A DNA stretch of 64,000 nt from the IMG/VR virus record IMGVR_UViG_3300037781_000208, positions 1 through 64,000 of that record. One strand, written 5' to 3'. Below are positions 1-64,000 of the stretch, in pieces; position 1 is the first letter of the stretch; the number at the start of each line of letters is the position of its first letter. A program made the translations under genes and the position numbers. This DNA comes from a virus. Taxonomy: Duplodnaviria; Caudoviricetes. Below the pieces are notes generated by a model that worked only from the letters and a program-made list of their open reading frames with translations, had not been told where the DNA came from and ran no database searches.

Positions 1-321
1 ACAGATTTCAGCGGCTTTTGTCTCGGCGCTTTTGGCCTGTGCTTCCAGTTGCTGAATCCGGGTTTCGGCTTCGGCATACTTCTCCTTTGCTTGCGCGAGG
101 TCGTGGTTTAGCTGCTTTTCCATTTCATGGGCAGCCTTCAGATCATTGGTCAGGGCAGTGATGCGGCCATTGGCTTCTTCCAGCATTTGACTGGCTGCAC
201 CCAAGTCGCCCCGGACCGCTTCGATCTCTTCGAGCGATTTGGTGTGGGCTCCAAGAAGGTTGGTATAAGCCTCACGAGCATCCGCAAGGGTGTTCAGTTG
301 ATCTTCGGTTACGAACTTCAT
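1..321 (-). CDS. Coiled-coil capsid-scaffold-like protein, truncated by window edge
   Basis: Hand translation MKFVTEDQLNTLADAREAY... is homologous to 53244-53711; its ATG overlaps the S49 stop (ATGA). Confidence 0.8.
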   Translation of the reverse strand, partial: MKFVTEDQLNTLADAREAYTNLLGAHTKSLEEIEAVRGDLGAASQMLEEANGRITALTNDLKAAHEMEKQLNHDLAQAKEKYAEAETRIQQLEAQAKSAETKAAEIC

Positions 322-1148
322 GCCCGTGGTTTCTTGTCAACCGTGCGTCGGACTAACTCGGCATAAGTATCGCCGTAAGTGCCCACATGATCGACGAGGT
401 TCGCCTCCTTGGCCTTGCGACCGATAAAGGTCTGTCCACGCATAGCATCCGGTCCAATGTTGCGGTGCTTCATGATGTGGTCGCGGAACTGAGCAAAGTA
501 CTCATCGACCATTTCCTGGAGGTGGGCGCGATGCGCATCTGTAAACGATGGTGGCCATGTGGCATCCTTCAGGTCGCCCCCGGTATGGGTTATGTAGGCC
601 GGCTTCCATCCCTGCTGTTCCCATTGGCCCGAAACGTCCACCAACGGCAGAATTGTGCCAATGCTCCCAACCTGTGCCGAGGGAGCCATGGCGATGAAGT
701 CGGCTCCGGCTGAAAGAGCGTATGCTGCCGAGGCTGCCAGTTCATCAATCCAAACAGCTTTCGGAGCTTTGATACGGGCCAACAGGTTTGCCGTCTCGAC
801 ATTCCCCGCCGCCATGCCCCCGGGTGAGTTCACATGAAAAAGGAATCCTCGGGCACCATCCTCCGCCGCGATCTGGACCTCATCCTCGATCTGCTCATAG
901 CTGGTGTTTCCACAGGAGCGTTCGATCTGGCTTAGGTGCCGCCCCAAGGTTCCCGTGATGTGAACATGGGCGATGCCGTTATTGTCGATCTCGGCATCTG
1001 GTCTCGGGTTCACAAACGGTGAGAGATCCAGATTGCCAGCCTCAGCGAAAATCCGGCTCTTAACAATCTGGTGCAGGGCAAGCCAGCCGTCGCTGGTAAT
1101 GTTCCATGCGGACCTGTATAAGGCGTTGGTAATGTGGGCGAGTCTCAT
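318..1148 (-). CDS. S49-family prohead protease (lambda gpC-like)
   Basis: VNSPGG, AASAAY, AQVGSIGT motifs; follows portal. Confidence 0.9.
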   Translation of the reverse strand: MRLAHITNALYRSAWNITSDGWLALHQIVKSRIFAEAGNLDLSPFVNPRPDAEIDNNGIAHVHITGTLGRHLSQIERSCGNTSYEQIEDEVQIAAEDGARGFLFHVNSPGGMAAGNVETANLLARIKAPKAVWIDELAASAAYALSAGADFIAMAPSAQVGSIGTILPLVDVSGQWEQQGWKPAYITHTGGDLKDATWPPSFTDAHRAHLQEMVDEYFAQFRDHIMKHRNIGPDAMRGQTFIGRKAKEANLVDHVGTYGDTYAELVRRTVDKKPRA

Positions 1149-1157
1149 GACTGAAAG

Positions 1158-1227
1158 TGGGACGAGGGGCAGGAATCGAACCTGCGTTGTCGGGTTATGA
1201 GCCCGACCGAATCCATATCACCCTCGC
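1158..1227 (-). tRNA. tRNA-Met(CAT)-like element with truncated D-arm
   Basis: Acceptor GCGAGGG/CCCTCGT, anticodon arm TCGGG-CTCATAA-CCCGA, T arm GCAGG-TTCGATT-CCTGC, encoded CCA; only 14 nt between acceptor and anticodon stems. Confidence 0.7.
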
Positions 1228-2651
1228 GCATCTTCCTCTTTCGCGCTGTCAACTGGTGGCTCCGTGCTAAGGACCATCTGGGTACCACTCGGCTTCCATA
1301 GCATTGAGACCGGAACCCCGTATTTTCCTGCAGCATCCAGAATTGCTCGGGCATCCTGTGCCCGGCGCTCCAGTTCCTCCCGGAAATCCATGCCAAGTTC
1401 CTGATAGTGGTCGGAGACCGTTTTTAGACCCGTCTCCACATCGGCCCGATTCTGTTGAGCCTCGCGGCCGGCGTCGACCGTAATGCGGCGGGGCGTTACC
1501 CATGCCACCTTGTTCCATCCCTTCATCGGAGGCAGGTCGCCACGGTCAATGGCATCTCCGATCACCCAGCCCCACGTCGGACGCAGGAACCGTTGAATCA
1601 GGATCAATTGCCGGTAGGAAAAGCGGCGGTCGGCCTTGGCCACAATCAACCGGACAGAGGCACCGCCCACCTTCGTTGGATCGAGGACGAACTCGTAAGG
1701 CAGCACACCCGCGCTGGAATCCCGCTTCAGATGCTCCAGGAAGCCAGTAAACACCGGACTTGGCCTGTTGGACTGAAAACTCTCCATCGACTCGCCCGGT
1801 TTCAGGGCAACCACCTTCCCGCCGACAATCTTTTGGATCGCAGTCGGATCGGTCTGTTCTGCCAATTCGCCCGTATCCGGTGAAACCCGAAAGTCGCCAT
1901 CGTCCTCGAGGGTGCCTTCCTGCCGCTTGATGATCCGAGAGACATCTTGGTTGTCCTTCACCGCATGCTTCTCAAGCGCGAGCATTTCCATCTCGTCCAA
2001 GATGTGATTGATCGAGTGCTGCATGGTCGGGTGATTGCGCGCTCCGCTGGCAAATTCCGGTTCAAAGACGTGCATGACCGCGTTGGCATAAACCGGACGG
2101 TAACTCGCGTCATCCTGCTGAACCATGTACGCCAAAGGTGCTCCGAATTCATCGAAGAGCACGCCATCAATGGAATCCGGGTCATCGGCTCCGGATCCCA
2201 CGCGGTGCGATTCCACAAGCTGGATGCGGGCGCGACCGAAGCGATCACGCACCTTTAGGACAAAGTATTCGCCGTCCACGTCGATGCCCCGGCAAACGAG
2301 ATTCTGACACTCCTCGAAGGAGAACCGGTTGGTGATCTCGGGGCGGTTGGCCCAACGTTCGAAGTATTCCTCGGCGGTTCGGTTCCATTCCGGATCTTGC
2401 GTTTGCGCCTGCGGTCGGATTCCATCCCCAGTCGAGTAGATCGCCATGTCTCCCACGACCTCACGGGCGAAGCCGCTGTTCTTGTTCAGGTACCGACTCT
2501 TGCGCACCAACTCACGCCGGGCGTGTGGAGTCAGTTCCTTTTTGGCGTCGCTAGGCGCGGCCCCAGGAACCCGGGAACGACGGGGCGAGTAATTGGCCGC
2601 TTCGTAAGGGGAAATCGACAGAATACGTGCAATGCGCTGAAGGATCTTCAC
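1218..2651 (-). CDS. Portal protein, lambda family
   Basis: Between head-tail joining gene and S49; ELVRKSRYL..NSGFA and YS..R-type motifs; GTG start. Confidence 0.9.
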   Translation of the reverse strand: MKILQRIARILSISPYEAANYSPRRSRVPGAAPSDAKKELTPHARRELVRKSRYLNKNSGFAREVVGDMAIYSTGDGIRPQAQTQDPEWNRTAEEYFERWANRPEITNRFSFEECQNLVCRGIDVDGEYFVLKVRDRFGRARIQLVESHRVGSGADDPDSIDGVLFDEFGAPLAYMVQQDDASYRPVYANAVMHVFEPEFASGARNHPTMQHSINHILDEMEMLALEKHAVKDNQDVSRIIKRQEGTLEDDGDFRVSPDTGELAEQTDPTAIQKIVGGKVVALKPGESMESFQSNRPSPVFTGFLEHLKRDSSAGVLPYEFVLDPTKVGGASVRLIVAKADRRFSYRQLILIQRFLRPTWGWVIGDAIDRGDLPPMKGWNKVAWVTPRRITVDAGREAQQNRADVETGLKTVSDHYQELGMDFREELERRAQDARAILDAAGKYGVPVSMLWKPSGTQMVLSTEPPVDSAKEEDARG

Positions 2652-2727
2652 GGCAGCAGCCGCGTGTCAAATAACCATAGTTTGTTTTATTGACACACTT
2701 TTTTAGATACAAACCTTTTACTGACTT

Positions 2728-3204
2728 ATGACAAAAAAATTAGTATTGAGTATCGTTGCCATTATGGCTTGTAAATCGTTCCTATCAGCAGAACGCTACG
2801 TAAATATAGGCGCAGCTTATGTTGAATCCATAGATAAGGTTGGTTTCACGACACAAGTTGGGTGGACTATAAACAATTCAGAAAGTTTTAATGCCGCAAT
2901 GGAATTGGACGTTTCTTATTACGAAAAATATTCAATCGATGTCATTCCAGCTATGGCAAATTTCAAACTTAGTACTAACCAATCTAACAATGTAAATGCT
3001 TACCTTGGATTTGGGTTTGGTGCGATAATTGGAGACGGTCCTCGGGGTACCAGTTATGAGACTTTTGCATTACAAGGTTTAGTTGGTGCCGTGTTTGAAA
3101 TTTCCGACACAGCAGATTACAAAATCGGCTATAGATATTTGTATGATCACAAACTCGATACCTACGACAACATAGGCGAGATGGGTATATCCTTTGCATT
3201 TTAA
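2728..3204 (+). CDS. Outer-membrane beta-barrel moron (OmpA/Ail/Lom-like)
   Basis: Signal peptide, alternating amphipathic strands, C-terminal ISFAF, AT-rich, opposite strand, own terminator. Confidence 0.7.
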   Translation: MTKKLVLSIVAIMACKSFLSAERYVNIGAAYVESIDKVGFTTQVGWTINNSESFNAAMELDVSYYEKYSIDVIPAMANFKLSTNQSNNVNAYLGFGFGAIIGDGPRGTSYETFALQGLVGAVFEISDTADYKIGYRYLYDHKLDTYDNIGEMGISFAF

Positions 3205-3223
3205 TTTATTAGGTCCTCAAAGC

Positions 3224-3262
3224 ACCCACCTTGCTATCCATAGTAAGGTGGGTTTTATTTTT
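3224..3262 (+). terminator. Intrinsic terminator of the moron
   Basis: ACCCACCTTGCTA-TCCA-TAGTAAGGTGGGT 13-bp stem followed by TTTATTTTT. Confidence 0.75.
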
Positions 3263-3509
3263 CGCAATACCCCACAAAGCCCGTCGCAGAGGTCTTGAGC
3301 GGCTTTCCGTAGGTCGCTGGGGCAAGTTTCTGGAGAGCTTTCTGACAGGCCGCTATGATTGTATGGATCTCGTCAATTCGGCGCTTGGTCACGCTCGAGC
3401 CATCATTGGCATAAGCGGCTAGGGTCTTCTTCAGTTCAGCCTTCTGGGCGGCGAGGATCTCTTCGACCTCGGCTTGGGTGAACCCGATGCTATAATCTAT
3501 CGCTGCCAT
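3255..3509 (-). CDS. Head-tail joining protein (gpW position)
   Basis: Start revised to MAAIDYSIGF; between terminase and portal; homologue at 56372-56626. Confidence 0.65.
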   Translation of the reverse strand: MAAIDYSIGFTQAEVEEILAAQKAELKKTLAAYANDGSSVTKRRIDEIHTIIAACQKALQKLAPATYGKPLKTSATGFVGYCEK

Positions 3510-5295
3510 CGGATGGTTCAACGGTGTCAACGCTCTCCCGTCCGATGATCTTGAGCATGGTCGCGCCAACGACTTGGAGACATTCGGCATCAAATAGGTG
3601 ATTCGGGCGCTTTCCGATCTGGACCCACATCCATTTGTCGCCCTTCTTGATACGGTGCTCAGATTCCATGTGCAGGAGGTATTCCTCGGGGATATCCTCG
3701 GGAATTTCCCAAGGGGGACTGCCATCCTGATTTCGGCGCAAGCGCGCAAGCGTGTCCTTCAGGTTTAAGTTCGACCAGTAATGCATCCGGCAAATCAGGC
3801 CGTTGGCGACATAGACCTTGCGAACCGGAGAGTAAAATCGTTGAACCCTGCGACCGGGTCCCACTTTGTGCATAAAAGTCGGGCGATGGTCGCCCATAAG
3901 AGCTGTCCAGCCATGACTGGCACACTGCCGATATACCTCGTAGCTGTTGTAACCGGCGTCCACAAATACAAGGCTTCCATGGATTTCAAAGCGCGCCTGT
4001 GCCCGCTCAATATCCTCCCACGTAAGAGCCCGTTCGCACCATAAAAGCCGCGAAGAGCCATCGGCACCCCATGCCCGGACAACCAGCCAAAAGTGATCCA
4101 TCTGTACGTCAACCGTGAGGAAGCGCAGTGGGACACATGTCAGATGATCAACCGGTTCATCCACCACAACATTTCCAGAAGTCAGGAACCCCTCCCCTGC
4201 CCACGGATCGCCCATCCGGTAGCCACTGCGGGTAATATCAGCCTTGAAGTCCTCCACATATTCCCTCCAAGGGAGTGCGAGGCGCTTCTGGTAGAACTGT
4301 TGTAGGAGTGTCGTATCGCCCTGCCTAGCGGCGGCCTTTGCCCGGAGGTATAACTCAGCCAACTTACCCCATGACATTGCACAAAGCGCGTTCCAATGAA
4401 ACCCGACGTTCTCCAAGGAGGCATTTGGATTGGTGCGAACAAATCTGCCTGTGGCGTTTAATTGCCGCCGCACAGCATCCGAATCCGGGAAGTAGTGGTT
4501 GCACTCACAGCAGCGCATGGAGGTGGTCGCTCGAACCTCCGTAAAATCCCATTCTCCATCGGATCCACGGGCTGATTTTGACCACTCTACGTTTTCCCAT
4601 TCAAAGGGCTGCCGGTGACCGCACTCTGGACAAGCAAATGTCCACTCGCGCATGTCGGTGGTTTCAAACTTCCGGTGGGTGTCATCATTCTCCTCGCCCC
4701 CTTGGGACATGAAGATGCACTTCCCAAGCCACCCGAACGCGGTCACGCGGGCTTCTGCTTCGGCCATGTGTCCCGTAGGCCATCTCCACGTTTCATCACC
4801 AATTAACCAGCGAATGGAGCGGCGCTGAAGGTTCGTCTTATTATGCGCCCCGAGAATCCAAAGCGTCATGCCATTGGCGAAGTGGATTGTGTGGTTGCGC
4901 TTCTTGTGCCGGTCGCGATGGAAGAGCAATTTAACCGGCTCGCATTCATCAAAGAGTTTTTGAATACGAGATTCTGACTGGTCCTTCGCGTCCTCGTCCG
5001 TCTGATCGAGCCAAAGGGTCGGTCCCGGTAAGTTTGCGATGATGTAGCAAAGCGTCAGCTCGGGCACCGTGGTCTTTGAGGACTGCACCGAAGCAAGGAT
5101 CGAGACGACCTTTACCCGTGGATCGACAATTGCCTCCATCACCTCGCGCACCCAGGGAGAGTTGTCCGAGCGGAAGCGGCCCGGCATCGGCGAATACGGG
5201 ATAGTGGCGATGTGTTCCTCCGCCCACTCCCAGGGAGGCCGTCGATCAGGAGGCTTTACGCCCTCCGCAAACATGCTGGCAATTTCACCGTTCAT
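3490..5295 (-). CDS. Terminase large subunit (lambda GpA family)
   Basis: PGRFR..SPW, SVQSSKT Walker A, LIGDE Walker B, Zn-finger CPECG, nuclease LTVDVQ, NHLFD; start revised to the ATGA-coupled ATG. Confidence 0.9.
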   Translation of the reverse strand: MNGEIASMFAEGVKPPDRRPPWEWAEEHIATIPYSPMPGRFRSDNSPWVREVMEAIVDPRVKVVSILASVQSSKTTVPELTLCYIIANLPGPTLWLDQTDEDAKDQSESRIQKLFDECEPVKLLFHRDRHKKRNHTIHFANGMTLWILGAHNKTNLQRRSIRWLIGDETWRWPTGHMAEAEARVTAFGWLGKCIFMSQGGEENDDTHRKFETTDMREWTFACPECGHRQPFEWENVEWSKSARGSDGEWDFTEVRATTSMRCCECNHYFPDSDAVRRQLNATGRFVRTNPNASLENVGFHWNALCAMSWGKLAELYLRAKAAARQGDTTLLQQFYQKRLALPWREYVEDFKADITRSGYRMGDPWAGEGFLTSGNVVVDEPVDHLTCVPLRFLTVDVQMDHFWLVVRAWGADGSSRLLWCERALTWEDIERAQARFEIHGSLVFVDAGYNSYEVYRQCASHGWTALMGDHRPTFMHKVGPGRRVQRFYSPVRKVYVANGLICRMHYWSNLNLKDTLARLRRNQDGSPPWEIPEDIPEEYLLHMESEHRIKKGDKWMWVQIGKRPNHLFDAECLQVVGATMLKIIGRESVDTVEPSDGSDRL

Positions 5296-5912
5296 ACTTC
5301 GGTCCATCCGCTGAAAAATTCGTAGGCCTGCTTGCGTGCCTCATCCAATGCCTTGGCATTGTCCTCCCGGATTCCCACAGCATCCTTGCCGCAGGAAAGC
5401 GGTGGCAACTCGTCCTCAAGGCGCTTGTGCAGGATGGCGAAGAGGCGGGCCATGCCTTCGATGATGTTTCGGCGAACCTCCTCCTTGTGCAGATAATCGC
5501 CCCGCTTGATGGCGAGCCTCAATTCGCGCTCCTCGATGTCCACCAGTAGACGCCGAGCTTTAAGCCCCTCTTGATTTGCCCCAGCAACGTCTTTCCCTCC
5601 TTTGAGTCCGTTTAACCTGACAAACTCTCGCCAAGCAGTCACATCATGCTGGCCATTCGGAAGCGGCTTCGGCGAGCCATCCATCTTTTTCCAGATGTTG
5701 ACCGTTCGCCTGGTCACCCCGAGAATTTCCGCCAGTTCGACAATCGTCTTGGCGTAGGCGGTCGTCTTGGAACTGCCGGATGCCCGAGCCTCGATCAGAG
5801 CCCGCTCAGCTGTGGTCAGGGTTCTGCCCGCACCGACTTTTCGAATCAGGTTCTCAAAATCTTTGTTGAGGACCTTCTGCGCAGCCTGTTCATCAAAATT
5901 TTGCTGTTCCAC
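5292..5912 (-). CDS. Terminase small subunit (Nu1-like)
   Basis: HTH (IVELAEILGVTRRTVNIWKK) plus coiled coil; ATGA-coupled to the large subunit. Confidence 0.8.
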   Translation of the reverse strand: MEQQNFDEQAAQKVLNKDFENLIRKVGAGRTLTTAERALIEARASGSSKTTAYAKTIVELAEILGVTRRTVNIWKKMDGSPKPLPNGQHDVTAWREFVRLNGLKGGKDVAGANQEGLKARRLLVDIEERELRLAIKRGDYLHKEEVRRNIIEGMARLFAILHKRLEDELPPLSCGKDAVGIREDNAKALDEARKQAYEFFSGWTEV

Positions 5913-5919
5913 ATCCGGA

Positions 5920-6615
5920 TTACTTCATGAGGAGCCAACCGGCAAATTGAAGGTGCCGGTAGACCAGTTCATAGCGGACAAATCCCACCCTTCGGAACAG
6001 TGCTTCATTCTCGGCCACGGTCTGGGGGAACATCTGACCCCGCAGGGCAGCCGACTTGTTTAGCACTTCCTGAGGACTGAGGCCATTCTCCAGCTTCATG
6101 TCCCAATAGAGCGACTGGGTCATGTCCTGAAACTCCGGAATGCTGCCGAGAACCTTCTCCACCACGAAGAAGCCGCCCCCACGCTTGAGGGAGTCATAGC
6201 ATACGGACAGTACCGTTTGCTTGGCTCCTGGACGCAGAAACTGGAGGGTGTAAAGGGATACTCCGTAGTCATGCCCGCTGATTTGGGTGAGCATCGAGAG
6301 GTCACAGAAATGAACGTCCACCCCCTTGGCCTTGGCCTGCTGGATCATCGCACGTGAGTTGTCGTAGCCGATGACCTTGATGTCCTTTTGGGGATTGCGG
6401 GATTGGATTCTCAGCAAGGTCTCCCCCGTAGAGGCCCCAAGGTCGATCACCGTTCCGCCATCCTGCAGGAACCAGTCGCCGAAACTCGCCGCCAGATCCT
6501 GAATCCGATCATAGTCCGGTACACTCTTTCGAACGTGCTCATCGAAATGCGGGGCGACCTTCTCGTCGAAGACCCAGTTGCTGCGGGTTGTTTCAATGCC
6601 TTGTCCGGCTTCCAT
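5920..6615 (-). CDS. CmoA-like class I SAM-dependent methyltransferase
   Basis: WVFDEKVAPHF...RKSVPDY N-terminus, DLGASTG motif, YTLQFL, FFVVEK resemble the CmoA family. Confidence 0.75.
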   Translation of the reverse strand: MEAGQGIETTRSNWVFDEKVAPHFDEHVRKSVPDYDRIQDLAASFGDWFLQDGGTVIDLGASTGETLLRIQSRNPQKDIKVIGYDNSRAMIQQAKAKGVDVHFCDLSMLTQISGHDYGVSLYTLQFLRPGAKQTVLSVCYDSLKRGGGFFVVEKVLGSIPEFQDMTQSLYWDMKLENGLSPQEVLNKSAALRGQMFPQTVAENEALFRRVGFVRYELVYRHLQFAGWLLMK

Positions 6616-6638
6616 GCCGGGTAAGCTGGTGTCAACGA

Positions 6639-7061
6639 TCAGCCCGGTAGCATCATCAGTTCCTGATCAGTTACCCGAACCGCCCCGATGCCGTACTGGG
6701 CGTACATTCCCCGTGTCATGGGATTGCTCTCCAGACCGAAATATCCGCCTTTCCCGTACTTTGGGAAAATGCGGTTTTTTAGCAGATGCTCCTTGATCTG
6801 GTGTGGCCGGGCGCTGATCTCCGCGAAGTAGGCATCCATTGGCGACCAGTCGGTTTTCTCCGCGATCCGCTGAAGGGTGGCTTCTCGGTACCGGTCTGGC
6901 CGGGCGGTGATGAGAATAACCTGATGCGGGCGCAGTAGATCGACCAGCCACTGCCGATACTCCTCCTGTTCAATCTGCCGGATGAAGGGTCGGATCGGTG
7001 GCGTGCCGTGCTTCGGTGAATTGCCCACAAGGGTGTAGTTAAGATCCAGAAGATAAATCAT
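6639..7061 (-). CDS. HAD-superfamily phosphatase-like protein
   Basis: LLDLNYTLV (DxN variant of motif I), LITAR motif II, ESN motif IV-like. Confidence 0.6.
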   Translation of the reverse strand: MIYLLDLNYTLVGNSPKHGTPPIRPFIRQIEQEEYRQWLVDLLRPHQVILITARPDRYREATLQRIAEKTDWSPMDAYFAEISARPHQIKEHLLKNRIFPKYGKGGYFGLESNPMTRGMYAQYGIGAVRVTDQELMMLPG

Positions 7062-8662
7062 TGCATTGCCGATTGAGGATTGACGGAACTTGGACGAAGG
7101 TGGATTTTCAATCGTGTCTCAAAGGCGGTTACCGCCTCATTTACCAAGCCCATTCGGGTGCCATCCGGGTATGGCAGATCAAATTCAAATTCAAGAGCCG
7201 CCCTGAGCCGATCCCTTTCGACTGGCAGGGCGTGGGCGCATGTAGCGGTGATGTTATTACTCATCTCTCTTACTTTGACGGAGCGAAAGAAGGGAGTCCA
7301 GAGCTGATGGAATTCATTTTGCGTGTGGTACTTTTGGACCTTCGGTTTATCCTGAAAATCCCCGATCCGGATACCGGTCTCGTAGTCCAGACGGAAGGCG
7401 ATATTTGCGGAGTTGGACTTGTTCAAAAAGGCTTTCCCGTTTACCTGCTTCCAGCCGGTTTCGCTCACACTGGAAGCGCAGGCATACACCTTTGTTTCAG
7501 GACGGCAAAGCGCCTGGAGGATAACCGCAATGTGCTCGCGATCCGATAGAAACGGTACGGAGTTGAGGACACTCGCCAAAAAGATCGAGGTCCATTCCCT
7601 CCCCTCCTCTACCGCCTTCAAGAACTCCTTGCAGATGGCGAGACTCTTCTCCTTGTCGATCTCGGATCGGGTGATGTGGTAAGGCTCAAAAGCCGCCACC
7701 TCAAATCCAGCCGCCCGGAGTATCTTGGTTTCAGTCAGATGTCCCGCTCCGAAGTCCAGGATGCGAGTGCCGTGTTCGCGGATCCATGCCGCATTCTGCT
7801 TGGCGTTGAAGATATCAAAGGTGTGACAGGGTCGCGAACCATGAACAGCAAAGATGAAGCCGTTGCCTAATTCCTCCCGGACGCGACGGGCACGCCTGAA
7901 TGAGTTGTAGCGCAGGAGGTCGTCGTACCGGCTCTCCACATCAAAATCCATGGAGAGCAGATTCATCATCGCTTCTGCGAAGGCTGCTTCCGCATCGGAG
8001 ACATACACCACCGGGGCGGTCTCAATGTTCTTCTCGGCGAGCATTTCCAGTCGACCAATCCCGTTGATGACCGTTCCGTCGCCCTTGCAAATAATCGGCA
8101 TGAGGATGCCATGGCGATGAAGGGTCCGGGCAAGGTTCTTGGCATACTGCATCCAGCGGTTGGAATTTGTCCGGCACAGTTCATTCACACTGAGCTGATT
8201 CGGGGTGAGGCATCGAATAAACTGGGGAGAATCAACCGCCTTGTCGGGAATGGCCTCTGCCAATCGGTGGACATCAAGGGCTGCCAGTTCGCGCGTGACC
8301 TTCTGCGGGGTGCTGTTCCAATCAAAGTCATTGGTCGCCCGATTGAAGACGATGTTCAGCGCCTTGCGTTGGGCCAAGTCCATCGGACGCGTCCGGAACA
8401 CCGGCAGCGCTTTAGCCCCCATCCTAGTGGCCACCAGATGGCGCTGATGCCCGGACAGAATCTCCCCATTTGCATCAGCGAAGATCGGTGCAAGGAAACC
8501 GAGTTTTCGAAGGGAGAGCTCAATCAGATCCAGTCGCTCGGGATCGGCACTGCGTGGATTATAAGTGCTCGGTTTAACCGCCTCAATATCTTCCAGTGCG
8601 AGGTGTCCAGCACGTGGCCTAGGGCCAGCGCCTCTTAATGGTTGCAAAGCCTCTTTGCTCAT
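7058..8662 (-). CDS. Tandem ParB/Srx-like domains fused to a class I methyltransferase
   Basis: YNPR...ILSGHQR; second INGIGRL; ILDFGAG and LASVLNSVP in the C-terminal half. Confidence 0.7.
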   Translation of the reverse strand: MSKEALQPLRGAGPRPRAGHLALEDIEAVKPSTYNPRSADPERLDLIELSLRKLGFLAPIFADANGEILSGHQRHLVATRMGAKALPVFRTRPMDLAQRKALNIVFNRATNDFDWNSTPQKVTRELAALDVHRLAEAIPDKAVDSPQFIRCLTPNQLSVNELCRTNSNRWMQYAKNLARTLHRHGILMPIICKGDGTVINGIGRLEMLAEKNIETAPVVYVSDAEAAFAEAMMNLLSMDFDVESRYDDLLRYNSFRRARRVREELGNGFIFAVHGSRPCHTFDIFNAKQNAAWIREHGTRILDFGAGHLTETKILRAAGFEVAAFEPYHITRSEIDKEKSLAICKEFLKAVEEGREWTSIFLASVLNSVPFLSDREHIAVILQALCRPETKVYACASSVSETGWKQVNGKAFLNKSNSANIAFRLDYETGIRIGDFQDKPKVQKYHTQNEFHQLWTPFFRSVKVREMSNNITATCAHALPVERDRLRAALEFEFDLPYPDGTRMGLVNEAVTAFETRLKIHLRPSSVNPQSAMQ

Positions 8663-9312
8663 ATGCCCAACCGTTTCTTGAGTTCTTTCAACACGGATTC
8701 CTTGTCGAATCCCACTTCCTGTTTCACGGAATCAATCCAGGTAAGGTAGTCCTCCTGAGGCAGTTTGAAGCGGTACAGTCCAAGGGCAATGGTTACGTCG
8801 CCCTTCTCCAAATTCTCCTCCTCGTTGACGGCGTCCTCCGGCTCCGCTTCCATGGGCCTTAGAAGGCTCTCCAAATCCGCATCCTCAAAACCGGTCAGGA
8901 GGGTATCGAATCCATCCACCTTGAGGTCATTGACCACGGATTCGAGAGAATTCAGGTCCACGGTCGCCAGTTCCGCGAGACGGTTGTCAGCAATGAGCAC
9001 CGCCATCTCATCGTTTTCGCTGGCAAAGTCCTGATAGTCCACCGGCACCAACTTCAGCCCAAGATGCATCGCCGCGGCGAGTCGGCCATGGCCGGCCACA
9101 ATGTGTCCTGAAAGTTTGGACACAGTTATTGGGTGGCGGAATCCGAAGTAGCGGATATTTTTTGCCAGCAGGTCAATCTGCCGCGACGGATGCGTGTTCG
9201 GATTGCGCGGGTTGGGCGTCAACTCATCCACCGAAACCAGCTTGTCGAAGCTGCACCAGACTTCGATTCCATCAGCAAGGGATTTGGCTTTGATCGCGGC
9301 ATTTCCATTCAT
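8659..9312 (-). CDS. Stand-alone ParB N-terminal-like protein
   Basis: PNPRNPNTH, IVAGHGRL, ADNRLAE; start revised from homology with 62023-62676 and the TTGACA motif. Confidence 0.75.
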   Translation of the reverse strand: MNGNAAIKAKSLADGIEVWCSFDKLVSVDELTPNPRNPNTHPSRQIDLLAKNIRYFGFRHPITVSKLSGHIVAGHGRLAAAMHLGLKLVPVDYQDFASENDEMAVLIADNRLAELATVDLNSLESVVNDLKVDGFDTLLTGFEDADLESLLRPMEAEPEDAVNEEENLEKGDVTIALGLYRFKLPQEDYLTWIDSVKQEVGFDKESVLKELKKRLGI

Positions 9313-9343
9313 GCCAAAAAGGCCGGTGTCAATTACGTCCCTC

Positions 9344-9985
9344 CTAGCCTCGCGCATCGAGGTGCGTTTCAAGATCGGCTAGGGCAGCTCGAACATTGCC
9401 TTTGCATCCCGCTGCTATTCGGGCGGCAACTTCATCCGTCGCACCCCACCCCTCCATGAGAAAGTCCCGGATTTCATCCGTTTCCGGAGCAAGCAATTTA
9501 ATCGCCTGGAAGCGGGTCTGAAAGCGTTCGGTCAGGTCGCCCAGATTCAGGTTACTTGTCCCGATGAAAGCCCGTCCTGCGGGCAGCTTGTCCAAGTAGG
9601 ACAGAAGCAGATCCTGAGCATCCCTTGAGCAGCGATCCAATTCGTTGACCAGTTTAACCGTCCACCCCGAATACAGACTCCCGTAATGCAGCTCGCGCAT
9701 CCACCCCTTCACCGTCTCGATGGTGACCAGTTTCCCGTTGGTCTCCTCGATGCTCCAGCGGGAATCGCTGAGGCAATTGGCCAGCATCTCAGCGATCGTC
9801 GTCTTGCCCACTCCGGGCGGGCCATAAAGGAGCACCTTGATCGGGGCGCGTCCATTGACCTTGGCCACTTCAGCCTTGGCGAGCAGTTTCCTGGCAACAG
9901 GTCCGGCCGGCCCAATTATCTCGTCTGGGCCTTTGGGTCTCCACGACAGCGGAGGACAACCCAACATGTTCGGTGGGACCTTCAT
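9344..9985 (-). CDS. Small AAA+ ATPase (clamp-loader/RarA-like)
   Basis: GPPGVGKT Walker A, VNELD Walker B variant, GTSN sensor 1, FQTRF arginine finger. Confidence 0.75.
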   Translation of the reverse strand: MKVPPNMLGCPPLSWRPKGPDEIIGPAGPVARKLLAKAEVAKVNGRAPIKVLLYGPPGVGKTTIAEMLANCLSDSRWSIEETNGKLVTIETVKGWMRELHYGSLYSGWTVKLVNELDRCSRDAQDLLLSYLDKLPAGRAFIGTSNLNLGDLTERFQTRFQAIKLLAPETDEIRDFLMEGWGATDEVAARIAAGCKGNVRAALADLETHLDARG

Positions 9986-10434
9986 ATCAGTCCCGCCTCC
10001 GAAAAGGAGTAGTACCCGATATTGCAGGGGTCGGCATCCTTGTCCCCGACAATGAGGTGGTCAAGGAGGTCGATTTGCATGGTCTTGGCCGCCTCTTTCA
10101 GTTGTCGAGTGGCCCGGATGTCCGCCTGACTCGGGGCAGGATCCCCGCTGGGATGGTTATGGGCCACGATCAGGGCTGTCGCATTACAGAGGATTGCCGG
10201 GCGGAGCACCTCCCGCGGATGAACCAGCGAGGCGGTGGCCGTTCCCTTGGTGATGGCTATGCGTCCGAGAGCACGGTTCTTGCGGTTCAACGGTATCACG
10301 AAAAACCATTCAACGGTGGGATCCGGATCGAACGCTCCCTCCATGTATTGAAAAACCCGCTCCGGGGAGTCTACCACCATGAGCGGGCCTGATTGCACGA
10401 GCTTGTACTTGAGGGAAGCCTCGTAGATTCTCAT
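9982..10434 (-). CDS. radC: RadC/JAB-domain protein
   Basis: VHPREV, AHNHPSGDPAPSQAD, LLDHLIV; start revised to the ATGA-coupled ATG. Confidence 0.9.
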   Translation of the reverse strand: MRIYEASLKYKLVQSGPLMVVDSPERVFQYMEGAFDPDPTVEWFFVIPLNRKNRALGRIAITKGTATASLVHPREVLRPAILCNATALIVAHNHPSGDPAPSQADIRATRQLKEAAKTMQIDLLDHLIVGDKDADPCNIGYYSFSEAGLI

Positions 10435-10919
10435 GCGCCCACCTCTCGACGCTCGTGCGCCCAACCGTCACGGCTGATCTTGCAAGAGAGTGTGTTCATC
10501 GGAATGTTCAATTCCTTGGCGATATCCTTGGGTCGCCTGCCCGACATATAAAGCGCCTTGGCCGCATCCCAATCCCTCCGTCGGGGACTGCCTCGCGTCT
10601 GAAATGGCGTCGGCTCCGGCGCCGCTTCCTCTTCATCGCCCTCTGACTGGAAGGCATCGTAGCGCTGCGCAGGTGGCGTCGGAATAGCTGGCCGAATCTC
10701 GGGCACTCTCGCTCCGGGCTGTCCTAAGATTTCCGCTACAATCTCTCGGATCAGCGGGACGGGGATTTCAGTGATCGAGAAGACCAGTCCGGTTAGGCTG
10801 GCTCGGCCCAGTTGATCCTTGAGGTGCTTTATCGCCGCCCCCCGCGTTCTCCCGAGATAGCGGCCCTCAAACAGGGTCTTATCGCCCTCCTCGCATACGA
10901 TCCAGTATAACTTATCCAT
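10431..10919 (-). CDS. C-terminal HTH DNA-binding protein
   Basis: DWDAAKALYMSG..PKDIAKELNIPMNTL..GW HTH; homologue at 63800-64000. Confidence 0.65.
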   Translation of the reverse strand: MDKLYWIVCEEGDKTLFEGRYLGRTRGAAIKHLKDQLGRASLTGLVFSITEIPVPLIREIVAEILGQPGARVPEIRPAIPTPPAQRYDAFQSEGDEEEAAPEPTPFQTRGSPRRRDWDAAKALYMSGRRPKDIAKELNIPMNTLSCKISRDGWAHERREVGA

Positions 10920-11208
10920 GGTGTTGTTCCTTTCGGTTTAGGTTGTTCTTTTTGGGGTTGTTCCCCATATCCTGTGGCTCCACCCAGCGGAGCAGGTGTC
11001 CCGGTGTTTCGGTCACCAGTCCCGTCCGTTTCAACGTCCCAACCAGTCGGGTGTAGTCATCCAGTGTGACCTTCCCCATCAGCAGGGCATAGAGTTCGCC
11101 GGAGGGCACTTCGCCCGCGTGGCGGATGATTTCAGCGAGGGCCTTGAGTGCCTGGAAAGCGGATTCCAGTTGGTCCCTCAGTTCAGTGTTTGATGGTCCT
11201 GTTGCCAT
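10912..11208 (-). CDS. Hypothetical winged-helix-like protein
   Basis: Helical, amphipathic ORF overlapping the next gene. Confidence 0.45.
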   Translation of the reverse strand: MATGPSNTELRDQLESAFQALKALAEIIRHAGEVPSGELYALLMGKVTLDDYTRLVGTLKRTGLVTETPGHLLRWVEPQDMGNNPKKNNLNRKEQHHG

Positions 11209-11356
11209 CTTATCACTCTGCCAGATTGGTGACAAAATCAAAGAGTAATCGTCGTCAATCTGTCGTTATTTTCCAACGACACTTTACTCTGGAATTGGGT
11301 GCTCACTCTGGCAAAGTTATGATCGGAAAAACCTGACAACGTAACGAAAGGAACAC

Positions 11357-11635
11357 ATGATCGACCTACTGAACATCCCACCAAAATTCCCACTCGGGAG
11401 GCTCCTCGCCACACCCGGTGCCATCGGTCTCGGGATCAACTTCGCCCCCTACATTAATCGTCACGTCCGGGGCGACTGGGGAGACGTGGATAGCGAAGAC
11501 TGGAAGCACAACGACGCTTCAATAGCGGAAGGAACGCGGATTGTCTCCGCCTACCAGACCGCCGCTGGGCGTATCTGGATCGTTACTGAGGCAGACCGGA
11601 CAGTGACCACCGTGCTGCTGCCGAGCGAGTATTAA
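11357..11635 (+). CDS. Conserved mobile-element hypothetical protein
   Basis: F.LG.L.ATPGA...RH..GDWGD...D...N...IWIVTEADR..TTVLLPSEY pattern typical of plasmid/ICE proteins; SD-like GGAAC. Confidence 0.75.
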   Translation: MIDLLNIPPKFPLGRLLATPGAIGLGINFAPYINRHVRGDWGDVDSEDWKHNDASIAEGTRIVSAYQTAAGRIWIVTEADRTVTTVLLPSEY

Positions 11636-11699
11636 CTCAACCTGAACGTTTAGCTTAGGCGCGACTTGATAACATTCTCGATTCAGCGGTGATGAACTT

Positions 11700-11960
11700 T
11701 CAAAAAGACTCGGGACCACGCCTTTTGAGTTCTGCTTGCTGCAGACGTTCCTCAATCGGCCATCTTGCAAATGCCAAGAAGAACAACATTACAATATTCA
11801 AAAGAGGAACCAACATCGTAATGCCCATGATAAAGGGGTATCCAGCTTTCTTAAAAATCAAACAAAACGGCCAACAATACAAAGCAATAAAGAGCACCGT
11901 CAAAATGAGTGCTTCTGGTCCCCCAATACCCTGAAGAAATGCCAATAAATTCATGTTCAT
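11700..11960 (-). CDS. Small membrane protein (moron)
   Basis: Two hydrophobic segments, KKAGYP..M...LVPLLNI motif; AT-rich. Confidence 0.6.
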   Translation of the reverse strand: MNMNLLAFLQGIGGPEALILTVLFIALYCWPFCLIFKKAGYPFIMGITMLVPLLNIVMLFFLAFARWPIEERLQQAELKRRGPESF

Positions 11961-12180
11961 GATGCAGCCTGTCTAATATTTGTCGAATGTAGATAAACAA
12001 CTGGGCTTTTCAAAAAGCGTTTCCACGTGTGCAGCAAGCACAAAGCGAAAAGTTTTCCAACCTTGAAAAGCAGATAGCCTACTACCTCATTTTTGTGGGA
12101 AATGAAAAAATCCCGATGTCTCTCAAACCGACCGGTCTGATAAGGGACCCAAAATTTGTAAAAGACTGGCAAGTAGACTT

Positions 12181-12936
12181 CTAAACACCCCCTCCCGGAG
12201 GTCGTTCGTGCAGGCCGTCAATCGGCTCGGTGGCCTTTGTTTGCTGGCCATCCGGTGTGCCGCCCTCAATTTCTAGCACACGGTCGTGTAGTTTTTTATG
12301 AATACATATGATAGGTTGCAAATCGGTCATCAAAGTACGGATGGTGTCAACACTTGCGGTGCTGAGCCAGTCGTTCTCCTGGAGCTTCCTCCAAAATGTC
12401 ATCAAGCGCAGGACGTGCAGTTGCGCCTTTTTCTTTCCGCGATCGGCCTCAGGCATGACCATGTCGTCCTCTGTCGCGAGGCGATCAAGAATGATGGATT
12501 TTGCCAACCGACGGGACGAAATCGGCGTGCCCTTATTGGCCTCTTGTTCGGCAAGGCTTAACCACTTTCTCTGCTCCTCTACATCCTTAATCGGAGCAAC
12601 CTTGCAATGCACCTCGAACGGCAAATTGTCCTTGCGCAAAGACAATTGAACTTTGCGAGACACGGATGCGTAATTGCGCAGCGTTTTATTCTCCAGACCC
12701 GTGATCCTCATCGCTTCGGTGTACGTGTCGCCCCAATCGCCCCTACCCTTGCCATAATTTAGCCAATCACCGATGATGAAACCCATGGAGCGGCCGGCTT
12801 TTCCAAACTTTTGGCCAAGGGTCGCCCATTCGTCACGGCTGATGTCGCCCTTGAAATCAATCCCAAGAGGACTCACAACGTACTGTGAATTGTCAATAGG
12901 CATCCTTTCGATGACAGTTTCGGGCACGAAGCTCAT
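12181..12936 (-). CDS. LmbU-like DNA-binding protein
   Basis: FIIGDWLNYG...Y.EA..ITGL..KTLRNYASVSR...RKDNLPFEVH..VA...Q..WL..A resembles the LmbU domain. Confidence 0.6.
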   Translation of the reverse strand: MSFVPETVIERMPIDNSQYVVSPLGIDFKGDISRDEWATLGQKFGKAGRSMGFIIGDWLNYGKGRGDWGDTYTEAMRITGLENKTLRNYASVSRKVQLSLRKDNLPFEVHCKVAPIKDVEEQRKWLSLAEQEANKGTPISSRRLAKSIILDRLATEDDMVMPEADRGKKKAQLHVLRLMTFWRKLQENDWLSTASVDTIRTLMTDLQPIICIHKKLHDRVLEIEGGTPDGQQTKATEPIDGLHERPPGGGV

Positions 12937-13423
12937 ACCGTTTACGCGTTGTCAACTGGCGCATTCCCAAAGCGGGTTTAATTCCAAGGGATTCAGTGAA
13001 CTCGACGCATCTTTTTGATACCGCCGCCCGGGTCACACCATGGCGCCTTGCGATCTCTGCCATGCTCTCCCCGCTGTAGTGCATATTGGTGACAAGCGAG
13101 AAACAGTCCATGGATAGACGGATGTTATCCTCCGATTCAATCAGGGCGACCAAGCGACGAAGAGCCGCCCATAGAGCTTCCGTATCCACCGCGGTGGTGT
13201 CGCTGTCCACGGTGTCAATCGCCTCATATCGTTCCGAATCCCTGACGGCGGCAGCCCGCTCGATGTATGTTTCCTGATCCGGCTTACCTGTTCGGTAGGT
13301 CGGTTTATCCGGACCGGTGATACCCAGCTTGGACATCTCCTTACGCTGGGCTGCGGTGAGGGTTTTCCAGGCTGCCTCGTACTGGGCGTCCCGGATGCGT
13401 TGCTGTTCTGCATATTCATTCAT
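12893..13423 (-). CDS. Sigma-region-4-like HTH regulator (Q-like position)
   Basis: SGESMAEIARRHGVTRAAVSKR HTH; ATGA-coupled to the ERCC4 gene. Confidence 0.55.
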   Translation of the reverse strand: MNEYAEQQRIRDAQYEAAWKTLTAAQRKEMSKLGITGPDKPTYRTGKPDQETYIERAAAVRDSERYEAIDTVDSDTTAVDTEALWAALRRLVALIESEDNIRLSMDCFSLVTNMHYSGESMAEIARRHGVTRAAVSKRCVEFTESLGIKPALGMRQLTTRKRYELRARNCHRKDAY

Positions 13424-13959
13424 GACCTTGGGTTCGGGGAGGGTTGTTTTCTTGCCGGTAAAAGTTGATTGGCACTCAGGATAATCTCGCGGGCATACCA
13501 CCAGATCCATTCCTCGACCTGCCATGCCGCTTGCGCGGGCGTGGAGGCAAAAACCACCGGAACGTCGAATCGAGCCTCGATGGTGGAGAGCGTCGCCAGA
13601 ACACTCTGTGGCTTGATAGCGCTGCGGTACTGGCCGGCTTCGATTTCGAGGCGTGTACCGACAATGAGAAGGCGCTTAAAGCGGAATCCCCGGAGCCGGT
13701 GCAGTTCACGGTAGAATCGTTCCCGGTTGCTGCCGACGCAGCAGCTGACAAGATCCGCCACACTCTTTCGCTCAATGGCAAATTGCTGCTCTGCCCCGGC
13801 AAAAGAATAATCGCCACTCTGGAGCGTACCCTGTTCAGTCGATAAACGAGTGAAGCGCAAAGGTGCCTGTTCACGGGTATCGATGATGGCGACTGGTTTG
13901 AGGTCAGCCAAACGTGCCAGGGTTCGGCGGGCTGGGTATGGTTTTAAAGTCTGGTTCAT
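13420..13959 (-). CDS. ERCC4-domain nuclease (resolvase-like)
   Basis: IIDTREQ, GDYS, IERKS motifs. Confidence 0.9.
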   Translation of the reverse strand: MNQTLKPYPARRTLARLADLKPVAIIDTREQAPLRFTRLSTEQGTLQSGDYSFAGAEQQFAIERKSVADLVSCCVGSNRERFYRELHRLRGFRFKRLLIVGTRLEIEAGQYRSAIKPQSVLATLSTIEARFDVPVVFASTPAQAAWQVEEWIWWYAREIILSANQLLPARKQPSPNPRS

Positions 13960-14144
13960 GAAATTAAAACTGGAAAGGTGACAGGTGACAGAACGTTCCC
14001 CCTAAAGGGGTTTTTGGCATATTGGCATATATTCATCCAAGCGGGGCATATAGCGCCATCGCTAGCGCGCGCTATAGTAGCCCCAATCCAGCTTGGTTCC
14101 GCAAAGGTGACAGAATTGAATTTGGATTTTGTCATTTGTGTCAT
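13956..14144 (-). CDS. Small ORF spanning the putative origin region
   Basis: ATGA-coupled at both ends; sequence dominated by repeats. Confidence 0.35.
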   Translation of the reverse strand: MTQMTKSKFNSVTFAEPSWIGATIARASDGAICPAWMNICQYAKNPFRGNVLSPVTFPVLIS

Positions 14145-14189
14145 GTATTGAAGCGAAGCCGCTCCTGAGGCGGACTTTTAGGTGACAAA
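13976..14189. repeat. Iteron-like repeats, putative replication origin
   Basis: AGGTGACA at 13976, 13983, 14105 and 14180; TGGCATAT x2 at 14015-14030; CCCC-TAAA-GGGG; TATAGCGC/GCGCTATA inverted repeat. Confidence 0.5.
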
Positions 14190-15268
14190 ATATCGGGCCG
14201 AGTTGTGTCAGGTACCCGACGGCATTGAACACTTCTACCGTTCTTCTGGGTCTCTATGAACTGGCCCAAAAGAGCCTGTGCTTTCAGGCGTTTGAAGGTC
14301 CTTTCCGAAATGCTGAATTTTTCGACGCAGAGTGCCTCCCAATCAGACACTGTCAGTGTTCTGTCACCTAACACTTCAAGGATGTTATCGACAGTAGCCT
14401 CAGCGGTTCTTCCGGGCGAACCGGGAACTTTTAATTTCAGATCCAACTGATCATCACGCTCCCACATCGGAAACTTCCAGCGTAGCCCTACAGGCTTCAC
14501 CGGCTTAAACGAACGGGCAACAAATTCCATCTTTACCAAGGGGAATTCCTCTGTGGAATCAGCGAGTTCACGCATGCCGCAGATCAGGTCAGGATCGCGA
14601 CCGAAAACTCCCGTTCCACTGGCAAGGTCGATAACATTCTTGTGTGAACTGTCGCCCTTAGTGAAGTGGTGACTGATGATGACTGCGCTCTTCAGGGAAC
14701 TGGCAATTTCTTCGATATGGGAGAGCAAATCAGAAACGCCCTCTGTGCCGATCTCATCAGCGCCGCCACTGAGTTTATACCATGGGTCGATTATGATCAG
14801 TCCGATTTCATGAGTGCGACAGTACTCGAGAAGTGCACCCTTGAGTCTTTGCATGCTCAAGCGTTGTCCGCGCAACTGCCAGATGTGGAAATCATCCATG
14901 TTCCAGATCCCGGCAGCTTCCATGATCAGTCTTTGGCGCATAGGCGCTTCATGCGGGAGTAATTCAAGGTCAAGATAGAGCACGGGAACTTTCGTGGTAT
15001 CAAAACCAAGCCATGTACGTCCTCCTGCCACGCAGGCGCCAATATGTAGAAGGAGCCATGTTTTGCGGGCCTTTGAAGAAGCCGAAACCAGCATCTTGCC
15101 GCCTCGATACAGCATGCCATGAATGATCTGCTGCGGAGGCTTAATGAGGCCTTCTTTGAGTTCCCGGTCAATATCTCCCCAGGGCCGTGGCGGCGGCAGT
15201 CCGTTCCAAGGGTCTGTGGTATTTGGCGGCGGCAGTTCTGTTTCGATGTCAGTACAGATGCGGCTCAT
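14141..15268 (-). CDS. RepA/AAA_25-type replicative helicase
   Basis: ASSKARKT Walker A variant, VLYLDLE, LIIIDP, SHHFTKG, ASG..VFGRDPD; ATGA-coupled start. Confidence 0.8.
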   Translation of the reverse strand: MSRICTDIETELPPPNTTDPWNGLPPPRPWGDIDRELKEGLIKPPQQIIHGMLYRGGKMLVSASSKARKTWLLLHIGACVAGGRTWLGFDTTKVPVLYLDLELLPHEAPMRQRLIMEAAGIWNMDDFHIWQLRGQRLSMQRLKGALLEYCRTHEIGLIIIDPWYKLSGGADEIGTEGVSDLLSHIEEIASSLKSAVIISHHFTKGDSSHKNVIDLASGTGVFGRDPDLICGMRELADSTEEFPLVKMEFVARSFKPVKPVGLRWKFPMWERDDQLDLKLKVPGSPGRTAEATVDNILEVLGDRTLTVSDWEALCVEKFSISERTFKRLKAQALLGQFIETQKNGRSVQCRRVPDTTRPDILSPKSPPQERLRFNT

Positions 15269-16272
15269 GGCGAAATCCTTCGATAGAATTGAGTTACAGG
15301 CATGGAGACATCCGGATCGGCTTCCCAATCGTCGATGTGCACACTAAGGAAATCGCGAAGGTCCTTTACGGGTTTACCGTCGTCGCGGCGTAGCCCCTTG
15401 AACCGATAAAGCTGAACCACGCGACAGTGCTCATTTAATTGATCTCGCCAACGACGAGCACCCATGATCCCGGGATCATCAGCATCACAGAAAATAAGAA
15501 CGGATTTCCCCGAGAAGTGCTCAAGGGCGAGTGGATGTATCCGCGAGGATGCCCCGAGCATAGCGCAGACAGAGGCAACCTTCTGCACGCCCTCCGAAAC
15601 CAGCAGGTGGTGAGCAGCGAGAAAATCCGAAACGCCTTCAGCCATAATGACTAGGGGTCGCTCGCCAAAGTCTGCACAACCAACAGGCCACGTGCCGCAA
15701 CCAAGCGTTCGTGACTTAGTTTCTGAACCCGATGATAGCTTTAAAGGCGTACCATCCAAATTTCTATCTGCACGAACATATCGCGATGAATCCGTTACAA
15801 CAAAACGACTATGATTAATCCACAATTGTCCGCGATCCGAGGCGAGTTGTAATCCTCGCAAGCCAATTTGAAGGTTTCGGCAAATGGTGACTAACGCACG
15901 ATCAGTAGGCACCGTGAGATCCGACCACTCAAATTTCCGCAATGCGCGCTGTGATGGCTTTTTAACAACATCGCAAGGCAGGACCTCAACTCGACCCCCA
16001 AAGCATCTCTCAGCCCACTCCAGAGCCTCTGAGAATCCTATCCCACGCGCGGCCATGATAAGGTCCAGAGGACCGCCCTTCTGACCAGTGGCGTGATCGA
16101 GCCAGATGCCTGACGAAGCATCAATTGCAAGGCTCGTCCCGGGCTCCCCCTGAACCGAACCGGCCCGGTAGTGGCTTCCCGTCAATCGCGCCCCCGGCAG
16201 AAGGACGGTAACCCAGTCCTCCATACGGGAATGTAGTGACGTTTTAATACGCTCAATATGGTACGTCGTCAT
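15265..16272 (-). CDS. Primase-like TOPRIM protein
   Basis: W.D.ATGQKGG.LDL N-terminus; AEGVSD and DADDPG TOPRIM acidic motifs; start revised to MTTYHIE. Confidence 0.7.
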   Translation of the reverse strand: MTTYHIERIKTSLHSRMEDWVTVLLPGARLTGSHYRAGSVQGEPGTSLAIDASSGIWLDHATGQKGGPLDLIMAARGIGFSEALEWAERCFGGRVEVLPCDVVKKPSQRALRKFEWSDLTVPTDRALVTICRNLQIGLRGLQLASDRGQLWINHSRFVVTDSSRYVRADRNLDGTPLKLSSGSETKSRTLGCGTWPVGCADFGERPLVIMAEGVSDFLAAHHLLVSEGVQKVASVCAMLGASSRIHPLALEHFSGKSVLIFCDADDPGIMGARRWRDQLNEHCRVVQLYRFKGLRRDDGKPVKDLRDFLSVHIDDWEADPDVSMPVTQFYRRISP

Positions 16273-16636
16273 CGTCGTTGACTCCCGTATCAAATCCATT
16301 GCGTAAAGCAGGTGTGCCTTCAGGTTGAGCTGACCCGATGCGGGCAACAACACTGCCGGAAGACTCATCATTAGACGAGAGCTTCCAACAAACAAGGTTC
16401 ACAAAGTAGCGTCCTTCGTACTCATTACCGCGCAGGTCAAAGTTTACCTGAACCGGTTCTCCGACTTGGAATTCGTCGAGACGGGAGCATCGCTCCTTGA
16501 GCAATTCGAATTTGATTTGCTGCGGGTAGCGATCATCTGTTTGGACAACAAACTCGCGCTTCGAGAAGCCGCTTGGGAAGGTTTGTTCTGGAAAGATTTC
16601 AAGAAGCGTGCCTGTGATTGATAGTTTTTCTGACAT
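16253..16636 (-). CDS. DUF3127-like putative SSB
   Basis: SGFSKREFVV...YPQ.IKFEL...V.FDLRGNEYEGRYF..L..WK with acidic tail DDDDVPY. Confidence 0.8.
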   Translation of the reverse strand: MSEKLSITGTLLEIFPEQTFPSGFSKREFVVQTDDRYPQQIKFELLKERCSRLDEFQVGEPVQVNFDLRGNEYEGRYFVNLVCWKLSSNDESSGSVVARIGSAQPEGTPALRNGFDTGVNDDDDVPY

Positions 16637-16638
16637 AA

Positions 16639-16818
16639 TTATTCGATGATGTTTGATTTGGATTGCTGACCACGGTGGCGCGGCCAGGGGTGATTGAATT
16701 TCAATGTGCGCCAAAGGGCGCCGAGACGGAGGTGCTGCGGGAGCGCCTCGATGGTGCGTGCCTGCGCGGGCGAGAGCCGACGTCGCAGAATGGCGCGAGT
16801 GGTTCCGTTGAGCCGCAT
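16639..16818 (-). CDS. Small basic hypothetical protein
   Basis: Fills the gap between the Gp157 and SSB genes on the same strand. Confidence 0.4.
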   Translation of the reverse strand: MRLNGTTRAILRRRLSPAQARTIEALPQHLRLGALWRTLKFNHPWPRHRGQQSKSNIIE

Positions 16819-16822
16819 GGGT

Positions 16823-17347
16823 TCAGCGAATTTGAATGTTCTGCCGCTCCTCAAGGACGGCCCCTGCCACTTCGTCGCCGCCCTTTAAGTCCTCCTTAAT
16901 GAGGGTTAGGTTGGGCTCGCGCTTGATGCGGACGTATTCATCGGGAAGCTCCTCAGGGGCGACCGTGAGCTTGACGCCTTGGGAGCGCCGCCACCCGATC
17001 GTGGAACGGGTATCCTTGAGCTTTAGACCGGGCTCGATGAACTGCTCCAGGTAGCGGGTCAGCCACTCCACGGTGCGCTCTGCTGCCTGCTGACGCTTCG
17101 CAAGACGGGTCTTCTCGGCCTTTAGGGCCTCGGCCTCCGCCCGGTGGTTTTTAATCATCGCGGCGATGTTCAGGGCTTTTGTGTCGCGCTCATCCTCGAT
17201 CCGGGACAACGCTTGCTCGATCCAGTTGAGGGCATCCTCGGTGGTGATAGGCGCTCCCTCTGGGCCCTCGGTGACGTCCCCGGACAGGACATCGGCGACC
17301 TTTTCCCAAAGCTGCTCAATTTCGAAATAAGTTTCGTACAGTCGCAT
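16823..17347 (-). CDS. Siphovirus Gp157 / Gam-like protein
   Basis: M.LYE...K..NIA..IKN..AEAEALKAEK.RL..R...YL...EP...IKE.LK.G..V.GA.LEER.N..IR. Confidence 0.8.
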   Translation of the reverse strand: MRLYETYFEIEQLWEKVADVLSGDVTEGPEGAPITTEDALNWIEQALSRIEDERDTKALNIAAMIKNHRAEAEALKAEKTRLAKRQQAAERTVEWLTRYLEQFIEPGLKLKDTRSTIGWRRSQGVKLTVAPEELPDEYVRIKREPNLTLIKEDLKGGDEVAGAVLEERQNIQIR

Positions 17348-17349
17348 GA

Positions 17350-18270
17350 TCAGGACTCCTTCTGGGCGAGTTTGGCCTTGAGGAAGGCAACGGCCTTGCC
17401 GGCCTGCTCAGGGGTCAGGACATTGATATCCCGCAGCTTCCACCGGGTGAGCTGATCGTTATTCCAGCCGCCTTCGCGGATGATTTTGACCAGTTCGGTC
17501 AATTCCGGCGCTGGCGCGTGCTCGCTGTCGTAGACGACCTCGGTTTCCAGAGGCGCTTGTTTTGATTGCGATTGCGCGGGCACAGTCTCCAGCGGTTCGG
17601 CTGAATCAAGCCATTTTGCCAACTGTCCGCCGGTCTCCTCAGTGATCTGGAAGATGCGGTCGGTGAACAACCCGGTGCGGTCCTTCGAGGTGGCCGCGTT
17701 GTGGGTCAGGTCGATGTCGAAGACGGTCGTGAATTCGTACTCGACGCCGTCGCGCATGATGGGGGCCAGCCCGACCTTCTTGGGCAGTGCCTTACCCTTG
17801 CCGTCTTGCTCGATCACATAGTCGATCTTGGAGCGCAGGCAGCAGATCACGTGAATCGGCGACTGGAGCACCGCATTGAGGATGCCCTTGAACTGGCGAC
17901 CGGCCTCATTCCAATTCATGAAGGAGTTGCCGCCACGGCGATCCAGCTTGTCCTTGTACTCGAGGATGCCTTCCCAGAAGTGGCTGGCACTGTCGATGAT
18001 GACCACATCGTATCCGGCGGAGGCAGCAGCCTCGATGGCTTCAACGAACTTCTGATGGTCAAACGGTGGGGCGATCTCGCAGACATCGAAGTCGTAGCGG
18101 TCACTGTAGAGGGACGCGCTGCCGTTCTCGGTGTCGATGAGGGCGATCTTCCCGTCGGGTCCGGCAAGGCCTCGGGCGAGGCGGATGCTGGAGGTTGTTT
18201 TGCCGCTGCCGGCTGGGCCGGTGATGGCGGTCTTGAGTTTGATTCGCTTACGCGAGGCTTTCTTGAACAC
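17350..18270 (-). CDS. AAA_24/Sak4-like recombination ATPase
   Basis: GPAGSGKT, IALIDTE, VIIDS.SH.W, GVEYEFT. Confidence 0.8.
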   Translation of the reverse strand: MFKKASRKRIKLKTAITGPAGSGKTTSSIRLARGLAGPDGKIALIDTENGSASLYSDRYDFDVCEIAPPFDHQKFVEAIEAAASAGYDVVIIDSASHFWEGILEYKDKLDRRGGNSFMNWNEAGRQFKGILNAVLQSPIHVICCLRSKIDYVIEQDGKGKALPKKVGLAPIMRDGVEYEFTTVFDIDLTHNAATSKDRTGLFTDRIFQITEETGGQLAKWLDSAEPLETVPAQSQSKQAPLETEVVYDSEHAPAPELTELVKIIREGGWNNDQLTRWKLRDINVLTPEQAGKAVAFLKAKLAQKES

Positions 18271-18339
18271 GGTACTATCCTTTATTTTGAGTTTGTTTTG
18301 TTGAATGGCACCGGGGACCTCCCCCGATGCCGGGAAAGG

Positions 18340-18627
18340 TCAGCGCCCGTTACGGGCTAAAATTTCTTTGCGACGCTCCTCCGCCGGATCGAAGGTCTCA
18401 TATCGGCGAATCTCTTCGAAGGTTACCCGGAAGGGGCGGAATCCCCGCAGCGTCTTGATCTTCTTGTCCCGGATCATCCGGCGGATGGTCTCGGGATGCA
18501 GGCACCATCGGGCGGCTAACTCATCGACGGTGAAGACTGCTTTGAGTATCGGTTCAGTAAGAGATCCGGGAAAGGTGGATACGGTTCCGAGTTCGGGTTT
18601 TTGCTGTGAGTGGGTGTAGTTCTGCAT
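18340..18627 (-). CDS. Excisionase-like HTH protein
   Basis: FTVDELAARW.LHPETIRRMI; AGGAGG SD upstream. Confidence 0.75.
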   Translation of the reverse strand: MQNYTHSQQKPELGTVSTFPGSLTEPILKAVFTVDELAARWCLHPETIRRMIRDKKIKTLRGFRPFRVTFEEIRRYETFDPAEERRKEILARNGR

Positions 18628-18661
18628 TTAGCCTCCTTGTTGGTGTCAACAACCGGAGGCA

Positions 18662-18759
18662 TTTCCGGATTTGGCCGAAAAAAAGGGGCTACCTGTGACG
18701 GTAACCCCTGATTATCAATGAGATGTAAAAATACGGATATTTCCGGAAGATTTCCGGAA
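18662..18759. promoter_or_regulatory. Operator-like TTTCCGGA repeats
   Basis: TTTCCGGA at 18662, 18740 and 18751; two TTCCGGAA palindromes with an 11-bp period. Confidence 0.5.
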
Positions 18760-18765
18760 AGTCTT

Positions 18766-19938
18766 CTAAGTCTGCTCCTTTAGTATGGTGAGCAGTTCAT
18801 CCCGAATCGCTGGCCAAGTAGCTTCATCTTGAGCCTCCAATGCATCGATTACTTCCCGAAGCAAATCTGTCTCATTCGAATCCTCGGTTGCTCGTTGATG
18901 CAGCATGTAGTCCTCGTTAAATCGTTCCAGCTTTCTAGTGCCGAGGCCTTTGCGACGAATTTGCAGCAGATCGAACAGTGTCCGGTAAATACCGCCTCGG
19001 TCGCGGTAGCGCTTGAGCTTCTCATTAAACGTTGAATTGGCGACATCGAGCATTCCAGCGGCCGCACTGACCGATCCCGCTGCCATTATCGCAAGTATCC
19101 AGTGGAAGTACTCAGGTTCCACCTTGCGGGCAATACTGATGAAGTGGCCGGCCAAGTCTTCTTTGAGCACAGTATTTTCCGTCTGTAGATTGCGGATTCC
19201 CTTATCGAGTAGCGCCAGCTTCTCCTCAATCATCGCAAGGAATTTGCGACCATCCTCTTCACGCGCCACATCAGGCGGGAGCAATGAACGCTTAAATGTA
19301 AGCCATTGGGCCTGCGCACCGCTACTCCAATCCAGACTACGCGGGCTCAAGGTAAAGCTGTGCTCAATCTCATAACAATTCCATCCCACTCGATAAACAA
19401 AATCCTTTAGATCGGCCTTCCCGTCGTAGGAACTGGCCAGGAGGATGATTTGCCGAGGACCGCGGACATTCAGAAAGCGCATTAATATCTGCGGCAGATA
19501 GCCTGGATTAAGACCGCCCACGAGTTTTACCTCCATTCGGTCTTTCCCGAGGGTCATCTTTCCGATCGGCAAAACATTTGGCTGCGGCGGCTCCGACCGG
19601 TCCGGCTCCAGTTCCAGCAGGCGGGCAAGTTCCAGACGGAAACGCGCAAAGTTCGGATGATACTGAACGAGTTCCTCTGGGGCAAATGGGCGGCGGTCGC
19701 AGCGTCCCTCATCGCACACACCGACGAAGGAACCGTCCGCATGCTCGACAATCCGGTAATGGCAGTGGGGGCTCCTTGCACAGCCGAATGTCTCAGACCG
19801 GCGACCGGATGGAATCAGCCACGGCTCGATCTCGGAAAATCGCTCTTTCAGTATTCCTTGCCACTGATCGCGTCGGAACGCATGACCGATGCACTGGTCA
19901 ATACACTGAAAAACGGAATTCATTTTGTTTGCTGCCAT
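18766..19938 (-). CDS. Hypothetical regulator (Cys cluster, coiled coil, C-terminal HTH)
   Basis: N-terminal C..C/C..C residues; SVSAAAGMLDVANSTFNEKL HTH-like; start revised. Confidence 0.55.
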   Translation of the reverse strand: MAANKMNSVFQCIDQCIGHAFRRDQWQGILKERFSEIEPWLIPSGRRSETFGCARSPHCHYRIVEHADGSFVGVCDEGRCDRRPFAPEELVQYHPNFARFRLELARLLELEPDRSEPPQPNVLPIGKMTLGKDRMEVKLVGGLNPGYLPQILMRFLNVRGPRQIILLASSYDGKADLKDFVYRVGWNCYEIEHSFTLSPRSLDWSSGAQAQWLTFKRSLLPPDVAREEDGRKFLAMIEEKLALLDKGIRNLQTENTVLKEDLAGHFISIARKVEPEYFHWILAIMAAGSVSAAAGMLDVANSTFNEKLKRYRDRGGIYRTLFDLLQIRRKGLGTRKLERFNEDYMLHQRATEDSNETDLLREVIDALEAQDEATWPAIRDELLTILKEQT

Positions 19939-21064
19939 ATGTTTGTCCTTTCTCGATAAATCCTCGCCGACCGAGCCATTCCTCGACCACCACGGCGTCC
20001 TCATCGCGGCTGTAGAGAGCGACATTGGTCGGCTTCAAGGTGACTGTTCGCGGGGTTGGGTTGTCATCAAAGCGAATGCGAAAGCTTGCCCGCTTGAGAT
20101 TCCATTTTTCTGAAATCCCGTTTTCTGCATATCGGAGATTTTCGAAAAGGTTAACTGCCTTGCGCACCGTCAGTTCCTCCACGACCTTTTTCTCAGTAAA
20201 TTGAAGCTCGGTCAGCCGCACCCACTGGATTCCTGGGACATCGGTCACATTGAGGGCGGCCTCCCCCATCTCGCGCAAGGGTTCCAGGCTGTATTTGCCC
20301 GCCCCGCCAAAGTAATGATCCCGCCCAAACAAGTAGTATCCGAATTGCTTGCGGTACTCGCTGCGGAGCTTCTCGGTGCGGGCATTGATGCCGAGTTCCT
20401 TCGTCAACTGGTTGTACACCACCAGATCATAGGTTTGGGGGCGAAAGGTCACACTGCCGCTTTCTCCGTTTTCCAAGGTCGCCTCGCGCCGGTACAACTC
20501 GCCGTGGCAGATGAGAAACCAGATCTCGTTGAGCCGGGGATAGACCTGCACGCGCGTTCCGGGTCCCTGCCCGCGTTCCTGAAAGAAGATATCCAAGGCA
20601 TGTTCCAGCGACCGCAGAGTGCGCTCGGTTGGCTCATTGGGCTCATCGTCCTCAATCGAGCTAAAGTACTCAAACGACCGCACCCGCAGCATTGCCAGCT
20701 CCGCATGTCGCCGCATCAGGGACTCCGGATCCTCGAGCCATAGTCGCAGTGCGAGCTCCATCCGCGTCAGCCCCTCCTCGGGCGATATGCCGCGCTGTCG
20801 GGCCTCATCCATTAAAATGTCCTCCGCCGCCGGGACGGCCATCTCCTTGATGCAAAACAGCGCCTCCGTTAGACCGCGTGGGGTATCCGGCCCGGGATTC
20901 ATTAAAATGCGGCTGATCTCATCAGTGTCGGGCGCGCCGCCCCACCCCAATCCGCAATGCTCAAAGTAATCGCGGAATCGTTCCAAAAATCGCCAGAGCA
21001 GGGCCGGCCGAATGCGCGCAAGGGTTTGCGCTCGTGTGAATAGGGATGCCTGAAGTGTCGCCAT
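19898..21064 (-). CDS. Conserved hypothetical protein, first gene of early operon
   Basis: 388-aa ORF with phage-like composition, overlapping the next gene. Confidence 0.7.
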   Translation of the reverse strand: MATLQASLFTRAQTLARIRPALLWRFLERFRDYFEHCGLGWGGAPDTDEISRILMNPGPDTPRGLTEALFCIKEMAVPAAEDILMDEARQRGISPEEGLTRMELALRLWLEDPESLMRRHAELAMLRVRSFEYFSSIEDDEPNEPTERTLRSLEHALDIFFQERGQGPGTRVQVYPRLNEIWFLICHGELYRREATLENGESGSVTFRPQTYDLVVYNQLTKELGINARTEKLRSEYRKQFGYYLFGRDHYFGGAGKYSLEPLREMGEAALNVTDVPGIQWVRLTELQFTEKKVVEELTVRKAVNLFENLRYAENGISEKWNLKRASFRIRFDDNPTPRTVTLKPTNVALYSRDEDAVVVEEWLGRRGFIEKGQTYGSKQNEFRFSVY

Positions 21065-21591
21065 GAGTTCGCATAATCAATAAAAAGCGCGCCTTCCTTC
21101 TGACACTCTGCTCCGCCGGCCAGATTAGCGGGGCTGGCCTCCCATAAGAGACCGCATTCCCACACGGAAATCGGGTGGAGAGTCACCTGCTCCACCAGCG
21201 GCAATCACCCTCCTGTACCGGGGCGCTCCGGCCAACAAAGAATCAATCGCGAATCCAGTTGAAACGATTAACCATCCGCCATGGCAAGCACAAATAGGTG
21301 AAAACTTGTTCACCCCAATAAATTTCCCCGCTTCTTTCGCAACAGGATAAATGGACAAGGAATCAAGGTTAATGAGTTTTTCTGGACTGTTTTTTGTAAA
21401 TCGCGATGCGAACCACGCAAAATAACTTGCATCTCACAGCGGACTATTTAGTAAATGATGAATGCTTTCTGGCAACCGATTAAAGAACTCAACGCATGCG
21501 CGTCTGCTCTAGAATCTTCTTCATTTAAAGTAGTAGTTATTTGGTCTTAGCAGAAGCTCGGGTAGAAAAATCAAGGATCGAGGTCATAGAT

Positions 21592-22560
21592 ATGGATGAA
21601 AAGAGCAGAAACCAGCCTGCGACAGGACGTCAGAAAGAGTTATTAAGTCGCTGCGGAGTAAACTTTGCAGAGGGCATCACGAAGGGGGAAGCTTCGGATT
21701 TGATAGGAAAGATTCCAGCCTGGGATAGCTCGAAAGATATACTGGATGAGCATGGGGTTAATTATGCAAAGGGGATAACAAATGCTGAGGCAGACGAATT
21801 AATCCGAGGATTGAAGGCTACCAAAGAACAGAGAAAGATTTTAAGATTCTTCGGCAAGAAGGTTCCGACTAATTTGCCCTACAAGGTCGCCAGCGAAATA
21901 ATCAATGCGATCCCAGAAGACGAAATGGATAAATATCATGCAAGAGAAGATCGCTTGGATGACATTGAGTGTGCTCGGGAATCAATAAACCACTGCCGAG
22001 AAGAATTTAACAGTAAGTCGATTCCAAAGAAGTTGTTTACTGAGATATACGAAGAGCTTGAGGGACGCGGCCACAGCCTTGAGCAGATAGAAGAAATGGA
22101 AAAGGAGATATTTGAGATGGCGATAAAGCGAAGGCCTGAATTAAAGAAAACGGAGAGTCCAAGGAAAAGAGTTCAAAGCAGTGGATGCTTGGTAATATTA
22201 GTACCCTTTCTGGCAGTTGGCCTGGCGTTCTTATTCGGAAGTTTGCTATATGCTTCAAAAACGTCTGATGAGTTACTGGAGGAACTCCGTGATCTTGAAG
22301 AGAATTGGGAAAAATATCAAGCCAAGGCAGACACCGATGCAAAAGTTAAGGCGGAGCTGCAAATTGCTAAGGAAAAGAACAAACCTATAATAGGGATGTT
22401 GGGATCAGAATATGTAGAGAGATTTGGGAGTCCGGACGACAAGAAGGTTACCAAAACTGAGCACGGAACCCACACTATGTTTATCTACAAGAAAAATGGT
22501 AAAACAATTCGATTTGTTCATCTTAAAAACGGAAAGGTTACTGGTTACACAGATTATTAA
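21592..22560 (+). CDS. Membrane moron protein with three N-terminal ~33-aa repeats
   Basis: Repeats visible in the translation; TM segment GCLVILVPFLAVGLAFLF. Confidence 0.65.
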   Translation: MDEKSRNQPATGRQKELLSRCGVNFAEGITKGEASDLIGKIPAWDSSKDILDEHGVNYAKGITNAEADELIRGLKATKEQRKILRFFGKKVPTNLPYKVASEIINAIPEDEMDKYHAREDRLDDIECARESINHCREEFNSKSIPKKLFTEIYEELEGRGHSLEQIEEMEKEIFEMAIKRRPELKKTESPRKRVQSSGCLVILVPFLAVGLAFLFGSLLYASKTSDELLEELRDLEENWEKYQAKADTDAKVKAELQIAKEKNKPIIGMLGSEYVERFGSPDDKKVTKTEHGTHTMFIYKKNGKTIRFVHLKNGKVTGYTDY

Positions 22561-22575
22561 ATTATACAAAATTAC

Positions 22576-22878
22576 ATGAACAAAGCGATATCGAAAATCT
22601 TCGGTTATTTAGTGGCTATATTCAGTGTGCTGGTTTTTGCCTCTTTATTTCAATATGGTTTTGGAGGTTACGAAAATGGCGTTAAATCTCCGAATGACAC
22701 AATGACAGGGGATGTTTATTTGGATGTGGGCCTGATGCTTGGGGCCTACATTCTGGTGATTGGTTTTGTTTGTACCGTTATTGCCATCAAAGAGCATCTA
22801 GAGCGGATTGAATACATACTGACGGCTCTAGCCCAATCCCATCAGGAAGATAAGAAAACATCTGAACCGTTCCAGTGA
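22576..22878 (+). CDS. Two-TM membrane moron protein
   Basis: Two hydrophobic helices; AT-rich. Confidence 0.6.
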   Translation: MNKAISKIFGYLVAIFSVLVFASLFQYGFGGYENGVKSPNDTMTGDVYLDVGLMLGAYILVIGFVCTVIAIKEHLERIEYILTALAQSHQEDKKTSEPFQ

Positions 22879-22934
22879 AACTTACTTAACAGATAGTCCA
22901 ATACAGAACAAGTGAATGCTTTCAACCCGGATTC

Positions 22935-23774
22935 ATGCTCAGCGTCAAACAACTCTTTCTTGCCGATGGGCTGCAATGCCCGGCCGAGGAAATAAAACTC
23001 GTTCGCCATGTTGATCACTTAAATCGATCCATTCGTCGCATCGTTGCTGAGGGGCATTTTGACTTCTATCAATGCGAACAGTTGGAGGACAAAAAGCCCT
23101 TTCACAAATGCAGCATCATTCTTTCTTTCCTTGGTATTGAAAGCAACAAAGCGGAGTTCTACGGAGCTTATCGCGTCTCAGGTTGTCGCCCCTTTTACAA
23201 AGAGGAGTAGAAAGGGATGCCAGACTGGCTGTCTTTAGCGCATGAAGACAATCGACCTCGGATTTTCTACGAACTTGAAGAACTGTCGGAATACCAAAGC
23301 TACCGTGGTAGACTCATCGTCACATGGCGTAATCCGCGCGTTTGGCACCAGAGGAAGGATCTGGATATCTACGAGATACTGCCTGCAACGGTATCAACCT
23401 TATTTCCCGGATACCAAGAGGTGCTGTTAGGATACGAAGGACTCCGGGCTATTTTTGCGGACCCTCGCGCACACAGAGACTGGCAAGCAGCGCTTAAAGC
23501 AAACGCTGGCATTTATCGAATCGTCGATCTTTCCGATGGAAAAACCTATATTGGATCGGCCTACGGCGCTGGGGGACTATGGTCTCGCTGGCAAACCTAT
23601 GGGAGAACAGGACATGGCGGAAACAAACTTTTGAAAGAGCGAGATCCGTCACAGTTCCAATGGTCAATCGTGCGCACGCTTTCCACGACAATGTCCGACC
23701 GAGATGTCATTCGCATCGAGGCCTTGGAAAAGCAAAAACACGGGAGCCGAGCGATTGGCCTGAACGGAAACTGA
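22935..23774 (+). pseudogene. GIY-YIG nuclease interrupted by an in-frame TAG
   Basis: GAG-TAG-AAA-GGG-ATG links two same-frame ORFs; GIYRI...YIGSA...RW..Y motif in the second part. Confidence 0.75.
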
Positions 23775-24033
23775 AATGCCTTCTTCTACTGCGGCCCAAT
23801 CCAAAATAATGCTCTGCATTCTCCATCATGCCCACGCTAAGATAGTGATAGGGTATTGTAACCGACTTTCATTATTGGAAAAGATAACAGTTTTTTGAAA
23901 ATGCTATGAAGAACGAAAGACTAAAATGTTCATCAATACCCAGAAGCAAATAAAATCAAATTGCAAAGCAGTAAAAGTTTGAATAATGTCTAAATATAGA
24001 CGATTCTAAACCAACCTGTCAAAAAACAATACT

Positions 24034-25530
24034 ATGTCTCTAATCAATTGTCCCGAATGTGGCCATGAAGTATCCGACAAGGCTGCTTCTTGCCCTAGCT
24101 GTGGTATGCCACTACTCAATGAACAGGCGGAAATCCGCAAGCGACCTGTGGTCGAAAAGAATTCTGGGGATGGTAAGGACAATCGGGGGATGGCGCTGCC
24201 TACCATTAGAACCATCTTGATTATTTCGGCGCTACTCTTAACAGCATCGTACCCCTTGATTGGTTTTATTGCAGGTGGGTTAGTCCTTCTTCTGATTGTT
24301 TGTCTTAAGGTAGAGCAGACCAAGGCGTTTGCATGGAAGACGTTGGGCATCAATCCAAGCAAACGTTTTATCTCCGGATTCGCAGTATTTTGTTACTTTA
24401 TCTATTCTACAACTCTGCTACTAGCTGCTTTTGGAGGACACCACACCATAGCAGAGCAAGCTAGAGTGGAAACTGAGATACGACAAGCCGAGATTAAGCG
24501 AAATGCAAAACTTGCCGAACGCCGAGATGCAGCAAATGCTCGGGTACAAGAACTCGTGGAAAATGCACGTGAGCTTTGGAGCACTGGTCAACGTGCGGAG
24601 GCTTCTAGGGTGATTAAAAGAGCAGAGGGCTTAATGTATGCGACACAATTTGATGAACTAAAAGATCTTAAAACGGAATTTGCTGTTGCCGCCGCGGAGG
24701 CAACGTATGTGAGAGCGTCCAGCCTTGCTGAAAATGGGAGTTTTGAAGAAGCAAGCATATTACTTCAAGACATCCTAAATGATAATCGTGTTTCTGATAA
24801 GCAGAACGCTGAAAATTTAAGCAAGTGGCTGAGTTTTATGCTAGATGAAAAGGAGCTGGAAGATTTCCTATTCAATTTGGAGGATACATTATATGAATTC
24901 CTAAAAACGAATCATTCGTTACCAGCCAAACTCCAGTCTGGGATTGCCGCAATTGATTCAAAGCTATTAGATTTGTCTATGCAGTTGATTCCACAGTTAG
25001 ACGGCAAGCGACAGCAGCATAAGTTGGAAGAGGAAAAAGCCACAAAATTAAACTCAGCTGTGAGTGATTTTTTAGCAACCGGTGTTAATAGAAAGGTTCC
25101 TTACCATCTCTGGCCCTTATTGGGAAATCCGATCGGACTTATTGGCACGGATGGAACTTATTGGGCCGCATACTTGCCGGGAGGTAACATTTCATTCATC
25201 TCGACCAAAGCCGATGACAGAGTAATTTTCGTTGGCAAAGGGCGAAGTGCAATGCACGAGCTTCCTAAGATTAAGGAGAACCGGAAAAAGCAAATAGAGG
25301 CACAGTTCAGTGCGTGGGACGGATCACATCAAAATTTAACAAGGTACATAAAACAAGTTATGAATGATCCCAAATCATACGAACACGTTCAAACAACTTA
25401 CTCGGATTTCGGAAGTCACCTAGTCGTGAAAACTCAATTCCGAGGTAAGAATGCTTTTGGCGGAGTCGTATTGGATATGGTTAAAGCAAAAATTGCCCTC
25501 GATGGGACGATTCTGGAAATAGTGGAATAA
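24034..25530 (+). CDS. Zn-ribbon membrane protein (moron)
   Basis: N-terminal CPECG...CPSCG, TM helices, C-terminal NDPKSYEH...FRGKNAFGG domain. Confidence 0.7.
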   Translation: MSLINCPECGHEVSDKAASCPSCGMPLLNEQAEIRKRPVVEKNSGDGKDNRGMALPTIRTILIISALLLTASYPLIGFIAGGLVLLLIVCLKVEQTKAFAWKTLGINPSKRFISGFAVFCYFIYSTTLLLAAFGGHHTIAEQARVETEIRQAEIKRNAKLAERRDAANARVQELVENARELWSTGQRAEASRVIKRAEGLMYATQFDELKDLKTEFAVAAAEATYVRASSLAENGSFEEASILLQDILNDNRVSDKQNAENLSKWLSFMLDEKELEDFLFNLEDTLYEFLKTNHSLPAKLQSGIAAIDSKLLDLSMQLIPQLDGKRQQHKLEEEKATKLNSAVSDFLATGVNRKVPYHLWPLLGNPIGLIGTDGTYWAAYLPGGNISFISTKADDRVIFVGKGRSAMHELPKIKENRKKQIEAQFSAWDGSHQNLTRYIKQVMNDPKSYEHVQTTYSDFGSHLVVKTQFRGKNAFGGVVLDMVKAKIALDGTILEIVE

Positions 25531-25573
25531 TCTTTTAGGAAATGTAACGGCCCTAATATTCTCTGCCGTGTCT

Positions 25574-26722
25574 TTATGAATCATTGGGCCCAATCCCAAA
25601 ATACCGCCCTGCATTCCCCGCCGTGGCCACCCCGAGATAGTGATCCCACAAAATTGCCTGATTCTTGTGACTGACCAGCAGGGCCGTTTTTCCCGGATCT
25701 CGGTGCAGAGCGACATGGTAGCTGACAAATGAATGTCGCAGGCAGTTCTTGGGCGGGGCCTTGGGCTGCAGCTTGCCCTTACTTGCCTTGGCGGCGGCTT
25801 TGGTGACCAGCAGGCCCGCGCGAGCGAAGGCAGCTTCCCTACGGCGTGCAAATTCCCGTGGAGACATTTTGAAAGCAGCCGCAGGCGTACGCTCCAGCCA
25901 TGACCAGAGATTTTCGGGGAGGCCCTCGATGAAGTGGCGACGGCCCTTCTTTGTTTTGGCGGCGGGGGTGAGGATCGCCCGGTTCTTAAAATCCAGTTCA
26001 TCCCATGCGAGGCGACTGATGGCAGATGACCGCATCCCGGCAAAGGCACCAAGGGCGAGGAGTCCGCAAATTTCCGGATCCACCTTCTCGTTTGCCCGGA
26101 ATAATGCCTCTGTCTCGGCAACCGTGAGAATCCCTGGCTCAGCCAGGTGGACCTTCGGGGTGGGAACGGCGGAGGCCGGATTGGATTGGGTCCATTCCTG
26201 CCGGATGAACCACTTGAACGCCCCAACAAGGTAGGTCCGGTAATGCTTTTTGCTCAGTGCCTGAAACGGCAGATCATGAATGAACTCCGAAATGTCCTGT
26301 GACGTTATGTCCCGCAATGGCTTCTCCCCGTACTTTGCAGAGAAACGCTCAAGCGCGCGCAGGATTTGCTTCTGATAGGCTTCATCCCGACCAGCCCGTT
26401 GCATTTCCAGAAGGTAGGCCTGCATCGCTTCTGAGAAAGTCCTGTCGCCCTCTGTGGCGTGATTGGCCAACCAGAATTCCGCCATTTCCACTGGATCCAC
26501 TCCAGGGAGAATTTCCGTCACCGTCTGCCACCTCCGGGCGAGCGCCTTATCGAACTGAAAGACCTCGGTGCCGTGTTGGGCGATCTCCTTGTTGAACTCC
26601 CGGACAAACTTATCCCGCTCTTTTTCGGTGGCAAAGAACCGGCTACGCGGCTTTCGATTGACCCACCAGCGGGCTTCCCACGGCCTGCGGCGGCCGTCAC
26701 GGTAATGCGCCTTGATTTCCAT
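25574..26722 (-). CDS. Tyrosine recombinase/integrase 2
   Basis: AGMRSS (R), KTKK (K), LRHSF (HxxR-like), VSH...HY (H, Y). Confidence 0.9.
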   Translation of the reverse strand: MEIKAHYRDGRRRPWEARWWVNRKPRSRFFATEKERDKFVREFNKEIAQHGTEVFQFDKALARRWQTVTEILPGVDPVEMAEFWLANHATEGDRTFSEAMQAYLLEMQRAGRDEAYQKQILRALERFSAKYGEKPLRDITSQDISEFIHDLPFQALSKKHYRTYLVGAFKWFIRQEWTQSNPASAVPTPKVHLAEPGILTVAETEALFRANEKVDPEICGLLALGAFAGMRSSAISRLAWDELDFKNRAILTPAAKTKKGRRHFIEGLPENLWSWLERTPAAAFKMSPREFARRREAAFARAGLLVTKAAAKASKGKLQPKAPPKNCLRHSFVSYHVALHRDPGKTALLVSHKNQAILWDHYLGVATAGNAGRYFGIGPNDS

Positions 26723-26761
26723 GGGTTAAGTCAAGACATGGTCGATACGCTCGGCAATCGC

Positions 26762-27988
26762 TTATCGCGGATTTTTCAGCGGAAAGATGTCGAAGTACTT
26801 CCCCGCGTCCTTCTGGTTAGCGATTCCGAGATAGTGCCGGTAGAGACAGTCCTGATCTCGATGGCTGACGATGAGGGCGGTCTTTCCCGGATTGCGGTGG
26901 AGGGCGACATGATAGGTCACAAAGCTGTGGCGCAGAGCGTTCTTCGGCGGGCATTTGGGTTTGATGTCCAACAGCGCCTCTCCCCTCGCCTCCCGTTTCG
27001 CGTTCTCTTGGTTGATGTCGTCCGCTTCGATGAGCAGCCCGGCTCTTTTGAACGCTTGCGCGCGCCGGTGGAGCATCTGCCGGTGGGTCATCGAGAAAGC
27101 AGCCGCAGGCGTTTTCTTCAACCATGCCCACAGATTCTCGGGCAGGTCCTCGATCCACTGGCGGCGCTTTTTCTTGGTCTTCTCGGCGGGGGTCAGGATG
27201 CCGCCCTGTTTGAAGTCGATTTCCTCGTAGTCGATTCGGGCGATGGCAGAGGACCGCATCCCGGCGAAGGCCCCGAGGGCGAGGAGGCCGCAAATCTCCG
27301 GGTCGATCTTCTCGTTGGCCCGAAACAAGGCGCGGGTTTCAGCGACAGTGAGGATCTCCGGTTCCTTGTCCTGAATCTGGGGCGATTCCACCCGCTTCAT
27401 CGGATTATCCGTGAGCCAGCCCTGCTTGTCCCACCATCCAAACGCCCCTTGGAAGTAGGTCCGCTTGTTCTTGATGGTGATCGGCCCGTAGGGAAGTCCG
27501 AACAGGTAGTCGCGTAGTTCTTCGGTGGAAAACTCCCGGACGAGGCGGTTTCCGAATTCATCTTCAAGATCAGCCAGTGCCTGGCGAACATGGCCAATGT
27601 AGCTATTGTTCCGCCCGACGTTCTCCATGCTCTGGAGATAGGCAGCGGCGGCATCACGCAGGTATCGATCGCCCAGCTTGGCGATTTTCCGTTGTTCCGC
27701 TTTCCAGAATTTGAAGACCTCCACCGGGTCCGCCTCCGGGGCAATCGCGATGGCCTGCTGCCACCTGATCAGTTGGTGTGGGGCGATGGTCGGAAGGACC
27801 GGATCCTGCCGCTGGGCGGTCAGTTTCAATTGCTCGATGAACTCGTCCCGGGCCGCCGCCGAGGCAAAGAACTTATTTCGCTGGCGCAGCTTGCAGTCCG
27901 AAGCCGAGGCGGAGGATGGAGCCGCTTCATACCATCGGGCGACGTAGGGCTTCTTCCGGTAGGGTTGGTGATCGGCGTGTATTCTCAT
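26762..27988 (-). CDS. Tyrosine recombinase/integrase 1
   Basis: Same catalytic set (AGMRSS, LRHSF, VSH, RHY); paralogue of integrase 2. Confidence 0.9.
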   Translation of the reverse strand: MRIHADHQPYRKKPYVARWYEAAPSSASASDCKLRQRNKFFASAAARDEFIEQLKLTAQRQDPVLPTIAPHQLIRWQQAIAIAPEADPVEVFKFWKAEQRKIAKLGDRYLRDAAAAYLQSMENVGRNNSYIGHVRQALADLEDEFGNRLVREFSTEELRDYLFGLPYGPITIKNKRTYFQGAFGWWDKQGWLTDNPMKRVESPQIQDKEPEILTVAETRALFRANEKIDPEICGLLALGAFAGMRSSAIARIDYEEIDFKQGGILTPAEKTKKKRRQWIEDLPENLWAWLKKTPAAAFSMTHRQMLHRRAQAFKRAGLLIEADDINQENAKREARGEALLDIKPKCPPKNALRHSFVTYHVALHRNPGKTALIVSHRDQDCLYRHYLGIANQKDAGKYFDIFPLKNPR

Positions 27989-28028
27989 GGCGATTTTAAT
28001 CTACCAGAGTGAGGCGACGATCATAGGT

Positions 28029-28514
28029 CTAAGTCCGTCTTTTAAAACTTTTAGAAGGGTTCCTCCCCACATCGATTCCGAGGATATGCCCAATCTCACA
28101 AATATCTTGATAAATCATGGTAGAGTCGTTGACGCCGTCGGCATTGGAAATACGAATCAGAAGACCGGCCGCTTCATGCAACTCCTGTCTACTTTGCACG
28201 CAACGCATGATTCTAAGCATTCTGTATGCAGGCAAAGCTGCACACGATGCTCGAAGTTTAGCAGCTAAGCCTCGAACAGTGGTTGTGGCTTCATCAAACT
28301 TATCCGAATTATCGCTCCTGCGCTTATTTGTAAGGAGATTTGAATAGAAAACCAAAGTGTAGGAAATTTCTGCGAGTATCTTCCTGTATTCAAGATACGG
28401 TTTTATCAGCAGGTCACTAACGACGTGTGTCATGAAATAAAGCAAACAACCACCGATCAACGTGACGGAAGCGGTGAGAAGGATCTGCGTAAGATTATCC
28501 ATTCGCCAGTCCAT
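28029..28514 (-). CDS. Hypothetical protein with N-terminal TM helix
   Basis: 161-aa ORF with a hydrophobic N-terminus. Confidence 0.55.
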   Translation of the reverse strand: MDWRMDNLTQILLTASVTLIGGCLLYFMTHVVSDLLIKPYLEYRKILAEISYTLVFYSNLLTNKRRSDNSDKFDEATTTVRGLAAKLRASCAALPAYRMLRIMRCVQSRQELHEAAGLLIRISNADGVNDSTMIYQDICEIGHILGIDVGRNPSKSFKRRT

Positions 28515-28674
28515 AAATGCAAAAATCCTCCGGTCAAATTCCGTTTTCAGTCAAGATCCAGCCAAAGTCGGTTGAGTGACAGTCAAGCCAAAATGGCCCA
28601 CGGAAGTAGTGATATGTTATGAATTCCCTTCTAAAGCTGCGCGGTGTCCTCAGTCGCTTCAAGGCCAGAGTGCC

Positions 28675-29655
28675 TTAGGGCCTGCGGACGGGGCGGAAGC
28701 CGATGAAGTCGCTGCGGATGGACGGACCGTAGAAGCTGCTGCGGTACGCAACGCGGCAGCGGTACACGTCGAAGCCCCAACTGCCGCCCCGGAACACCCG
28801 GATCGAACCGCTCGTAGGACCCGTAGGATCGCTGCTAGGACTACTCCCGTAGTAGCGGCTCCCATACCAGTCCCCGCACCACTCCACCACATTCCCCGCA
28901 ATGTCATACAGCCCAAACCCATTCGCCGCAAAACTACCAACCGGTGACGTGTAGGGATTATCCCCCTGATCGTAGTCAGGATGGCCCCCCTCACTCCCAT
29001 TGACATCGTAGCTGTGCGAGTTTGGGCGAGCGTAATAATTCGCGTCCGTATGGCTGATTTCATCGCCCCATGGAAAACGCTTTCCCTCCAGCCCCCCACG
29101 GGCCGCCTTCTCCCACTCCGCTTCCGTTGGCAAACGATACCCATTTTTTTTGTAGTCAACGAACGGCGTCACGTTCCCCGTCCGATATACCGGCCCCCCA
29201 TCGCTCAAATAATAAACAGGCTCCAATCCTATTTTCTCGCTCGCCGCATTGCACCACTTCACCACGTCGAACCAATTCACGCTATGTACCGGGTGATCCG
29301 CCCCCTTAACCTCGCCCACGCCCGCCAAGTCCGTGTACCCATTGTTCACAGCCCAATCACGCACTTCCTGCCACTGCCCCCACGTCACCTCCGTCTCTCC
29401 AATCCTATACGCACTCAACACAACCGTGTGCACCGGTCGCTCATCGAGGTAACCCTCACTGAACGGATCCCCCATCTGAAAACTCCCCGCAGGAATCTCC
29501 ACCATCGGCACTATGTCGAATTCATAAGCAAACCCGGCCTGAATACGGATAAATTGAGGAATGGAGGCGTCCCAATCAAAGACCGCCTCTCGGCCCTCAA
29601 CACCGCCCGCATACCAGCGCACCAGCAGCACCGGTGCCTCTGGTTTGCGCGGCAT
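28675..29655 (-). CDS. FGE-sulfatase (SUMF1/EgtB/PvdO family) domain protein
   Basis: IPAGSFQMG, HPV..VNWFD, YRLPTEAEWEKAARGG, GLYD.AGNV.EW, GGSW, GFR. Confidence 0.85.
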   Translation of the reverse strand: MPRKPEAPVLLVRWYAGGVEGREAVFDWDASIPQFIRIQAGFAYEFDIVPMVEIPAGSFQMGDPFSEGYLDERPVHTVVLSAYRIGETEVTWGQWQEVRDWAVNNGYTDLAGVGEVKGADHPVHSVNWFDVVKWCNAASEKIGLEPVYYLSDGGPVYRTGNVTPFVDYKKNGYRLPTEAEWEKAARGGLEGKRFPWGDEISHTDANYYARPNSHSYDVNGSEGGHPDYDQGDNPYTSPVGSFAANGFGLYDIAGNVVEWCGDWYGSRYYGSSPSSDPTGPTSGSIRVFRGGSWGFDVYRCRVAYRSSFYGPSIRSDFIGFRPVRRP

Positions 29656-29782
29656 GGGTGGTTCTCAAAAAAATTTTGACCCCCTACGGCGGAAAGAGTG
29701 CGGGCGCCTGACGGCCCCCAGAGGAAAAGAAAAAAGGGAAGTCCCGCTCACGCGGGGCAGTAAAGGGTAAAAGGACCAGAGG

Positions 29783-30745
29783 CTAAAGGGTGCCGCGCCC
29801 TTTGCGCCTCATCAGTGCTAGCCCAAGTCCCAGACAGCCGAGAATCGCAGCGTAAGCGGAAGGTTCAGGAATGGGCGCGAGGCTGGAGACACGGAATCCG
29901 GTGTAGCTGGGCGCGGTGGACGGATCGGAGAAGATGCGGTACGAGGACTGCAGGTCGTTATCGCTGCCGTTGAAGGCGCCCCCACGCATCCCGCGGACAC
30001 TGGAGCCCACAATAGTATCATTATACTCCCAGACATTGCCGCCTTGGTCGAAGGTGCCGTAGTAGCTGGCGGAATTCGAGTACGCGCCGACATCGGTGAA
30101 CGATCCGACGGCACTATTGTAATTCGCGTTGTTGGACCCGGTGGCGTCCCCGGGAGCTATGTCCGTCGGTGCAGAGTCGTTCTGCGTCGGGTAGTCGTAA
30201 TAACTGCCGTTACCATCATAATACGCCGCCTTGTACCACTCGTTTTCGCTGGCCACGGCCACGCCGCCGTTGGCCCAGGCCGTCGCGTCGCGGGTGATCG
30301 TATTATTCGTTGGATTTGTCGTGCCGTTCAGATTATAAACTCCCGTCTCTGTGTCGCCATTGGTCAGCCAATTCGCGAAGCGCGCCGCATCCCAGAAGCT
30401 CACATAGTTCACCGGCTTGTTGTCGAAGCCAGTCTTCACGCTATAGGTATAGCTCCCGCTACTGCCAGTGCGATTGATGCCGCCACGCCAAGTGCCCATG
30501 TCCGGATCGTAGAGCGAATGCGTGTCCGTCGCCGCCACCGCGTTCAGGAAGGCCGTGTATTGGCTGTTCGTCACCTCATAGGTGCCGATGTGGTAGCCGT
30601 AAGAGACTCCGCCGTAGCCAGTGGTATCGTTCGCGTTGCCCGCATCGCCCACGAAGGATGTCTGGATAACAATCGAAGCGGAGGCGGCAGAAGCGGCCAG
30701 CAGGCCAGTCGCGAGTAGGAAGGTTTGGATTGGTTTCATTGGCAT
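29783..30745 (-). CDS. Secreted FGE-sulfatase-like protein with PEP-CTERM sorting signal
   Basis: Signal peptide; GTYEVTN.QY, ENEWYKAAYY, DQGGNVWE; IPEPSAYAAILGCLGLGLALMRRK. Confidence 0.85.
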   Translation of the reverse strand: MPMKPIQTFLLATGLLAASAASASIVIQTSFVGDAGNANDTTGYGGVSYGYHIGTYEVTNSQYTAFLNAVAATDTHSLYDPDMGTWRGGINRTGSSGSYTYSVKTGFDNKPVNYVSFWDAARFANWLTNGDTETGVYNLNGTTNPTNNTITRDATAWANGGVAVASENEWYKAAYYDGNGSYYDYPTQNDSAPTDIAPGDATGSNNANYNSAVGSFTDVGAYSNSASYYGTFDQGGNVWEYNDTIVGSSVRGMRGGAFNGSDNDLQSSYRIFSDPSTAPSYTGFRVSSLAPIPEPSAYAAILGCLGLGLALMRRKGRGTL

Positions 30746-30817
30746 GTCGTGTGGATGATTTGCTCTGAGTCGTTGTATTTTAAGAAATAAGAAAAGATTG
30801 TAAAAGGTGTTAGTTCG

Positions 30818-31020
30818 TCAGATGGGGAGGGTCAAGAAGGAATTCGAGATCTTTGGCACGATCGCCTGGAAGGCCAGACCGGCGCGGTAGATCGTCGGGT
30901 TGGCGATGGTCCAACCAGCAATCACGACGCACAGCAGCCCGGTAAGGCCACAGGCTCCGGCCGCCAGCGGTCCGGGCAGTACGTCCGTGTTGTACGCGTC
31001 CGCAGCTCGCGGCTGATCGA
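30818..31020 (-). pseudogene. Possible fragment of a purine/cytosine permease gene
   Basis: IAGWTIANPTIYRAGLAFQAI recalled as a permease-family motif; no full-length ORF. Confidence 0.3.
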
Positions 31021-31149
31021 TCCCCTTTTGCCTTGGACCTAAGTCTGAGATGTTGCCCATCCGCTTCAGATAGCGAGTCCGTAAAGGCGCCACCGCCTCT
31101 TCACCCCTTTCCAAGGCACGCTCCCAAGCGCACTCCGACTTACTCCCCC

Positions 31150-31399
31150 AGTCAACATCCAGTCAACCTCAGTTGAGGCAAAATCAAGGCAATTGAGTCG
31201 ACGAAAGTCGTCTTCTGTCGTGTTCTGTGGAGCCTGCGGCGGCGTATTAAGGCGTTGATGCTTCGCAACTTACTGGTATTCAACGGGTTGCCGACAGGTT
31301 AATGGCGGAGAGAGAGGGACTCGAACTAGGTCTTACAAAGCGCTTATTTGCAATAACTTACGAATTTGTCAAATTTATGGTAGAGGCATAATCGAGGCA
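31150..31399. repeat. Integrase-arm-like 11-bp-period direct repeats flanking the att core
   Basis: AGTCAAC x2 (31150, 31161); GAGGCA-N5-AAGGCA (31175-31191); GAGGCA-N5-GAGGCA (31383-31399). Confidence 0.55.
31303..31327 (-). other. att core: 3' end of a tRNA-Ser-like gene
   Basis: Minus strand AGTTCGAGTCCCTCTCTCTCCGCCA = T-loop, acceptor 3' strand and CCA, with no upstream tRNA body. Confidence 0.75.
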
Positions 31400-31450
31400 C
31401 AAAAGTAGTCTTTTGTTGTGTTATTTGAGTTATTGGACTCGGAAGAAAAT

Positions 31451-31951
31451 TTAAACATTCAACTCGAAAAACACAGGGGAAGGGTTGTGTTTCAGGTAAT
31501 CCTCGTCCGACAACTTCTCGTAGCGGATAAATTGGCCAGTCCTATCGATACGGAAATTATTAGAGTACAGCAAAAACCTTGCTCGAAGTCCTGAATCTTC
31601 TCGGTTCGTGTTAACTTGAGCTTTGAGTTTAACAACGCCATCTAAGCGCTTTGCCTGATCTATTAGGAAACGTAATGCAAACCTTCCAACTCCTTGGCAT
31701 TGATGATCTTTATAAACTCCAATTGTGATGACTCGAGCAGCTGGATTATCTTTGGCCGGAACCCACCATGCGAATCCTAACTCGGTAAGGCTAGGATCAA
31801 AGAGTAGCCACACATCGACACTATCATTAAACTGTTCTCCAAGCCGACCAGCAGTTCCATGCTCCAATTTAAATTCGTTCAAATGAGAACAAACCTTTTC
31901 ATGAATCTTGTAGGGCTTCGGCTGTAACCTGGCAGAGTAATTACTACTCAT
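31451..31951 (-). CDS. GNAT-family acetyltransferase
   Basis: IGVYKDHQCQGVGR motif A. Confidence 0.75.
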   Translation of the reverse strand: MSSNYSARLQPKPYKIHEKVCSHLNEFKLEHGTAGRLGEQFNDSVDVWLLFDPSLTELGFAWWVPAKDNPAARVITIGVYKDHQCQGVGRFALRFLIDQAKRLDGVVKLKAQVNTNREDSGLRARFLLYSNNFRIDRTGQFIRYEKLSDEDYLKHNPSPVFFELNV

Positions 31952-31979
31952 TATGTGTGCAATTTGTTCTTATTCAAAA

Positions 31980-32534
31980 TTATTCAAAGATGTCCCGCAT
32001 AAACCGCTCTGTATTGAAGTCAGCCCTTCGCACGGTTTTACCGAGGTAACGACTTGCTATTGAGATCCAAGTGTCGAGCCTATGGTTTGTAAACTGGCGC
32101 CGCCACGATATTTTGAGATCATCAATGGAGGCGCTTTCAATAGTGTCCCTAATTTCAGGTGCTGAGGACTGCAAATGGGCTACAACCTGTGGAACCCGGA
32201 AGTATGTATTACGCCCTGCGCGAATTGACGGAACTGTGCCTCCGGCACTAAATAAGTCGCGTATATTATGCGGAAGAATTCCCTTGCTGTTGAGAAGCCA
32301 CATTGTAACCCCCATATATTTTGTCTGAGCAGTCCCTAATATTTCTGGAAAATATGCAAAACCTTGAGACCGAATAGAACTCTTCTCTATCTGAGTCAGC
32401 TCTGAAAAGAATCTTAATTCTCTTCTTGCGCTAACATCTCCGAAGCTATCCTCGATTACAAAATCGAAATGCCCTCCCTCAGCACGCTCCCAATCTAGCC
32501 ATTCAATAAATTTCATATCAATCAGGGTAATCAA
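31980..32534 (-). CDS. Hypothetical protein
   Basis: Overlaps the helicase stop; operonic. Confidence 0.65.
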   Translation of the reverse strand: MITLIDMKFIEWLDWERAEGGHFDFVIEDSFGDVSARRELRFFSELTQIEKSSIRSQGFAYFPEILGTAQTKYMGVTMWLLNSKGILPHNIRDLFSAGGTVPSIRAGRNTYFRVPQVVAHLQSSAPEIRDTIESASIDDLKISWRRQFTNHRLDTWISIASRYLGKTVRRADFNTERFMRDIFE

Positions 32535-34182
32535 ATATTGTGGGATCCAAATGGGTTAATTTAGGATCTGGCTCATCTAGTTTAGCCTGGTCAAGCAACC
32601 ACTCTTTAGCAAAAGACCCTTTGGAAAGATTCACAAAATTAACTAGTTCTCCACCTAGTTCTAACTTCTCTAATCTACTTCCCTTAAGGGATTCTCTCAT
32701 AGAGATAATCTCTGCAATCCGAGAAAGATCAGAAACAAAATCAAGTACAACAACTTTATCTTTTCCCTTTTTGATCCGCAATCCGCGCCCAAGCTGTTGG
32801 ACAAATATTCTTCTGCTGTGGGTTACTCTCATAAACACAATTATATCCACATCTGGAACATCAACACCTTCGTTGAACATGTCGACTGATGTCATAAACT
32901 TAAATTCGCCCTTTCGGAATCTTGTGAGCAGCTTTGTTTGTTCCTTCTCATCCAATTGAGAATGGATAGTTTCAGCTGGAAGGTTATAGCTCCTCAACAT
33001 ACCAGCAAAATACTCCGCATGCTCGATTGATGGACTAAAAACCAAGCCCGACTTTCTGTTTTCGGCATTGAAGATACTGAGAATCATTTTGATTGCTTCA
33101 GTGTCTCTAGTTGGGATCAAAAGCTTCTTGTTAAGTTGCTTAACCGTGTAGTTCTCCTTGGATAATTTTTCGATGCTTTCCCAGTCAAGATTGTCAGCCA
33201 GCAGGCGGTAATCTACTTCTGACAGGAAACCTCTCTTCATTCCCTCGGAAATACCCATGTTCAATAGAGATGGTCCAAAAATCTCTTCTATCTGAAATTT
33301 GTCGCCTCTCCACGGTGTAGCGGTTACCCCAAAAATCATTGAGCCAGAGAGATTAGATAGCAAACGCTTGTAATTTTCAGCACCGGAAGAGTGCGCCTCA
33401 TCCACCATTACCAAATCGGGCGTCGGTACCTCGTTTGCCAGATTTCGATAACTTTGGTAGGTGCTGAATGTAATACCTTCCCAAGAACTAGGACGCTCAT
33501 TCCCATCCAAATAATTGGTTTGAATGCCATAGGGTAGTTGAGACCAAAAACTAACAATTAACTGCTTCGTTATAGCCCTCGTATGAGCGAGCACGAGTAT
33601 TCTTTTGTTTGGCAATGCCCCCACTCGCAGAAGGTCTGCAACCAACTCCGCCATTACCAGCGATTTTCCTAGTCCGGTTGCGAGAACAATCAATCCTCTG
33701 CCAGAGGTTCTAAGACTTTCAGATGCAAGTTCAACGGCCTCCTTTTGGTAATCACGAGGTCTTTTCCATTCCAGCGAATACTCGTTGGCCTGCTCAGCAA
33801 AAGATAATATCGCCTTAGGGTCTAATAATCCTATATCTAACCCTCGGTTCGCCCAGGATTTTATCTCGTCCGTGACACTCTTGGAAACCGGACAGGAGAA
33901 TGCAACAGCCAATCTGTTGGCGCGATAAAAGGTTCCCGCATTGATGACTTCTTGTATTGCTTTTGGACTAGTATTGCCAGTTGAAGAGAACTTGCATTGA
34001 ACAATCCATAATTCTCCATTCTTCATCGCCAGAATATCAGCGCCCTTGTCACCGCTTCCACCAACAACCTTAACGTCCTGGAAGTTGGAGTGGATCATTA
34101 ATCTGGCGACATCTCTTTCGAATGCTTGCCAAGGGCCTGTTTGCAATCGATCTGCAACTTGTTTGGAAATTTCGCTCATCAA
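32518..34182 (-). CDS. Mrr-like restriction endonuclease fused to SF2 (DEAH) helicase
   Basis: FE...GDKGADI...VQCK nuclease; ATGLGKS, DEAH, TATP, QQLGRGLR. Confidence 0.9.
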   Translation of the reverse strand: MMSEISKQVADRLQTGPWQAFERDVARLMIHSNFQDVKVVGGSGDKGADILAMKNGELWIVQCKFSSTGNTSPKAIQEVINAGTFYRANRLAVAFSCPVSKSVTDEIKSWANRGLDIGLLDPKAILSFAEQANEYSLEWKRPRDYQKEAVELASESLRTSGRGLIVLATGLGKSLVMAELVADLLRVGALPNKRILVLAHTRAITKQLIVSFWSQLPYGIQTNYLDGNERPSSWEGITFSTYQSYRNLANEVPTPDLVMVDEAHSSGAENYKRLLSNLSGSMIFGVTATPWRGDKFQIEEIFGPSLLNMGISEGMKRGFLSEVDYRLLADNLDWESIEKLSKENYTVKQLNKKLLIPTRDTEAIKMILSIFNAENRKSGLVFSPSIEHAEYFAGMLRSYNLPAETIHSQLDEKEQTKLLTRFRKGEFKFMTSVDMFNEGVDVPDVDIIVFMRVTHSRRIFVQQLGRGLRIKKGKDKVVVLDFVSDLSRIAEIISMRESLKGSRLEKLELGGELVNFVNLSKGSFAKEWLLDQAKLDEPDPKLTHLDPTIFDYPD

Positions 34183-34192
34183 CGGAGAGTTC

Positions 34193-36559
34193 TTAGATTA
34201 GACCCTTCAATTTCATAATCCCGAGATAAACTCTCTTTCTGTCTTCAGACTGTATTTCGTTTAACGAGAATGAATCAGAATAGCAAATATCAATAATCTC
34301 TCTCAACGTGTTGGTGACACTATTAAGGGTAATTTCCTGTATTTCTAATACCTCTGAATCGCTACCACCAGACTCTGACATCTCAAGTTGACTGTATGCT
34401 AGGTCGAAAACTTCTCCATCCATGAAGGCCGTAGGGATTTGCCCGATAACATCATGCAGTTGCGGCTTTGGACAGTAAGCTAAGTACTCTCCCGTCTTCG
34501 AAAGGTTGGGAATATTCTTAGCGCCGGCCTTCATGGCCGTAAGCTGTATGGATTTCTTGGTTGATTCATTTAGCCGTTCATACTCCTCAACGAAATTGAC
34601 GCTTCCCTTTCTCTCCCTAAACTTCTCGATTATCCGCACAATGAGCTGATCGGCGGAAACTCTTAAGTCTGAAACAGCTATGCTAGTCTCGTGAGCGTAA
34701 CGTTTTCTCAATCTGGAAAGAATTTGTGAAAACGTGACAGCCGAATGTCTGCTAATATCCTTAGCTAAAAAAGCTATTTCTGTCAGAAGGGCGTCCTTTG
34801 GTGAAAAGGTAAGGTTGTCATAGATTGGATGCCTTGGTTTAAAGCAAAATTCGTGAACTCCATCGGGTCGCGCTGACAAAGTCCATGGTAGATCTGGCTC
34901 CTCCTTCCCTGGTACTTTACTTTCCAATTCGAATGCCTGTACATTGAAAGTGTGTTTAACATCCTCTACATAAAATTCTGCTGACAGCTCACGAACGGGA
35001 ATCTTCTTTAATTCAGGTTGCTCCTCAGTGACATTTTCATTCTGGTCTGGTCCCTTACCACCCTGTTGACCTCCAGACTGATCATTCGCCCCAAACCCAC
35101 TAAGTCCTGGGTCATCAGGCCCTCCGCCCTTGGAGTTTCCACCACCAGTAAGCTTTTCATTATCGTCAATTAAAGCCTGAGCGTACCACCTTTCGTCTGA
35201 GATGTAGTCGGAATTTCCATCCTCAAAATACTTTCCCCAAGTGGCAGCCACAACGTTATTCTGAAGAACAAATTGGGTTTGATAAAATTTTGGATTTTTA
35301 TTTGTAACGGGCCGCTGGAAAGCTCGCCAAAACCGGGCTAGAACAGATTCATTTGGAGCATAACCCAATTCAGTGCAACGCCTGGCCCTGAATGGCGCTT
35401 CACCTCTTACAATATTTACCATTTCCGACCACATTGTATCATTTCTGACAAAACGATCTTTTGTGTATGAGACCTTGCAATGGTCTACATGTATTTCACC
35501 TACAATCCTTCCACGTCCACGGACATCATCATAAGGATATTCGAGTTCCTTAAGCTCATTTCCCTCACCGTCTATTCCAACAAAGTAGAATAGATCTTTG
35601 CAGTCTATTTCTATCTTTCTTCCGTTCCTGATTAGATCAAAACCATATTTTTCTTTGTCTAAATATCTTTGTAAACCAACCCAGCCCTTAATTCTTCGTT
35701 TTGCTGGCTTTAGCTTATCGTCTTTTCCGCATTGAGGGCATGAATCTAAATCGTCACCGACCCAGATCCAGCAAGAATGACAAAACTTCTTTTCGGGTAG
35801 TGTAAAATCAAATTCCTGAAATGCGCTTACAGGACCTTCCTTTGTTTCCTTAACTCTTGGTTCGCTATTTAAAGGATCTCCCCAAACACAAAATCGATGC
35901 GGATTACAAGTCGTGTTATTTAGCTTTATTTTAACGCCGATCGGGTAGGGATTTTCCCGAAGCATGGAACCATAAATCCTCTCAATACGCTTCTGGATGA
36001 CGCTGTAGGAGGAAGGTTGTGCAAACCAATTCAATTGTTCCTGCTTTAATGAAGATATTTCAACTTCCGTTCCCGACTCATTCTTGTTAGTTTTCGGCCG
36101 GGTAAGCTTTGGAGCTGTAAACTCTCCGTCTTGTTGCATTTTCCCAAAGTCAATTTCTATCCCTGTCCACTCGGGATCTCCGCATCTAGTGGTCCACACG
36201 GTAGTTATGTTTCCCAAACGGGCGGTTGCTATATTGAAGCCCATGCCAAACAATCCAAGATTATCCAGCGGGCTGTTGGAGGTCCATCCCGCTCTGACAG
36301 CGTTTTGGAGTTGTTCCAATGACATGCCATTTGCGTTATCCCTATAAGTGATTCTGGCTTGGTTCCGGCTTACACGAGAAGTGGGGAAGTTGATGAATAT
36401 CTGCGGATTATCAATTTTACCGCCGGATTGTTTGTCGGCTATAAATGCGTCGATAGAATTATCTATCAGTTCTGCAAAGCACTGCCACTGAGCAAAAGTT
36501 ATCTCACCCAGCATCGCTAGGACGCGTGGGGTTGGTTTAATATCAAGTTTGTCGCTCAT
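34193..36559 (-). CDS. GHKL/MORC-like ATPase with Zn-ribbon
   Basis: AELIDNSIDA, DNANGM, GLFGMGF, SGTEV; CHSC...CPQC; start revised to MSDKLDIKP. Confidence 0.85.
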   Translation of the reverse strand: MSDKLDIKPTPRVLAMLGEITFAQWQCFAELIDNSIDAFIADKQSGGKIDNPQIFINFPTSRVSRNQARITYRDNANGMSLEQLQNAVRAGWTSNSPLDNLGLFGMGFNIATARLGNITTVWTTRCGDPEWTGIEIDFGKMQQDGEFTAPKLTRPKTNKNESGTEVEISSLKQEQLNWFAQPSSYSVIQKRIERIYGSMLRENPYPIGVKIKLNNTTCNPHRFCVWGDPLNSEPRVKETKEGPVSAFQEFDFTLPEKKFCHSCWIWVGDDLDSCPQCGKDDKLKPAKRRIKGWVGLQRYLDKEKYGFDLIRNGRKIEIDCKDLFYFVGIDGEGNELKELEYPYDDVRGRGRIVGEIHVDHCKVSYTKDRFVRNDTMWSEMVNIVRGEAPFRARRCTELGYAPNESVLARFWRAFQRPVTNKNPKFYQTQFVLQNNVVAATWGKYFEDGNSDYISDERWYAQALIDDNEKLTGGGNSKGGGPDDPGLSGFGANDQSGGQQGGKGPDQNENVTEEQPELKKIPVRELSAEFYVEDVKHTFNVQAFELESKVPGKEEPDLPWTLSARPDGVHEFCFKPRHPIYDNLTFSPKDALLTEIAFLAKDISRHSAVTFSQILSRLRKRYAHETSIAVSDLRVSADQLIVRIIEKFRERKGSVNFVEEYERLNESTKKSIQLTAMKAGAKNIPNLSKTGEYLAYCPKPQLHDVIGQIPTAFMDGEVFDLAYSQLEMSESGGSDSEVLEIQEITLNSVTNTLREIIDICYSDSFSLNEIQSEDRKRVYLGIMKLKGLI

Positions 36560-36682
36560 ACACTTTAGGGATATCTTGATGGTGCAATACCCCCGCAATA
36601 TCCCTTTCTCAAGGCAAAAATGTAAAGCGCATGAGGTCTATCCAGCGAAGAACTAGTATGCAGTGAATCCGCAAAGGGTTAA

Positions 36683-37936
36683 TTAGTCTGCAGAGAGAAA
36701 CTCATCTAGTGGCTCTGACATAATCGAGGCCATCTCACTGTGCACCTCAACCGGTACCGTTATCACGACTTTATTCACATCCAAATCACAGTCCAGCGAA
36801 GAGTTTAAATCTCTACAAGATAGTAACTTATGCATTCTTATGTTTCTTTCTGGATCATGAGCTTCCGCTATCGCCATTGCCCACTCCAAGCCGATTCTTT
36901 CTTCAGGAGATCGTCTGTAGGACTTATATTCGGCCAGAAATTCCTTCAGGATTTGAGCATTCTTCCAGTCCTTTGCATAACGAATCAAAGTTTTCCTGTT
37001 CTGCCTTTCCCATTTGAGCTTTTGTGCGAGTTCTTTCCTTTTTTGCTCGGTGTAAGCAACTTCAATGGCCTGTGCTGCCTCCATTCTGGCAATTTTCGCT
37101 TCCTCCAGTCGTCTTTGCCTCCGCCTCTCGGCGACATCAATTCTCTCCTGCCTTTTGACGGAAGCGTAGAGATGAACATTTTCAAGGAACTCTACTAACT
37201 GGGTTTCAATCACTTGATGATCTGTATCGTTCCAAGAATGCCGCATTGAGATCGGGAAATAGTAGCCTACAATTTCAAGAGTCAGCTTACCTTTGGGAAC
37301 ATGGTCATATTCCTTCCAACGCCAGTTAGACTCCCTTTCAATCCGACGCTTTTTCTCGCGAATACGAAAAGGCACCGACTCATCCCCGACAATAATCCGT
37401 GTTCCGTCAATTCCTGAACCGGGCTTTACTTCCCACCCCAATGACGTGCAGGCATCGATAATACCCTGATAGATTCTGAGGGCTCGATGACAAAGCTCTT
37501 TTGTTACCTCAAGGTATAGGGAACTATCTCCCATGGCGTGGAACATTCCATGATGAGCGTATCGATTATTCTCAAAAGAAGCCCGTGTCCTAGTGATTAT
37601 TGGATGGCAACCCTTTAAGTCCTTCGGGACGCAAACCTTTATATCACCAATTTCACCAGCGCCCCTAGGGATACGGGTTTCTCTAGAACGGTCATCAACC
37701 GTTATAGTTGTTGAAGTCGGCGTCTTTTCAGACTTTGGGCCAAGGGCTGGAACCGGTGGTTTCTGTCCAGCGTCCACTTTCGCCCAGTATCCCCTAGGCG
37801 GTGTTGGAACCAATACCCTTCGACAAGCTTTCTTCAGACCCACATCTGAAATGCCAATCTCCTGGGCTACCTGAAACATCGGCTTTTCCCATACTCTGTG
37901 GTAGAGCTCTTCCCGTGTGAATTCCATCTTTTCCAT
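36683..37936 (-). CDS. Mobile-element HTH hypothetical protein
   Basis: TREELY..VWEKPM..VA.E.GISDVGLKK.C....VP.PPRGYWAK N-terminus. Confidence 0.75.
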   Translation of the reverse strand: MEKMEFTREELYHRVWEKPMFQVAQEIGISDVGLKKACRRVLVPTPPRGYWAKVDAGQKPPVPALGPKSEKTPTSTTITVDDRSRETRIPRGAGEIGDIKVCVPKDLKGCHPIITRTRASFENNRYAHHGMFHAMGDSSLYLEVTKELCHRALRIYQGIIDACTSLGWEVKPGSGIDGTRIIVGDESVPFRIREKKRRIERESNWRWKEYDHVPKGKLTLEIVGYYFPISMRHSWNDTDHQVIETQLVEFLENVHLYASVKRQERIDVAERRRQRRLEEAKIARMEAAQAIEVAYTEQKRKELAQKLKWERQNRKTLIRYAKDWKNAQILKEFLAEYKSYRRSPEERIGLEWAMAIAEAHDPERNIRMHKLLSCRDLNSSLDCDLDVNKVVITVPVEVHSEMASIMSEPLDEFLSAD

Positions 37937-37999
37937 ACTTCGATATTAGAAGACTTCGGCTTCGAAATCAACGACTTGCTAGGCAGAAAGAAATGATTT

Positions 38000-38227
38000 T
38001 CACCTCCAGCTTCGAGGGTGAATAGTCCAATTCTCATTGAGCGCTTTTCTCACCTCTTCCACATCAAACCGGACGAGATGTCCCAGCTTATAATAGGGGA
38101 ACTTCCGCTGAGACTGCATTTGACGAACCCATCGCAGTGAGGGACGACCCTTCTCATCGAACAAGGCCTCTAATAGCCCGTGGGCATCAACTAACTTTCT
38201 TTCTTCGGTGGGTTCACGGATTTCCAT
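38000..38227 (-). CDS. Excisionase-like HTH protein
   Basis: PSLRWVRQ...PYYKLGHLVRFDVEEV. Confidence 0.65.
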   Translation of the reverse strand: MEIREPTEERKLVDAHGLLEALFDEKGRPSLRWVRQMQSQRKFPYYKLGHLVRFDVEEVRKALNENWTIHPRSWR

Positions 38228-38285
38228 ACACCTAGATTCCGCGAGCCAAATAGCAATGCCCAGCAACCAGATTCACTATTCTTCA

Positions 38286-38714
38286 CTATTTTGCGAGGCC
38301 TCCACCGAAATAGAACCCGCTGATTGCCGCCGCCATTTGGGTGTGAACGGGCAGTATCACATAGCCAGCAATCTGCTCGAAGTGCATCTTGTCCAGTGAC
38401 TCGAAAATGAACCAGAATCCTCGGGTCTTTTCTGCATAGGCGTAGAAGACGGGCGTCTGCGGGAAGAATGCCGCCAGAATGAAGGGGGCAATGAAGACGG
38501 TGAAAAGAACCGATATGACGATCAGTCGCCGGGTCAGAGGCCCGCCCGGAGGAATGAAATCCCTTGCCTTCTGGCGATCCTCCAAAACCATACCTGCCTG
38601 CTTCGCCCAAAGGTCAGCCTGATGCTTCTGGGTCTCCATTTGCTTGGACTTTAGCTTGATCCAGGCACCGATGGCGGTGGAGACGGTGAAGGTGATGATT
38701 TCTGTGGGGATCAT
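38286..38714 (-). CDS. Holin-like membrane protein
   Basis: 2-3 hydrophobic segments, TRR.I, GFYFGG end; last gene of the late operon. Confidence 0.5.
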   Translation of the reverse strand: MIPTEIITFTVSTAIGAWIKLKSKQMETQKHQADLWAKQAGMVLEDRQKARDFIPPGGPLTRRLIVISVLFTVFIAPFILAAFFPQTPVFYAYAEKTRGFWFIFESLDKMHFEQIAGYVILPVHTQMAAAISGFYFGGGLAK

Positions 38715-41191
38715 GGCTCGATGTAGTTGCCGCCATATATCGATTCGTCCCGATAAAAGTCGGCCCTTGCATAATCGGAATCTGTCAACCCTGACGCGGT
38801 CGCACGCGCCCAGATGCGGGTTTCCGGGTAGACGGTGAACGAACCGGTGTAAGGAGCGTAGGTGCCGCCTCCGGACAGAACCCCGATCAGCCCTAGCTTA
38901 TACTCAATGGCTGCGCCTGCTGTGGAACAAGTGATTGAAACACTGCGGCTGGTGCGGATGAAGCCCCCACTTGGCGAAATGGAAGGGGTGGCAACTTTGC
39001 CTGCGGGCTGGTCGACCTCGATGGCAATTTCCGAGTCGGTGATCCGCCCTGTGGAATCCTGGGCCCGGGCGATCAATGTGAATGTTCCCGAATCGGCGAA
39101 GTTAACCGTCCGCTCGAAGTTGTAGAGTCCGGTCGGGTTCAGGGGTACGGAGAAGAGCGTTTCCTCTGTTCCATCAGCCGCCCGGCGGATCAGCGAGAAA
39201 TGCGAGAGGTTCCCATCGGCGTCTGTAACTTCCCCCGCAAAGCTGACATTGCCAGGGGGAGAGGTGTATTGCAGGCTCGCGGTCGCCGGTGTCGTGAAGG
39301 AAACCTGTGGCGCATAGGCCAAGGAGGACGGAAAGGTGAAGGGGATGTCTCCGCATCCGGACAGTTCCCGCTGGGCGAAGATGGTGAAGGGCTGCAGGCG
39401 AAAATAGCCTGTCTGGATGAGGTTCTGCAGGACCGCGAAGTCCCGGTGCCCGAATCCTGTCAGGCCAAATCCAGGGATGATCCAGCACTCGCTCTGGCCA
39501 TTCCAAAATGCCCTGCGCTTGGTACCGTAGCGTTCACGGAAAGCGGTCACCGCGTACGCGTCGTAGCCGGTCTGGGTGAAGGACTCGATGGAATAGATCT
39601 CAATGATGGGGAACCCGTCAGCGTCCTCAGCCACTGCCCCACTTCCGTCCTTGTGAATACAAACCATGAGGAGCTGGTTGTCACGGGCGGCCGTTGGTCC
39701 CGGATCATCGTCGATCATGTCGCGGTCCCGGGTCGAATAGATTTCAATTTCGAAAGGTCCGTTGGAATTCTCATCCCATCCGTCCGTCGGGCTACCGCGC
39801 AGGGCGAATACCTCCTGCAAACCAAGAAACTGGAATGAGCCGCTGGTGGCACTGTCGTAGTGCACGTTCACACCGGTGACGAGGTCATGGGGCCTCTCGG
39901 CCAGAACGCCCACCTGGATATCGCCGGAGACCAGTGGGGCGGGAAGCTCGAAAACCCGTTGGTAAGTGATGGCAGGCGGCTCTGTCTGTTGCGGTGAATC
40001 CGGAAGGTCCGCGGTCGGCGTGTAGACCACGGGCGAGATGCCCATTTCCGCCTCGATGCGCAGCTTGATGGGACCGGTCTGCGGAACAGTTCGTTCGGTG
40101 ACGCGGAAAACCTGCTGAACCTGTACGTCCCCCGGTTCCGGATCGATGTCCACACGGATAAGGTCGCCCGGTCGGATCCCGATGCCCTTAACCCGGCGCA
40201 CGGTGAGCTCGCCCTTGATGACCGGCTGGCCCTTGGCCTTCCCATACTCGGTGACGTGAAAGAACGCCTGATCGCGGCGCATGATCCATGGGCGTTTCAG
40301 GGTCGCTCTGCGATGGTCGCCCACAATCCGCAGTGCCCGGAGATCATCGTGCTTCTCGGTGGTTTCCTTGAATCCCCGGTCCCGGTCGGTGAAGGTGATT
40401 GCCCAGCCGGTTTCGGATTCGCCCCAGCCACCGCCTTCGAACTTGGGGCGCTCAGTGAATTCATCGGCTGTGAGAAGTGGCAAGCCACTCACGTCGACCG
40501 TTGCATCATGGGGCCATGCTCCCGCCTCAATTGTTTCGGTCTCCGGATTGAAGCGAAGCCAAAGATCGGCATTCAGGGCCATTTCAGCCACAGCCTGGCG
40601 GGCCGGTACTTGCTGGTTTAACAGAGCGGAAATATATGTGTTCGGGTGCTGGTTGTTGAGAAACAGCTGATCCGAGGTGGCAAACCACGAACCCAAATCA
40701 AAGCCCGCGGAGGCCAGCCCAAGACCATAGCGGGGATGTGTCAGAAAATCTGCCAGGGAGGCGACCGGGGATGCCTGTTCATCATATAGTTCCGCCGCCC
40801 CGTTACTAAAGACGCTCTGCTGGGGCTTGCGACGAACCACCACCTCCAGATTTGGAGCACTGGTGCGCTCCCGGCCAAAGAAGAAGTCCACCAAAACGAT
40901 ATAGCAAACGCCCTTGTAGGCGGGATGTTCATGCCCGTGGTTGTTGCTTCCGGGATTGAGCAGAGGATCCACGCTCTGGGTTTCGGTTCCCCAGTAGAAG
41001 CGGATGACACGCCGGGAATCGACGGTGATTGTCGAATAGTTGGTGGCACTGCCCCGATATAGCGGTCCCTTCCAGGCGCTTTCGCCATCGACAATGATTT
41101 CATCGAGGACATCAACCGGCCCATTGCAGACCACGCCAGCCAAAGAGCCGTGGTATTCCCAAAACTTGATTTTGCCACTTCCGCCACTCAT
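38711..41191 (-). CDS. Tail tip / host-specificity protein (J-like) with C-terminal Ig/Fn3-like domains
   Basis: VCNGPVD, HPAYKGVCY, ATPSISPSGG...I.Y...RIWARA; ATGA-coupled start. Confidence 0.75.
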   Translation of the reverse strand: MSGGSGKIKFWEYHGSLAGVVCNGPVDVLDEIIVDGESAWKGPLYRGSATNYSTITVDSRRVIRFYWGTETQSVDPLLNPGSNNHGHEHPAYKGVCYIVLVDFFFGRERTSAPNLEVVVRRKPQQSVFSNGAAELYDEQASPVASLADFLTHPRYGLGLASAGFDLGSWFATSDQLFLNNQHPNTYISALLNQQVPARQAVAEMALNADLWLRFNPETETIEAGAWPHDATVDVSGLPLLTADEFTERPKFEGGGWGESETGWAITFTDRDRGFKETTEKHDDLRALRIVGDHRRATLKRPWIMRRDQAFFHVTEYGKAKGQPVIKGELTVRRVKGIGIRPGDLIRVDIDPEPGDVQVQQVFRVTERTVPQTGPIKLRIEAEMGISPVVYTPTADLPDSPQQTEPPAITYQRVFELPAPLVSGDIQVGVLAERPHDLVTGVNVHYDSATSGSFQFLGLQEVFALRGSPTDGWDENSNGPFEIEIYSTRDRDMIDDDPGPTAARDNQLLMVCIHKDGSGAVAEDADGFPIIEIYSIESFTQTGYDAYAVTAFRERYGTKRRAFWNGQSECWIIPGFGLTGFGHRDFAVLQNLIQTGYFRLQPFTIFAQRELSGCGDIPFTFPSSLAYAPQVSFTTPATASLQYTSPPGNVSFAGEVTDADGNLSHFSLIRRAADGTEETLFSVPLNPTGLYNFERTVNFADSGTFTLIARAQDSTGRITDSEIAIEVDQPAGKVATPSISPSGGFIRTSRSVSITCSTAGAAIEYKLGLIGVLSGGGTYAPYTGSFTVYPETRIWARATASGLTDSDYARADFYRDESIYGGNYIEP

Positions 41192-41379
41192 TTGACCTTC
41201 TCCTCCTTTTGGACGGCCCGCTGATTGTAGATCGGGGTGATCCAACGGACGGTCAGTTTGCGTGTACCGGTGTGCAGGGGCAGAGGCACCGACTCCTGGG
41301 AGTTCGAAAGGGTCTCCTCCTCGATACCGCCGATCTCGGGTTCGGGATCCGGGGTGCTGTTGCGATTTCCAAAACTCAT
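41188..41379 (-). CDS. Small ORF resembling the N-terminus of tail tip proteins
   Basis: SQESVPLPL.TGTRKL; ATGA overlaps at both ends. Confidence 0.6.
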   Translation of the reverse strand: MSFGNRNSTPDPEPEIGGIEEETLSNSQESVPLPLHTGTRKLTVRWITPIYNQRAVQKEEKVK

Positions 41380-41822
41380 GGCTTTAACCTCCAATTCAAA
41401 GTCAACCGCTTCGCCCACATCGGATCATCCCACCGGTTGATCATCACGCCATGGCGGCGCACTGCATGGATCATTTCCTCCCCGCGCAGGACGATGGCAA
41501 GATGGTGGGTGCAACCCCCGATCTTGAAACCAAGGATGTCGCCCGGTATTGGAGGCTCTTCGACTTCCACAAAACCCGGCATCGAGGCCATGAAAGGTTC
41601 GATAAGACTATCCCTCTGGCTGATGGAATGGTTGGGATCGGCCTTGGGAAAGTCCTGCCTGGGGACCGCCCCAATTGCCATGAATACCTCAGCCACGAAC
41701 AGATGGCAGCAGACCCCGGATCCCTTGAAGGCGGCATTGGCCCGGAACGGTGTGCCCAGCCAGGAACTGGATACACTTACCAGCGCATCGATACGCTCTT
41801 CACTGTTGAACCAAGTACTCAT
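41376..41822 (-). CDS. NlpC/P60-family tail assembly protein (K-like)
   Basis: WLGTPF...GVCC..F, PGDILGF...HHLAI...IHA. Confidence 0.8.
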   Translation of the reverse strand: MSTWFNSEERIDALVSVSSSWLGTPFRANAAFKGSGVCCHLFVAEVFMAIGAVPRQDFPKADPNHSISQRDSLIEPFMASMPGFVEVEEPPIPGDILGFKIGGCTHHLAIVLRGEEMIHAVRRHGVMINRWDDPMWAKRLTLNWRLKP

Positions 41823-43873
41823 TTCATATTTCGGTTGGAAGGCATCTTGACCATGGAGGGATTGCCCACCGGCATATGGGGAAAACCACCAAAGCGGCTG
41901 TAATTGCCAAACTTGTCCTTGCAGGTGCCGCGCTTCCCATCACATCCGGGAAAAAGGAATACTTCCTCGTCGACCGAAGGGATGCGCCCGAGCGGTGTTG
42001 AGAGGGTCAGTTCGATGAAGCCGTTGCCGGAAGTATCGTAGCTCGTGGCATCGGCGATAAACCGGCTCTCAAATTCCGTTCCGCTCCCCAGTTCGATCCA
42101 GCCACCTGCGAACCAGTGCAAGTCCGGCTGAACCCATGTGCCGGTCACCCGGGCGAGGTTGCGCAACTTGATGCGGGTCGGATTCAGCAGAGTCGCCAGC
42201 ACGTAGCCGCTATACTTCCAATCGTCATTGTTCAATCCGCAGGCCCCGTCGAAGAGCGCGTAATTGCAGGTCGGCTGCATGAGCACGCGGGGAAGTTTCC
42301 GCTCAAAGAGGTTTCCCACCTGCGCTGCGCGGGCTGTTAAGTAAGGACCGTCCATCTTGACCCGGCTCACCTCACCGGAGAACAGTCGCCGCCAATCGTA
42401 GATGGTCGTCCCTCCCGGCCAGATCTTTGCCTCGATGATTTCCAGCTTCATCGGAAACTCCAGACGGAACGGAATAAAGCGCAGAAGCGGGTTGTCCGGG
42501 AAGGCGCGCGTGCGTAGTTGAACCTCATTCCGCTCCAGATTCAAGGTCTCGCGGATTTCCCCATGCTCGATTGGCTGAGGCGTGTATGTCCCGGAAGCAT
42601 CCTCGAGCGGATCCTCGTAGGAAGTGAACCGCCAGACCTGTGAGGTGCCCGGATACTCCACGGTGAACCGGTAGAGGAAGCAGGATCGGTGCAGCGTCCC
42701 GATCGTGTCGCCGTGGGTTTCCCCGGTCGGGGTAAAGTAATCGGTGGCCGCTTCCTTGAATTCAACCGATGCCTCAACCTCGTCCGTGCTTCGCCAGCGA
42801 AGCGTCAGTCCAGACCGCGCAAAGCGTACCAAGGCCGCCGTGGCAAGGGAGGTGGTCGCCTGCTTGTGGGCAAAAGCAAGAGCCTGTGCCAAAAGGATGC
42901 TCGTCGATGACTTGGATGAGATTTGCCGGATCTCGGTCGCAGCGTCCCGGTCAACAAGGGCAAGGTAGGCGTTGCTTCCAAGGCTGTTGCCATCGGTGAC
43001 AGCCAGCGTGGTCGCCCCGGCAGCGACATCCTCTCTCAGGCGCGCCTCCGACATCCAGGTGGGGCACCAGAAGGTGGCGGCATTACCCTGTGCCACATCG
43101 AAGAACTCGATCAAATCGGCCCCGGACTGATTACCGTGGAGCGAGAGCTCGAAGCGCAACGCCCGTTCGGGTGACTGCGGATAGACGACCCGCACCTCTT
43201 CTCGGTTAAATCCCATCCCGCGGCGGTCGACCTCGATCTCGGCCTTCCCGGTTTCCACCGGTCCGCGCCATTGTGGACGGAAGGGAAAGACCGGGTAATT
43301 GCGCCCGGAGATTTGCGGACCATAGGCCAGCCCGGATCTATTGACCTGCAAGGCAAGGCTCGTTGGACCGTCCTCCTTGATCCGGAATCGGGCGACGAAC
43401 AATTCATCCGTGATGGCCTCAATGGTGGGGCTTTCCGAAAAATATCCCCTCAAGGCCGGGATCCATTTCGTGGTAAACGGGAATGGTCCAATCATGTTTG
43501 TGGGGTCCAGAACAAGGGAAGCACTGCCATTGCTGTACCACTGAATCGCCTGTGCGGAGGAAAAGACCGATCCGTATCCCGGTTCAAAGAGCCATTCTCC
43601 CGGCCAGAAAGGAAACCAGATGGGCAGGTCCTCGAAGTTGGATGCCTGTAGTGCATTGCGCAGCGTAGCCGCCTCCTGCGCCGTCAGCTGGCTTTCAAAG
43701 GCGATTTCAGTACGGAGCTTATCCGCGTAGGCGCGGCGGCTCTCCCGGCCCGTCAGGCTGCGTTCAGCATCGGCTGGCAAGGTAAAACGGGTCTCGATGC
43801 CGCTTCGCCAGTCGGGTTCAAATGGGAGGATCCAGCAGGTCTCCCCGAGAATGGTGTCATAGGATTGGATCAT
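41819..43873 (-). CDS. Distal tail / tail hub fusion (DUF2460-like + DUF2163/BR0599-like)
   Basis: QPTCNYALFDGACGL, FAGGWI, GCDG...C.DKFGN..RFGGFP; start revised to MIQSYD. Confidence 0.75.
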   Translation of the reverse strand: MIQSYDTILGETCWILPFEPDWRSGIETRFTLPADAERSLTGRESRRAYADKLRTEIAFESQLTAQEAATLRNALQASNFEDLPIWFPFWPGEWLFEPGYGSVFSSAQAIQWYSNGSASLVLDPTNMIGPFPFTTKWIPALRGYFSESPTIEAITDELFVARFRIKEDGPTSLALQVNRSGLAYGPQISGRNYPVFPFRPQWRGPVETGKAEIEVDRRGMGFNREEVRVVYPQSPERALRFELSLHGNQSGADLIEFFDVAQGNAATFWCPTWMSEARLREDVAAGATTLAVTDGNSLGSNAYLALVDRDAATEIRQISSKSSTSILLAQALAFAHKQATTSLATAALVRFARSGLTLRWRSTDEVEASVEFKEAATDYFTPTGETHGDTIGTLHRSCFLYRFTVEYPGTSQVWRFTSYEDPLEDASGTYTPQPIEHGEIRETLNLERNEVQLRTRAFPDNPLLRFIPFRLEFPMKLEIIEAKIWPGGTTIYDWRRLFSGEVSRVKMDGPYLTARAAQVGNLFERKLPRVLMQPTCNYALFDGACGLNNDDWKYSGYVLATLLNPTRIKLRNLARVTGTWVQPDLHWFAGGWIELGSGTEFESRFIADATSYDTSGNGFIELTLSTPLGRIPSVDEEVFLFPGCDGKRGTCKDKFGNYSRFGGFPHMPVGNPSMVKMPSNRNMK

Positions 43874-46224
43874 GCCTGAAATTCGTGTCGGTTGCGACGC
43901 AGCACATCGAGGATGACGGTCTCGCCCTCCTGGGACTCGGCCCATCGCTGCAATGCTGCCGGATCATTGAAGAGTCCGATGTTGAAACGGTTCTGGGTGG
44001 GTCGGTTTGCCTCGACGCGAACACCCTCGGATGCGGGAGCGTTCATGCCCACCAGCCCACCTGTGGCGAAGCCCGCGAGATCCGGTGTGGGACGGTTGAA
44101 GCGGAGGCTGTCCATAAGCGCGTAGAAGTAGCCGGGGCCGCGCTTGGCGACCACATCGGCAGGCATCACGAACTCGCCCTTGTGGACGATCCCTGCGGGC
44201 GTCAAACGTCCACCTGCTCCCGTATAGCCGCCTTCGTCAAAGGAAGCCATGGCTGCGGCAAGAAGCGCCAGACCGATGATCGCCGCCACCCCGAAAGTCG
44301 CGATGGACTTGACCAAGGCTGCAGGCGTCCAGGCGACCGCCGTCGCTGTCGCAGTAGCGGCTTCACTGGTGGCGATGGCCGCATTCTTGGAGACGTTTGA
44401 TGCCACTTCGGCTGCATCCATTTTCCGCCCCAAAAGGAACATCATGGTGCGCTTCACGACCCACTGGGCGGCCATCTGGGCAAAGGCGGTGACAACGGAA
44501 CTGACGATCGTGTTGCCAATGTTGCGAAGGGCATCACCCCAAGTCATCGTGCCGTTGATCAGGCCGGTAATGGACTGACCGATCCCCTGGGTCATCGAGG
44601 AGGCGATACCGCCAATTGCGGAGTAAACCTGTTGGGCCATGGTGCCGGCTGTAGTGACATAATCCATCATCGCCACTTTGGCGGCTGTCCAGGTGCCCAC
44701 TCCGAAGTCGCCCTGGCCGGAGGTGAACTGGTCGAAACGTTCCTGCCCACGGTCGGCGAAACTCAGGGGACCTGCGGCTGCTGAAACCACCGGGGTAATC
44801 GAGGATCCGGCAGCGCCTCCTTCCTCTTTCCGCTTGGCGATCTTTTCGTCAATCAGCTGGTTCAGGCGCTCGGTTGCGGTTGCTTGGCCCTCGATGGCCT
44901 CGGTTTCCGCTCCGATGATGGCGAGGGTTTCTGAAAGGTTCGATTCCAGTGCGGCCCGACGCGCATCCGCCCGGGCGACCACCGCTTCCTGCTGCTCCGC
45001 AAGAATGTTCTCATAGCTGCGGGCCTTGAATCCGGGACCGGTGCTGCCGGCCTGCACACGACCAAGGGAAGCGGCACCGATATCCACGCCCGGGATCTTG
45101 TTCGCCCATTCGATGGCGGTGTTGAGGACGCTCTCGATGCGGGAAGCGAAAAAGTTGATGACAGAGGCCAGCCCCGACATGAGCACCCCTTTGAATCCGT
45201 CCCAACCCTCCCGGGCCTTCTCCCAGGCGAGCTCAAATCCGCTCGTCAGGTAGGCACCGAAAAGCGAAAGAAAACCAAGGGCATCCGAGACCCATTTGCT
45301 GAAGCCAACACCGATTGTCATGATGCCGGTCGCAATGGCCTTGAGCCAGGTGGTGTCCGAAGCGAATCCATCGAGAATCCTCCGGGCTCCCGCCATACCC
45401 TGCTCAAACCCTGCCTCGATGCCCAAGGCAATAAACTGCGAAAAGGTGCCGTCGCGGATGGAATCCAGTCCAAGGGAAATGAATGCCCCGATTCGCTGGC
45501 CGAGTCCGGTCAGGTCAATCCGGTTCAAGGTTTCGAGCGGGCCTGTCAGGTAACCGGCCAGCTGGTCGCCCAACCCGGCGAAGAACTGCCGCGACTTGTT
45601 TGGGATTCGCCCAAGGAGTGTGTCGATACGCTCGAACTCGACCGAATTTCGCTGAAGGACACTCGGCAATTGGCCCAAGGATTCCCGGGCATCGTCAATC
45701 GCTCCACCGGACTGAAAGAGTGGCATCAGTTCCACGCCGCTTTCTCCAAGAAGGCGCACGGCAATAGCGGTTCGTTCAGCGGGATTCTCAATTGCAGCGA
45801 TGCGCTTGCCGATCAAATCAAATTGGTCCGCTGGTGACATGCGGGCCACCTCGGCCGCCTCCAGGTTCAGGTCACGCATGGCCTGCTTGCCTTCGCCCAT
45901 CCCGCGGGCGGCATCCGCGATCCGGCGCTGAAGATCGTTCACCGACTTTCCGACCCGCTTGGCATCCACTCCATTGTCCGCGAAGGCCTGTCTCAGAGTG
46001 GCAAGGTCCGCCACGGCCACACCGGTCTGCTTGGAAAGGTGATCCAGATCGGCCCCGAGGGTCAGAATCTCGCGGGCGTTACCGTAGGCTGACCGGAACC
46101 CCACATAGGCCGCCGTCGCAGCCACCACTCCGCGAAGGAGGTTGCCAAAACCTTGGGTCACCCGGTCGAGCTGGGCAAGGCGGGAGCGGATATCAATTAA
46201 AACACTGACGCGGGCATCGGCCAT
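43870..46224 (-). CDS. Tail tape measure protein
   Basis: Ala/Gly-rich helical 784 aa; FDEGGYTG...AGIVHKGEFV C-terminus. Confidence 0.9.
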   Translation of the reverse strand: MADARVSVLIDIRSRLAQLDRVTQGFGNLLRGVVAATAAYVGFRSAYGNAREILTLGADLDHLSKQTGVAVADLATLRQAFADNGVDAKRVGKSVNDLQRRIADAARGMGEGKQAMRDLNLEAAEVARMSPADQFDLIGKRIAAIENPAERTAIAVRLLGESGVELMPLFQSGGAIDDARESLGQLPSVLQRNSVEFERIDTLLGRIPNKSRQFFAGLGDQLAGYLTGPLETLNRIDLTGLGQRIGAFISLGLDSIRDGTFSQFIALGIEAGFEQGMAGARRILDGFASDTTWLKAIATGIMTIGVGFSKWVSDALGFLSLFGAYLTSGFELAWEKAREGWDGFKGVLMSGLASVINFFASRIESVLNTAIEWANKIPGVDIGAASLGRVQAGSTGPGFKARSYENILAEQQEAVVARADARRAALESNLSETLAIIGAETEAIEGQATATERLNQLIDEKIAKRKEEGGAAGSSITPVVSAAAGPLSFADRGQERFDQFTSGQGDFGVGTWTAAKVAMMDYVTTAGTMAQQVYSAIGGIASSMTQGIGQSITGLINGTMTWGDALRNIGNTIVSSVVTAFAQMAAQWVVKRTMMFLLGRKMDAAEVASNVSKNAAIATSEAATATATAVAWTPAALVKSIATFGVAAIIGLALLAAAMASFDEGGYTGAGGRLTPAGIVHKGEFVMPADVVAKRGPGYFYALMDSLRFNRPTPDLAGFATGGLVGMNAPASEGVRVEANRPTQNRFNIGLFNDPAALQRWAESQEGETVILDVLRRNRHEFQA

Positions 46225-46242
46225 TCAATGGCCAGCGGCGTG

Positions 46243-46578
46243 TCAACGATTGCGCCTTACCGAAGCGCCCCAGCCAGAGAAGACCGAGCCCAGATCATCG
46301 GTACTGACTGAATCCTGCGGCTCCAGGGACTTTCCAAGGATGCGCCTGAATTGCTCCAGCTTCCGGCCAGCGTCCTTGTCCCACACGGCAAACGCCGCCA
46401 GTGCCTCCGTCTGAAGGGCCAGAAGAGCCTTGGTGGATTCCCGGCGATGATCCTCCCGGAGAATGAGCAGCACCTCCGGAAGCGACATGGTGGCGGCGAC
46501 TTCGCCTACTGATCGCCCGAGGATGATGGCGCACTGGGCACAAAGTTCCCCAAGGTCTGCTGCAGCTTCATTCCCTTT
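46243..46578 (-). CDS. gpT-like -1 frame extension of the tail chaperone
   Basis: Open -1 frame entered at AAAGGGA (46572-46578). Confidence 0.6.
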   Translation of the reverse strand, partial: KGNEAAADLGELCAQCAIILGRSVGEVAATMSLPEVLLILREDHRRESTKALLALQTEALAAFAVWDKDAGRKLEQFRRILGKSLEPQDSVSTDDLGSVFSGWGASVRRNR

Positions 46579-46892
46579 TGGGCTACGGGCAGAAGAGCCT
46601 CGTTGAGATTGGCCCGCCGATTGGCCCACCGGCAGGCATTCTGAAAATTTAGATCATGGGCCGCTTCAACGATCGAGAGGATTGAATCAACGGTGAGGGT
46701 CTGGATGAAGTCCTCGTCCTTGTCGGTGACAAAGGCGGCTAGGGCTTCCTCATCCTCGGCCTTGGCGAAGTATTCAGGGAACTCCCTGATCTTGAGCAGG
46801 CGCACCTGCACTTCGACCTGTTCGCCGGATTGGGTTTCAATAGCTAGCGGGGAGTCGCCTGTGAGAATGCTGGAATTTGTTGAAGTGGTCAT
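46506..46892 (-). CDS. Tail assembly chaperone (gpG-like)
   Basis: Upstream of the tape measure gene; start revised to MTTSTNS. Confidence 0.7.
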   Translation of the reverse strand: MTTSTNSSILTGDSPLAIETQSGEQVEVQVRLLKIREFPEYFAKAEDEEALAAFVTDKDEDFIQTLTVDSILSIVEAAHDLNFQNACRWANRRANLNEALLPVAQKGMKLQQTLGNFVPSAPSSSGDQ

Positions 46893-46918
46893 GATCTGAA
46901 TTCGGGTTGGGATTGGCG

Positions 46919-49678
46919 TCAACTGTGGGAAAGCGTCGGGACGAGTTCTTCGGCTTTCAGCCGGATCTCCTGCCATGTGGGAGAGCGGCCTGTGCCCCGA
47001 TAGAAGGTGCGTTGCCAGGTCCGCATCTTTTCCTGAAAATCGCAGTGGAGCTTTCCGATATGGGTCAGGGCTCCGGCTCCGTCGACCTGGGAAGAATCCT
47101 CCCGGTCTCCGGTGCCATCAAGGCTCTGCCATGCGTATTTCCAATGAAGGATAAATTCCAGGCCGGACCCGTCCCATTCGAAAAGCTTGGACCACAGGTC
47201 TTTGTAGAGCTGAGCATGATCCGCATCCGAAAGGGTGTCGCGGTTGATGTTGTATTCCGAGATGAACATCCGCGGACCCGACTGTGGTCCCCCCTGTTCG
47301 GGAAGTTTCGATTCGACGAGATTGAGTGCCTGATGGATCTCGGATTCGGTCATTGTCCGAAACTCATTGGCGGAGATGGACACATAATCGACTTTCGTGA
47401 GTGCGGGAAGAATCGAGTTGATGACTCCCCGGTTCCCATCGACACCCCATGACAGCTTGTTGGTTTCACAATAGTTCCAGACTTCAACATCGGAGTCCGG
47501 CGTTGCGACCTTTCCCTGATCAATCCCATCCTGTCGGGCCTTTGTCCAAGCCGCATATCCAGCGATGTCCTGATCGGTGATGTTCGTGTCCGGGTTGGTG
47601 CTTCCGATACCTGCGAGCTGCCAGTCACCTTCCCAGTCACCGAGGAAGAAACGACGCCCACTTCCCTTGTAGGTGTTTCGCAGGTAGACCGTGAAGGCAT
47701 ACCATTCGTTCCTGACGGTGTCCTGATAACCTTGCGTTGTAGGGAGATTAAACCGCCAGTCTCCAACTCCCAAGGTGTACGCCCAAAGGACCATGTCGGG
47801 GAATGGGATGTCGAGAATCGCCTTCGCCACCGGGTTGTCGCGCGCCAGTTCGGTAAGGGAATTGATGTCCGGGTCGACCGTGGTCTGAAGCGTCGCGTCT
47901 GTCGTCCCGTAGTCTGTGGGCCCAAGGCCAATTTTGAAAACGGAAGCTCCCCGCTGGTAAGCGAGTTTCGCACAGTCAAGGGTGAGTTGACGGTCCTCCC
48001 CAAAGCCAAAATCGAGGTCATCAGCGCCGTCAAAATTCCCGATTTGCGCGGCCCCTAAAATGCAATTCACCCGGTCAACCGGATCGGAAACATCAACCTC
48101 GATCGCGTCTATGCGATGATCCCTTGTCAGGGAGCGGGTAACCTGCGCCCGCTCCGCATCCGATAGGACCCGGTTGAAGATAAGGACTTCGCGGATTTCG
48201 ACAAAAGGATGTTCCTGGTTCCCGTTGGCGCCAATCGAAAGGAGGTTTCCAATCGGCATCTCCGATACGGAAGAACAAAGGACGTTGAACCCTTCCTTGA
48301 CATATGCGCCCCCAGTGGAGGCAGGACGACCATTGATGAATTCCTCGGCAGTGATGTAGGCTTGAGGCACGGTTCCGACCACAGAGACTCCGGATGCCTC
48401 GTGCACCCCGATTTGAAGGAGCGTCACCGTTCCGGAAGTGACCCGAAGCCGCAAAGATTCGCGTTCACGAACGACAAAGGGCCGGTCCACGGTAGAGAGC
48501 TTCGCAATGCGCGTGTTGAATCCTCCACTTCCCTGATAGACCGATAGGAAGTCCCAATCCGCAATGACAGTGTCCTTGACCGCCCCATCGACATCGAGGA
48601 GTTCAATCGTAACTTCCTCACCACTTGCCACTCCGCCAAAGACGACGTGCTGCACCTCGACCGGACGGCTCCATTGAAATGTGAGCGAGTCGCCGCTTGC
48701 AGCGTCAAGGGTTCCATTTCCACTTGGGCCGGCGGTGATTCCGATCGCTCCGGTAAGAAAGGCACTGTTTAAGTTGGGGTCCACTTTGCCGGTTGTATAG
48801 TCGACAAGGGTCATCGTCAGCTTGTCGCTTGAGAGCGGAACATCTTGTCCTTGGAGCGGCGTTGCATTCCATCCAGTGAACAAAACCTGATAATCCTCGG
48901 ACCAGCCGTCACCCTCATCGGGAGGAGTCGCAGGATCTCCACCAAAGAGATACTTTTTGCGAATCGAAGGCCCACGGATCTTTAATTCCAGACGGTTCTC
49001 CGAAATTTCATCGGTTGTGAGAAGGGCCTGATCCAGAAGAGCCTGGGAGAAGGCTCGGGCAAGCAGGTTGTTTTCCGCCTGCCGAAACACCATGAAGATG
49101 GTCGCCTGGGGACCGACTGAAAGATCAGTGACGTAGAAATCGGGATTCAGGAAGCGCCGGAATTTGATGGCAGCCTTTCCACTTTCATCCGGTGCAAGAT
49201 AAGCCGCCGTCCCGACGATGGTATTCTCGTTCTCGGAATTCTCGACGATGTCAGCGAGGCTTGCCCCGTCAGCAAGTACCGGGAGTGCATCAGCCTTCAA
49301 ATGGAAAATCAATCCACTCTCGATGAGGGCATCCGAAAGGATGTTCGTCCGCATTTTGAGCGTTTTCAGAAGCGAAGCCGGTAGGATTGAAGCGGCGACA
49401 GGGTTGAGATTCTTTTCGGACCCGCTCGCCTGGGTGTTTGCCGGGGACAATACAAGCGTATTCTCGGATCCAGCAGGAAGATCGTTTGCGGCGGGAGGAT
49501 TGTTCGTGTTCGTGGGTCCTGCGGGCAGGACATTCGATGAAGGCGCAAATACCTCACTGACCGTTTCAGAATCGTTATCGGTGTCCGTCGTAGGCGTGCT
49601 GACGGTGGGCTCGATGGAGTTGGTCGGCCCGGTGGGCTTCGTGGAGGCCTCTCCATGTAGATTGTTGAGCGTGGTCAT
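46919..49678 (-). CDS. 919-aa protein: low-complexity N-terminus, LamG/ConA-like region, putative glycoside hydrolase C-terminus
   Basis: EIREVLIFNRVLSDAER LamG-like end; LGDWEGDW, ETN, VDYVSIS, FISEY TIM-barrel-like motifs. Confidence 0.55.
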   Translation of the reverse strand: MTTLNNLHGEASTKPTGPTNSIEPTVSTPTTDTDNDSETVSEVFAPSSNVLPAGPTNTNNPPAANDLPAGSENTLVLSPANTQASGSEKNLNPVAASILPASLLKTLKMRTNILSDALIESGLIFHLKADALPVLADGASLADIVENSENENTIVGTAAYLAPDESGKAAIKFRRFLNPDFYVTDLSVGPQATIFMVFRQAENNLLARAFSQALLDQALLTTDEISENRLELKIRGPSIRKKYLFGGDPATPPDEGDGWSEDYQVLFTGWNATPLQGQDVPLSSDKLTMTLVDYTTGKVDPNLNSAFLTGAIGITAGPSGNGTLDAASGDSLTFQWSRPVEVQHVVFGGVASGEEVTIELLDVDGAVKDTVIADWDFLSVYQGSGGFNTRIAKLSTVDRPFVVRERESLRLRVTSGTVTLLQIGVHEASGVSVVGTVPQAYITAEEFINGRPASTGGAYVKEGFNVLCSSVSEMPIGNLLSIGANGNQEHPFVEIREVLIFNRVLSDAERAQVTRSLTRDHRIDAIEVDVSDPVDRVNCILGAAQIGNFDGADDLDFGFGEDRQLTLDCAKLAYQRGASVFKIGLGPTDYGTTDATLQTTVDPDINSLTELARDNPVAKAILDIPFPDMVLWAYTLGVGDWRFNLPTTQGYQDTVRNEWYAFTVYLRNTYKGSGRRFFLGDWEGDWQLAGIGSTNPDTNITDQDIAGYAAWTKARQDGIDQGKVATPDSDVEVWNYCETNKLSWGVDGNRGVINSILPALTKVDYVSISANEFRTMTESEIHQALNLVESKLPEQGGPQSGPRMFISEYNINRDTLSDADHAQLYKDLWSKLFEWDGSGLEFILHWKYAWQSLDGTGDREDSSQVDGAGALTHIGKLHCDFQEKMRTWQRTFYRGTGRSPTWQEIRLKAEELVPTLSHS

Positions 49679-49724
49679 GTCATCAGGCGTGAGTGGGATT
49701 CAAGAGGAATGAATCTCAGCCTCC

Positions 49725-50267
49725 TCACGCATCCTTGCGCAGGTAAACCGTTCCGAGCGGCGAGAGCACATCGACCTTCAACTCGTATTCGCTGAAATCC
49801 TCTCCAAGGGAGAAGTCCCCCTCGAAGCGCACAATGCAGTGGAAGTCCTTGTGCATAAAGCGTGGGTCGGTCTGACTCTGGTTATCCCACATGCGGATAC
49901 GGGCGAAGCCCTGGAGGCTCTGCGGTTGGCCGAAGGGAGTGAAGGTTTCATAGTCGGGATTCGTGCCGGTGTCCGCTCCCTGGGATGCGTAGAAGAGTGC
50001 CATGGCCGCCCGTTTTTCGAACTCGTCGAGCTTGATCTTATAGCCTTTGCGCAACTGGGTGGTAACGGAGCGGTCAAGGATGCGGATGCCGCGATAGCTC
50101 CCGAAGTGGTCCTTCACTTCCTGCTCATTCATCACCGTGACCTCTTTGACGTTTCCAAAGGCTGCTGCGGCAGCATCATAATCGCTTTCATTGGCGGGGG
50201 CGGCGGTTGCCCCGATGATGAGGGAGAAGTCTCCGGTTCCGACAAGAGTGAGATTTGGATTATTCAT
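49725..50267 (-). CDS. Major tail tube protein
   Basis: Position and size; beta-rich, FGNVKE.TV..EQE...H. Confidence 0.65.
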   Translation of the reverse strand: MNNPNLTLVGTGDFSLIIGATAAPANESDYDAAAAAFGNVKEVTVMNEQEVKDHFGSYRGIRILDRSVTTQLRKGYKIKLDEFEKRAAMALFYASQGADTGTNPDYETFTPFGQPQSLQGFARIRMWDNQSQTDPRFMHKDFHCIVRFEGDFSLGEDFSEYELKVDVLSPLGTVYLRKDA

Positions 50268-50703
50268 GGACGGGCTGGATGGTTAAAACCTTGAAGTTGC
50301 AGAAGTAGACCACCAGACCGCCATCGAGGGGCCCGGCTTCGTAGGCGGGGGTGTCAACCGTGAGCACATTCTGGAGTCCCCGCTGGGTCGGCCAGTTCGC
50401 CTGATGGAGCCATTGCAGGACCTCTTCCACGCACTGCAGGCAGGTTTTGCCGGTCTGGTTGGTGGCGGGATTCTCCAAGACACTCACCATAACGATATTC
50501 TCAAGGTAGAGCCGCGGACCCTTGCCGCCTGCCGGCCCCCCGGAAGCCTGTGTCACGACAAGGCAGATGCCGGTTTCCCGCAGGGCTGTTTCGAGCTTCG
50601 AGTTGAAGGATTCCTCCACAGTCGAGAGGATCTCAATTCCCGCGAAAAAGGCGTTCTGCCCGAGTGTGGTGATAATGTGCGAGATGACTTCCGAAAGCCT
50701 CAT
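50260..50703 (-). CDS. Tail terminator-like protein
   Basis: 147 aa, directly upstream of the tail tube gene. Confidence 0.55.
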   Translation of the reverse strand: MRLSEVISHIITTLGQNAFFAGIEILSTVEESFNSKLETALRETGICLVVTQASGGPAGGKGPRLYLENIVMVSVLENPATNQTGKTCLQCVEEVLQWLHQANWPTQRGLQNVLTVDTPAYEAGPLDGGLVVYFCNFKVLTIQPVHE

Positions 50704-51077
50704 GCCGGAGAAGGCATGTCAACGTGGCAGCCTCTATCCTCGTAAGGGCATGCGTGGCGCAGGACCGGCATACGTGGCAACGCACTCATTGGGATGTAAT
50801 GCTCACCTTCACGAAGCTGTCTCCGCGTGCAAAGGGCCCAATGGCCACAGGGGTGCCAGTAAAGCACCTGCGCCTCTCCTGCCTCCACCTCAGTCGCCAC
50901 TCTCGGGACCAGATGCACCGGGGCGATCGTCGGCCTGACCTTCTCTTTGAGATTCGTCCATATCCATGCGGCGCGGGAGAAGTTGTAGCTGTTCGCCGTG
51001 TTGATCGGTGAAACCCGCTGGCAGAGCTGCCCGTCCAGCATGAACCAGCCACCAACCTGAATGTCGTCAAAAATCAT
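50700..51077 (-). CDS. Hypothetical protein in the neck module
   Basis: ATGA-coupled at both ends; start revised to MIFDDIQ. Confidence 0.5.
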   Translation of the reverse strand: MIFDDIQVGGWFMLDGQLCQRVSPINTANSYNFSRAAWIWTNLKEKVRPTIAPVHLVPRVATEVEAGEAQVLYWHPCGHWALCTRRQLREGEHYIPMSALPRMPVLRHACPYEDRGCHVDMPSPA

Positions 51078-51652
51078 GACGGCAGAGTCCTTCGGACAAT
51101 GTTCATGAATTGCTCCTTCTGCTTTCGGGCAATGTAACCGCGCATGTCCCGGACCTGTGCCTGCATCGCCTTGCTGACCAATGCCCGCTTCTGGTTCTGG
51201 ATCATCACACCGGAGAGATAGCTGGTCAGTCGTACCCTCGGACGGCGCTGCCCCTTGGCCGTGCGTACGATGGCCGCTCCAATCGCCGTCTTGGCCCGCG
51301 ACAGCGCCTTGAAGAAGCCGGTCTGGCCATCCCGTTTGGAACGCCACTCCCGGAAAAGCCAACTGGCACTGAGCCACCCGATAGAGCGTTTTCGGGCGGC
51401 AATCTCCTGCTTCACCGAAAGCGTCTTGCCCTTCTTGTTCTTTCGTCTCCGGATGGCGTAATTGCGTGAGGCCGCCTCCTGCTCAATGCGTTCCTTGCTC
51501 GGGGCTATCGCCTTGAATTGTCGATACAACTCAAACCGAAGCCGCTTGGCCCTGGACTCAATCAACGGTCCCAGTTCCCGCTGGTTGTAGCGGGTGTATT
51601 CGCGCAAGGTCCTCTGGAAAGCCCGCACGTCCCTGGCTGAACCCGCATTCAT
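51074..51652 (-). CDS. Basic tail-completion (neck) protein
   Basis: Arg/Lys-rich, typical neck position. Confidence 0.55.
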   Translation of the reverse strand: MNAGSARDVRAFQRTLREYTRYNQRELGPLIESRAKRLRFELYRQFKAIAPSKERIEQEAASRNYAIRRRKNKKGKTLSVKQEIAARKRSIGWLSASWLFREWRSKRDGQTGFFKALSRAKTAIGAAIVRTAKGQRRPRVRLTSYLSGVMIQNQKRALVSKAMQAQVRDMRGYIARKQKEQFMNIVRRTLPS

Positions 51653-51906
51653 AGCTTTCCCATGAACTTAAGCACCGCGATGACACCCACGGCAATCGCC
51701 GGAATGGAGGTCGCCACCCAGAAGAAGCGCAGGAGGATATCCATCTTTCGTCGCAGGTCGTTGATGGCTGCCCGCAAACCATTGTCGCCCCGCTGACCCC
51801 AAAGCGTGACCTCAAGCGTCGTCACACGGTGATCCATTTTGGCGAACCGTTCAGCCACCTTCTCGCGACAGATGTCGCAGTCCTTTTTCAATTCATCCGG
51901 GCTCAT
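51649..51906 (-). CDS. Small coiled-coil protein with C-terminal TM
   Basis: RVTTLE coiled coil, single TM; ATGA-coupled. Confidence 0.6.
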   Translation of the reverse strand: MSPDELKKDCDICREKVAERFAKMDHRVTTLEVTLWGQRGDNGLRAAINDLRRKMDILLRFFWVATSIPAIAVGVIAVLKFMGKL

Positions 51907-52217
51907 GGGTTCAAAACAGCGCATTCCACGCGGGCGATCAGTGAATTGGGGCTACGGTGCAGACGAGTCACCCGGTAAAGGAATCCATCCTCATCAGTGA
52001 GGCTCGCCCCGACCTTTAGGGCATCGGAGGGGATTTCAGAACGGAAGGCGGAAACCAGCACGCTGTCATCATCAGATGGAGTAAGGTCATATTCCTCACT
52101 CTCCGGTTGCAGTCGCTTAACGAGTCCCCGGAACGCTGTTACGCCATGCGTGAAGGTGCGACCGGTCGCTTCCAGTAATTCCTCGAATCCCTCCAATTGA
52201 TCGGTGGTGTGACTCAT
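51903..52217 (-). CDS. Head-closure/head-tail adaptor-like protein
   Basis: 104 aa after the capsid gene; LKVG..LTD.DG..YRVT. Confidence 0.6.
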   Translation of the reverse strand: MSHTTDQLEGFEELLEATGRTFTHGVTAFRGLVKRLQPESEEYDLTPSDDDSVLVSAFRSEIPSDALKVGASLTDEDGFLYRVTRLHRSPNSLIARVECAVLNP

Positions 52218-52242
52218 GTCTGCAAGAGCCTGTCAACCGGTC

Positions 52243-52277
52243 AAAGAAAGAGGCCCCACCGTCGCCAGTGGAGCCTC
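52243..52277 (-). terminator. Intrinsic terminator after the major capsid gene
   Basis: GAGGCTCCAC-TGGCGACG-GTGGGGCCTC stem followed by TTTCTTT. Confidence 0.75.
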
Positions 52278-52311
52278 GCAGGTGCTCGAACCGCAAGCTC
52301 GTTCAAATTGA

Positions 52312-53214
52312 TCAGGCAACGTCCTCGATGCGGAGAATACCATCGGTGATGGCGGTGCGCCGGCCATAGACACACTCGAAAGCGGCGATTTCCTTGCCGG
52401 AGTCGTTGTCGTAGAAACGCCGGTACCCGATGGTGATTCCGGTCTCGGGATCCGTGACGGCTCCCGTTTCCAGGTAGGACTCCGGGCGCAGCGGTTGCAG
52501 GTAGCGCATCGCCACAGCCAGTCCCTTCGGATGTGCCACAAAACCGACGAGATTCTCCGTGTTGTCCGGCATGATGGTCGTCTCATAGACATCAAAGCCG
52601 TAGATGCGCGGGATGCGGGCCTCCATCAGAGAGGGAGCACTCATCTGCGCGAGGTAGCTCTGGGAGACCTTGGGATCGCCCAGCAAATTCGTGTAGTAGG
52701 CGTCGTTGATGATGAGGGCACGTGAAGCCACCGGCATGTTCTTGGCCGCACAGGCACCACGCAAAGAGAGAACCGTGGAGGCATCGAAGTCGGCGGCGGC
52801 CACCGCAGGGATCCCAGCCGCACCGTAGTTGGCGATGGTGACGATGTTCCAGATGTCCGTGAGAACATCCTCGGCCAACTGCCGGGCCTTTTCCTCGGCC
52901 AGGCGTTCCATGGTGGGCCAACTGGATTCACTCACTTCCTTGTCCGTCAGGTGCAGGGACTGAACCTTGTGGCGGTCCAGAACGACCGGCAGCGAATTGA
53001 CGTTCGAATCCATGTTCTCCGAGTAGCTCCCCGCAAAGTCGTAGGAGGCGCCAGCGGCACCGACCACCGGCACATTCACCGTCTTCCCGCGTTCAATGAA
53101 CTCGCTGGAAAAGTCGGTCGAGAACGCACGCAGGGGCGTGAGGGCGGCGACAAAGGTTTTGAGAAACTTGTCCGCAATGCGGATGTCCTGAAGATTGGTG
53201 AGGGTGTTGGCCAT
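52312..53214 (-). CDS. Major capsid protein
   Basis: 300 aa after protease and scaffold genes; GKTVNVPV, FVAHPKGLAVAMR, VYG; followed by a terminator. Confidence 0.85.
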   Translation of the reverse strand: MANTLTNLQDIRIADKFLKTFVAALTPLRAFSTDFSSEFIERGKTVNVPVVGAAGASYDFAGSYSENMDSNVNSLPVVLDRHKVQSLHLTDKEVSESSWPTMERLAEEKARQLAEDVLTDIWNIVTIANYGAAGIPAVAAADFDASTVLSLRGACAAKNMPVASRALIINDAYYTNLLGDPKVSQSYLAQMSAPSLMEARIPRIYGFDVYETTIMPDNTENLVGFVAHPKGLAVAMRYLQPLRPESYLETGAVTDPETGITIGYRRFYDNDSGKEIAAFECVYGRRTAITDGILRIEDVA

Positions 53215-53243
53215 GACTGGTTCTTGATGTCAACTGTTGAGGG

Positions 53244-53711
53244 TTACTTGCCGATGAGGGCGTCGCGGTGCTTGCGGAAGAAAGCGGTTTTCTTTGCCGG
53301 ATCGGTGATGGCGTTGAACTGCTCAAGGAGATCGGCCTGCTTCGCATCGCCTGCTGGGGTCACCTGGACAGGATCCACTCCAACAGAGGCGCAGATTTCA
53401 GCGGCTTTGCTCTCCGCTTCTTTTGCTTCGGATTCCAACTGCGCAATGCGGGCATCAGCTTCGGCCTGCTTCTCCTTTGCCTGGGCGAGGTCGTGGTCCA
53501 ACTGCTTTTCCTTCTCGTGGGCAGCGTTCAGATCATTGGTCAGGGCCGTGATCTTCTGGTTGGCATCCTCCAGCATTTCACTGGCGGCGGTAAGATCGCC
53601 CCGGACGGCATCCAGCTCGTCAGCCGAGCTTTGATGGGCCGAGAGCAGATTGGCGTAAGCCTCGCGTGCTTGGGCGAGTGTGTTCAGTTCTTCCGATGCG
53701 GCGAATTTCAT
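53244..53711 (-). CDS. Coiled-coil capsid-scaffold-like protein
   Basis: Ala/Glu/Lys heptads; between protease and capsid genes. Confidence 0.7.
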   Translation of the reverse strand: MKFAASEELNTLAQAREAYANLLSAHQSSADELDAVRGDLTAASEMLEDANQKITALTNDLNAAHEKEKQLDHDLAQAKEKQAEADARIAQLESEAKEAESKAAEICASVGVDPVQVTPAGDAKQADLLEQFNAITDPAKKTAFFRKHRDALIGK

Positions 53712-54535
53712 GCCTTCTTTGGCATGTCAACCAGACGCAGCAACTCGGCATAGGTATCGGCGTAACTGCCCACGTGATCCACGAGGTTTGCCTCCTTTGC
53801 TTTGCGACCAATAAAGGTCTGCCCGCGCATGGCATCCGGACCGATGTTACGATGTTTCACGACATGATCGCGGAACTGCCCGAAATACTCATCCACCATT
53901 TCCTGTAGGTGTTCCCGGTGCGCGTCCGTGAATGATGGTGGCCAGGTTGCATCCTTCAGGTCGCCCCCGGTATGGGTGATGTAGGCGGGCTTCCAGCCGC
54001 GCTGTTCCCATGCCCCGGACACATCCACAAGGGGCAGGATCGTTCCGATGCTTCCGACCTGCGCCGAGGGCGACATCGCAATAAAGTCCCCGGAAGCGGC
54101 CAGTGCATAGGCAGCCGAAGCTGCCAGTTCATCAATCCATACGGCCTTCGGCTTTTTGATGCCGCTTAACATTTGGGCTGTCTCCACATTCCCGGCCGCC
54201 ATGCCTCCAGGGGAATTTACGTGGAAGAGGAATCCCCGGGCGCCATCCTCGACAGCAATCTGGACTTCCTCCTCAATCTGCTCGTAACCGGTGTTTCCGC
54301 AGGAGCGTTCAATCTGGCTTAAGTGCCGTCCCAGGGTTCCCGTGATATGAACATGGGCGATTCCCTGCTCGTCGATCTCGGCATCCGGGCGGGGATTCAC
54401 GAAGTCCGACAACTGAAGGTTCGAGGGATCCGCAAATATCCTGCTCTGGAATATCTGGTGCAGGGCGAGCCATCCGTCACTGGTAATGTTCCATGGAGCG
54501 CGGTAAAGGGCGTTGGTGATGTGGGCGAGTCTCAT
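53708..54535 (-). CDS. S49-family prohead protease
   Basis: Close paralogue of 318-1148. Confidence 0.9.
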   Translation of the reverse strand: MRLAHITNALYRAPWNITSDGWLALHQIFQSRIFADPSNLQLSDFVNPRPDAEIDEQGIAHVHITGTLGRHLSQIERSCGNTGYEQIEEEVQIAVEDGARGFLFHVNSPGGMAAGNVETAQMLSGIKKPKAVWIDELAASAAYALAASGDFIAMSPSAQVGSIGTILPLVDVSGAWEQRGWKPAYITHTGGDLKDATWPPSFTDAHREHLQEMVDEYFGQFRDHVVKHRNIGPDAMRGQTFIGRKAKEANLVDHVGSYADTYAELLRLVDMPKKA

Positions 54536-54544
54536 GGCTGAAAT

Positions 54545-54614
54545 TGGGACGAGGGGCAGGAATCGAACCTGCGTTGTCGGGTTATGAGCCCGACCGAATC
54601 CATTTCACCCTCGC
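54545..54614 (-). tRNA. tRNA-Met(CAT)-like element with truncated D-arm (copy B)
   Basis: 69/70 nt identical to 1158-1227; the single difference is in the D-loop region. Confidence 0.7.
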
Positions 54615-54735
54615 GCATCTTCATCCTTGGAGCTGTCAACCAGCGCCCGAGCCTGCGGCATGGGTAAGTCCCCGAATGTCGAGAAGAAATTTCAGTCAAA
54701 ATTGACTGATTTTCGGGCTTCTTATTCCAATTAAA

Positions 54736-54972
54736 ATGCCTTCTTTTCTGAGCATGAACTCAGCACAAAAGTCTGATTACCCGGATCCTTCCAAAGCCGT
54801 GCTAGGCTTTTCAAAAAGAGAGAAACTTTGGATTCCAGTATTCTGGTCGCCCGAACACCAGTTCTGGTTCATGGAACTGGGAAGTGGTAATGTGGAATCA
54901 TTTCCCCCCTCAGATATCATCGACTGGATGGATATGCCAAAGGCTCCAAAAGAATCAGTCCTTATAGGATAG
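54736..54972 (+). CDS. Small antisense moron
   Basis: AT-richer ORF absent from prophage A at this position. Confidence 0.5.
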   Translation: MPSFLSMNSAQKSDYPDPSKAVLGFSKREKLWIPVFWSPEHQFWFMELGSGNVESFPPSDIIDWMDMPKAPKESVLIG

Positions 54973-56346
54973 GTTTGAGCCCTGCGGTTTGTAGAGCATT
55001 TCGGGAGGTACTCCGTATTTATTGGCAGCATCAATGATCGCTCTCGCATTCTGCCCCCGCTTTTCCAGCTCCTCCCGGAAATCCATGCCCAGTTCGGCGA
55101 AGTGATCGTCCAGGGTCTTAAGCCCTGTCTCCACATCTGCGCGATTTTGCTGGGCCTCCCGTCCGGCGTCGACTGTGATGCGTCGGGGCGTCACCCATGC
55201 CACCTTGTTCCAGCCCTTCTTGGGTTCCAACTCGCCACGGTCGATGGCATCCCCAATGACCCAGCCCCATGTGGGACGCAGGAATCGCTGGATGAGGATC
55301 AGTTGGCGATAGGAAAAGCGCCGGTCGGCCTTGGCGACAATCAATCGGACTGAAGCTCCGCCAACCTTTGTCGGGTCGAGGACAAACTCATAAGGGAGAA
55401 CGCCCGCACTGCTGTCCCGCTTCAAGTGCTCCAGGAATCCCGTGAAGACCGGGCTGGGTCGATGCGATTGGAAACTCTCCATGGATTCGCCTGGCTTCAA
55501 AGCCACCACCTTGCCCCCCACAATCTTTTGAATCGCAGTCGGATCACTCTGCTCGGCCAATTCACCCGTATCCGATGAGACCCGGAAATCCCCATCGTCC
55601 TCGAGTGTTCCCTCCTGACGCTTGATGATCCGGGATACATCCTGATTGTCCTTAACTGCGTGCTTCTCCAGCGCGAGCATCTCCATTTCATCAAGAACGT
55701 GGTTGATCGAGTGCTGCATGGTCGGATGGCTGCGGGCGCCGCTGGCAAACTCCGGTTCAAAGACGTGCATCACCGCGTTGGCGTAAACCGGTCGGTAAGT
55801 GCCATCATCCTGCTGGACCATGTAAGCCAAGGGTGCCCCAAATTCATCGAAGAGCACTCCGTCAATGGATTCGGCATCATCGGCGCCGGACCCAACCCGG
55901 TGTGACTCAACCAACTGGATGCGGGCGCGGCCAAGGCGGTCGCGAACTTTCAGCACAAAGTATTCGCCGTCCACGTCGATGCCTCGGCAGACAAGGTTCT
56001 GGCATTCTTCGAAAGAGAATCGGTTCGTTACCTCCGGACGGTTGCACCAGCGAAGAAAATACTGCTCTGCAGCGCGATTCCATTCGGGATCTTCGGTCTG
56101 CGCTTGTGGCCGGATTCCATCCCCGGTAGAGTAGATCGCCATGTCGCCCACCACTTCACGGGCAAATCCGCTGTTCTTGTTCAGGTACCGGCTCTTGCGC
56201 ACCAGTTCACGCCGGGCGTGCGGGGTTAGTTCCTTTTTTGCATCGGTGGGCGCGGCTCCAGGGACCCGGGAACGGCGCGACGAGTAATTGGCCGCCTCGT
56301 AGGGGGAAATCGACAGGATGCGGGCAATGCGCTGGAGGATCTTCAC
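54955..56346 (-). CDS. Portal protein, lambda family
   Basis: Paralogue of 1218-2651 with a different C-terminus. Confidence 0.9.
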   Translation of the reverse strand: MKILQRIARILSISPYEAANYSSRRSRVPGAAPTDAKKELTPHARRELVRKSRYLNKNSGFAREVVGDMAIYSTGDGIRPQAQTEDPEWNRAAEQYFLRWCNRPEVTNRFSFEECQNLVCRGIDVDGEYFVLKVRDRLGRARIQLVESHRVGSGADDAESIDGVLFDEFGAPLAYMVQQDDGTYRPVYANAVMHVFEPEFASGARSHPTMQHSINHVLDEMEMLALEKHAVKDNQDVSRIIKRQEGTLEDDGDFRVSSDTGELAEQSDPTAIQKIVGGKVVALKPGESMESFQSHRPSPVFTGFLEHLKRDSSAGVLPYEFVLDPTKVGGASVRLIVAKADRRFSYRQLILIQRFLRPTWGWVIGDAIDRGELEPKKGWNKVAWVTPRRITVDAGREAQQNRADVETGLKTLDDHFAELGMDFREELEKRGQNARAIIDAANKYGVPPEMLYKPQGSNLSYKD

Positions 56347-56371
56347 GGCTCCGGCGCCATGTCAATCAGGA

Positions 56372-56626
56372 CTACTTTTCCAGATGGCCCACGAACCCGG
56401 TCGCTGATGTTTTCAATGGCTTTCCGTATGTCGCCGGATCGAGCTTCTGCAGGGCCTTCTGGCAGGCGGCGATGACCGTATGAATCTCGTCAATCCTACG
56501 CTTGGTGACGCTGGATCCGTCATTTGCGTAGGCGGCCAAGGTCTTCTTCAGTTCAGCCTTTTGCGAGGTTAGGATTTCCTCGACCTCCACCTGGGTAAAT
56601 CCAATGCTGTAATCAACAACTGCCAT
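56372..56626 (-). CDS. Head-tail joining protein (gpW position)
   Basis: MAVVDYSIGF; paralogue of 3255-3509. Confidence 0.65.
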   Translation of the reverse strand: MAVVDYSIGFTQVEVEEILTSQKAELKKTLAAYANDGSSVTKRRIDEIHTVIAACQKALQKLDPATYGKPLKTSATGFVGHLEK

Positions 56627-56650
56627 TGAACAATTTGGACCTGTCAACCC

Positions 56651-56959
56651 ATGACTGATGCTGAACTGATAGAGGAATTTATTGAAGTTGAGAAAGATGC
56701 TGAGAATGGCACTCACATCTATGTGAAGATGATTGAGTGGAATGGACAAACGCCGTTCACGAATCCAGTACGGGCTGTAACGCTTAAGAAGCCACCCTCA
56801 GAGGAACGCTTGGATCGGGAGTTCAAGAAAATCCTTGGTTACAAAAAATACTTTCAGGTTTGCTCTGAATGCGGAGAACGTAACCCAGTGGGATGGATGA
56901 TTACTGAAATGGGTATCTGCCAGCAATGCGGGACTGAGAATCACGGCATTGTCTATTGA
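56651..56959 (+). CDS. Antisense moron with C-terminal Zn-ribbon
   Basis: CSECGE...CQQCG; absent from prophage A. Confidence 0.6.
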   Translation: MTDAELIEEFIEVEKDAENGTHIYVKMIEWNGQTPFTNPVRAVTLKKPPSEERLDREFKKILGYKKYFQVCSECGERNPVGWMITEMGICQQCGTENHGIVY

Positions 56960-58752
56960 GACTCTTCTTCTGCGGGCTGATCAACGCTCTCCCGTCCGAT
57001 GATCTTGAGCATGGTTGCCGCCGCTGCTTGCATGGACTCACAGTCCCAGTAATGATTGGCACGCTTGCCGATCTGCTTCCACATCCAAGTGTTCTTTTCC
57101 TTCACCCGGTTTTCGCTCTCCATCTGGGAGAGGTAGTCCTCGTCAATGTCGTCCGGAACTTCCCATGTCGGGCCGTTGGCCGGATCCTGATTGCGGCGAA
57201 GCCGGGCCAGCGTGTCCTTGATATTGAGATTCGACCAGTAGTGAACGAAGCAGTGTCGCCCTGCACCAAGTACCACCTTCCGTCTGGGTGAATAGAAACG
57301 CTGGATGGGTGTCTTGCTTTTGGAGCGGTGAGGAAAGGTCAGACGACGGTCCCCAATCAGGGCGATCCATCCAGTCTTGGAGCATTGTCGGTAAACGTCG
57401 TAGGTCGCATGGCCGGCATCGACAAAGACTAGGTTCGAATGAATCCCAAAACGCTCCTGCAATGCCTCCACATCCGTAAAGGTGTGCAGCCGTTCATTCC
57501 AGACCAGCCGCGAGGATCCGTCCGGTCCCCATGAGCGGACAACGGCAAAGAGATGATCCATCTGGCAGTCAACGGTAAGGATGCGAAGTGCAATGACCTG
57601 CTCCACAAATGGTGGTGCCACAATCGCCCCGGTTCGGGTGATGCCTCCTTCCTCCTCCCACGTCTCACCCTTGCGGTAGCCACAGATGGCAATCTCCATC
57701 TTGTAGTCCTCGACATATTCCCTCCAGGGGAGCGCGAGGCGCTTCTGGTAGAACTGTTGCAGGAGACTGGTATCGCCCTGTTTGGCGGCCGCTTTTGCTC
57801 GGAGGTAGAGTTCCGCCAGTTTCCCCCACGACATCGCACAGAGGGCATTCCAATGAAAGCCTACATTCTCCACGGAGGCGTTCGTGTTGGTACGGATGAA
57901 CCTGCCTGTAGCGTTCAATTGGCGACGAACCGCATCCGAATCCGGGAAGTAATGGTTGCACTCGCAGCAGCGCATGGAAGTGGTCGCACGAACCTCAGAA
58001 AAATCCCATTCTCCATCGGCTCCTCGGGCGGACTTTGACCATTCGACGTTTTCCCATTCAAAGGGCTGCCGGTGGCCACATTCCGGACAGGCGAAGGTCC
58101 ACTCGCGCATGTCGGTCGTTTCAAACTTACGGTGGGTGTCATCATTCTCCTCGCCGCCCTGGGACATGAAGATGCACTTACCCAGCCATCCAAAGGCGGT
58201 CACGCGGGCCTCCGCTTCGGCCATGTGCCCGGTCGGCCACCTCCACGTTTCATCACCGATCAACCATCGAATGGAACGGCGCTGGAGGTTCGTCTTGTTA
58301 TGCGCCCCCAGTATCCAGAGCGTCATACCATTGGCAAAATGGATCGTATGGTTTCTTCGCTTGTGCCGATCCCTCGGGTAGAGATTTTTAACGGGTTCAC
58401 ATTCCTCAAAGAGCTTCTGGATGCGCGATTCGGATTGGTCCTTCGCGTCCTCGTCGGTCTGGTCCAGCCAGAGGGTCGGGCCCGGGAGGTTGGCTATAAT
58501 GTAGCAAAGGGTCAGCTCGGGCACCGTGGTCTTTGAGGACTGCACCGAGGCAAGGATCGAGACCACCTTTACCCGCGGATCGACAATCGCTTCCATCACT
58601 TCACGTACCCATGGAGAATTGTCCGAGCGAAACCGGCCCGGCATCGGCGAATACGGAATCGTGGCAATGTGTTCCTCCGCCCATTCCCACGGAGGCCGGC
58701 GATCAGGAGGCTTCACGCCCTCGGCAAACATGCTGGCGATTTCCCCGTTCAT
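56953..58752 (-). CDS. Terminase large subunit (GpA family)
   Basis: Same motifs as 3490-5295. Confidence 0.9.
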   Translation of the reverse strand: MNGEIASMFAEGVKPPDRRPPWEWAEEHIATIPYSPMPGRFRSDNSPWVREVMEAIVDPRVKVVSILASVQSSKTTVPELTLCYIIANLPGPTLWLDQTDEDAKDQSESRIQKLFEECEPVKNLYPRDRHKRRNHTIHFANGMTLWILGAHNKTNLQRRSIRWLIGDETWRWPTGHMAEAEARVTAFGWLGKCIFMSQGGEENDDTHRKFETTDMREWTFACPECGHRQPFEWENVEWSKSARGADGEWDFSEVRATTSMRCCECNHYFPDSDAVRRQLNATGRFIRTNTNASVENVGFHWNALCAMSWGKLAELYLRAKAAAKQGDTSLLQQFYQKRLALPWREYVEDYKMEIAICGYRKGETWEEEGGITRTGAIVAPPFVEQVIALRILTVDCQMDHLFAVVRSWGPDGSSRLVWNERLHTFTDVEALQERFGIHSNLVFVDAGHATYDVYRQCSKTGWIALIGDRRLTFPHRSKSKTPIQRFYSPRRKVVLGAGRHCFVHYWSNLNIKDTLARLRRNQDPANGPTWEVPDDIDEDYLSQMESENRVKEKNTWMWKQIGKRANHYWDCESMQAAAATMLKIIGRESVDQPAEEESQ

Positions 58753-59369
58753 GCCTCCGTCCATCCGCTGAAGAATTCATAGGCCTGCCTGCGGGCCTCA
58801 TCCAAAGCCTTCGCATTCTCCTCCCGGATCCCCACGGCATCCTTGCCACAGGAAAGCGGAGGCAACTCATCCTCCAGGCGCTTGTGCAGGATGGCGAAGA
58901 GGCGGGCCATGCCTTCGATGATGTTTCGGCGAACCTCCTCCTTGTGGAGATAATCGCCCCGTTTGATGGCGAGCCTCAATTCGCGCTCCTCGATGTCGAC
59001 CAGAAGGCGACGGGCTTTCAACGCTTCCTGATTCGCTCCGGACAATCCCTTGCCGCCTTTGAGCCCATTGAGACGGACAAACTCCCGCCATGCGGTGACA
59101 TCGTGCTGGCCGTTCGGAAGCGGCTTGGGCGCTCCCTCCATCTTCTTCCAAATATTGATCGTTCGCCTTGTGACCGCGAGAATCTCCGCCAGTTCAACGA
59201 TCGTCTTGGCATAAGCAGTGGTCTTTGAACTGCCCGAGGCCCGGGCTTCAATCAGGGCACGCTCGGCCGTGGTCAGGGTCTTCCCTGAACCTACTTTGCG
59301 GATCAGGTTCTCAAAATCTTTGTTAAGAACCTTCTGTGCCGCCTGTTCATCGAAGTTCTGCTGTTCCAC
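58749..59369 (-). CDS. Terminase small subunit
   Basis: Near-identical to 5292-5912. Confidence 0.8.
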   Translation of the reverse strand: MEQQNFDEQAAQKVLNKDFENLIRKVGSGKTLTTAERALIEARASGSSKTTAYAKTIVELAEILAVTRRTINIWKKMEGAPKPLPNGQHDVTAWREFVRLNGLKGGKGLSGANQEALKARRLLVDIEERELRLAIKRGDYLHKEEVRRNIIEGMARLFAILHKRLEDELPPLSCGKDAVGIREENAKALDEARRQAYEFFSGWTEA

Positions 59370-59376
59370 ATCTGAT

Positions 59377-60072
59377 TTACTTCATGAGGAGCCAACCGGC
59401 GAATTGCAGATGCCGGTAGACCAGTTCATAGCGGACAAAGCCAACACGGCGAAAGAGTGCCTCGTTCTCAGCCACGGTCTGCGGGAACATCTGGCCACGC
59501 AGGGCAGCGGACTTGTTGAGAACCTCCTCGGGACTGAGCCCGTTCTCCAGCTTCATCTCCCAATACAGGGACTGGGTGATGTCCTGGAATTCCGGAATGC
59601 TCCCAAGAACCTTCTCAACAACGAAGAAGCCGCCTCCTCGTTTGAGGGAGTCATAGCATACAGACAGTACCGTTTGCTTGGCCCCTGGCCGGAGGAACTG
59701 GAGCGTATAGAGGGACACCCCGTAGTCATGCCCGCTGATTTGGGTGAGCATGGAAAGGTCGCAGAAATGGACATCGACCCCCTTTGCCTTGGCCTGCTGG
59801 ATCATCGCCCGGGAGTTGTCGTAGCCGATGACCTTGATGTCCTTCTGGGGATTGCGGGATTGAATTCTCAGCAGGGTCTCTCCGGTGGAGGCCCCAAGGT
59901 CGATCACTGTTCCGCCATCCTGCAGGAACCAGTCGGCAAAGCTCGCCGCCAGATCCTGAATGCGGTCATAATCCGGCACACTCTTTCGAACGTGCTCATC
60001 GAAATGAGGGGCGACCTTCTCGTCGAACACCCAGTTGCTGCGGGTTGTCTCAATGCCTTGTCCGGCTTCCAT
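59377..60072 (-). CDS. CmoA-like methyltransferase
   Basis: Near-identical to 5920-6615. Confidence 0.75.
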   Translation of the reverse strand: MEAGQGIETTRSNWVFDEKVAPHFDEHVRKSVPDYDRIQDLAASFADWFLQDGGTVIDLGASTGETLLRIQSRNPQKDIKVIGYDNSRAMIQQAKAKGVDVHFCDLSMLTQISGHDYGVSLYTLQFLRPGAKQTVLSVCYDSLKRGGGFFVVEKVLGSIPEFQDITQSLYWEMKLENGLSPEEVLNKSAALRGQMFPQTVAENEALFRRVGFVRYELVYRHLQFAGWLLMK

Positions 60073-60095
60073 GCCGGGGAAGCTGATGTCAACGA

Positions 60096-60518
60096 TTAGC
60101 CCGGAAGCATCATCAGTTCCTGATCGGTTACCCGGACCGCCCCGATACCGTAGCGGGCGTACATTCCGCGCGTCATGGGGTTGCTTTCCAGACCGAAATA
60201 TCCGCTTTCCCCGTACTTTGGAAAGATGCGGTTTTTAAGCAGGTGCTCCTTGATCTGGTGAGGACGTGAACTGATTTCTGCGAAATAGGAATCCATTGGC
60301 GACCAGCCGGTCTTCTCCGCGATTCGCGCCAAGGTGACTTCCTGATAGCGGTTGGGCCGGGCTGTGATGAGGATGACCCGGTGCGGGCGAAGCAGATCGA
60401 CCAGCCACTGCCTGTACTCCTCCTGTTCAATTTGCCGGATGAAGGGCCGGATTGGCGGAGTCCCACGCTTCGGAGAATTCCCCACAAGGGTGTAGTTAAG
60501 ATCTAGGAGATAAATCAT
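60096..60518 (-). CDS. HAD-like phosphatase
   Basis: Near-identical to 6639-7061. Confidence 0.6.
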   Translation of the reverse strand: MIYLLDLNYTLVGNSPKRGTPPIRPFIRQIEQEEYRQWLVDLLRPHRVILITARPNRYQEVTLARIAEKTGWSPMDSYFAEISSRPHQIKEHLLKNRIFPKYGESGYFGLESNPMTRGMYARYGIGAVRVTDQELMMLPG

Positions 60519-62026
60519 AGCTTCCCTCCCAATCGTTTTTCAAAGGCCGCAATTGCCTCTTGGGCCAAGCCCATCCGGGTGCCGTCCGGGTATGGCAGAT
60601 CAAATTCAAATTCAAGAGCCGCCCTGAGCCGGTCCTTGTCGACTGGCAGGGCGTGGGCGCATGTAGCGGTGATGTTATTACTCATCTCCCTTACTTTGAC
60701 GGAGCGAAAGAAGGGAGTCCAGAGCTGATGGAATTCTTTCTCGGTGTGGTACTTTTGGACCTTCGGTTTGTCCTGAAAATCACCGATGCGAATGCCGCTT
60801 TCGTAATCGAGGCGAAAGGCGATGTTCGCCGAGTTGGACTTGTTCAAGAAGGCCTTGCCGTTGACCTGTCGCCAACCGGTTTCGCTCACGCTGGAGGCGC
60901 AGGCATAGACTTTTGTTTCCGGGCGGCAGAGTGCCTGGAGGATGACCGCGATGTGCTCGCGGTCCGATTGAAACGGCACCGAGTTGAGGACACTCGCGAG
61001 AAAGATCGATGTCCATTCCTGACCGCCCGACACCGCTTCCAAAAACTCCCGACAGATGACGAGGCTCTTGTCCTTGTCGATCTCTGAGCGGGTGATGTGG
61101 TAGGGCTCGAAGGCTGTCACCTCAAAACCGGCCGCCCGGAGGATCTTCGTTTCCGTGAGATGGCCGGCGCCGAAGTCGAGGATCCGGGTCCCATGTTCGC
61201 GCACCCATGCCGCCTTCTGTTTTGCATTGAAGATGTCGAAGGTGTGGCATGGCTTGGATCCATGGACGGCAAAGATGAAGCCGTTGCCCAATTCCTCCCG
61301 GACGCGCCGGGCCCGCCGGAATGAGTTGTAGCGAAGGAGGTCGTCGTAACGACTCTCCACATCAAAATCCATGGAAAGCAGATTCATCATCGCCTCCGCG
61401 AAAGCCGCCTCATCGTCCGAAACATACACCACCGGGGCGGTGTCGATCTTCTTCTCCGCAAGCATCTCCAATCGGCCAATGCCATTGATGACTGTTCCGT
61501 CGCCCTTGCAAATAATCGGCATCAGAATCCCGTGGCGGTGAAGGGTCCGGGCAAGGTTTCTGGCATACTGCATCCAGCGGTTGGAATTTGTCCTGCACAG
61601 TTCCTTCACACTTACCTGATTGGGAGTGAGACAGCGAATGAACTCCGGGGAGTCGACCGCCTTGTCGGGAATGGCCTCTGCCAACCGGTGGACATCGAGG
61701 GCGGCCAGTTCCCTCGTCGCTTTCTGCGGAGTAGTGTTCCAGTCAAAGTCATTGGTCGCCCGATTGAAGACAATGTTCAGCGCCTTGCGCTGGGCCAAGT
61801 CCATCGGGCGGGTGCGGAACACTGGCAACTGCTTCGCCCCCATTCGGGTCGCCACCAGATGTCGCTGGTGCCCGGACAGAATCTCCCCGTTCGCATCGGC
61901 AAAGATAGGTGCCAGAAAACCGAGTTTCCGAAGGGAGAGCTCAATCAGATCCAGTCGTTCGGGATCGGCACTGCGGGGATTATAGGTGCTGGGCTGGATG
62001 GCCTCGATGTCTTCCAGGCGAATCAT
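60515..62026 (-). CDS. ParB-ParB-methyltransferase fusion
   Basis: Paralogue of 7058-8662. Confidence 0.7.
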   Translation of the reverse strand: MIRLEDIEAIQPSTYNPRSADPERLDLIELSLRKLGFLAPIFADANGEILSGHQRHLVATRMGAKQLPVFRTRPMDLAQRKALNIVFNRATNDFDWNTTPQKATRELAALDVHRLAEAIPDKAVDSPEFIRCLTPNQVSVKELCRTNSNRWMQYARNLARTLHRHGILMPIICKGDGTVINGIGRLEMLAEKKIDTAPVVYVSDDEAAFAEAMMNLLSMDFDVESRYDDLLRYNSFRRARRVREELGNGFIFAVHGSKPCHTFDIFNAKQKAAWVREHGTRILDFGAGHLTETKILRAAGFEVTAFEPYHITRSEIDKDKSLVICREFLEAVSGGQEWTSIFLASVLNSVPFQSDREHIAVILQALCRPETKVYACASSVSETGWRQVNGKAFLNKSNSANIAFRLDYESGIRIGDFQDKPKVQKYHTEKEFHQLWTPFFRSVKVREMSNNITATCAHALPVDKDRLRAALEFEFDLPYPDGTRMGLAQEAIAAFEKRLGGKL

Positions 62027-62676
62027 ATGCCGAGCCGTTTCTTGAGTTCCTTCAATACGGATTCCTTGTCGAATCCCACCTCCTGTTTCACGGAATCAAT
62101 CCAGGTGAGGTAGTCCTCCTGGGGGAGCTTGAATCGGTAAAGTCCAAGAGCGATAGTCACGTCACCTTTTTCGAGGTCCTCCTCTTCGGCGTCCGTATCA
62201 TCGGGAGCGTTGCCTTCGGGATTGAGGAGACTGTCCAAGTCCGCGTCCTCAAAACCGGTGAGGAGCGTATCAAACCCGTCTACCTTGAGGTCATTGACCA
62301 CGGATTCGAGCGAGTTTAAATCAATGCTGGCCAGCTCCGCGAGGCGGTTGTCGGCAACAAGCACCGCCATTTCATCGTTCTCGCTGGCAAAATCCTGATA
62401 GTCGACCGGCACAAGCTGCAAGCCAAGGTGTTTGGCGGCGGCAAGGCGACCGTGGCCGGCGACAATCAATCCGCTTCGCTTGGAGACTGTGATTGGGTGA
62501 CGCCATCCAAAATAGCGGATGTTCTTCCCCAAGAGCTCGATCTGGCGGGCGGGGTGCGTGTTCGGGTTGCGAGGGTTGGGTTGCAGATCCTCTACGGGCA
62601 CAAGTTTGTCAAAGCCGCACCAGACTTCGATGCCATCGGCCAATCCCTTCGCCTTCACTTCATTGGGTTCGCTCAT
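62023..62676 (-). CDS. ParB N-terminal-like protein
   Basis: Paralogue of 8659-9312. Confidence 0.75.
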   Translation of the reverse strand: MSEPNEVKAKGLADGIEVWCGFDKLVPVEDLQPNPRNPNTHPARQIELLGKNIRYFGWRHPITVSKRSGLIVAGHGRLAAAKHLGLQLVPVDYQDFASENDEMAVLVADNRLAELASIDLNSLESVVNDLKVDGFDTLLTGFEDADLDSLLNPEGNAPDDTDAEEEDLEKGDVTIALGLYRFKLPQEDYLTWIDSVKQEVGFDKESVLKELKKRLGI

Positions 62677-62712
62677 GCGGGTGGGCAGGATGTCAATTCA
62701 CCCGCTTCACAG

Positions 62713-63354
62713 TCAGAGCCCGCTGGCATCGAAGTGTGTTTCAAGATCGGCAAGGGCTGCGCGGACATTGCCTCCGCAACCCACAGCGATCCGGGCGGCC
62801 ACATCTTCGGACACTCCCCATCTTCCCATCAGAAAATTCCTGATCTCGTCCGAGTCGGGGCTAAGCAACTTGATCGCCTGGAACCGGGTTTGAAATCGTT
62901 CGGTCAGTTCGCCCAAGTTCAGGTTGCTTGTTCCGATGAAGGCCCGTCCCGGTGGCAGCTTGTCAAGGTAGGACAGGAGCAGGTCCTGCGCATCCCGTGA
63001 GCAGCGGTCGAGTTCGTTGACCAGTTTCACCGTCCACTCCGAATACAGGCTCCCATAGTGCAGGTCACGCATCCATCCCTTTACGGTCTCAATGGTGACC
63101 AGCTTCCCATTCGCCTCCTCGATGCTCCAATGCGAATCGCTCAGGGATCCGGCGAGCATTTCGGCGATCGTCGTCTTGCCCACTCCGGGCGGTCCGTAGA
63201 GCAGCACCTTGAGCGGTGTCCGGCCATTGGCCTTGGCCACTTCCGCCTTCGCGATCAGCTTTCTGGCCACGGGGCCGGCAGGTCCGAGAATGTCCTCCGG
63301 TCGCTGCGGTCGCCATGACAGGGGCGCAATTATCGTTTTCGGTGAACCTTTCAT
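62713..63354 (-). CDS. Small AAA+ ATPase
   Basis: Paralogue of 9344-9985. Confidence 0.75.
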   Translation of the reverse strand: MKGSPKTIIAPLSWRPQRPEDILGPAGPVARKLIAKAEVAKANGRTPLKVLLYGPPGVGKTTIAEMLAGSLSDSHWSIEEANGKLVTIETVKGWMRDLHYGSLYSEWTVKLVNELDRCSRDAQDLLLSYLDKLPPGRAFIGTSNLNLGELTERFQTRFQAIKLLSPDSDEIRNFLMGRWGVSEDVAARIAVGCGGNVRAALADLETHFDASGL

Positions 63355-63803
63355 AACAGCCCCGATTGCGCGAAGGAGTAGTAGCCGGTCCCACAGGGAT
63401 CAGCGTCCTTGTCCCCAATTATAACGTGGTCAAGCAGGTCGATCTGGATGGTCTTGGCCGCCTCCCGCAACTGGCGGGTAGCCCGGATGTCAGCCTGACT
63501 CGGGTTTGGATCGCCGCTTGGGTGGTTATGGACCACGATCACGGCGGAACTGTTTGCCAGTACTGCTGGGCGGAACACTTCCCGCGGATGGACAAGTGCG
63601 GCCGTGGCCGTTCCCTTCGTCACCGCGACCCGTCCGAGAGGCTTGTTTTTCCGGTTCAGGAGGATGACGTAAAACCACTCAACGGTGGGGTCCGGATCGA
63701 ACGCGTCCCCCATATATTGAAAAACCCGCTCCGGGGAGTCTACCACCGTGAGCGGGCCTGATTGGACCAGTTTGTATTTGAGGGACGCCTCGTAGATTCT
63801 CAT
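63351..63803 (-). CDS. radC: RadC/JAB-domain protein
   Basis: VHPREV, HNHPSGDPNPSQAD, LLDH. Confidence 0.9.
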   Translation of the reverse strand: MRIYEASLKYKLVQSGPLTVVDSPERVFQYMGDAFDPDPTVEWFYVILLNRKNKPLGRVAVTKGTATAALVHPREVFRPAVLANSSAVIVVHNHPSGDPNPSQADIRATRQLREAAKTIQIDLLDHVIIGDKDADPCGTGYYSFAQSGLL

Positions 63804-64000
63804 GCGTCCACCTCCCGGCGCTCATGCGCCCATCCTTCCCGGCGAATCCGCCCTCGGAGGGTGTTGATCGGCACATCCATGAGTCGTGCGACATCCTTCG
63901 GGGCGCGTCCCTGCACGTAGCATTCCTTGATCGCCTCCCAGTCGTATTGGGGACGGGGCTTGGTGTTCTGGAAGGGGGTCGGCTCAGGCGCCTTTTCCTC
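63800..64000 (-). CDS. HTH protein, 5' part outside window
   Basis: ...DWEAIKECY...PKDVARLMDVPINTL...GWAHERREVDA, homologous to 10431-10919. Confidence 0.7.
   Translation of the reverse strand, partial: EEKAPEPTPFQNTKPRPQYDWEAIKECYVQGRAPKDVARLMDVPINTLRGRIRREGWAHERREVDA

Follow-up and report, generated by a model that had tools for sequence, protein, structure and literature searches.

The question raised by this locus is why the hexamer TTGACA, which is the canonical sigma-70 -35 consensus, recurs at a short and nearly constant distance upstream of phage gene starts, and whether it acts in DNA or in RNA. The window, that is, the whole stretch of 64,000 nucleotides analysed (record IMGVR_UViG_3300037781_000208), contains two tandem prophages, A and B, about 80% identical to each other. 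Their host is a marine Verrucomicrobia bacterium of the Opitutales/Puniceicoccales. The candidate boxes are listed below; N13 to N16 denote the number of nucleotides between TTGACA and the start codon.

319..340, minus strand: prophage A scaffold-like gene, ATG 321; TTGACA 340-335, 13-nt spacer, box within the 3' end of the protease gene.
1158..1252, minus strand: prophage A tRNA-Met unit; TTGACA 1252-1247, 19 nt, tRNA-Met 1227-1158, protease ATG 1148 located 9 nt past the tRNA CCA end.
2649..2670, minus strand: prophage A portal, GTG 2651; N13.
3507..3530, minus strand: prophage A gene of an 84-aa protein between the large terminase and the portal, ATG 3509; N15, box within the terminase 3' end.
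6613..6635, minus strand: prophage A tRNA-methyltransferase-like gene, ATG 6615; N14.
9310..9332, minus strand: prophage A ParB-like gene, ATG 9312; N14, first box-led gene of the late block.
12934..12955, minus strand: prophage A gene of a conserved 251-aa protein, ATG 12936; N13.
18625..18649, minus strand: prophage A HTH_17 excisionase-like gene, ATG 18627; N16, AGGAGG in the spacer, a mixed or uncertain case.
46222..46246, minus strand: prophage B tape measure, ATG 46224; N16, the upstream ORF ends at the TGA within the box.
50701..50722, minus strand: prophage B gene of a 147-aa head/tail protein, ATG 50703; N13, start overlaps the upstream stop as ATGA.
52215..52277, minus strand: prophage B box after the capsid-gene terminator, ATG 52217; hairpin 52277-52250 with a T-tract, TTGACA 52236-52231, N13.
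53212..53233, minus strand: prophage B major capsid protein, ATG 53214; N13.
53709..53730, minus strand: prophage B scaffold-like gene, ATG 53711; N13, box within the protease 3' end.
54545..54639, minus strand: prophage B tRNA-Met unit; TTGACA 54639-54634, 19 nt, tRNA-Met 54614-54545, protease ATG 54535 located 9 nt past the CCA end.
56344..56365, minus strand: prophage B portal, GTG 56346; N13.
56624..56647, minus strand: prophage B gene of the 84-aa protein, ATG 56626; N15.
60070..60092, minus strand: prophage B tRNA-methyltransferase-like gene, ATG 60072; N14.
62674..62696, minus strand: prophage B ParB-like gene, ATG 62676; N14, first box-led gene of the late block.

The preliminary description had placed all of these hexamers before start codons. 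The hexamers and spacings were verified at every N13, N14 and N16 site. Among those assigned a 15-nt spacer, 3509 and 56626 stand, whereas 1231 and 54618 are not start codons, the boxes there lying 19 nt before tRNA-Met genes. Six of the sites are orthologous pairs between A and B, and the window thus represents about 12 independent gene families, not 18.

Positional k-mer enrichment, proposed earlier as a check, puts TTGACA first among all 4096 hexamers on the contig for long-ORF ATG or GTG codons located 13-16 nt downstream. Such codons follow 17 of the 30 contig copies (background 3.8%, p=5.5e-17). The total number of copies is at chance level (30 observed, 31.3 in shuffles), yet their position is non-random; it is placement, not abundance, that stands out. 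The minus strand carries 27 of the 30. The start box is therefore a real observation, far beyond chance. The claim that it stands before each translational unit was overstated, as only about 10 of roughly 45 genes in prophage B are box-led. The suggested bias towards late genes holds: in both prophages early genes have Shine-Dalgarno sites and late genes have the box.

The same arrangement was found outside the window. Of the 505 coding-strand copies in 80 related viral contigs, 385 lie 13-16 nt before a start codon, and in distant relatives 243 of 310 copies are at start-codon spacing (p=2e-249). In each of 10 gene families with more than one member the hexamer is invariant, while the sequences around it, spacer included, diverge. 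The viral collection contains 303 relatives of the portal gene, and the box is kept in the two neighbouring prophages and in hundreds of uncultured relatives. A literature search retrieved no description of a TTGACA start box.

It is scarcely credible that the boxes have no function in expression and reflect the strand-biased survival of an asymmetric Type III-like restriction site, or chance and shared ancestry. Many sites are indeed orthologous, and avoidance of Type III restriction does yield a one-orientation site bias, as in T7 with EcoP15I. However, restriction avoidance does not put sites 13 nt ahead of start codons. It also leaves aside the boxes before reverse-strand genes and one divergent gene pair with head-to-head boxes, one on each strand. 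Retention of the hexamer with divergent flanks across 26 gene families and the positional statistics of the distant relatives contradict it as well.

A host-wide ribosome-binding signal was considered and rejected. In five host genomes TTGACA-N13-ATG occurs at control level except inside prophages, many of the matches fall in prophage contigs, and none of 60 unambiguous host starts has a box. Thus the box is phage-specific. The hosts are Shine-Dalgarno-poor (PMC10783764). The box also failed as a Shine-Dalgarno site, with no complementarity to the 16S 3' end and a spacing of 13-16 nt versus the required 5-10 nt. Pairing with 16S rRNA in general was rejected too: the host 16S rRNA ends in GAUCACCUCCUUUCU, which contains no complement of UUGACA, and an internal UGUCAA around nt 430-445 of one host's 16S is absent from that of another. 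The host genomes do contain leaderless promoters of the layout TTGACA-N16-18-TANNNT-N5-8-ATG (20 matches versus 1 in the control). In the lytic Puniceicoccales phage P8625, TTGACA stands exactly 30 nt ahead of ATG in four canonical units, and short units are absent.

The box is bipartite: G-TTGACA is followed by about 10 C-rich bases, GG at +11/12 and a pyrimidine-purine step at +13/14. The unique units fall into spacing classes of 13 nt (196), 14 nt (66), 15 nt (28), 16 nt (40) and 20 nt (15), and in all classes the GG is locked to the hexamer and not to the start codon. The base after the GG is C (78%) or T (15%), and a purine comes next. The spacer ending GNC, often GGC, noted in the preliminary description is borne out by G 60%, G 50% and C 69% at positions -3, -2 and -1. 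In N13 units a pyrimidine at -1 and a purine at +1 occur in 93%, and GTG makes up 40% of the starts. The GG is not kept before the type-1 tRNA genes, which tells against a promoter.

All sites have exact TTGACA, which coincides with the sigma-70 -35 hexamer, and in other respects the layout does not resemble a sigma-70 promoter. No -10 element was found at positions 16-18 nt past the hexamer, where T, A and T occur in 1%, 6% and 7% of units. As stated in the preliminary description, the spacers themselves have no TATAAT-type word (TANNNT in only 5 of 291 unique units) and no Shine-Dalgarno sequence except AGGAGG at 18627. A scan for consensus promoters found none at any box. A canonical transcript start, 29-30 nt past the hexamer, would fall 16-17 nt inside the ORF. 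On the contig there is no second in-frame start peak at 29-31 nt, and capsid and protease match their protein profiles from the first residue on.

Column frequencies rule out a hidden -10 element and the TG of the start codon acting as an extended -10. The spacings of sigma-54, sigma-32 and ECF promoters, as reasoned from motif logos, do not fit either, and no conserved GG of a sigma-54 -24/-12 pair was found 10-11 nt upstream of the hexamer (G 35-44% at those columns). An RNA hairpin hiding the start codon was rejected: a few sites do look palindromic, but no nested covariation was found in 197 N13 units. Several observations on geometry count against a promoter. A hexamer centred near -16.5 is incompatible with the geometry of sigma-70 region 4, the -10 element is missing, and the DNA to be melted has a high GC content (69% versus a family mean of 59%). 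About one third of the N16 examples listed have, by eye, a Shine-Dalgarno-like word between the box and ATG, and a transcript start at +14 would remove it.

The tRNA-Met units bear directly on the level of action. The box is conserved 18-24 nt (mostly 19) before the phage tRNA-Met gene, and thus it is not a signal of translation only. In L007, a relative that has no tRNA gene, TTGACA-N13-GTG occurs directly at the protease gene, and in L006 one box precedes the tRNA and a second precedes the protease. One possibility is an RNA-level start signal, so that the box would serve the phage as its own ribosome-binding element or as a translational operator. UUGACA in the late polycistronic mRNA would be bound by a factor that the phage encodes, or by a host factor that it modifies, and this factor would recruit or block ribosomes at a start that has no Shine-Dalgarno site. 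The tolerance of 13-16 nt resembles that of Shine-Dalgarno sites, the box-led genes have no Shine-Dalgarno words, the host itself is poor in them, and the position mirrors that of the start-associated sequences of Cluster K mycobacteriophages. The phage tRNA-Met has an initiator-like GGG/CCC anticodon stem and is accompanied by a tRNA-methyltransferase-like gene, which also fits. However, we consider this explanation unlikely, given the box before the tRNA gene, the lineage with separate tRNA and protease boxes, the 16S sequences, the spacer free of covarying structure, and the GG that follows the hexamer and not the start codon. It also leaves unexplained the depletion of antisense copies described below.

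The same loci could be read in terms of RNA processing, with UUGACA in the late transcript as the target of an endoribonuclease that would make 5' ends near start codons. In all type-1 loci the protease ATG lies 9-10 nt past the tRNA 3' end, so that a 5' end beside a start codon is a recurring theme and tRNA excision offers an analogue; a strict, mismatch-free hexamer resembles the recognition word of a nuclease. Nevertheless this is very improbable. To our knowledge, sequence-specific RNases cut at or beside their word, not 13-16 nt away; there is no such nuclease among the annotated genes; and neither the antisense depletion nor a box that follows a terminator would be accounted for.

Inside coding-strand ORFs the antisense word TGTCAA occurs 4 times, versus 18.0 +/- 3.8 expected, and none of 300 synonymous shuffles gave a number as low. 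Relatives totalling 976 kb carry 505 copies in forward and 29 in reverse orientation. Including the genome-contig loci L001-L011 brings the reverse copies to 36, several of which stand before reverse-strand genes in short or canonical units, and the orientation of the box tracks gene direction. The antisense depletion and the one-strand bias therefore point to selection at the DNA level. The only strong terminator is directly followed by a box, which confirms the earlier remark on the copy at 52236-52231 behind the capsid-gene terminator 52277-52250. By a rough count, sense-strand copies away from gene starts are about as numerous as the host rate predicts, and thus the hexamer alone may be insufficient.

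A DNA-level alternative is silencing of the stoperator type, in which a phage repressor would bind G-TTGACA-N10-GG and halt RNA polymerase at gene boundaries in the lysogen. The box is found in the temperate family only and is absent from lytic P8625. It is asymmetric, present in about 10-20 copies per genome and oriented with transcription, and among the genes heading the late block is one for a small, widely conserved protein that has an HTH at its C-terminus. The L5 stoperator consensus presumably contains TGTCAA. However, the tight 13-14 nt spacing to the start codon has no role in a roadblock, and with roughly 16 bits specified a host genome of 4 Mb would contain some hundred sites. Silencing is needed for early genes too, yet these have no box. 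Nor does this model predict the antisense depletion, because reversed stoperators are inert rather than harmful (PMC9283540). We regard it as quite unlikely.

Of the two options left by the preliminary description, a compact, possibly leaderless late promoter or an RNA-level element, the DNA-level, promoter-like one is favoured. The box before the tRNA gene, the avoidance of antisense copies, the orientation, the adjacency to a terminator, the pyrimidine-purine start together with GTG codons, the leaderless layout in hosts and the late-gene bias all argue for it. Most plausibly, although we hold this tentatively, the box is a compact promoter that depends on a phage factor and gives rise to leaderless or near-leaderless late mRNAs. 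Transcription would start about 14 nt past the hexamer, which in the N13 class is the first base (A or G) of the start codon and in the minor classes a point 1-7 nt ahead of that codon, and the Shine-Dalgarno-poor, leaderless-competent host would translate the products. A phage-encoded factor would read or license the box during lytic growth, and the need for it would also keep box-led genes silent in the lysogen. We infer such a factor because a hexamer at -19 to -14 with no -10 element is unusable by the normal sigma-70 holoenzyme. What the sequences establish is the motif with its spacing and bipartite shape, its conservation, its restriction to phages, its orientation rules and the leaderless layout in the host; the promoter role, the transcript starts and the phage factor are only inferred, since sigma-70 cannot read this geometry, the spacer is GC-rich and no reader was found.

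A more specific version seems possible but rather doubtful. The box would represent a new promoter architecture, with a -35-type hexamer near -16.5 plus GG-Y, used by host RNA polymerase to make leaderless mRNAs with no -10 element and a GC-rich melting region. Sigma region 4 would be shifted or substituted by the phage factor, which would also open the DNA, late genes would stay silent in the lysogen, and the arrangement would be widespread in phages of Verrucomicrobia.

No sigma factor, RNA polymerase or other obvious reader was identified by Pfam, PHROGs, a PDB sequence search and one fold search, which likewise counts against a promoter. The Pfam and PHROGs scans covered 40 structural, late-block and early-region ORFs, a set that leaves out small ORFs and a 1498-aa ORF beyond the window, and no polymerase domain was found in them. 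A clamp-loader/RuvB-like AAA+ protein was rejected as the reader, as it was not found in the box-bearing relatives L003, L008 and G002:C34. Candidates for the factor are encoded at the head of the late block, namely the 98-aa, 162-aa HTH, AAA+, 140-aa and 251-aa proteins. The search with the conserved 251-aa protein found no informative relatives. The conserved 162-aa protein folds into a small alpha/beta domain and an HTH of generic type, and even its top structural matches are too weak (Foldseek E >= 0.12; Z <= 6.0) to allow a conclusion.

If the boxes are promoters, they violate the geometry accepted for bacterial promoters, as a -35 word stands by itself 13 nt from the start and an AT-rich element for melting is missing, and they point to a novel way of redirecting host RNA polymerase. 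If they act in RNA, they constitute a phage-specific ribosome-binding signal with no Shine-Dalgarno sequence, in a phylum where translation initiation is poorly understood. Either way they allow gene starts and late genes to be annotated by a simple, very specific rule throughout a large group of uncultured phages. The question is testable, as a cultured host-phage pair of the same order exists (IMCC8625 and P8625).

The layout of the box fits no known promoter or ribosome-binding site, although it shares features with several systems. The late promoters of the AR9/phiKZ non-virion RNA polymerase (PMC5312081) also place a short word at a fixed distance from a pyrimidine-purine start (AACA-N6-TA/G) at about 100 late genes. 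However, they belong to jumbo phages, whose own multisubunit polymerase reads them, and produce leaders of 26-491 nt, whereas the phages with boxes are temperate, roughly 40 kb long, and have no polymerase gene in the ORFs scanned. Late promoters of the T4 type consist of an AT-rich -10 word only, served by a gp55-like sigma, a clamp and a clamp loader. The box contains no AT-rich word, and the clamp-loader-like protein is present but, as mentioned, not found in three box-bearing relatives.

The start-associated sequences (SAS/ESAS) of Cluster K mycobacteriophages (PMC3203893) are likewise phage-specific, asymmetric, one-orientation repeats directly upstream of the starts of a subset of genes, conserved across gene families. 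They differ in being 13-bp words of the GGGATAGGAGCCC type with a Shine-Dalgarno core, 3-7 bp from the start and at non-structural genes only; the box is a 6-7-bp promoter-type word plus GG, 13-16 nt away, mainly at structural and late genes and at a tRNA. Stoperators of Cluster A mycobacteriophages (PMC9283540) are asymmetric, occur in more than 20 copies per genome at gene boundaries and have their orientation locked to transcription, a rule that the box also follows. However, they are 13-bp sites of the immunity repressor at no fixed distance from start codons and act by blocking elongation; in the present phages no repressor was identified.

Dense leaderless late promoters are described for Thermus phage Lalka27a (bioRxiv 10.64898/2026.04.20.719267) and, as cited in the same preprint, for phiYS40. 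There, too, many late genes each have a short promoter directly upstream, with a conserved word at a fixed short distance. The first base of the mRNAs is the A or G of the start codon, a phage factor is proposed to redirect the host polymerase, and there is no need for antitermination. The Thermus promoters, whose starts were mapped, differ in having a -10 element of the TANNNT type (TAGGGT), located 6 nt ahead of the start. In the box the -35 consensus at -19 to -14 is the one strong word, a -10 element is missing and the spacer is GC-rich. The canonical leaderless promoters of the host order and of P8625 have the form TTGACA-N17-TANNNT-N6/7-ATG, in which 29-30 nt separate the end of the hexamer from ATG. 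In the short unit this distance is reduced by 16-17 nt and the -10 element is missing, but it shares with them the hexamer, the host clade and the fixed distance to the start codon.

The placement of TTGACA 13-16 nt before the start codons of late genes is confirmed, and the signal is very strong. All coordinates of the hexamer in the preliminary description were reproduced. The window contains 30 copies, which is the chance level, 27 of them on the minus strand. When each of the 4096 hexamers was scored for an ATG or GTG of a long ORF 13-16 nt downstream, the suspected positional enrichment put TTGACA in first place (17 of 30 copies vs 3.8% background, p=5.5e-17); the same scoring of the plus strand of the window gave nothing comparable. 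Given the positional statistics, a lack of any function in expression is scarcely credible. The box noted at the capsid-gene terminator lies directly after the T-tract of the sole strong terminator. The positions 1231 and 54618, supposed start codons, proved not to be starts; each of these two boxes is followed, after 19 nt, by a tRNA-Met gene of 70 nt (ARAGORN; Rfam 43-45 bits).

The contig, recorded as a virus, is 82.8 kb long, and the window covers its first 64 kb. It carries two co-linear related elements with ~65-82% nucleotide identity in a self-comparison, each a lambda-like siphovirus module.
1 to ~21.2 kb, minus strand: element A, left side cut by the contig start
~38.7 to 77.5 kb, minus strand: element B, running past the window end (self-comparison)
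A and B, structural module: small and large terminase, 84-aa protein, portal, ClpP-type protease, scaffold-like protein, major capsid, tape measure
A and B, early blocks: HTH_17 protein, AAA_24, Gp157, primase/helicase, ERCC4 nuclease

The elements have the same orientation, lie ~17 kb apart and occupy 1-21300 and 38700-64000 of the window. Their replication modules are unlike, with separate primase and helicase genes in A and a 1498-aa ORF beyond the window in B. The large right-end ORFs of both elements (18766-21064) have no Pfam match. Only A contains, on the plus strand between terminase and portal, a low-GC 158-aa gene (2690-3204; TTGACA 32 nt upstream) that looks like a moron; in the matching region of B, ~300 additional nt separate the 84-aa gene from the terminase gene. 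Between the prophages there are two paralogous integrase-like genes and two FGE-sulfatase genes (25574-27988 and 28675-30745), with a weak Phage_integrase match in one paralogue only. They are accompanied by a low-GC (43-46%) region at 31400-38000, probably a defence island, encoding a Mrr-nuclease/ResIII-helicase fusion (553 aa), a HATPase_c_3 protein (788 aa) and a GNAT acetyltransferase. The portal has close relatives in genomes assembled from metagenomes and assigned to Oceanipulchritudo, Coraliomargarita, Puniceicoccaceae, Opitutales and Rubritalea, and thus the hosts are Verrucomicrobiota.

Within the late block, box-led genes extend from the ParB-like gene to the tape measure. Early genes have GGAG or AGGAGG words in place of the box, strong examples being at window positions 17347, 18270 and 10919 and contig positions 73597 and 67334, in contrast to the rare use of Shine-Dalgarno words in the host clade. 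The phage thus combines two start strategies, split by temporal class. One more TTGACA (50352-50357) lies inside a 147-aa gene, ~85 nt before the next start. It is conserved together with its flanks at the homologous places of distant relatives (loci L002, L003, L007, L008, L009), and could reflect a protein constraint or an internal unit.

In 11 relatives on genome contigs the hexamer is nearly always on the coding strand, and in most cases an ATG or GTG follows after 13-14 nt. Sorting of 70 sites by downstream protein yielded 26 gene families; 10 of them have more than one member, and in every one of these the hexamer never varies, in contrast to diverging spacers and upstream flanks and a spacing that drifts within 13-15 nt only. 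A profile search retrieved 303 portal relatives from the viral collection, of which 80 contigs (976 kb) were analysed. They contain 505 forward and 29 reverse copies, 385 of the forward ones 13-16 nt before a start. In the subset with ~63-68% portal identity 243 of 310 copies precede a start (p=2e-249), and TTGACG is enriched as well. The box also occurs in a second, mosaic prophage of one host genome (G002:C34), where a divergent gene pair has one box per strand. A Rubritalea genome (locus L037, G003:C52:490001-510000) contains a tandem array with a period of ~1.3 kb and TTGACATGTCCATTC.CAGATG in each unit.

The unique units (N13 196, N14 66, N15 28, N16 40, N17 6, N20 15, by spacer length) have the consensus c-G-TTGACA followed by nine C-rich, A/T-poor positions, G at +11 (59%) and +12 (70%) from the end of the hexamer, and C (78%) or any pyrimidine (93%) at +13. 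In the N13 class the start codon comes next, with A (60%) or G (40%) as its first base. In the N14, N15, N16, N17 and N20 classes the GG keeps its distance to the hexamer, and thus belongs to the box rather than to the start-codon context. The G+C content of the spacer is 69% vs the family mean of 59%, and TANNNT occurs in 5 of 291 units.

Two tRNA genes and a putative tRNA-modifying gene are associated with boxes.
1158-1227, minus strand: tRNA-Met (CAT) of A (ARAGORN, Rfam)
54545-54614, minus strand: tRNA-Met (CAT) of B (ARAGORN, Rfam)
5920-6615 (A) and 59377-60072 (B), minus strand: box-led gene, PHROG 'tRNA methyltransferase' (E=1e-58)

The tRNA, located between a box and the protease start, is 70 nt long with encoded CCA, an end pair G1.U72 or A1-U72 and a reduced D arm; its anticodon stem is closed by three G-C pairs, an initiator-like trait. 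The methyltransferase-like gene adjoins two ParB-like genes, one fused to a methyltransferase. Together the tRNA and the enzyme hint at tampering with translation. A tRNA occupies this site in 4 of 80 viral-contig relatives and 7 of 11 genome-contig loci, as two sequence types. Every tRNA-bearing locus retains a box 18-24 nt (mostly 19) ahead of the tRNA, despite differences in the bases between them. The main lineage has no box at the protease, whose ATG lies 9-10 nt past the CCA end; the L006 lineage has separate boxes for tRNA and protease, and the tRNA-less relative L007 has TTGACA-N13-GTG directly on the protease gene. An RNA-processing word is very unlikely.

Ahead of a tRNA, a translation signal would be out of place. 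An RNA-level start signal or translational operator is a minor possibility; none of the spacer-column pairs covaries as a helix would. Two further results, with the tRNA, point to action at the DNA level. Across 115 kb of eight phages, ORFs on the coding strand contain TTGACA in reverse complement 4 times vs 18.0 +/- 3.8 in shuffles preserving protein sequence and codon usage (0 of 300 as low); host coding DNA has no such strand asymmetry (0.19 and 0.17 copies per kb). Moreover, the orientation of the box tracks the gene, not the genome.

Together with the pyrimidine-purine step at the putative start, the frequent use of GTG and the box that follows the terminator, these results make a compact promoter, with the transcript starting ~14 nt after the hexamer, the most economical reading of the sequences. 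Of the options raised initially, the promoter is favoured by tRNA placement, antisense depletion and gene-tied orientation, but unproven. The N13 class would yield leaderless mRNAs and the other classes leaders of 1-7 nt. The tRNA transcript would have a 5-nt leader removed by RNase P, and once the tRNA is cut out, the protease mRNA would keep a leader of at most 9 nt. A 5' terminus adjacent to the start codon would, we infer, be common to all these cases. Against such a promoter, the -10 element is absent, the DNA to be opened is GC-rich, and copies on the sense strand show no depletion at a distance from starts. In addition, some N16 units contain a Shine-Dalgarno word between box and ATG, which a start at +14 would render useless. 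A hexamer at -19 to -14 is unreadable for any sigma-70-type holoenzyme; given this geometry, the missing -10 and the GC-rich melting region, a promoter would require a phage factor.

The box is not a host signal. In three of five host genomes TTGACA-N13-ATG is about as frequent as its reversed control, many matches lie inside prophage contigs, and the excess in genome G003 comes from a few sequences in repeated copies. A positional test of the hexamer on 400 kb of host DNA found nothing. The host 16S rRNA has a normal CCUCC tail; Shine-Dalgarno-like words precede 18% of 60 unambiguous host starts, which fits the classification of Verrucomicrobia as 'SD-scarce' (PMC10783764). Judging by sequence, the hosts do make leaderless mRNAs from ordinary promoters: TTGACA-N16-18-TANNNT-N5-8-ATG has 20 matches vs 1 in the control (four host genomes), compared to 6 vs 3 with the spacing shifted by 6 nt. 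In P8625, a cultured lytic phage whose host is Puniceicoccales sp. IMCC8625, four genes have a TTGACA at a distance of exactly 30 nt from the ATG, at least three with a TATTGG- or TATCTG-type -10; the short unit is absent from its genome. The box-bearing family has few such long units, on the other strand, ahead of reverse-strand genes.

No sigma factor or polymerase domain was found in the 40 ORFs scanned for a reader. A clamp-loader/RuvB-like AAA+ protein was rejected, being missing from some box-bearing relatives. One protein is a candidate regulator or reader and no more.
10431-10919, minus strand: conserved 162-aa protein, head of the late block, 23 related loci
In its model a small alpha/beta domain, predicted with confidence, forms the N-terminal part; a disordered linker joins it to an HTH at the C-terminus with weak resemblance to domains of the LuxR, GcrA and resolvase types (Z 4-5, Foldseek E >= 0.12); no informative structural relative was found.

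The signal is strict, widespread, phage-specific and beyond known promoter and ribosome-binding geometries, and hence of high interest; no description of this layout was found in the literature searched. By phenomenology it is nearest to the start-associated sequences of Cluster K mycobacteriophages (PMC3203893) and the stoperators of Cluster A (PMC9283540). Stoperator-like silencing sites are unlikely. The box misses at least one defining feature of Cluster A stoperators, as it does of Cluster K sequences, Thermus-phage promoters and AR9 promoters. By function the nearest system is the dense leaderless late promoters of Thermus phages. In Lalka27a sixteen late promoters have TAGGGT 6 nt before the start, and transcripts begin with the start codon's own A or G (bioRxiv 10.64898/2026.04.20.719267). 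The late promoters of AR9, AACA-N6-TA/G (PMC5312081), are similar in that a short word with a fixed spacer can suffice, and differ in being read by a phage polymerase.

What the first reader, a model, noticed from the sequence alone, without database searches (positions are those of the whole stretch)
1145..1252. D-arm-truncated tRNA-Met(CAT)-like RNA nested in a 28-codon ORF coupled to the prohead protease
SEEN: a 70-nt cloverleaf with anticodon loop CTCATAA, GGG/CCC anticodon-stem pairs, TTCGATT T-loop and encoded CCA ending 9 nt before the S49 ATG. Only 14 nt separate the acceptor and anticodon stems. It overlaps the last portal codons, and an ATG 15 nt after TTGACA opens MREGDMDSVGLITRQRRFDSCPSSHFQS whose TGA overlaps the S49 ATG. 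KNOWN: three G-C pairs in the anticodon stem mark initiator tRNAs, some phage tRNAs counter anticodon nucleases, and RNase P/Z cut tRNA-shaped RNA. INFERENCE: a decoy or functional mini-initiator tRNA, or a processing/translation switch for the head operon.
Basis: partly seen in the sequence, partly recalled or inferred. Interest (0 to 1): 0.8.

Follow-up and report, generated by a model that had tools for sequence, protein, structure and literature searches.

The report
Phage initiator-like tRNA with mini D-arm
Two neighbouring prophages of a marine Verrucomicrobium each carry, between their portal and head-protease genes, a real and evolutionarily maintained 70-base "start" tRNA (tRNA-Met, anticodon CAU) whose D-arm is shrunk to a tiny hairpin; the small reading frame laid over it is a coincidence.

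Summary
ARAGORN and Rfam both call a 70-nt tRNA-Met(CAU) at 1158-1227(-). A second copy, one base different, lies at 54545-54614(-) in a related tandem prophage.

I found 16 distinct variants in lambda-like prophages of Opitutales (Oceanipulchritudo, Puniceicoccaceae, Ruficoccus sp. ZRK36). All sit at the same place: GTTGACA, 18-20 nt, tRNA, 9-13 nt, ATG of the S49 protease.

Evidence that the RNA is under selection:
- Compensatory changes occur in all four helices: 7 pairs changed on both sides, against 2.1±1.0 in shuffles.
- The tRNA is more conserved than the flanking genes (98.6% against 78.9% between the two window copies).
- U33-CAU is invariant.

It has initiator marks that match the host's own initiator tRNA: three G-C pairs in the anticodon stem, A11:U24, a weak or mismatched 1:72 pair in most variants, and discriminator C73.

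The 28-codon ORF and its TGA/ATG overlap exist in only 6 of 17 loci examined, so I reject them as a feature. TTGACA is not a promoter for that ORF. It is a phage-wide motif set 13-14 nt before many late genes that lack a Shine-Dalgarno site.

Sister phages lack the tRNA cleanly, so it is an accessory gene.

Best reading: a phage initiator-type tRNA with a miniaturised D-arm, made with the head operon. Whether it is charged, acts as a decoy, or is a processing signal is untested.

The parts
1158..1227 (-). Copy 1 of the mini-D-arm tRNA-Met(CAU), 70 nt with encoded CCA. Acceptor 1227-1221 with 1168-1162; D region 1220-1207; anticodon stem 1206-1202 with 1194-1190; loop 1201-1195 (anticodon 1199-1197); variable 1189-1186; T arm 1185-1169; discriminator C 1161; CCA 1160-1158.
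   Evidence: ARAGORN; Rfam 43.5 bits; own model R1 94.4 bits; MFE cloverleaf, z -2.3; covariation.
54545..54614 (-). Copy 2 of the same tRNA in the second, about 80% identical, prophage head module. It differs from copy 1 at one D-region base.
   Evidence: ARAGORN; Rfam 45.1 bits; R1 96.5 bits; the repeat families at about 53.4 kb spacing.
1247..1253 (-). GTTGACA gene-start motif, 19 nt upstream of the 5' end of tRNA copy 1. Here it lies inside the last portal codons (Val-Asp).
   Evidence: Invariant in all 16 tRNA-bearing variants at 18-20 nt from the tRNA. The same motif precedes many late genes at N13-14.
54634..54640 (-). GTTGACA motif upstream of tRNA copy 2. Here it is non-coding, because the portal ORF ends at 54955.
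1149..1157 (-). Nine-nt pyrimidine-rich spacer between CCA and the protease ATG, without a Shine-Dalgarno sequence.
   Evidence: Spacer length is 9-13 nt in all variants. No SD.
318..1148 (-). S49-family prohead protease gene, copy 1 (276 aa).
   Evidence: Pfam PF01343, 1.1e-22.
1218..2651 (-). Lambda-family portal gene, copy 1 (477 aa). Its last 10 nt overlap the 5' acceptor strand of the tRNA.
   Evidence: Pfam PF05136, 8.3e-41; C-terminus read.
1145..1231 (-). The 28-codon ORF of the finding (P0110). It is present here but not conserved, and I judge it a by-product of the tRNA sequence and the portal C-terminal codons.
   Evidence: Translation. Only 6 of 17 homologous loci have a start codon and the +1 stop overlap.
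53708..54535 (-). S49 prohead protease gene, copy 2 (275 aa).
   Evidence: Pfam PF01343, 8.1e-24.
54955..56346 (-). Portal gene, copy 2 (463 aa). It ends 340 nt upstream of tRNA copy 2.
   Evidence: Pfam PF05136; ORF list.
54641..54954 (.). About 314-nt insertion between portal and motif in copy 2 only, holding most of a + strand 78-aa ORF (54736-54972) with no family match. It shows the tRNA is a free-standing unit.

Best explanation
This is a phage-borne gene for an initiator-type tRNA-Met(CAU) whose D-arm has been reduced to a 2-4 bp stem with a 4-7 nt loop. It arose once in a clade of lambda-like prophages of Opitutales and has been kept by selection, but it is dispensable, because sister phages have lost it. 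It lies on the late-gene strand directly behind the phage's own gene-start motif (GTTGACA) and 9-13 nt in front of the head-protease start codon. It must therefore be made as part of the head-operon RNA and be cut out by RNase P at its 5' end and by a 3' nuclease just after CCA. Inferred role: to supply an extra, perhaps nuclease-insensitive, initiator tRNA while the abundant head proteins are made. A side effect is that its excision leaves the protease-scaffold-capsid mRNA with a very short leader that has no Shine-Dalgarno sequence. Shown here: existence, fold, selection, initiator-like identity marks, phylogenetic distribution and position. Inferred only: transcription, processing, aminoacylation and use in initiation.
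For: - Two independent callers find it.
- There are 16 distinct variants at one fixed position.
- 97.2% of cells are paired, and 7 pairs changed on both sides against 2.1±1.0 in shuffles (0/500) and at most 1 in slid controls. The covarying pairs lie in the acceptor (1:72, 4:69), D mini-stem, anticodon stem (27:43, 28:42) and T stem (51:63).
- RNAalifold returns the three long arms on its own.
- The tRNA is always more conserved than the protease and portal DNA beside it, for example 98.6 against 78.9% and 80 against 68%.
- U33-CAU is invariant. G29-31:C39-41 is kept in 14 of 16 variants. A and GG are kept in the D-loop, and the T-loop is canonical. A pure RNase P substrate would not need any of these.
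- A11:U24, U8-G9, loop CUCAUAA and the unusual discriminator C73 are shared with the hosts' own initiator tRNAs. The host elongator tRNA-Met has C11:G24 and A73.
- Related phages carry full-size initiator-type tRNAs elsewhere in the head module: L081, between scaffold and major capsid, and L274.
- Model R1 separates the prophage copies (91-96 bits) from all host tRNAs (at most 51 bits). It finds the prophage type only at this junction in 37 genomes of the host family.
Against:
- The Rfam score is low for a bacterial tRNA (43-45 bits), and the D-arm is outside the normal range.
- One subclade (L092, L027, L215) has C37-C38 in the anticodon loop and G1-C72, and its CCA is not always in register (L092, L215; also L272). 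L215 has an A x C mismatch in the anticodon stem.
- Acceptor pairs 2:71 and 3:70 are inverted relative to the host initiator, so formylation is uncertain.
- The gene has been lost or replaced several times. At least 3 changes are forced on the protease tree, so it is not essential.
Confidence: 0.55

Rival explanations
1. It is a cis-acting tRNA-like processing signal ('tRNA punctuation'). The RNA is never charged. Its job is to be recognised by RNase P and a 3' nuclease, so that the late transcript is cut between portal (12 copies per virion) and protease-scaffold-capsid (hundreds of copies). This uncouples their mRNA stabilities and creates a short-leader protease mRNA.
For: Acceptor stem, T arm and CCA, the parts RNase P needs, are the most invariant. 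The distance from the 3' end to the protease ATG is held at 9-13 nt, and from the upstream motif to the 5' end at 18-20 nt. There is no SD before the protease. L218 keeps the acceptor, a T-like arm, CCA and the position while its anticodon stem is broken.
Against: An RNase P substrate needs no anticodon arm, yet that arm shows compensatory changes and an invariant U33-CAU. Initiator-specific marks shared with the host initiator would be unexplained. tRNA-less sister phages express the same operon with the motif placed directly before the ATG and also without SD, so no processing element is required there.
Confidence: 0.2
2. It is a decoy or a resistant substitute aimed at a host defence that attacks initiator tRNA (VapC-type PIN toxins cleave the tRNA-fMet anticodon stem-loop) or other tRNA-binding effectors. 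The RNA either soaks up the nuclease or replaces the cleaved host tRNA.
For: The anticodon arm is initiator-like and conserved. One subclade changes loop positions 37-38 from AA to CC, next to the published VapC cleavage site. Phage tRNAs with anticodon-loop changes have been proposed to evade tRNases (PMC10264068). Head modules of relatives are littered with toxin-antitoxin morons such as BrnT, ParE-like and HepT/MNT.
Against: No tRNA-targeting nuclease was identified in these hosts. The main clade keeps the same loop as the host initiator. This reading overlaps the best explanation, since a resistant substitute is still a working tRNA.
Confidence: 0.12
3. It is a decaying relic of a once normal phage tRNA gene (pseudo-tRNA) with no present function.
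For: Shrunken D-arm, low Rfam score, repeated loss, degenerate forms (L218; the hairpin replacement in L019/L267), and CCA out of register in some variants.
Against: It is more conserved than the neighbouring protein genes across protease identities from 98% down to 65%. It has seven double-sided compensatory pairs, which neutral decay does not produce.
Confidence: 0.08
4. The 28-codon ORF is translated and couples ribosomes to the protease start through the TGA/ATG overlap. The tRNA shape is then secondary.
For: In the window both copies have an SD-like purine run, an ATG and the ATGA overlap.
Against: A start codon together with the overlap exists in only 6 of 17 loci. In the others the frame lacks a start, stops 5 nt early, or runs in another register. 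The ATGA overlap exists only where protease codon 2 is AGA. The substitutions follow RNA pairing.
Confidence: 0.03

Closest known systems
Bacterial initiator tRNA (tRNA-fMet), here the Opitutales host copies read
   Same: Anticodon CAU in loop CUCAUAA; G-C-rich lower anticodon stem; A11:U24; U8-G9; weak or mismatched 1:72 pair in most variants; discriminator C73 plus CCA exactly as in the host initiators.
   Different: 70 nt instead of 77. The D-arm is cut to a 2-4 bp stem and 4-7 nt loop. The variable loop is 4 nt. The T-loop is TTCGAnT rather than the hosts' TTCAAAT. Acceptor pairs 2:71 and 3:70 are inverted. It has three G-C pairs where the hosts have two plus A-U. It is encoded in a prophage head operon.
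Phage-encoded tRNAs, including full-size initiator-type tRNAs of related Verrucomicrobia phages (L081, L274) and the tRNA clusters of large phages
   Same: A tRNA gene carried by a phage on the late-gene strand. L081 carries one inside the head module, between scaffold and major capsid.
   Different: Those have normal D-arms and score as ordinary tRNAs. This one is miniaturised and fixed at the portal-protease junction, 9-13 nt from a start codon.
D-arm-reduced mitochondrial tRNAs of animals (established knowledge, not tested here)
   Same: Shortened D region with the acceptor, anticodon and T arms kept.
   Different: Mitochondrial forms often lose the D-T loop contacts. This RNA keeps A14-like and G18-G19-like residues, a canonical T-loop and a small D hairpin. 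It is in a bacterial virus, where no specialised translation factors are known.
tRNA-mRNA co-transcripts and RNase P-dependent intercistronic processing in bacteria
   Same: A tRNA embedded in an operon, so that its excision defines the 5' end of the downstream mRNA.
   Different: Processing is only inferred here. The downstream leader would be only 9-13 nt and has no SD.
Phage initiator-derived tRNAs with altered anticodons ('private start codons') noted earlier in this scan (e1-4042532, e1-4681490, e1-4915894; unchecked AI notes)
   Same: Initiator-derived, odd-looking tRNA inside the late operon of prophages, one of them from a Verrucomicrobium (Akkermansia).
   Different: Here the anticodon is CAU in all 16 variants, and the late genes start with ATG or GTG. 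There is no recoded start codon.

Membership tests
tRNA (Rfam RF00005) | Score at or above the curated gathering threshold | tested here: met
   43.5 and 45.1 bits against 29. ARAGORN also calls both copies.
tRNA (Rfam RF00005) | 7-bp acceptor stem, 5-bp anticodon stem with a 7-nt loop and U33, 5-bp T stem with a TTCRAnn loop | tested here: met
   These helices are 98.8-100% paired across 16 variants, and U33 is invariant.
tRNA (Rfam RF00005) | Canonical D-arm (3-4 bp stem, 7-11 nt loop, two connector bases 8 and 9) | tested here: not met
   Only 12-16 nt lie between the acceptor and anticodon stems. The stem is 2-4 bp (85% of cells paired, third pair often broken) and the loop 4-7 nt. The Rfam alignment marks the D-stem pairs as non-standard.
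tRNA (Rfam RF00005) | Made as a discrete RNA, CCA-ended and aminoacylated | not testable with these tools
Bacterial initiator tRNA | Three consecutive G-C pairs 29-31:39-41 | tested here: met
   Columns 26-28 with 36-38. Two of the pairs are invariant and the third is G-C in 14 of 16 variants.
Bacterial initiator tRNA | Unpaired or weak 1:72 | tested here: inconclusive
   A-U in 6 variants, G·U in 5, C x U in 1, but G-C in 4. The host initiators have U-A or C x A.
Bacterial initiator tRNA | Purine 11 : pyrimidine 24 (A11:U24) | tested here: met
   The second pair of the mini D-stem is A-U in 15 of 16 variants and G-C in 1. The host initiators have A11:U24, the host elongator Met C11:G24. Position numbering in the shortened arm is by analogy.
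Bacterial initiator tRNA | Formylation and P-site use with IF2 | not testable with these tools
   Needs biochemistry.
Small coding ORF translationally coupled to the protease | Start codon, frame and stop/start overlap conserved among homologues | tested here: not met
   Present in 6 of 17 loci only.
Sigma-70 promoter at the TTGACA | A -10 hexamer 16-18 nt downstream and a start site about 7 nt further on | tested here: not met
   The scan calls no promoter there. The same motif sits 13-14 nt from start codons of many genes, too close for a -35 element.
tRNA-dependent lysogeny (phage tRNA replaces a host tRNA gene destroyed by integration; PMC10865867, abstract seen) | The host copy of the same tRNA is disrupted at the attachment site | tested here: not met
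   No fragment of the host initiator is in the window. The lysogen G001 keeps an intact initiator gene on another contig.

The most novel reading that the evidence does not exclude
The mini initiator tRNA and the phage-specific GTTGACA-N13-ATG gene starts are two halves of a private expression system. Late messages of these phages would be made with almost no leader and without Shine-Dalgarno pairing. The phage would supply its own compact initiator tRNA, released from the very transcript it serves ('tRNA punctuation' in a bacterial virus), to drive or favour initiation on such messages. In the extreme form, the unexcised tRNA would carry the linked AUG, 13 nt from its acceptor stem, into the P site in cis.
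Probability: 0.1. Interest if true: 0.85.

Novelty: new variant of a known kind. Interest (0 to 1): 0.58.

Why it matters
- Phage tRNAs are common, but their purpose is still debated. Bacterial or phage tRNAs with a strongly reduced D-arm that are demonstrably under selection are, to my knowledge, not described.
- This element shows how small a D-arm can become outside mitochondria.
- It adds to a pattern seen in this scan: Verrucomicrobia phages place initiator-type tRNAs inside their late operons.
- It sits in a clade with a cultured lysogen, Ruficoccus sp. ZRK36, so charging, formylation, processing and fitness effects can be tested directly.
- Its position also reports on the unexplained GTTGACA gene-start motif. 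A tRNA can take the place of a protein gene behind the motif, which argues that the motif acts on RNA synthesis or processing, not on ribosome placement.

Tried and rejected
- **BLAST of the 201-nt region** against GenBank phages and complete E. coli genomes found no match.
- **Protease search in viral contigs with a single protein** gave 4 loci, so I switched to an alignment.
- **T-arm/acceptor pattern scan of viral contigs** mostly hit unrelated tRNAs in large-phage tRNA clusters. L109 is an AT-rich look-alike in another gene context and was not pursued.
- **Short anticodon-arm patterns for the host initiator tRNA** were noisy or empty. BLAST with the L081 tRNA found the host initiators.
- **tRNA-dependent lysogeny**: rejected.
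- **Sigma-70 promoter at TTGACA**: rejected (and the spacing argument).
- **Base pairing between the motif and the tRNA variable loop**: the CAAC/GUUG match in the window is not conserved in other variants.
- **Pairing of the motif with the 16S rRNA 3' tail**: the host 16S has an ordinary CCUCC tail, and the only exact complement is internal, at about position 433. This stays unresolved.
- **Known RNA family for L218 or the hairpin replacement in L267**: none at E of 0.1 or better.
- **Earlier scan notes by place and by sequence**: nothing.
Full report
**1. What is there**

On the minus strand of the window the order is:
- a lambda-family portal gene (1218-2651, PF05136);
- a 70-nt tRNA-like gene (1158-1227);
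- nine bases of spacer;
- an S49 prohead protease gene (318-1148, PF01343);
- a coiled-coil scaffold-like gene.

ARAGORN calls the 70-mer tRNA-Met with anticodon CAT. Rfam's tRNA model scores it 43.5 bits against a gathering score of 29.

The same gene, with one base changed in the D region, lies at 54545-54614(-). The window holds two related head-and-packaging modules, about 80% identical and 53.4 kb apart, which are two prophages in tandem. The record is an IMG/VR provirus of 82.8 kb, and these are its only two tRNAs.

In copy 2 the portal ORF ends 340 nt upstream, and an extra segment with an opposite-strand 78-codon ORF is inserted. The overlap with the portal gene is therefore not a constant property.

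**2. Relatives**

Homologues of the protease carry names from Oceanipulchritudo, Puniceicoccaceae, Opitutales and Ruficoccus. I used four sources to find loci: a protease alignment (A1) against viral contigs, species genomes and metagenomes, exact look-ups of protease homologues, and a search of 401 genomes of the host order.

This gave 16 distinct variants of the tRNA. All have the same layout: GTTGACA, 18-20 nt, tRNA (68-73 nt), 9-13 nt, protease ATG.

The matching protease identities run from 98% down to 65%. One carrier is the cultured strain Ruficoccus sp. ZRK36, whose protease P0027 is identical to that of L215.

**3. It is a selected RNA structure**

On the 16-variant alignment (A2):
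- 97.2% of cells form standard pairs.
- Seven of 20 pairs show changes on both sides, against 2.1±1.0 in shuffles (0 of 500 reach it) and at most 1 when the 3' partners are slid.
- The covarying pairs are 1:72 (A-U, G·U, G-C, one C x U), 4:69, 10:25 and the third D pair, 27:43, 28:42 and 51:63.

RNAalifold finds the acceptor, anticodon and T helices without guidance. The single sequence folds into the cloverleaf, with z = -2.3.

The tRNA is more conserved than the genes beside it in every comparison. Between the two window copies it is 98.6% identical against 78.9% for the protease. Against L087 the figures are 92.9 and 78.5%, and against L027 they are 80 and 68%.

A model built from A2 scores the prophage copies at 91-96 bits and every host tRNA at 51 bits or less. 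In 37 genomes of the host family this type occurs only at this prophage junction. Among 98 loci of more distant S49-protease phages it is absent, apart from the already known L027.

**4. What kind of tRNA**

- **Anticodon arm.** U33-C34-A35-U36 is invariant. The loop is CUCAUAA in 13 variants and NUCAUCC in a subclade of three.
- **Initiator marks.** The lower anticodon stem has three G-C pairs. The second D-stem pair is A-U, the initiator-type purine 11 : pyrimidine 24. The 1:72 pair is weak or mismatched in 12 of 16 variants.
- **Comparison with the host.** I read the hosts' own initiator tRNAs from five genomes. They share U8-G9, G10-A11, the loop, and notably the discriminator C73 followed by CCA. 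A host elongator tRNA-Met has C11:G24 and A73. The element therefore has the identity of the Opitutales initiator, not of the elongator.
- **D region.** It is 12-16 nt. It forms a hairpin of 2-4 bp (GA[N]/[N]UC; four pairs in L092) with a 4-7 nt loop. That loop always keeps an A and a GG, the residues that in normal tRNAs make the U8-A14 and D-loop/T-loop contacts. The arm is miniaturised, not deleted.
- **Related forms.** A second compact-D tRNA-Met of elongator type sits beside a tRNA cluster of another mobile element in the same host family (L291). Related phages carry full-size initiator-type tRNAs elsewhere in the head module: L081, between scaffold and major capsid, and L274.

**5. What it is not**

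- **The 28-codon ORF.** A start codon in that frame together with the TGA/ATG overlap occurs in only 6 of 17 loci. In four other loci the frame stops 5 nt before the ATG. In the rest it has no start or no stop near the protease ATG. The overlap exists only where the second protease codon is AGA.
- **A replacement for a Shine-Dalgarno site.** Sister phages without the tRNA also lack one before the protease. Only a more distant clade has one.
- **A host-tRNA replacement.** The prophage does not replace a host initiator gene destroyed by integration.

**6. The TTGACA**

This hexamer is not a sigma-70 -35 box for the tRNA or for the small ORF.
- GTTGACA occurs 17 times in the window, always on the gene strand, against 6.5±2.8 expected on both strands.
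- Of the 30 TTGACA in the window, 16 lie 13-16 nt before the start codon of a long ORF. These include portal, scaffold, major head protein and methyltransferase, all without a Shine-Dalgarno site.
- About 311 kb of host DNA (both strands counted) shows no such peak.
- Relatives have the motif before the same genes, including the protease where the tRNA is absent, at N13-16.

The tRNA therefore sits between this motif and the protease start. The motif, with its 18-20 nt spacing to the tRNA 5' end, is kept even where it is non-coding (window copy 2, L088-L090). The base 14 nt after the motif is a purine in 13 of 14 tRNA-bearing variants I read by eye.

A signal that serves a tRNA as well as protein genes is more likely to act in RNA synthesis or processing than in ribosome placement. 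That is an inference, not a result. The host 16S rRNA has an ordinary anti-Shine-Dalgarno tail.

**7. Evolution**

On a protease tree the tRNA-bearing loci occur in both main ingroup clades, with tRNA-less loci nested among them:
- L259/L262, L264, L269/L270 and L271 lack it;
- L019/L267 carry a four-hairpin replacement;
- L218 has a different, partly broken tRNA-like sequence with a full D-arm.

At least three changes are forced by well-supported branches. Because the tRNAs share sequence and position, one gain followed by losses or recombinational replacement is the simplest history.

The junction is also a landing place for morons: opposite-strand genes in L264 and L271, and the insert in window copy 2. 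Head modules of relatives hold BrnT, ParE-like and HepT/MNT genes. The tRNA is thus an accessory gene under purifying selection where present.

**8. Mechanism and odds**

| Reading | Odds |
|---|---|
| Working phage initiator-type tRNA, made with the late head transcript and released by RNase P and a 3' nuclease | 0.55 |
| Uncharged processing element | 0.20 |
| Decaying relic | 0.08 |
| Small-ORF coupling | 0.03 |

Excision would leave the downstream mRNA with a 9-13 nt leader.

- the lack of any RNA data;
- the low Rfam score;
- the C37-C38 loop of one subclade and, in L092, L215 and L272, a CCA out of register;
- the inverted 2:71 and 3:70 pairs;
- the repeated loss.

**9. Novelty**

Phage tRNAs, phage initiator tRNAs and operon-embedded tRNAs are all known. 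My literature searches found no description of a D-arm-miniaturised initiator-type tRNA at a portal-protease junction.

Earlier notes of this scan report initiator-derived tRNAs with changed anticodons in late operons of other prophages, one from Akkermansia. Here the anticodon is CAU in all variants and the late genes start with ATG or GTG, so this is the unrecoded counterpart.

I class it as a new variant of a known kind, of moderate to good interest. The GTTGACA gene-start motif is a separate unexplained feature.

Noticed in passing
window minus strand, e.g. 335-341, 1247-1253, 2665-2670, 6630-6636, 12950-12956, 46241-46247, 50717-50723, 52231-52237, 53228-53234, 53725-53731, 56360-56365, 60087-60093: A phage-specific gene-start motif, (G)TTGACA-N13/14-(G)GC-ATG, precedes many late genes that have no Shine-Dalgarno site. 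All 17 GTTGACA copies are on the coding strand, and 16 of 30 TTGACA lie 13-16 nt before a long-ORF start. About 311 kb of host DNA shows no such peak. The motif is conserved before the same genes in relatives down to about 40% protease identity. It is too close to the ATG for a sigma-70 -35 box. Whether it is a promoter of leaderless messages, an RNA processing site or a translation signal is unresolved.
   Followed up: partly
window 1-12000 and 53400-64000: Two related head/packaging modules (about 77-89% identity, 53.4 kb apart) show two related prophages in tandem. The record starts inside the head module of the first one.
   Followed up: partly
window 54641-54972: About 314-nt insertion between portal and the GTTGACA motif in copy 2 only, with a + strand 78-codon ORF (54736-54972) that has no Pfam or PHROG match. 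Relatives L264/L265 and L271 carry opposite-strand genes at the same junction, so it is a moron insertion hot spot.
   Followed up: partly
window 2728-3253 (+): An opposite-strand 158-aa ORF with a weak outer-membrane beta-barrel match (PF13505, below threshold), followed by a strong terminator-like hairpin (3224-3253 plus T run). It lies between the terminase and portal genes and is a probable lysogenic-conversion moron.
   Followed up: no
window 25574-27988 (-): Two tandem paralogous genes (73% identical over 285 nt). One has weak tyrosine-recombinase matches. Next to them are two FGE-sulfatase-family genes (28675-30745). This is the likely prophage boundary region.
   Followed up: no
L291 (G395:C105:3657-6729), tRNA at 1501-1570: Another compact-D-arm tRNA-Met (4-bp stem, 4-nt loop, A73, elongator-like anticodon stem). 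It lies next to a cluster of six ordinary tRNAs in a different mobile element of the same host family (Rfam 36 bits).
   Followed up: partly
L019 2370-2500; L267 1380-1500: In one subclade the tRNA position is filled by about 110 nt forming four short hairpins. The last of them keeps the GCAGG/CCTGC stem of the tRNA T arm. No Rfam family matches.
   Followed up: partly
L218 969-1048 (-): At the same junction a different tRNA-like sequence with a full 4-bp D-stem, loop CTCATAA, C73-CCA and 12 nt to the ATG, but two C x C mismatches in the anticodon stem. Neither ARAGORN nor Rfam calls it.
   Followed up: partly
L261 2826-3342; L262 2944-3409; L267 2306-2936: Toxin-antitoxin-type morons (BrnT, ParE-like, HepT with an MNT nucleotidyltransferase) are inserted between the protease/scaffold and capsid genes of relatives.
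   Followed up: no
L109 2967-3034 (-): An AT-rich phage contig carries a 68-nt tRNA-like sequence with the same acceptor and T arm, a CAT loop and almost no D region, also preceded by GTTGACA, but in a different gene context.
   Followed up: no
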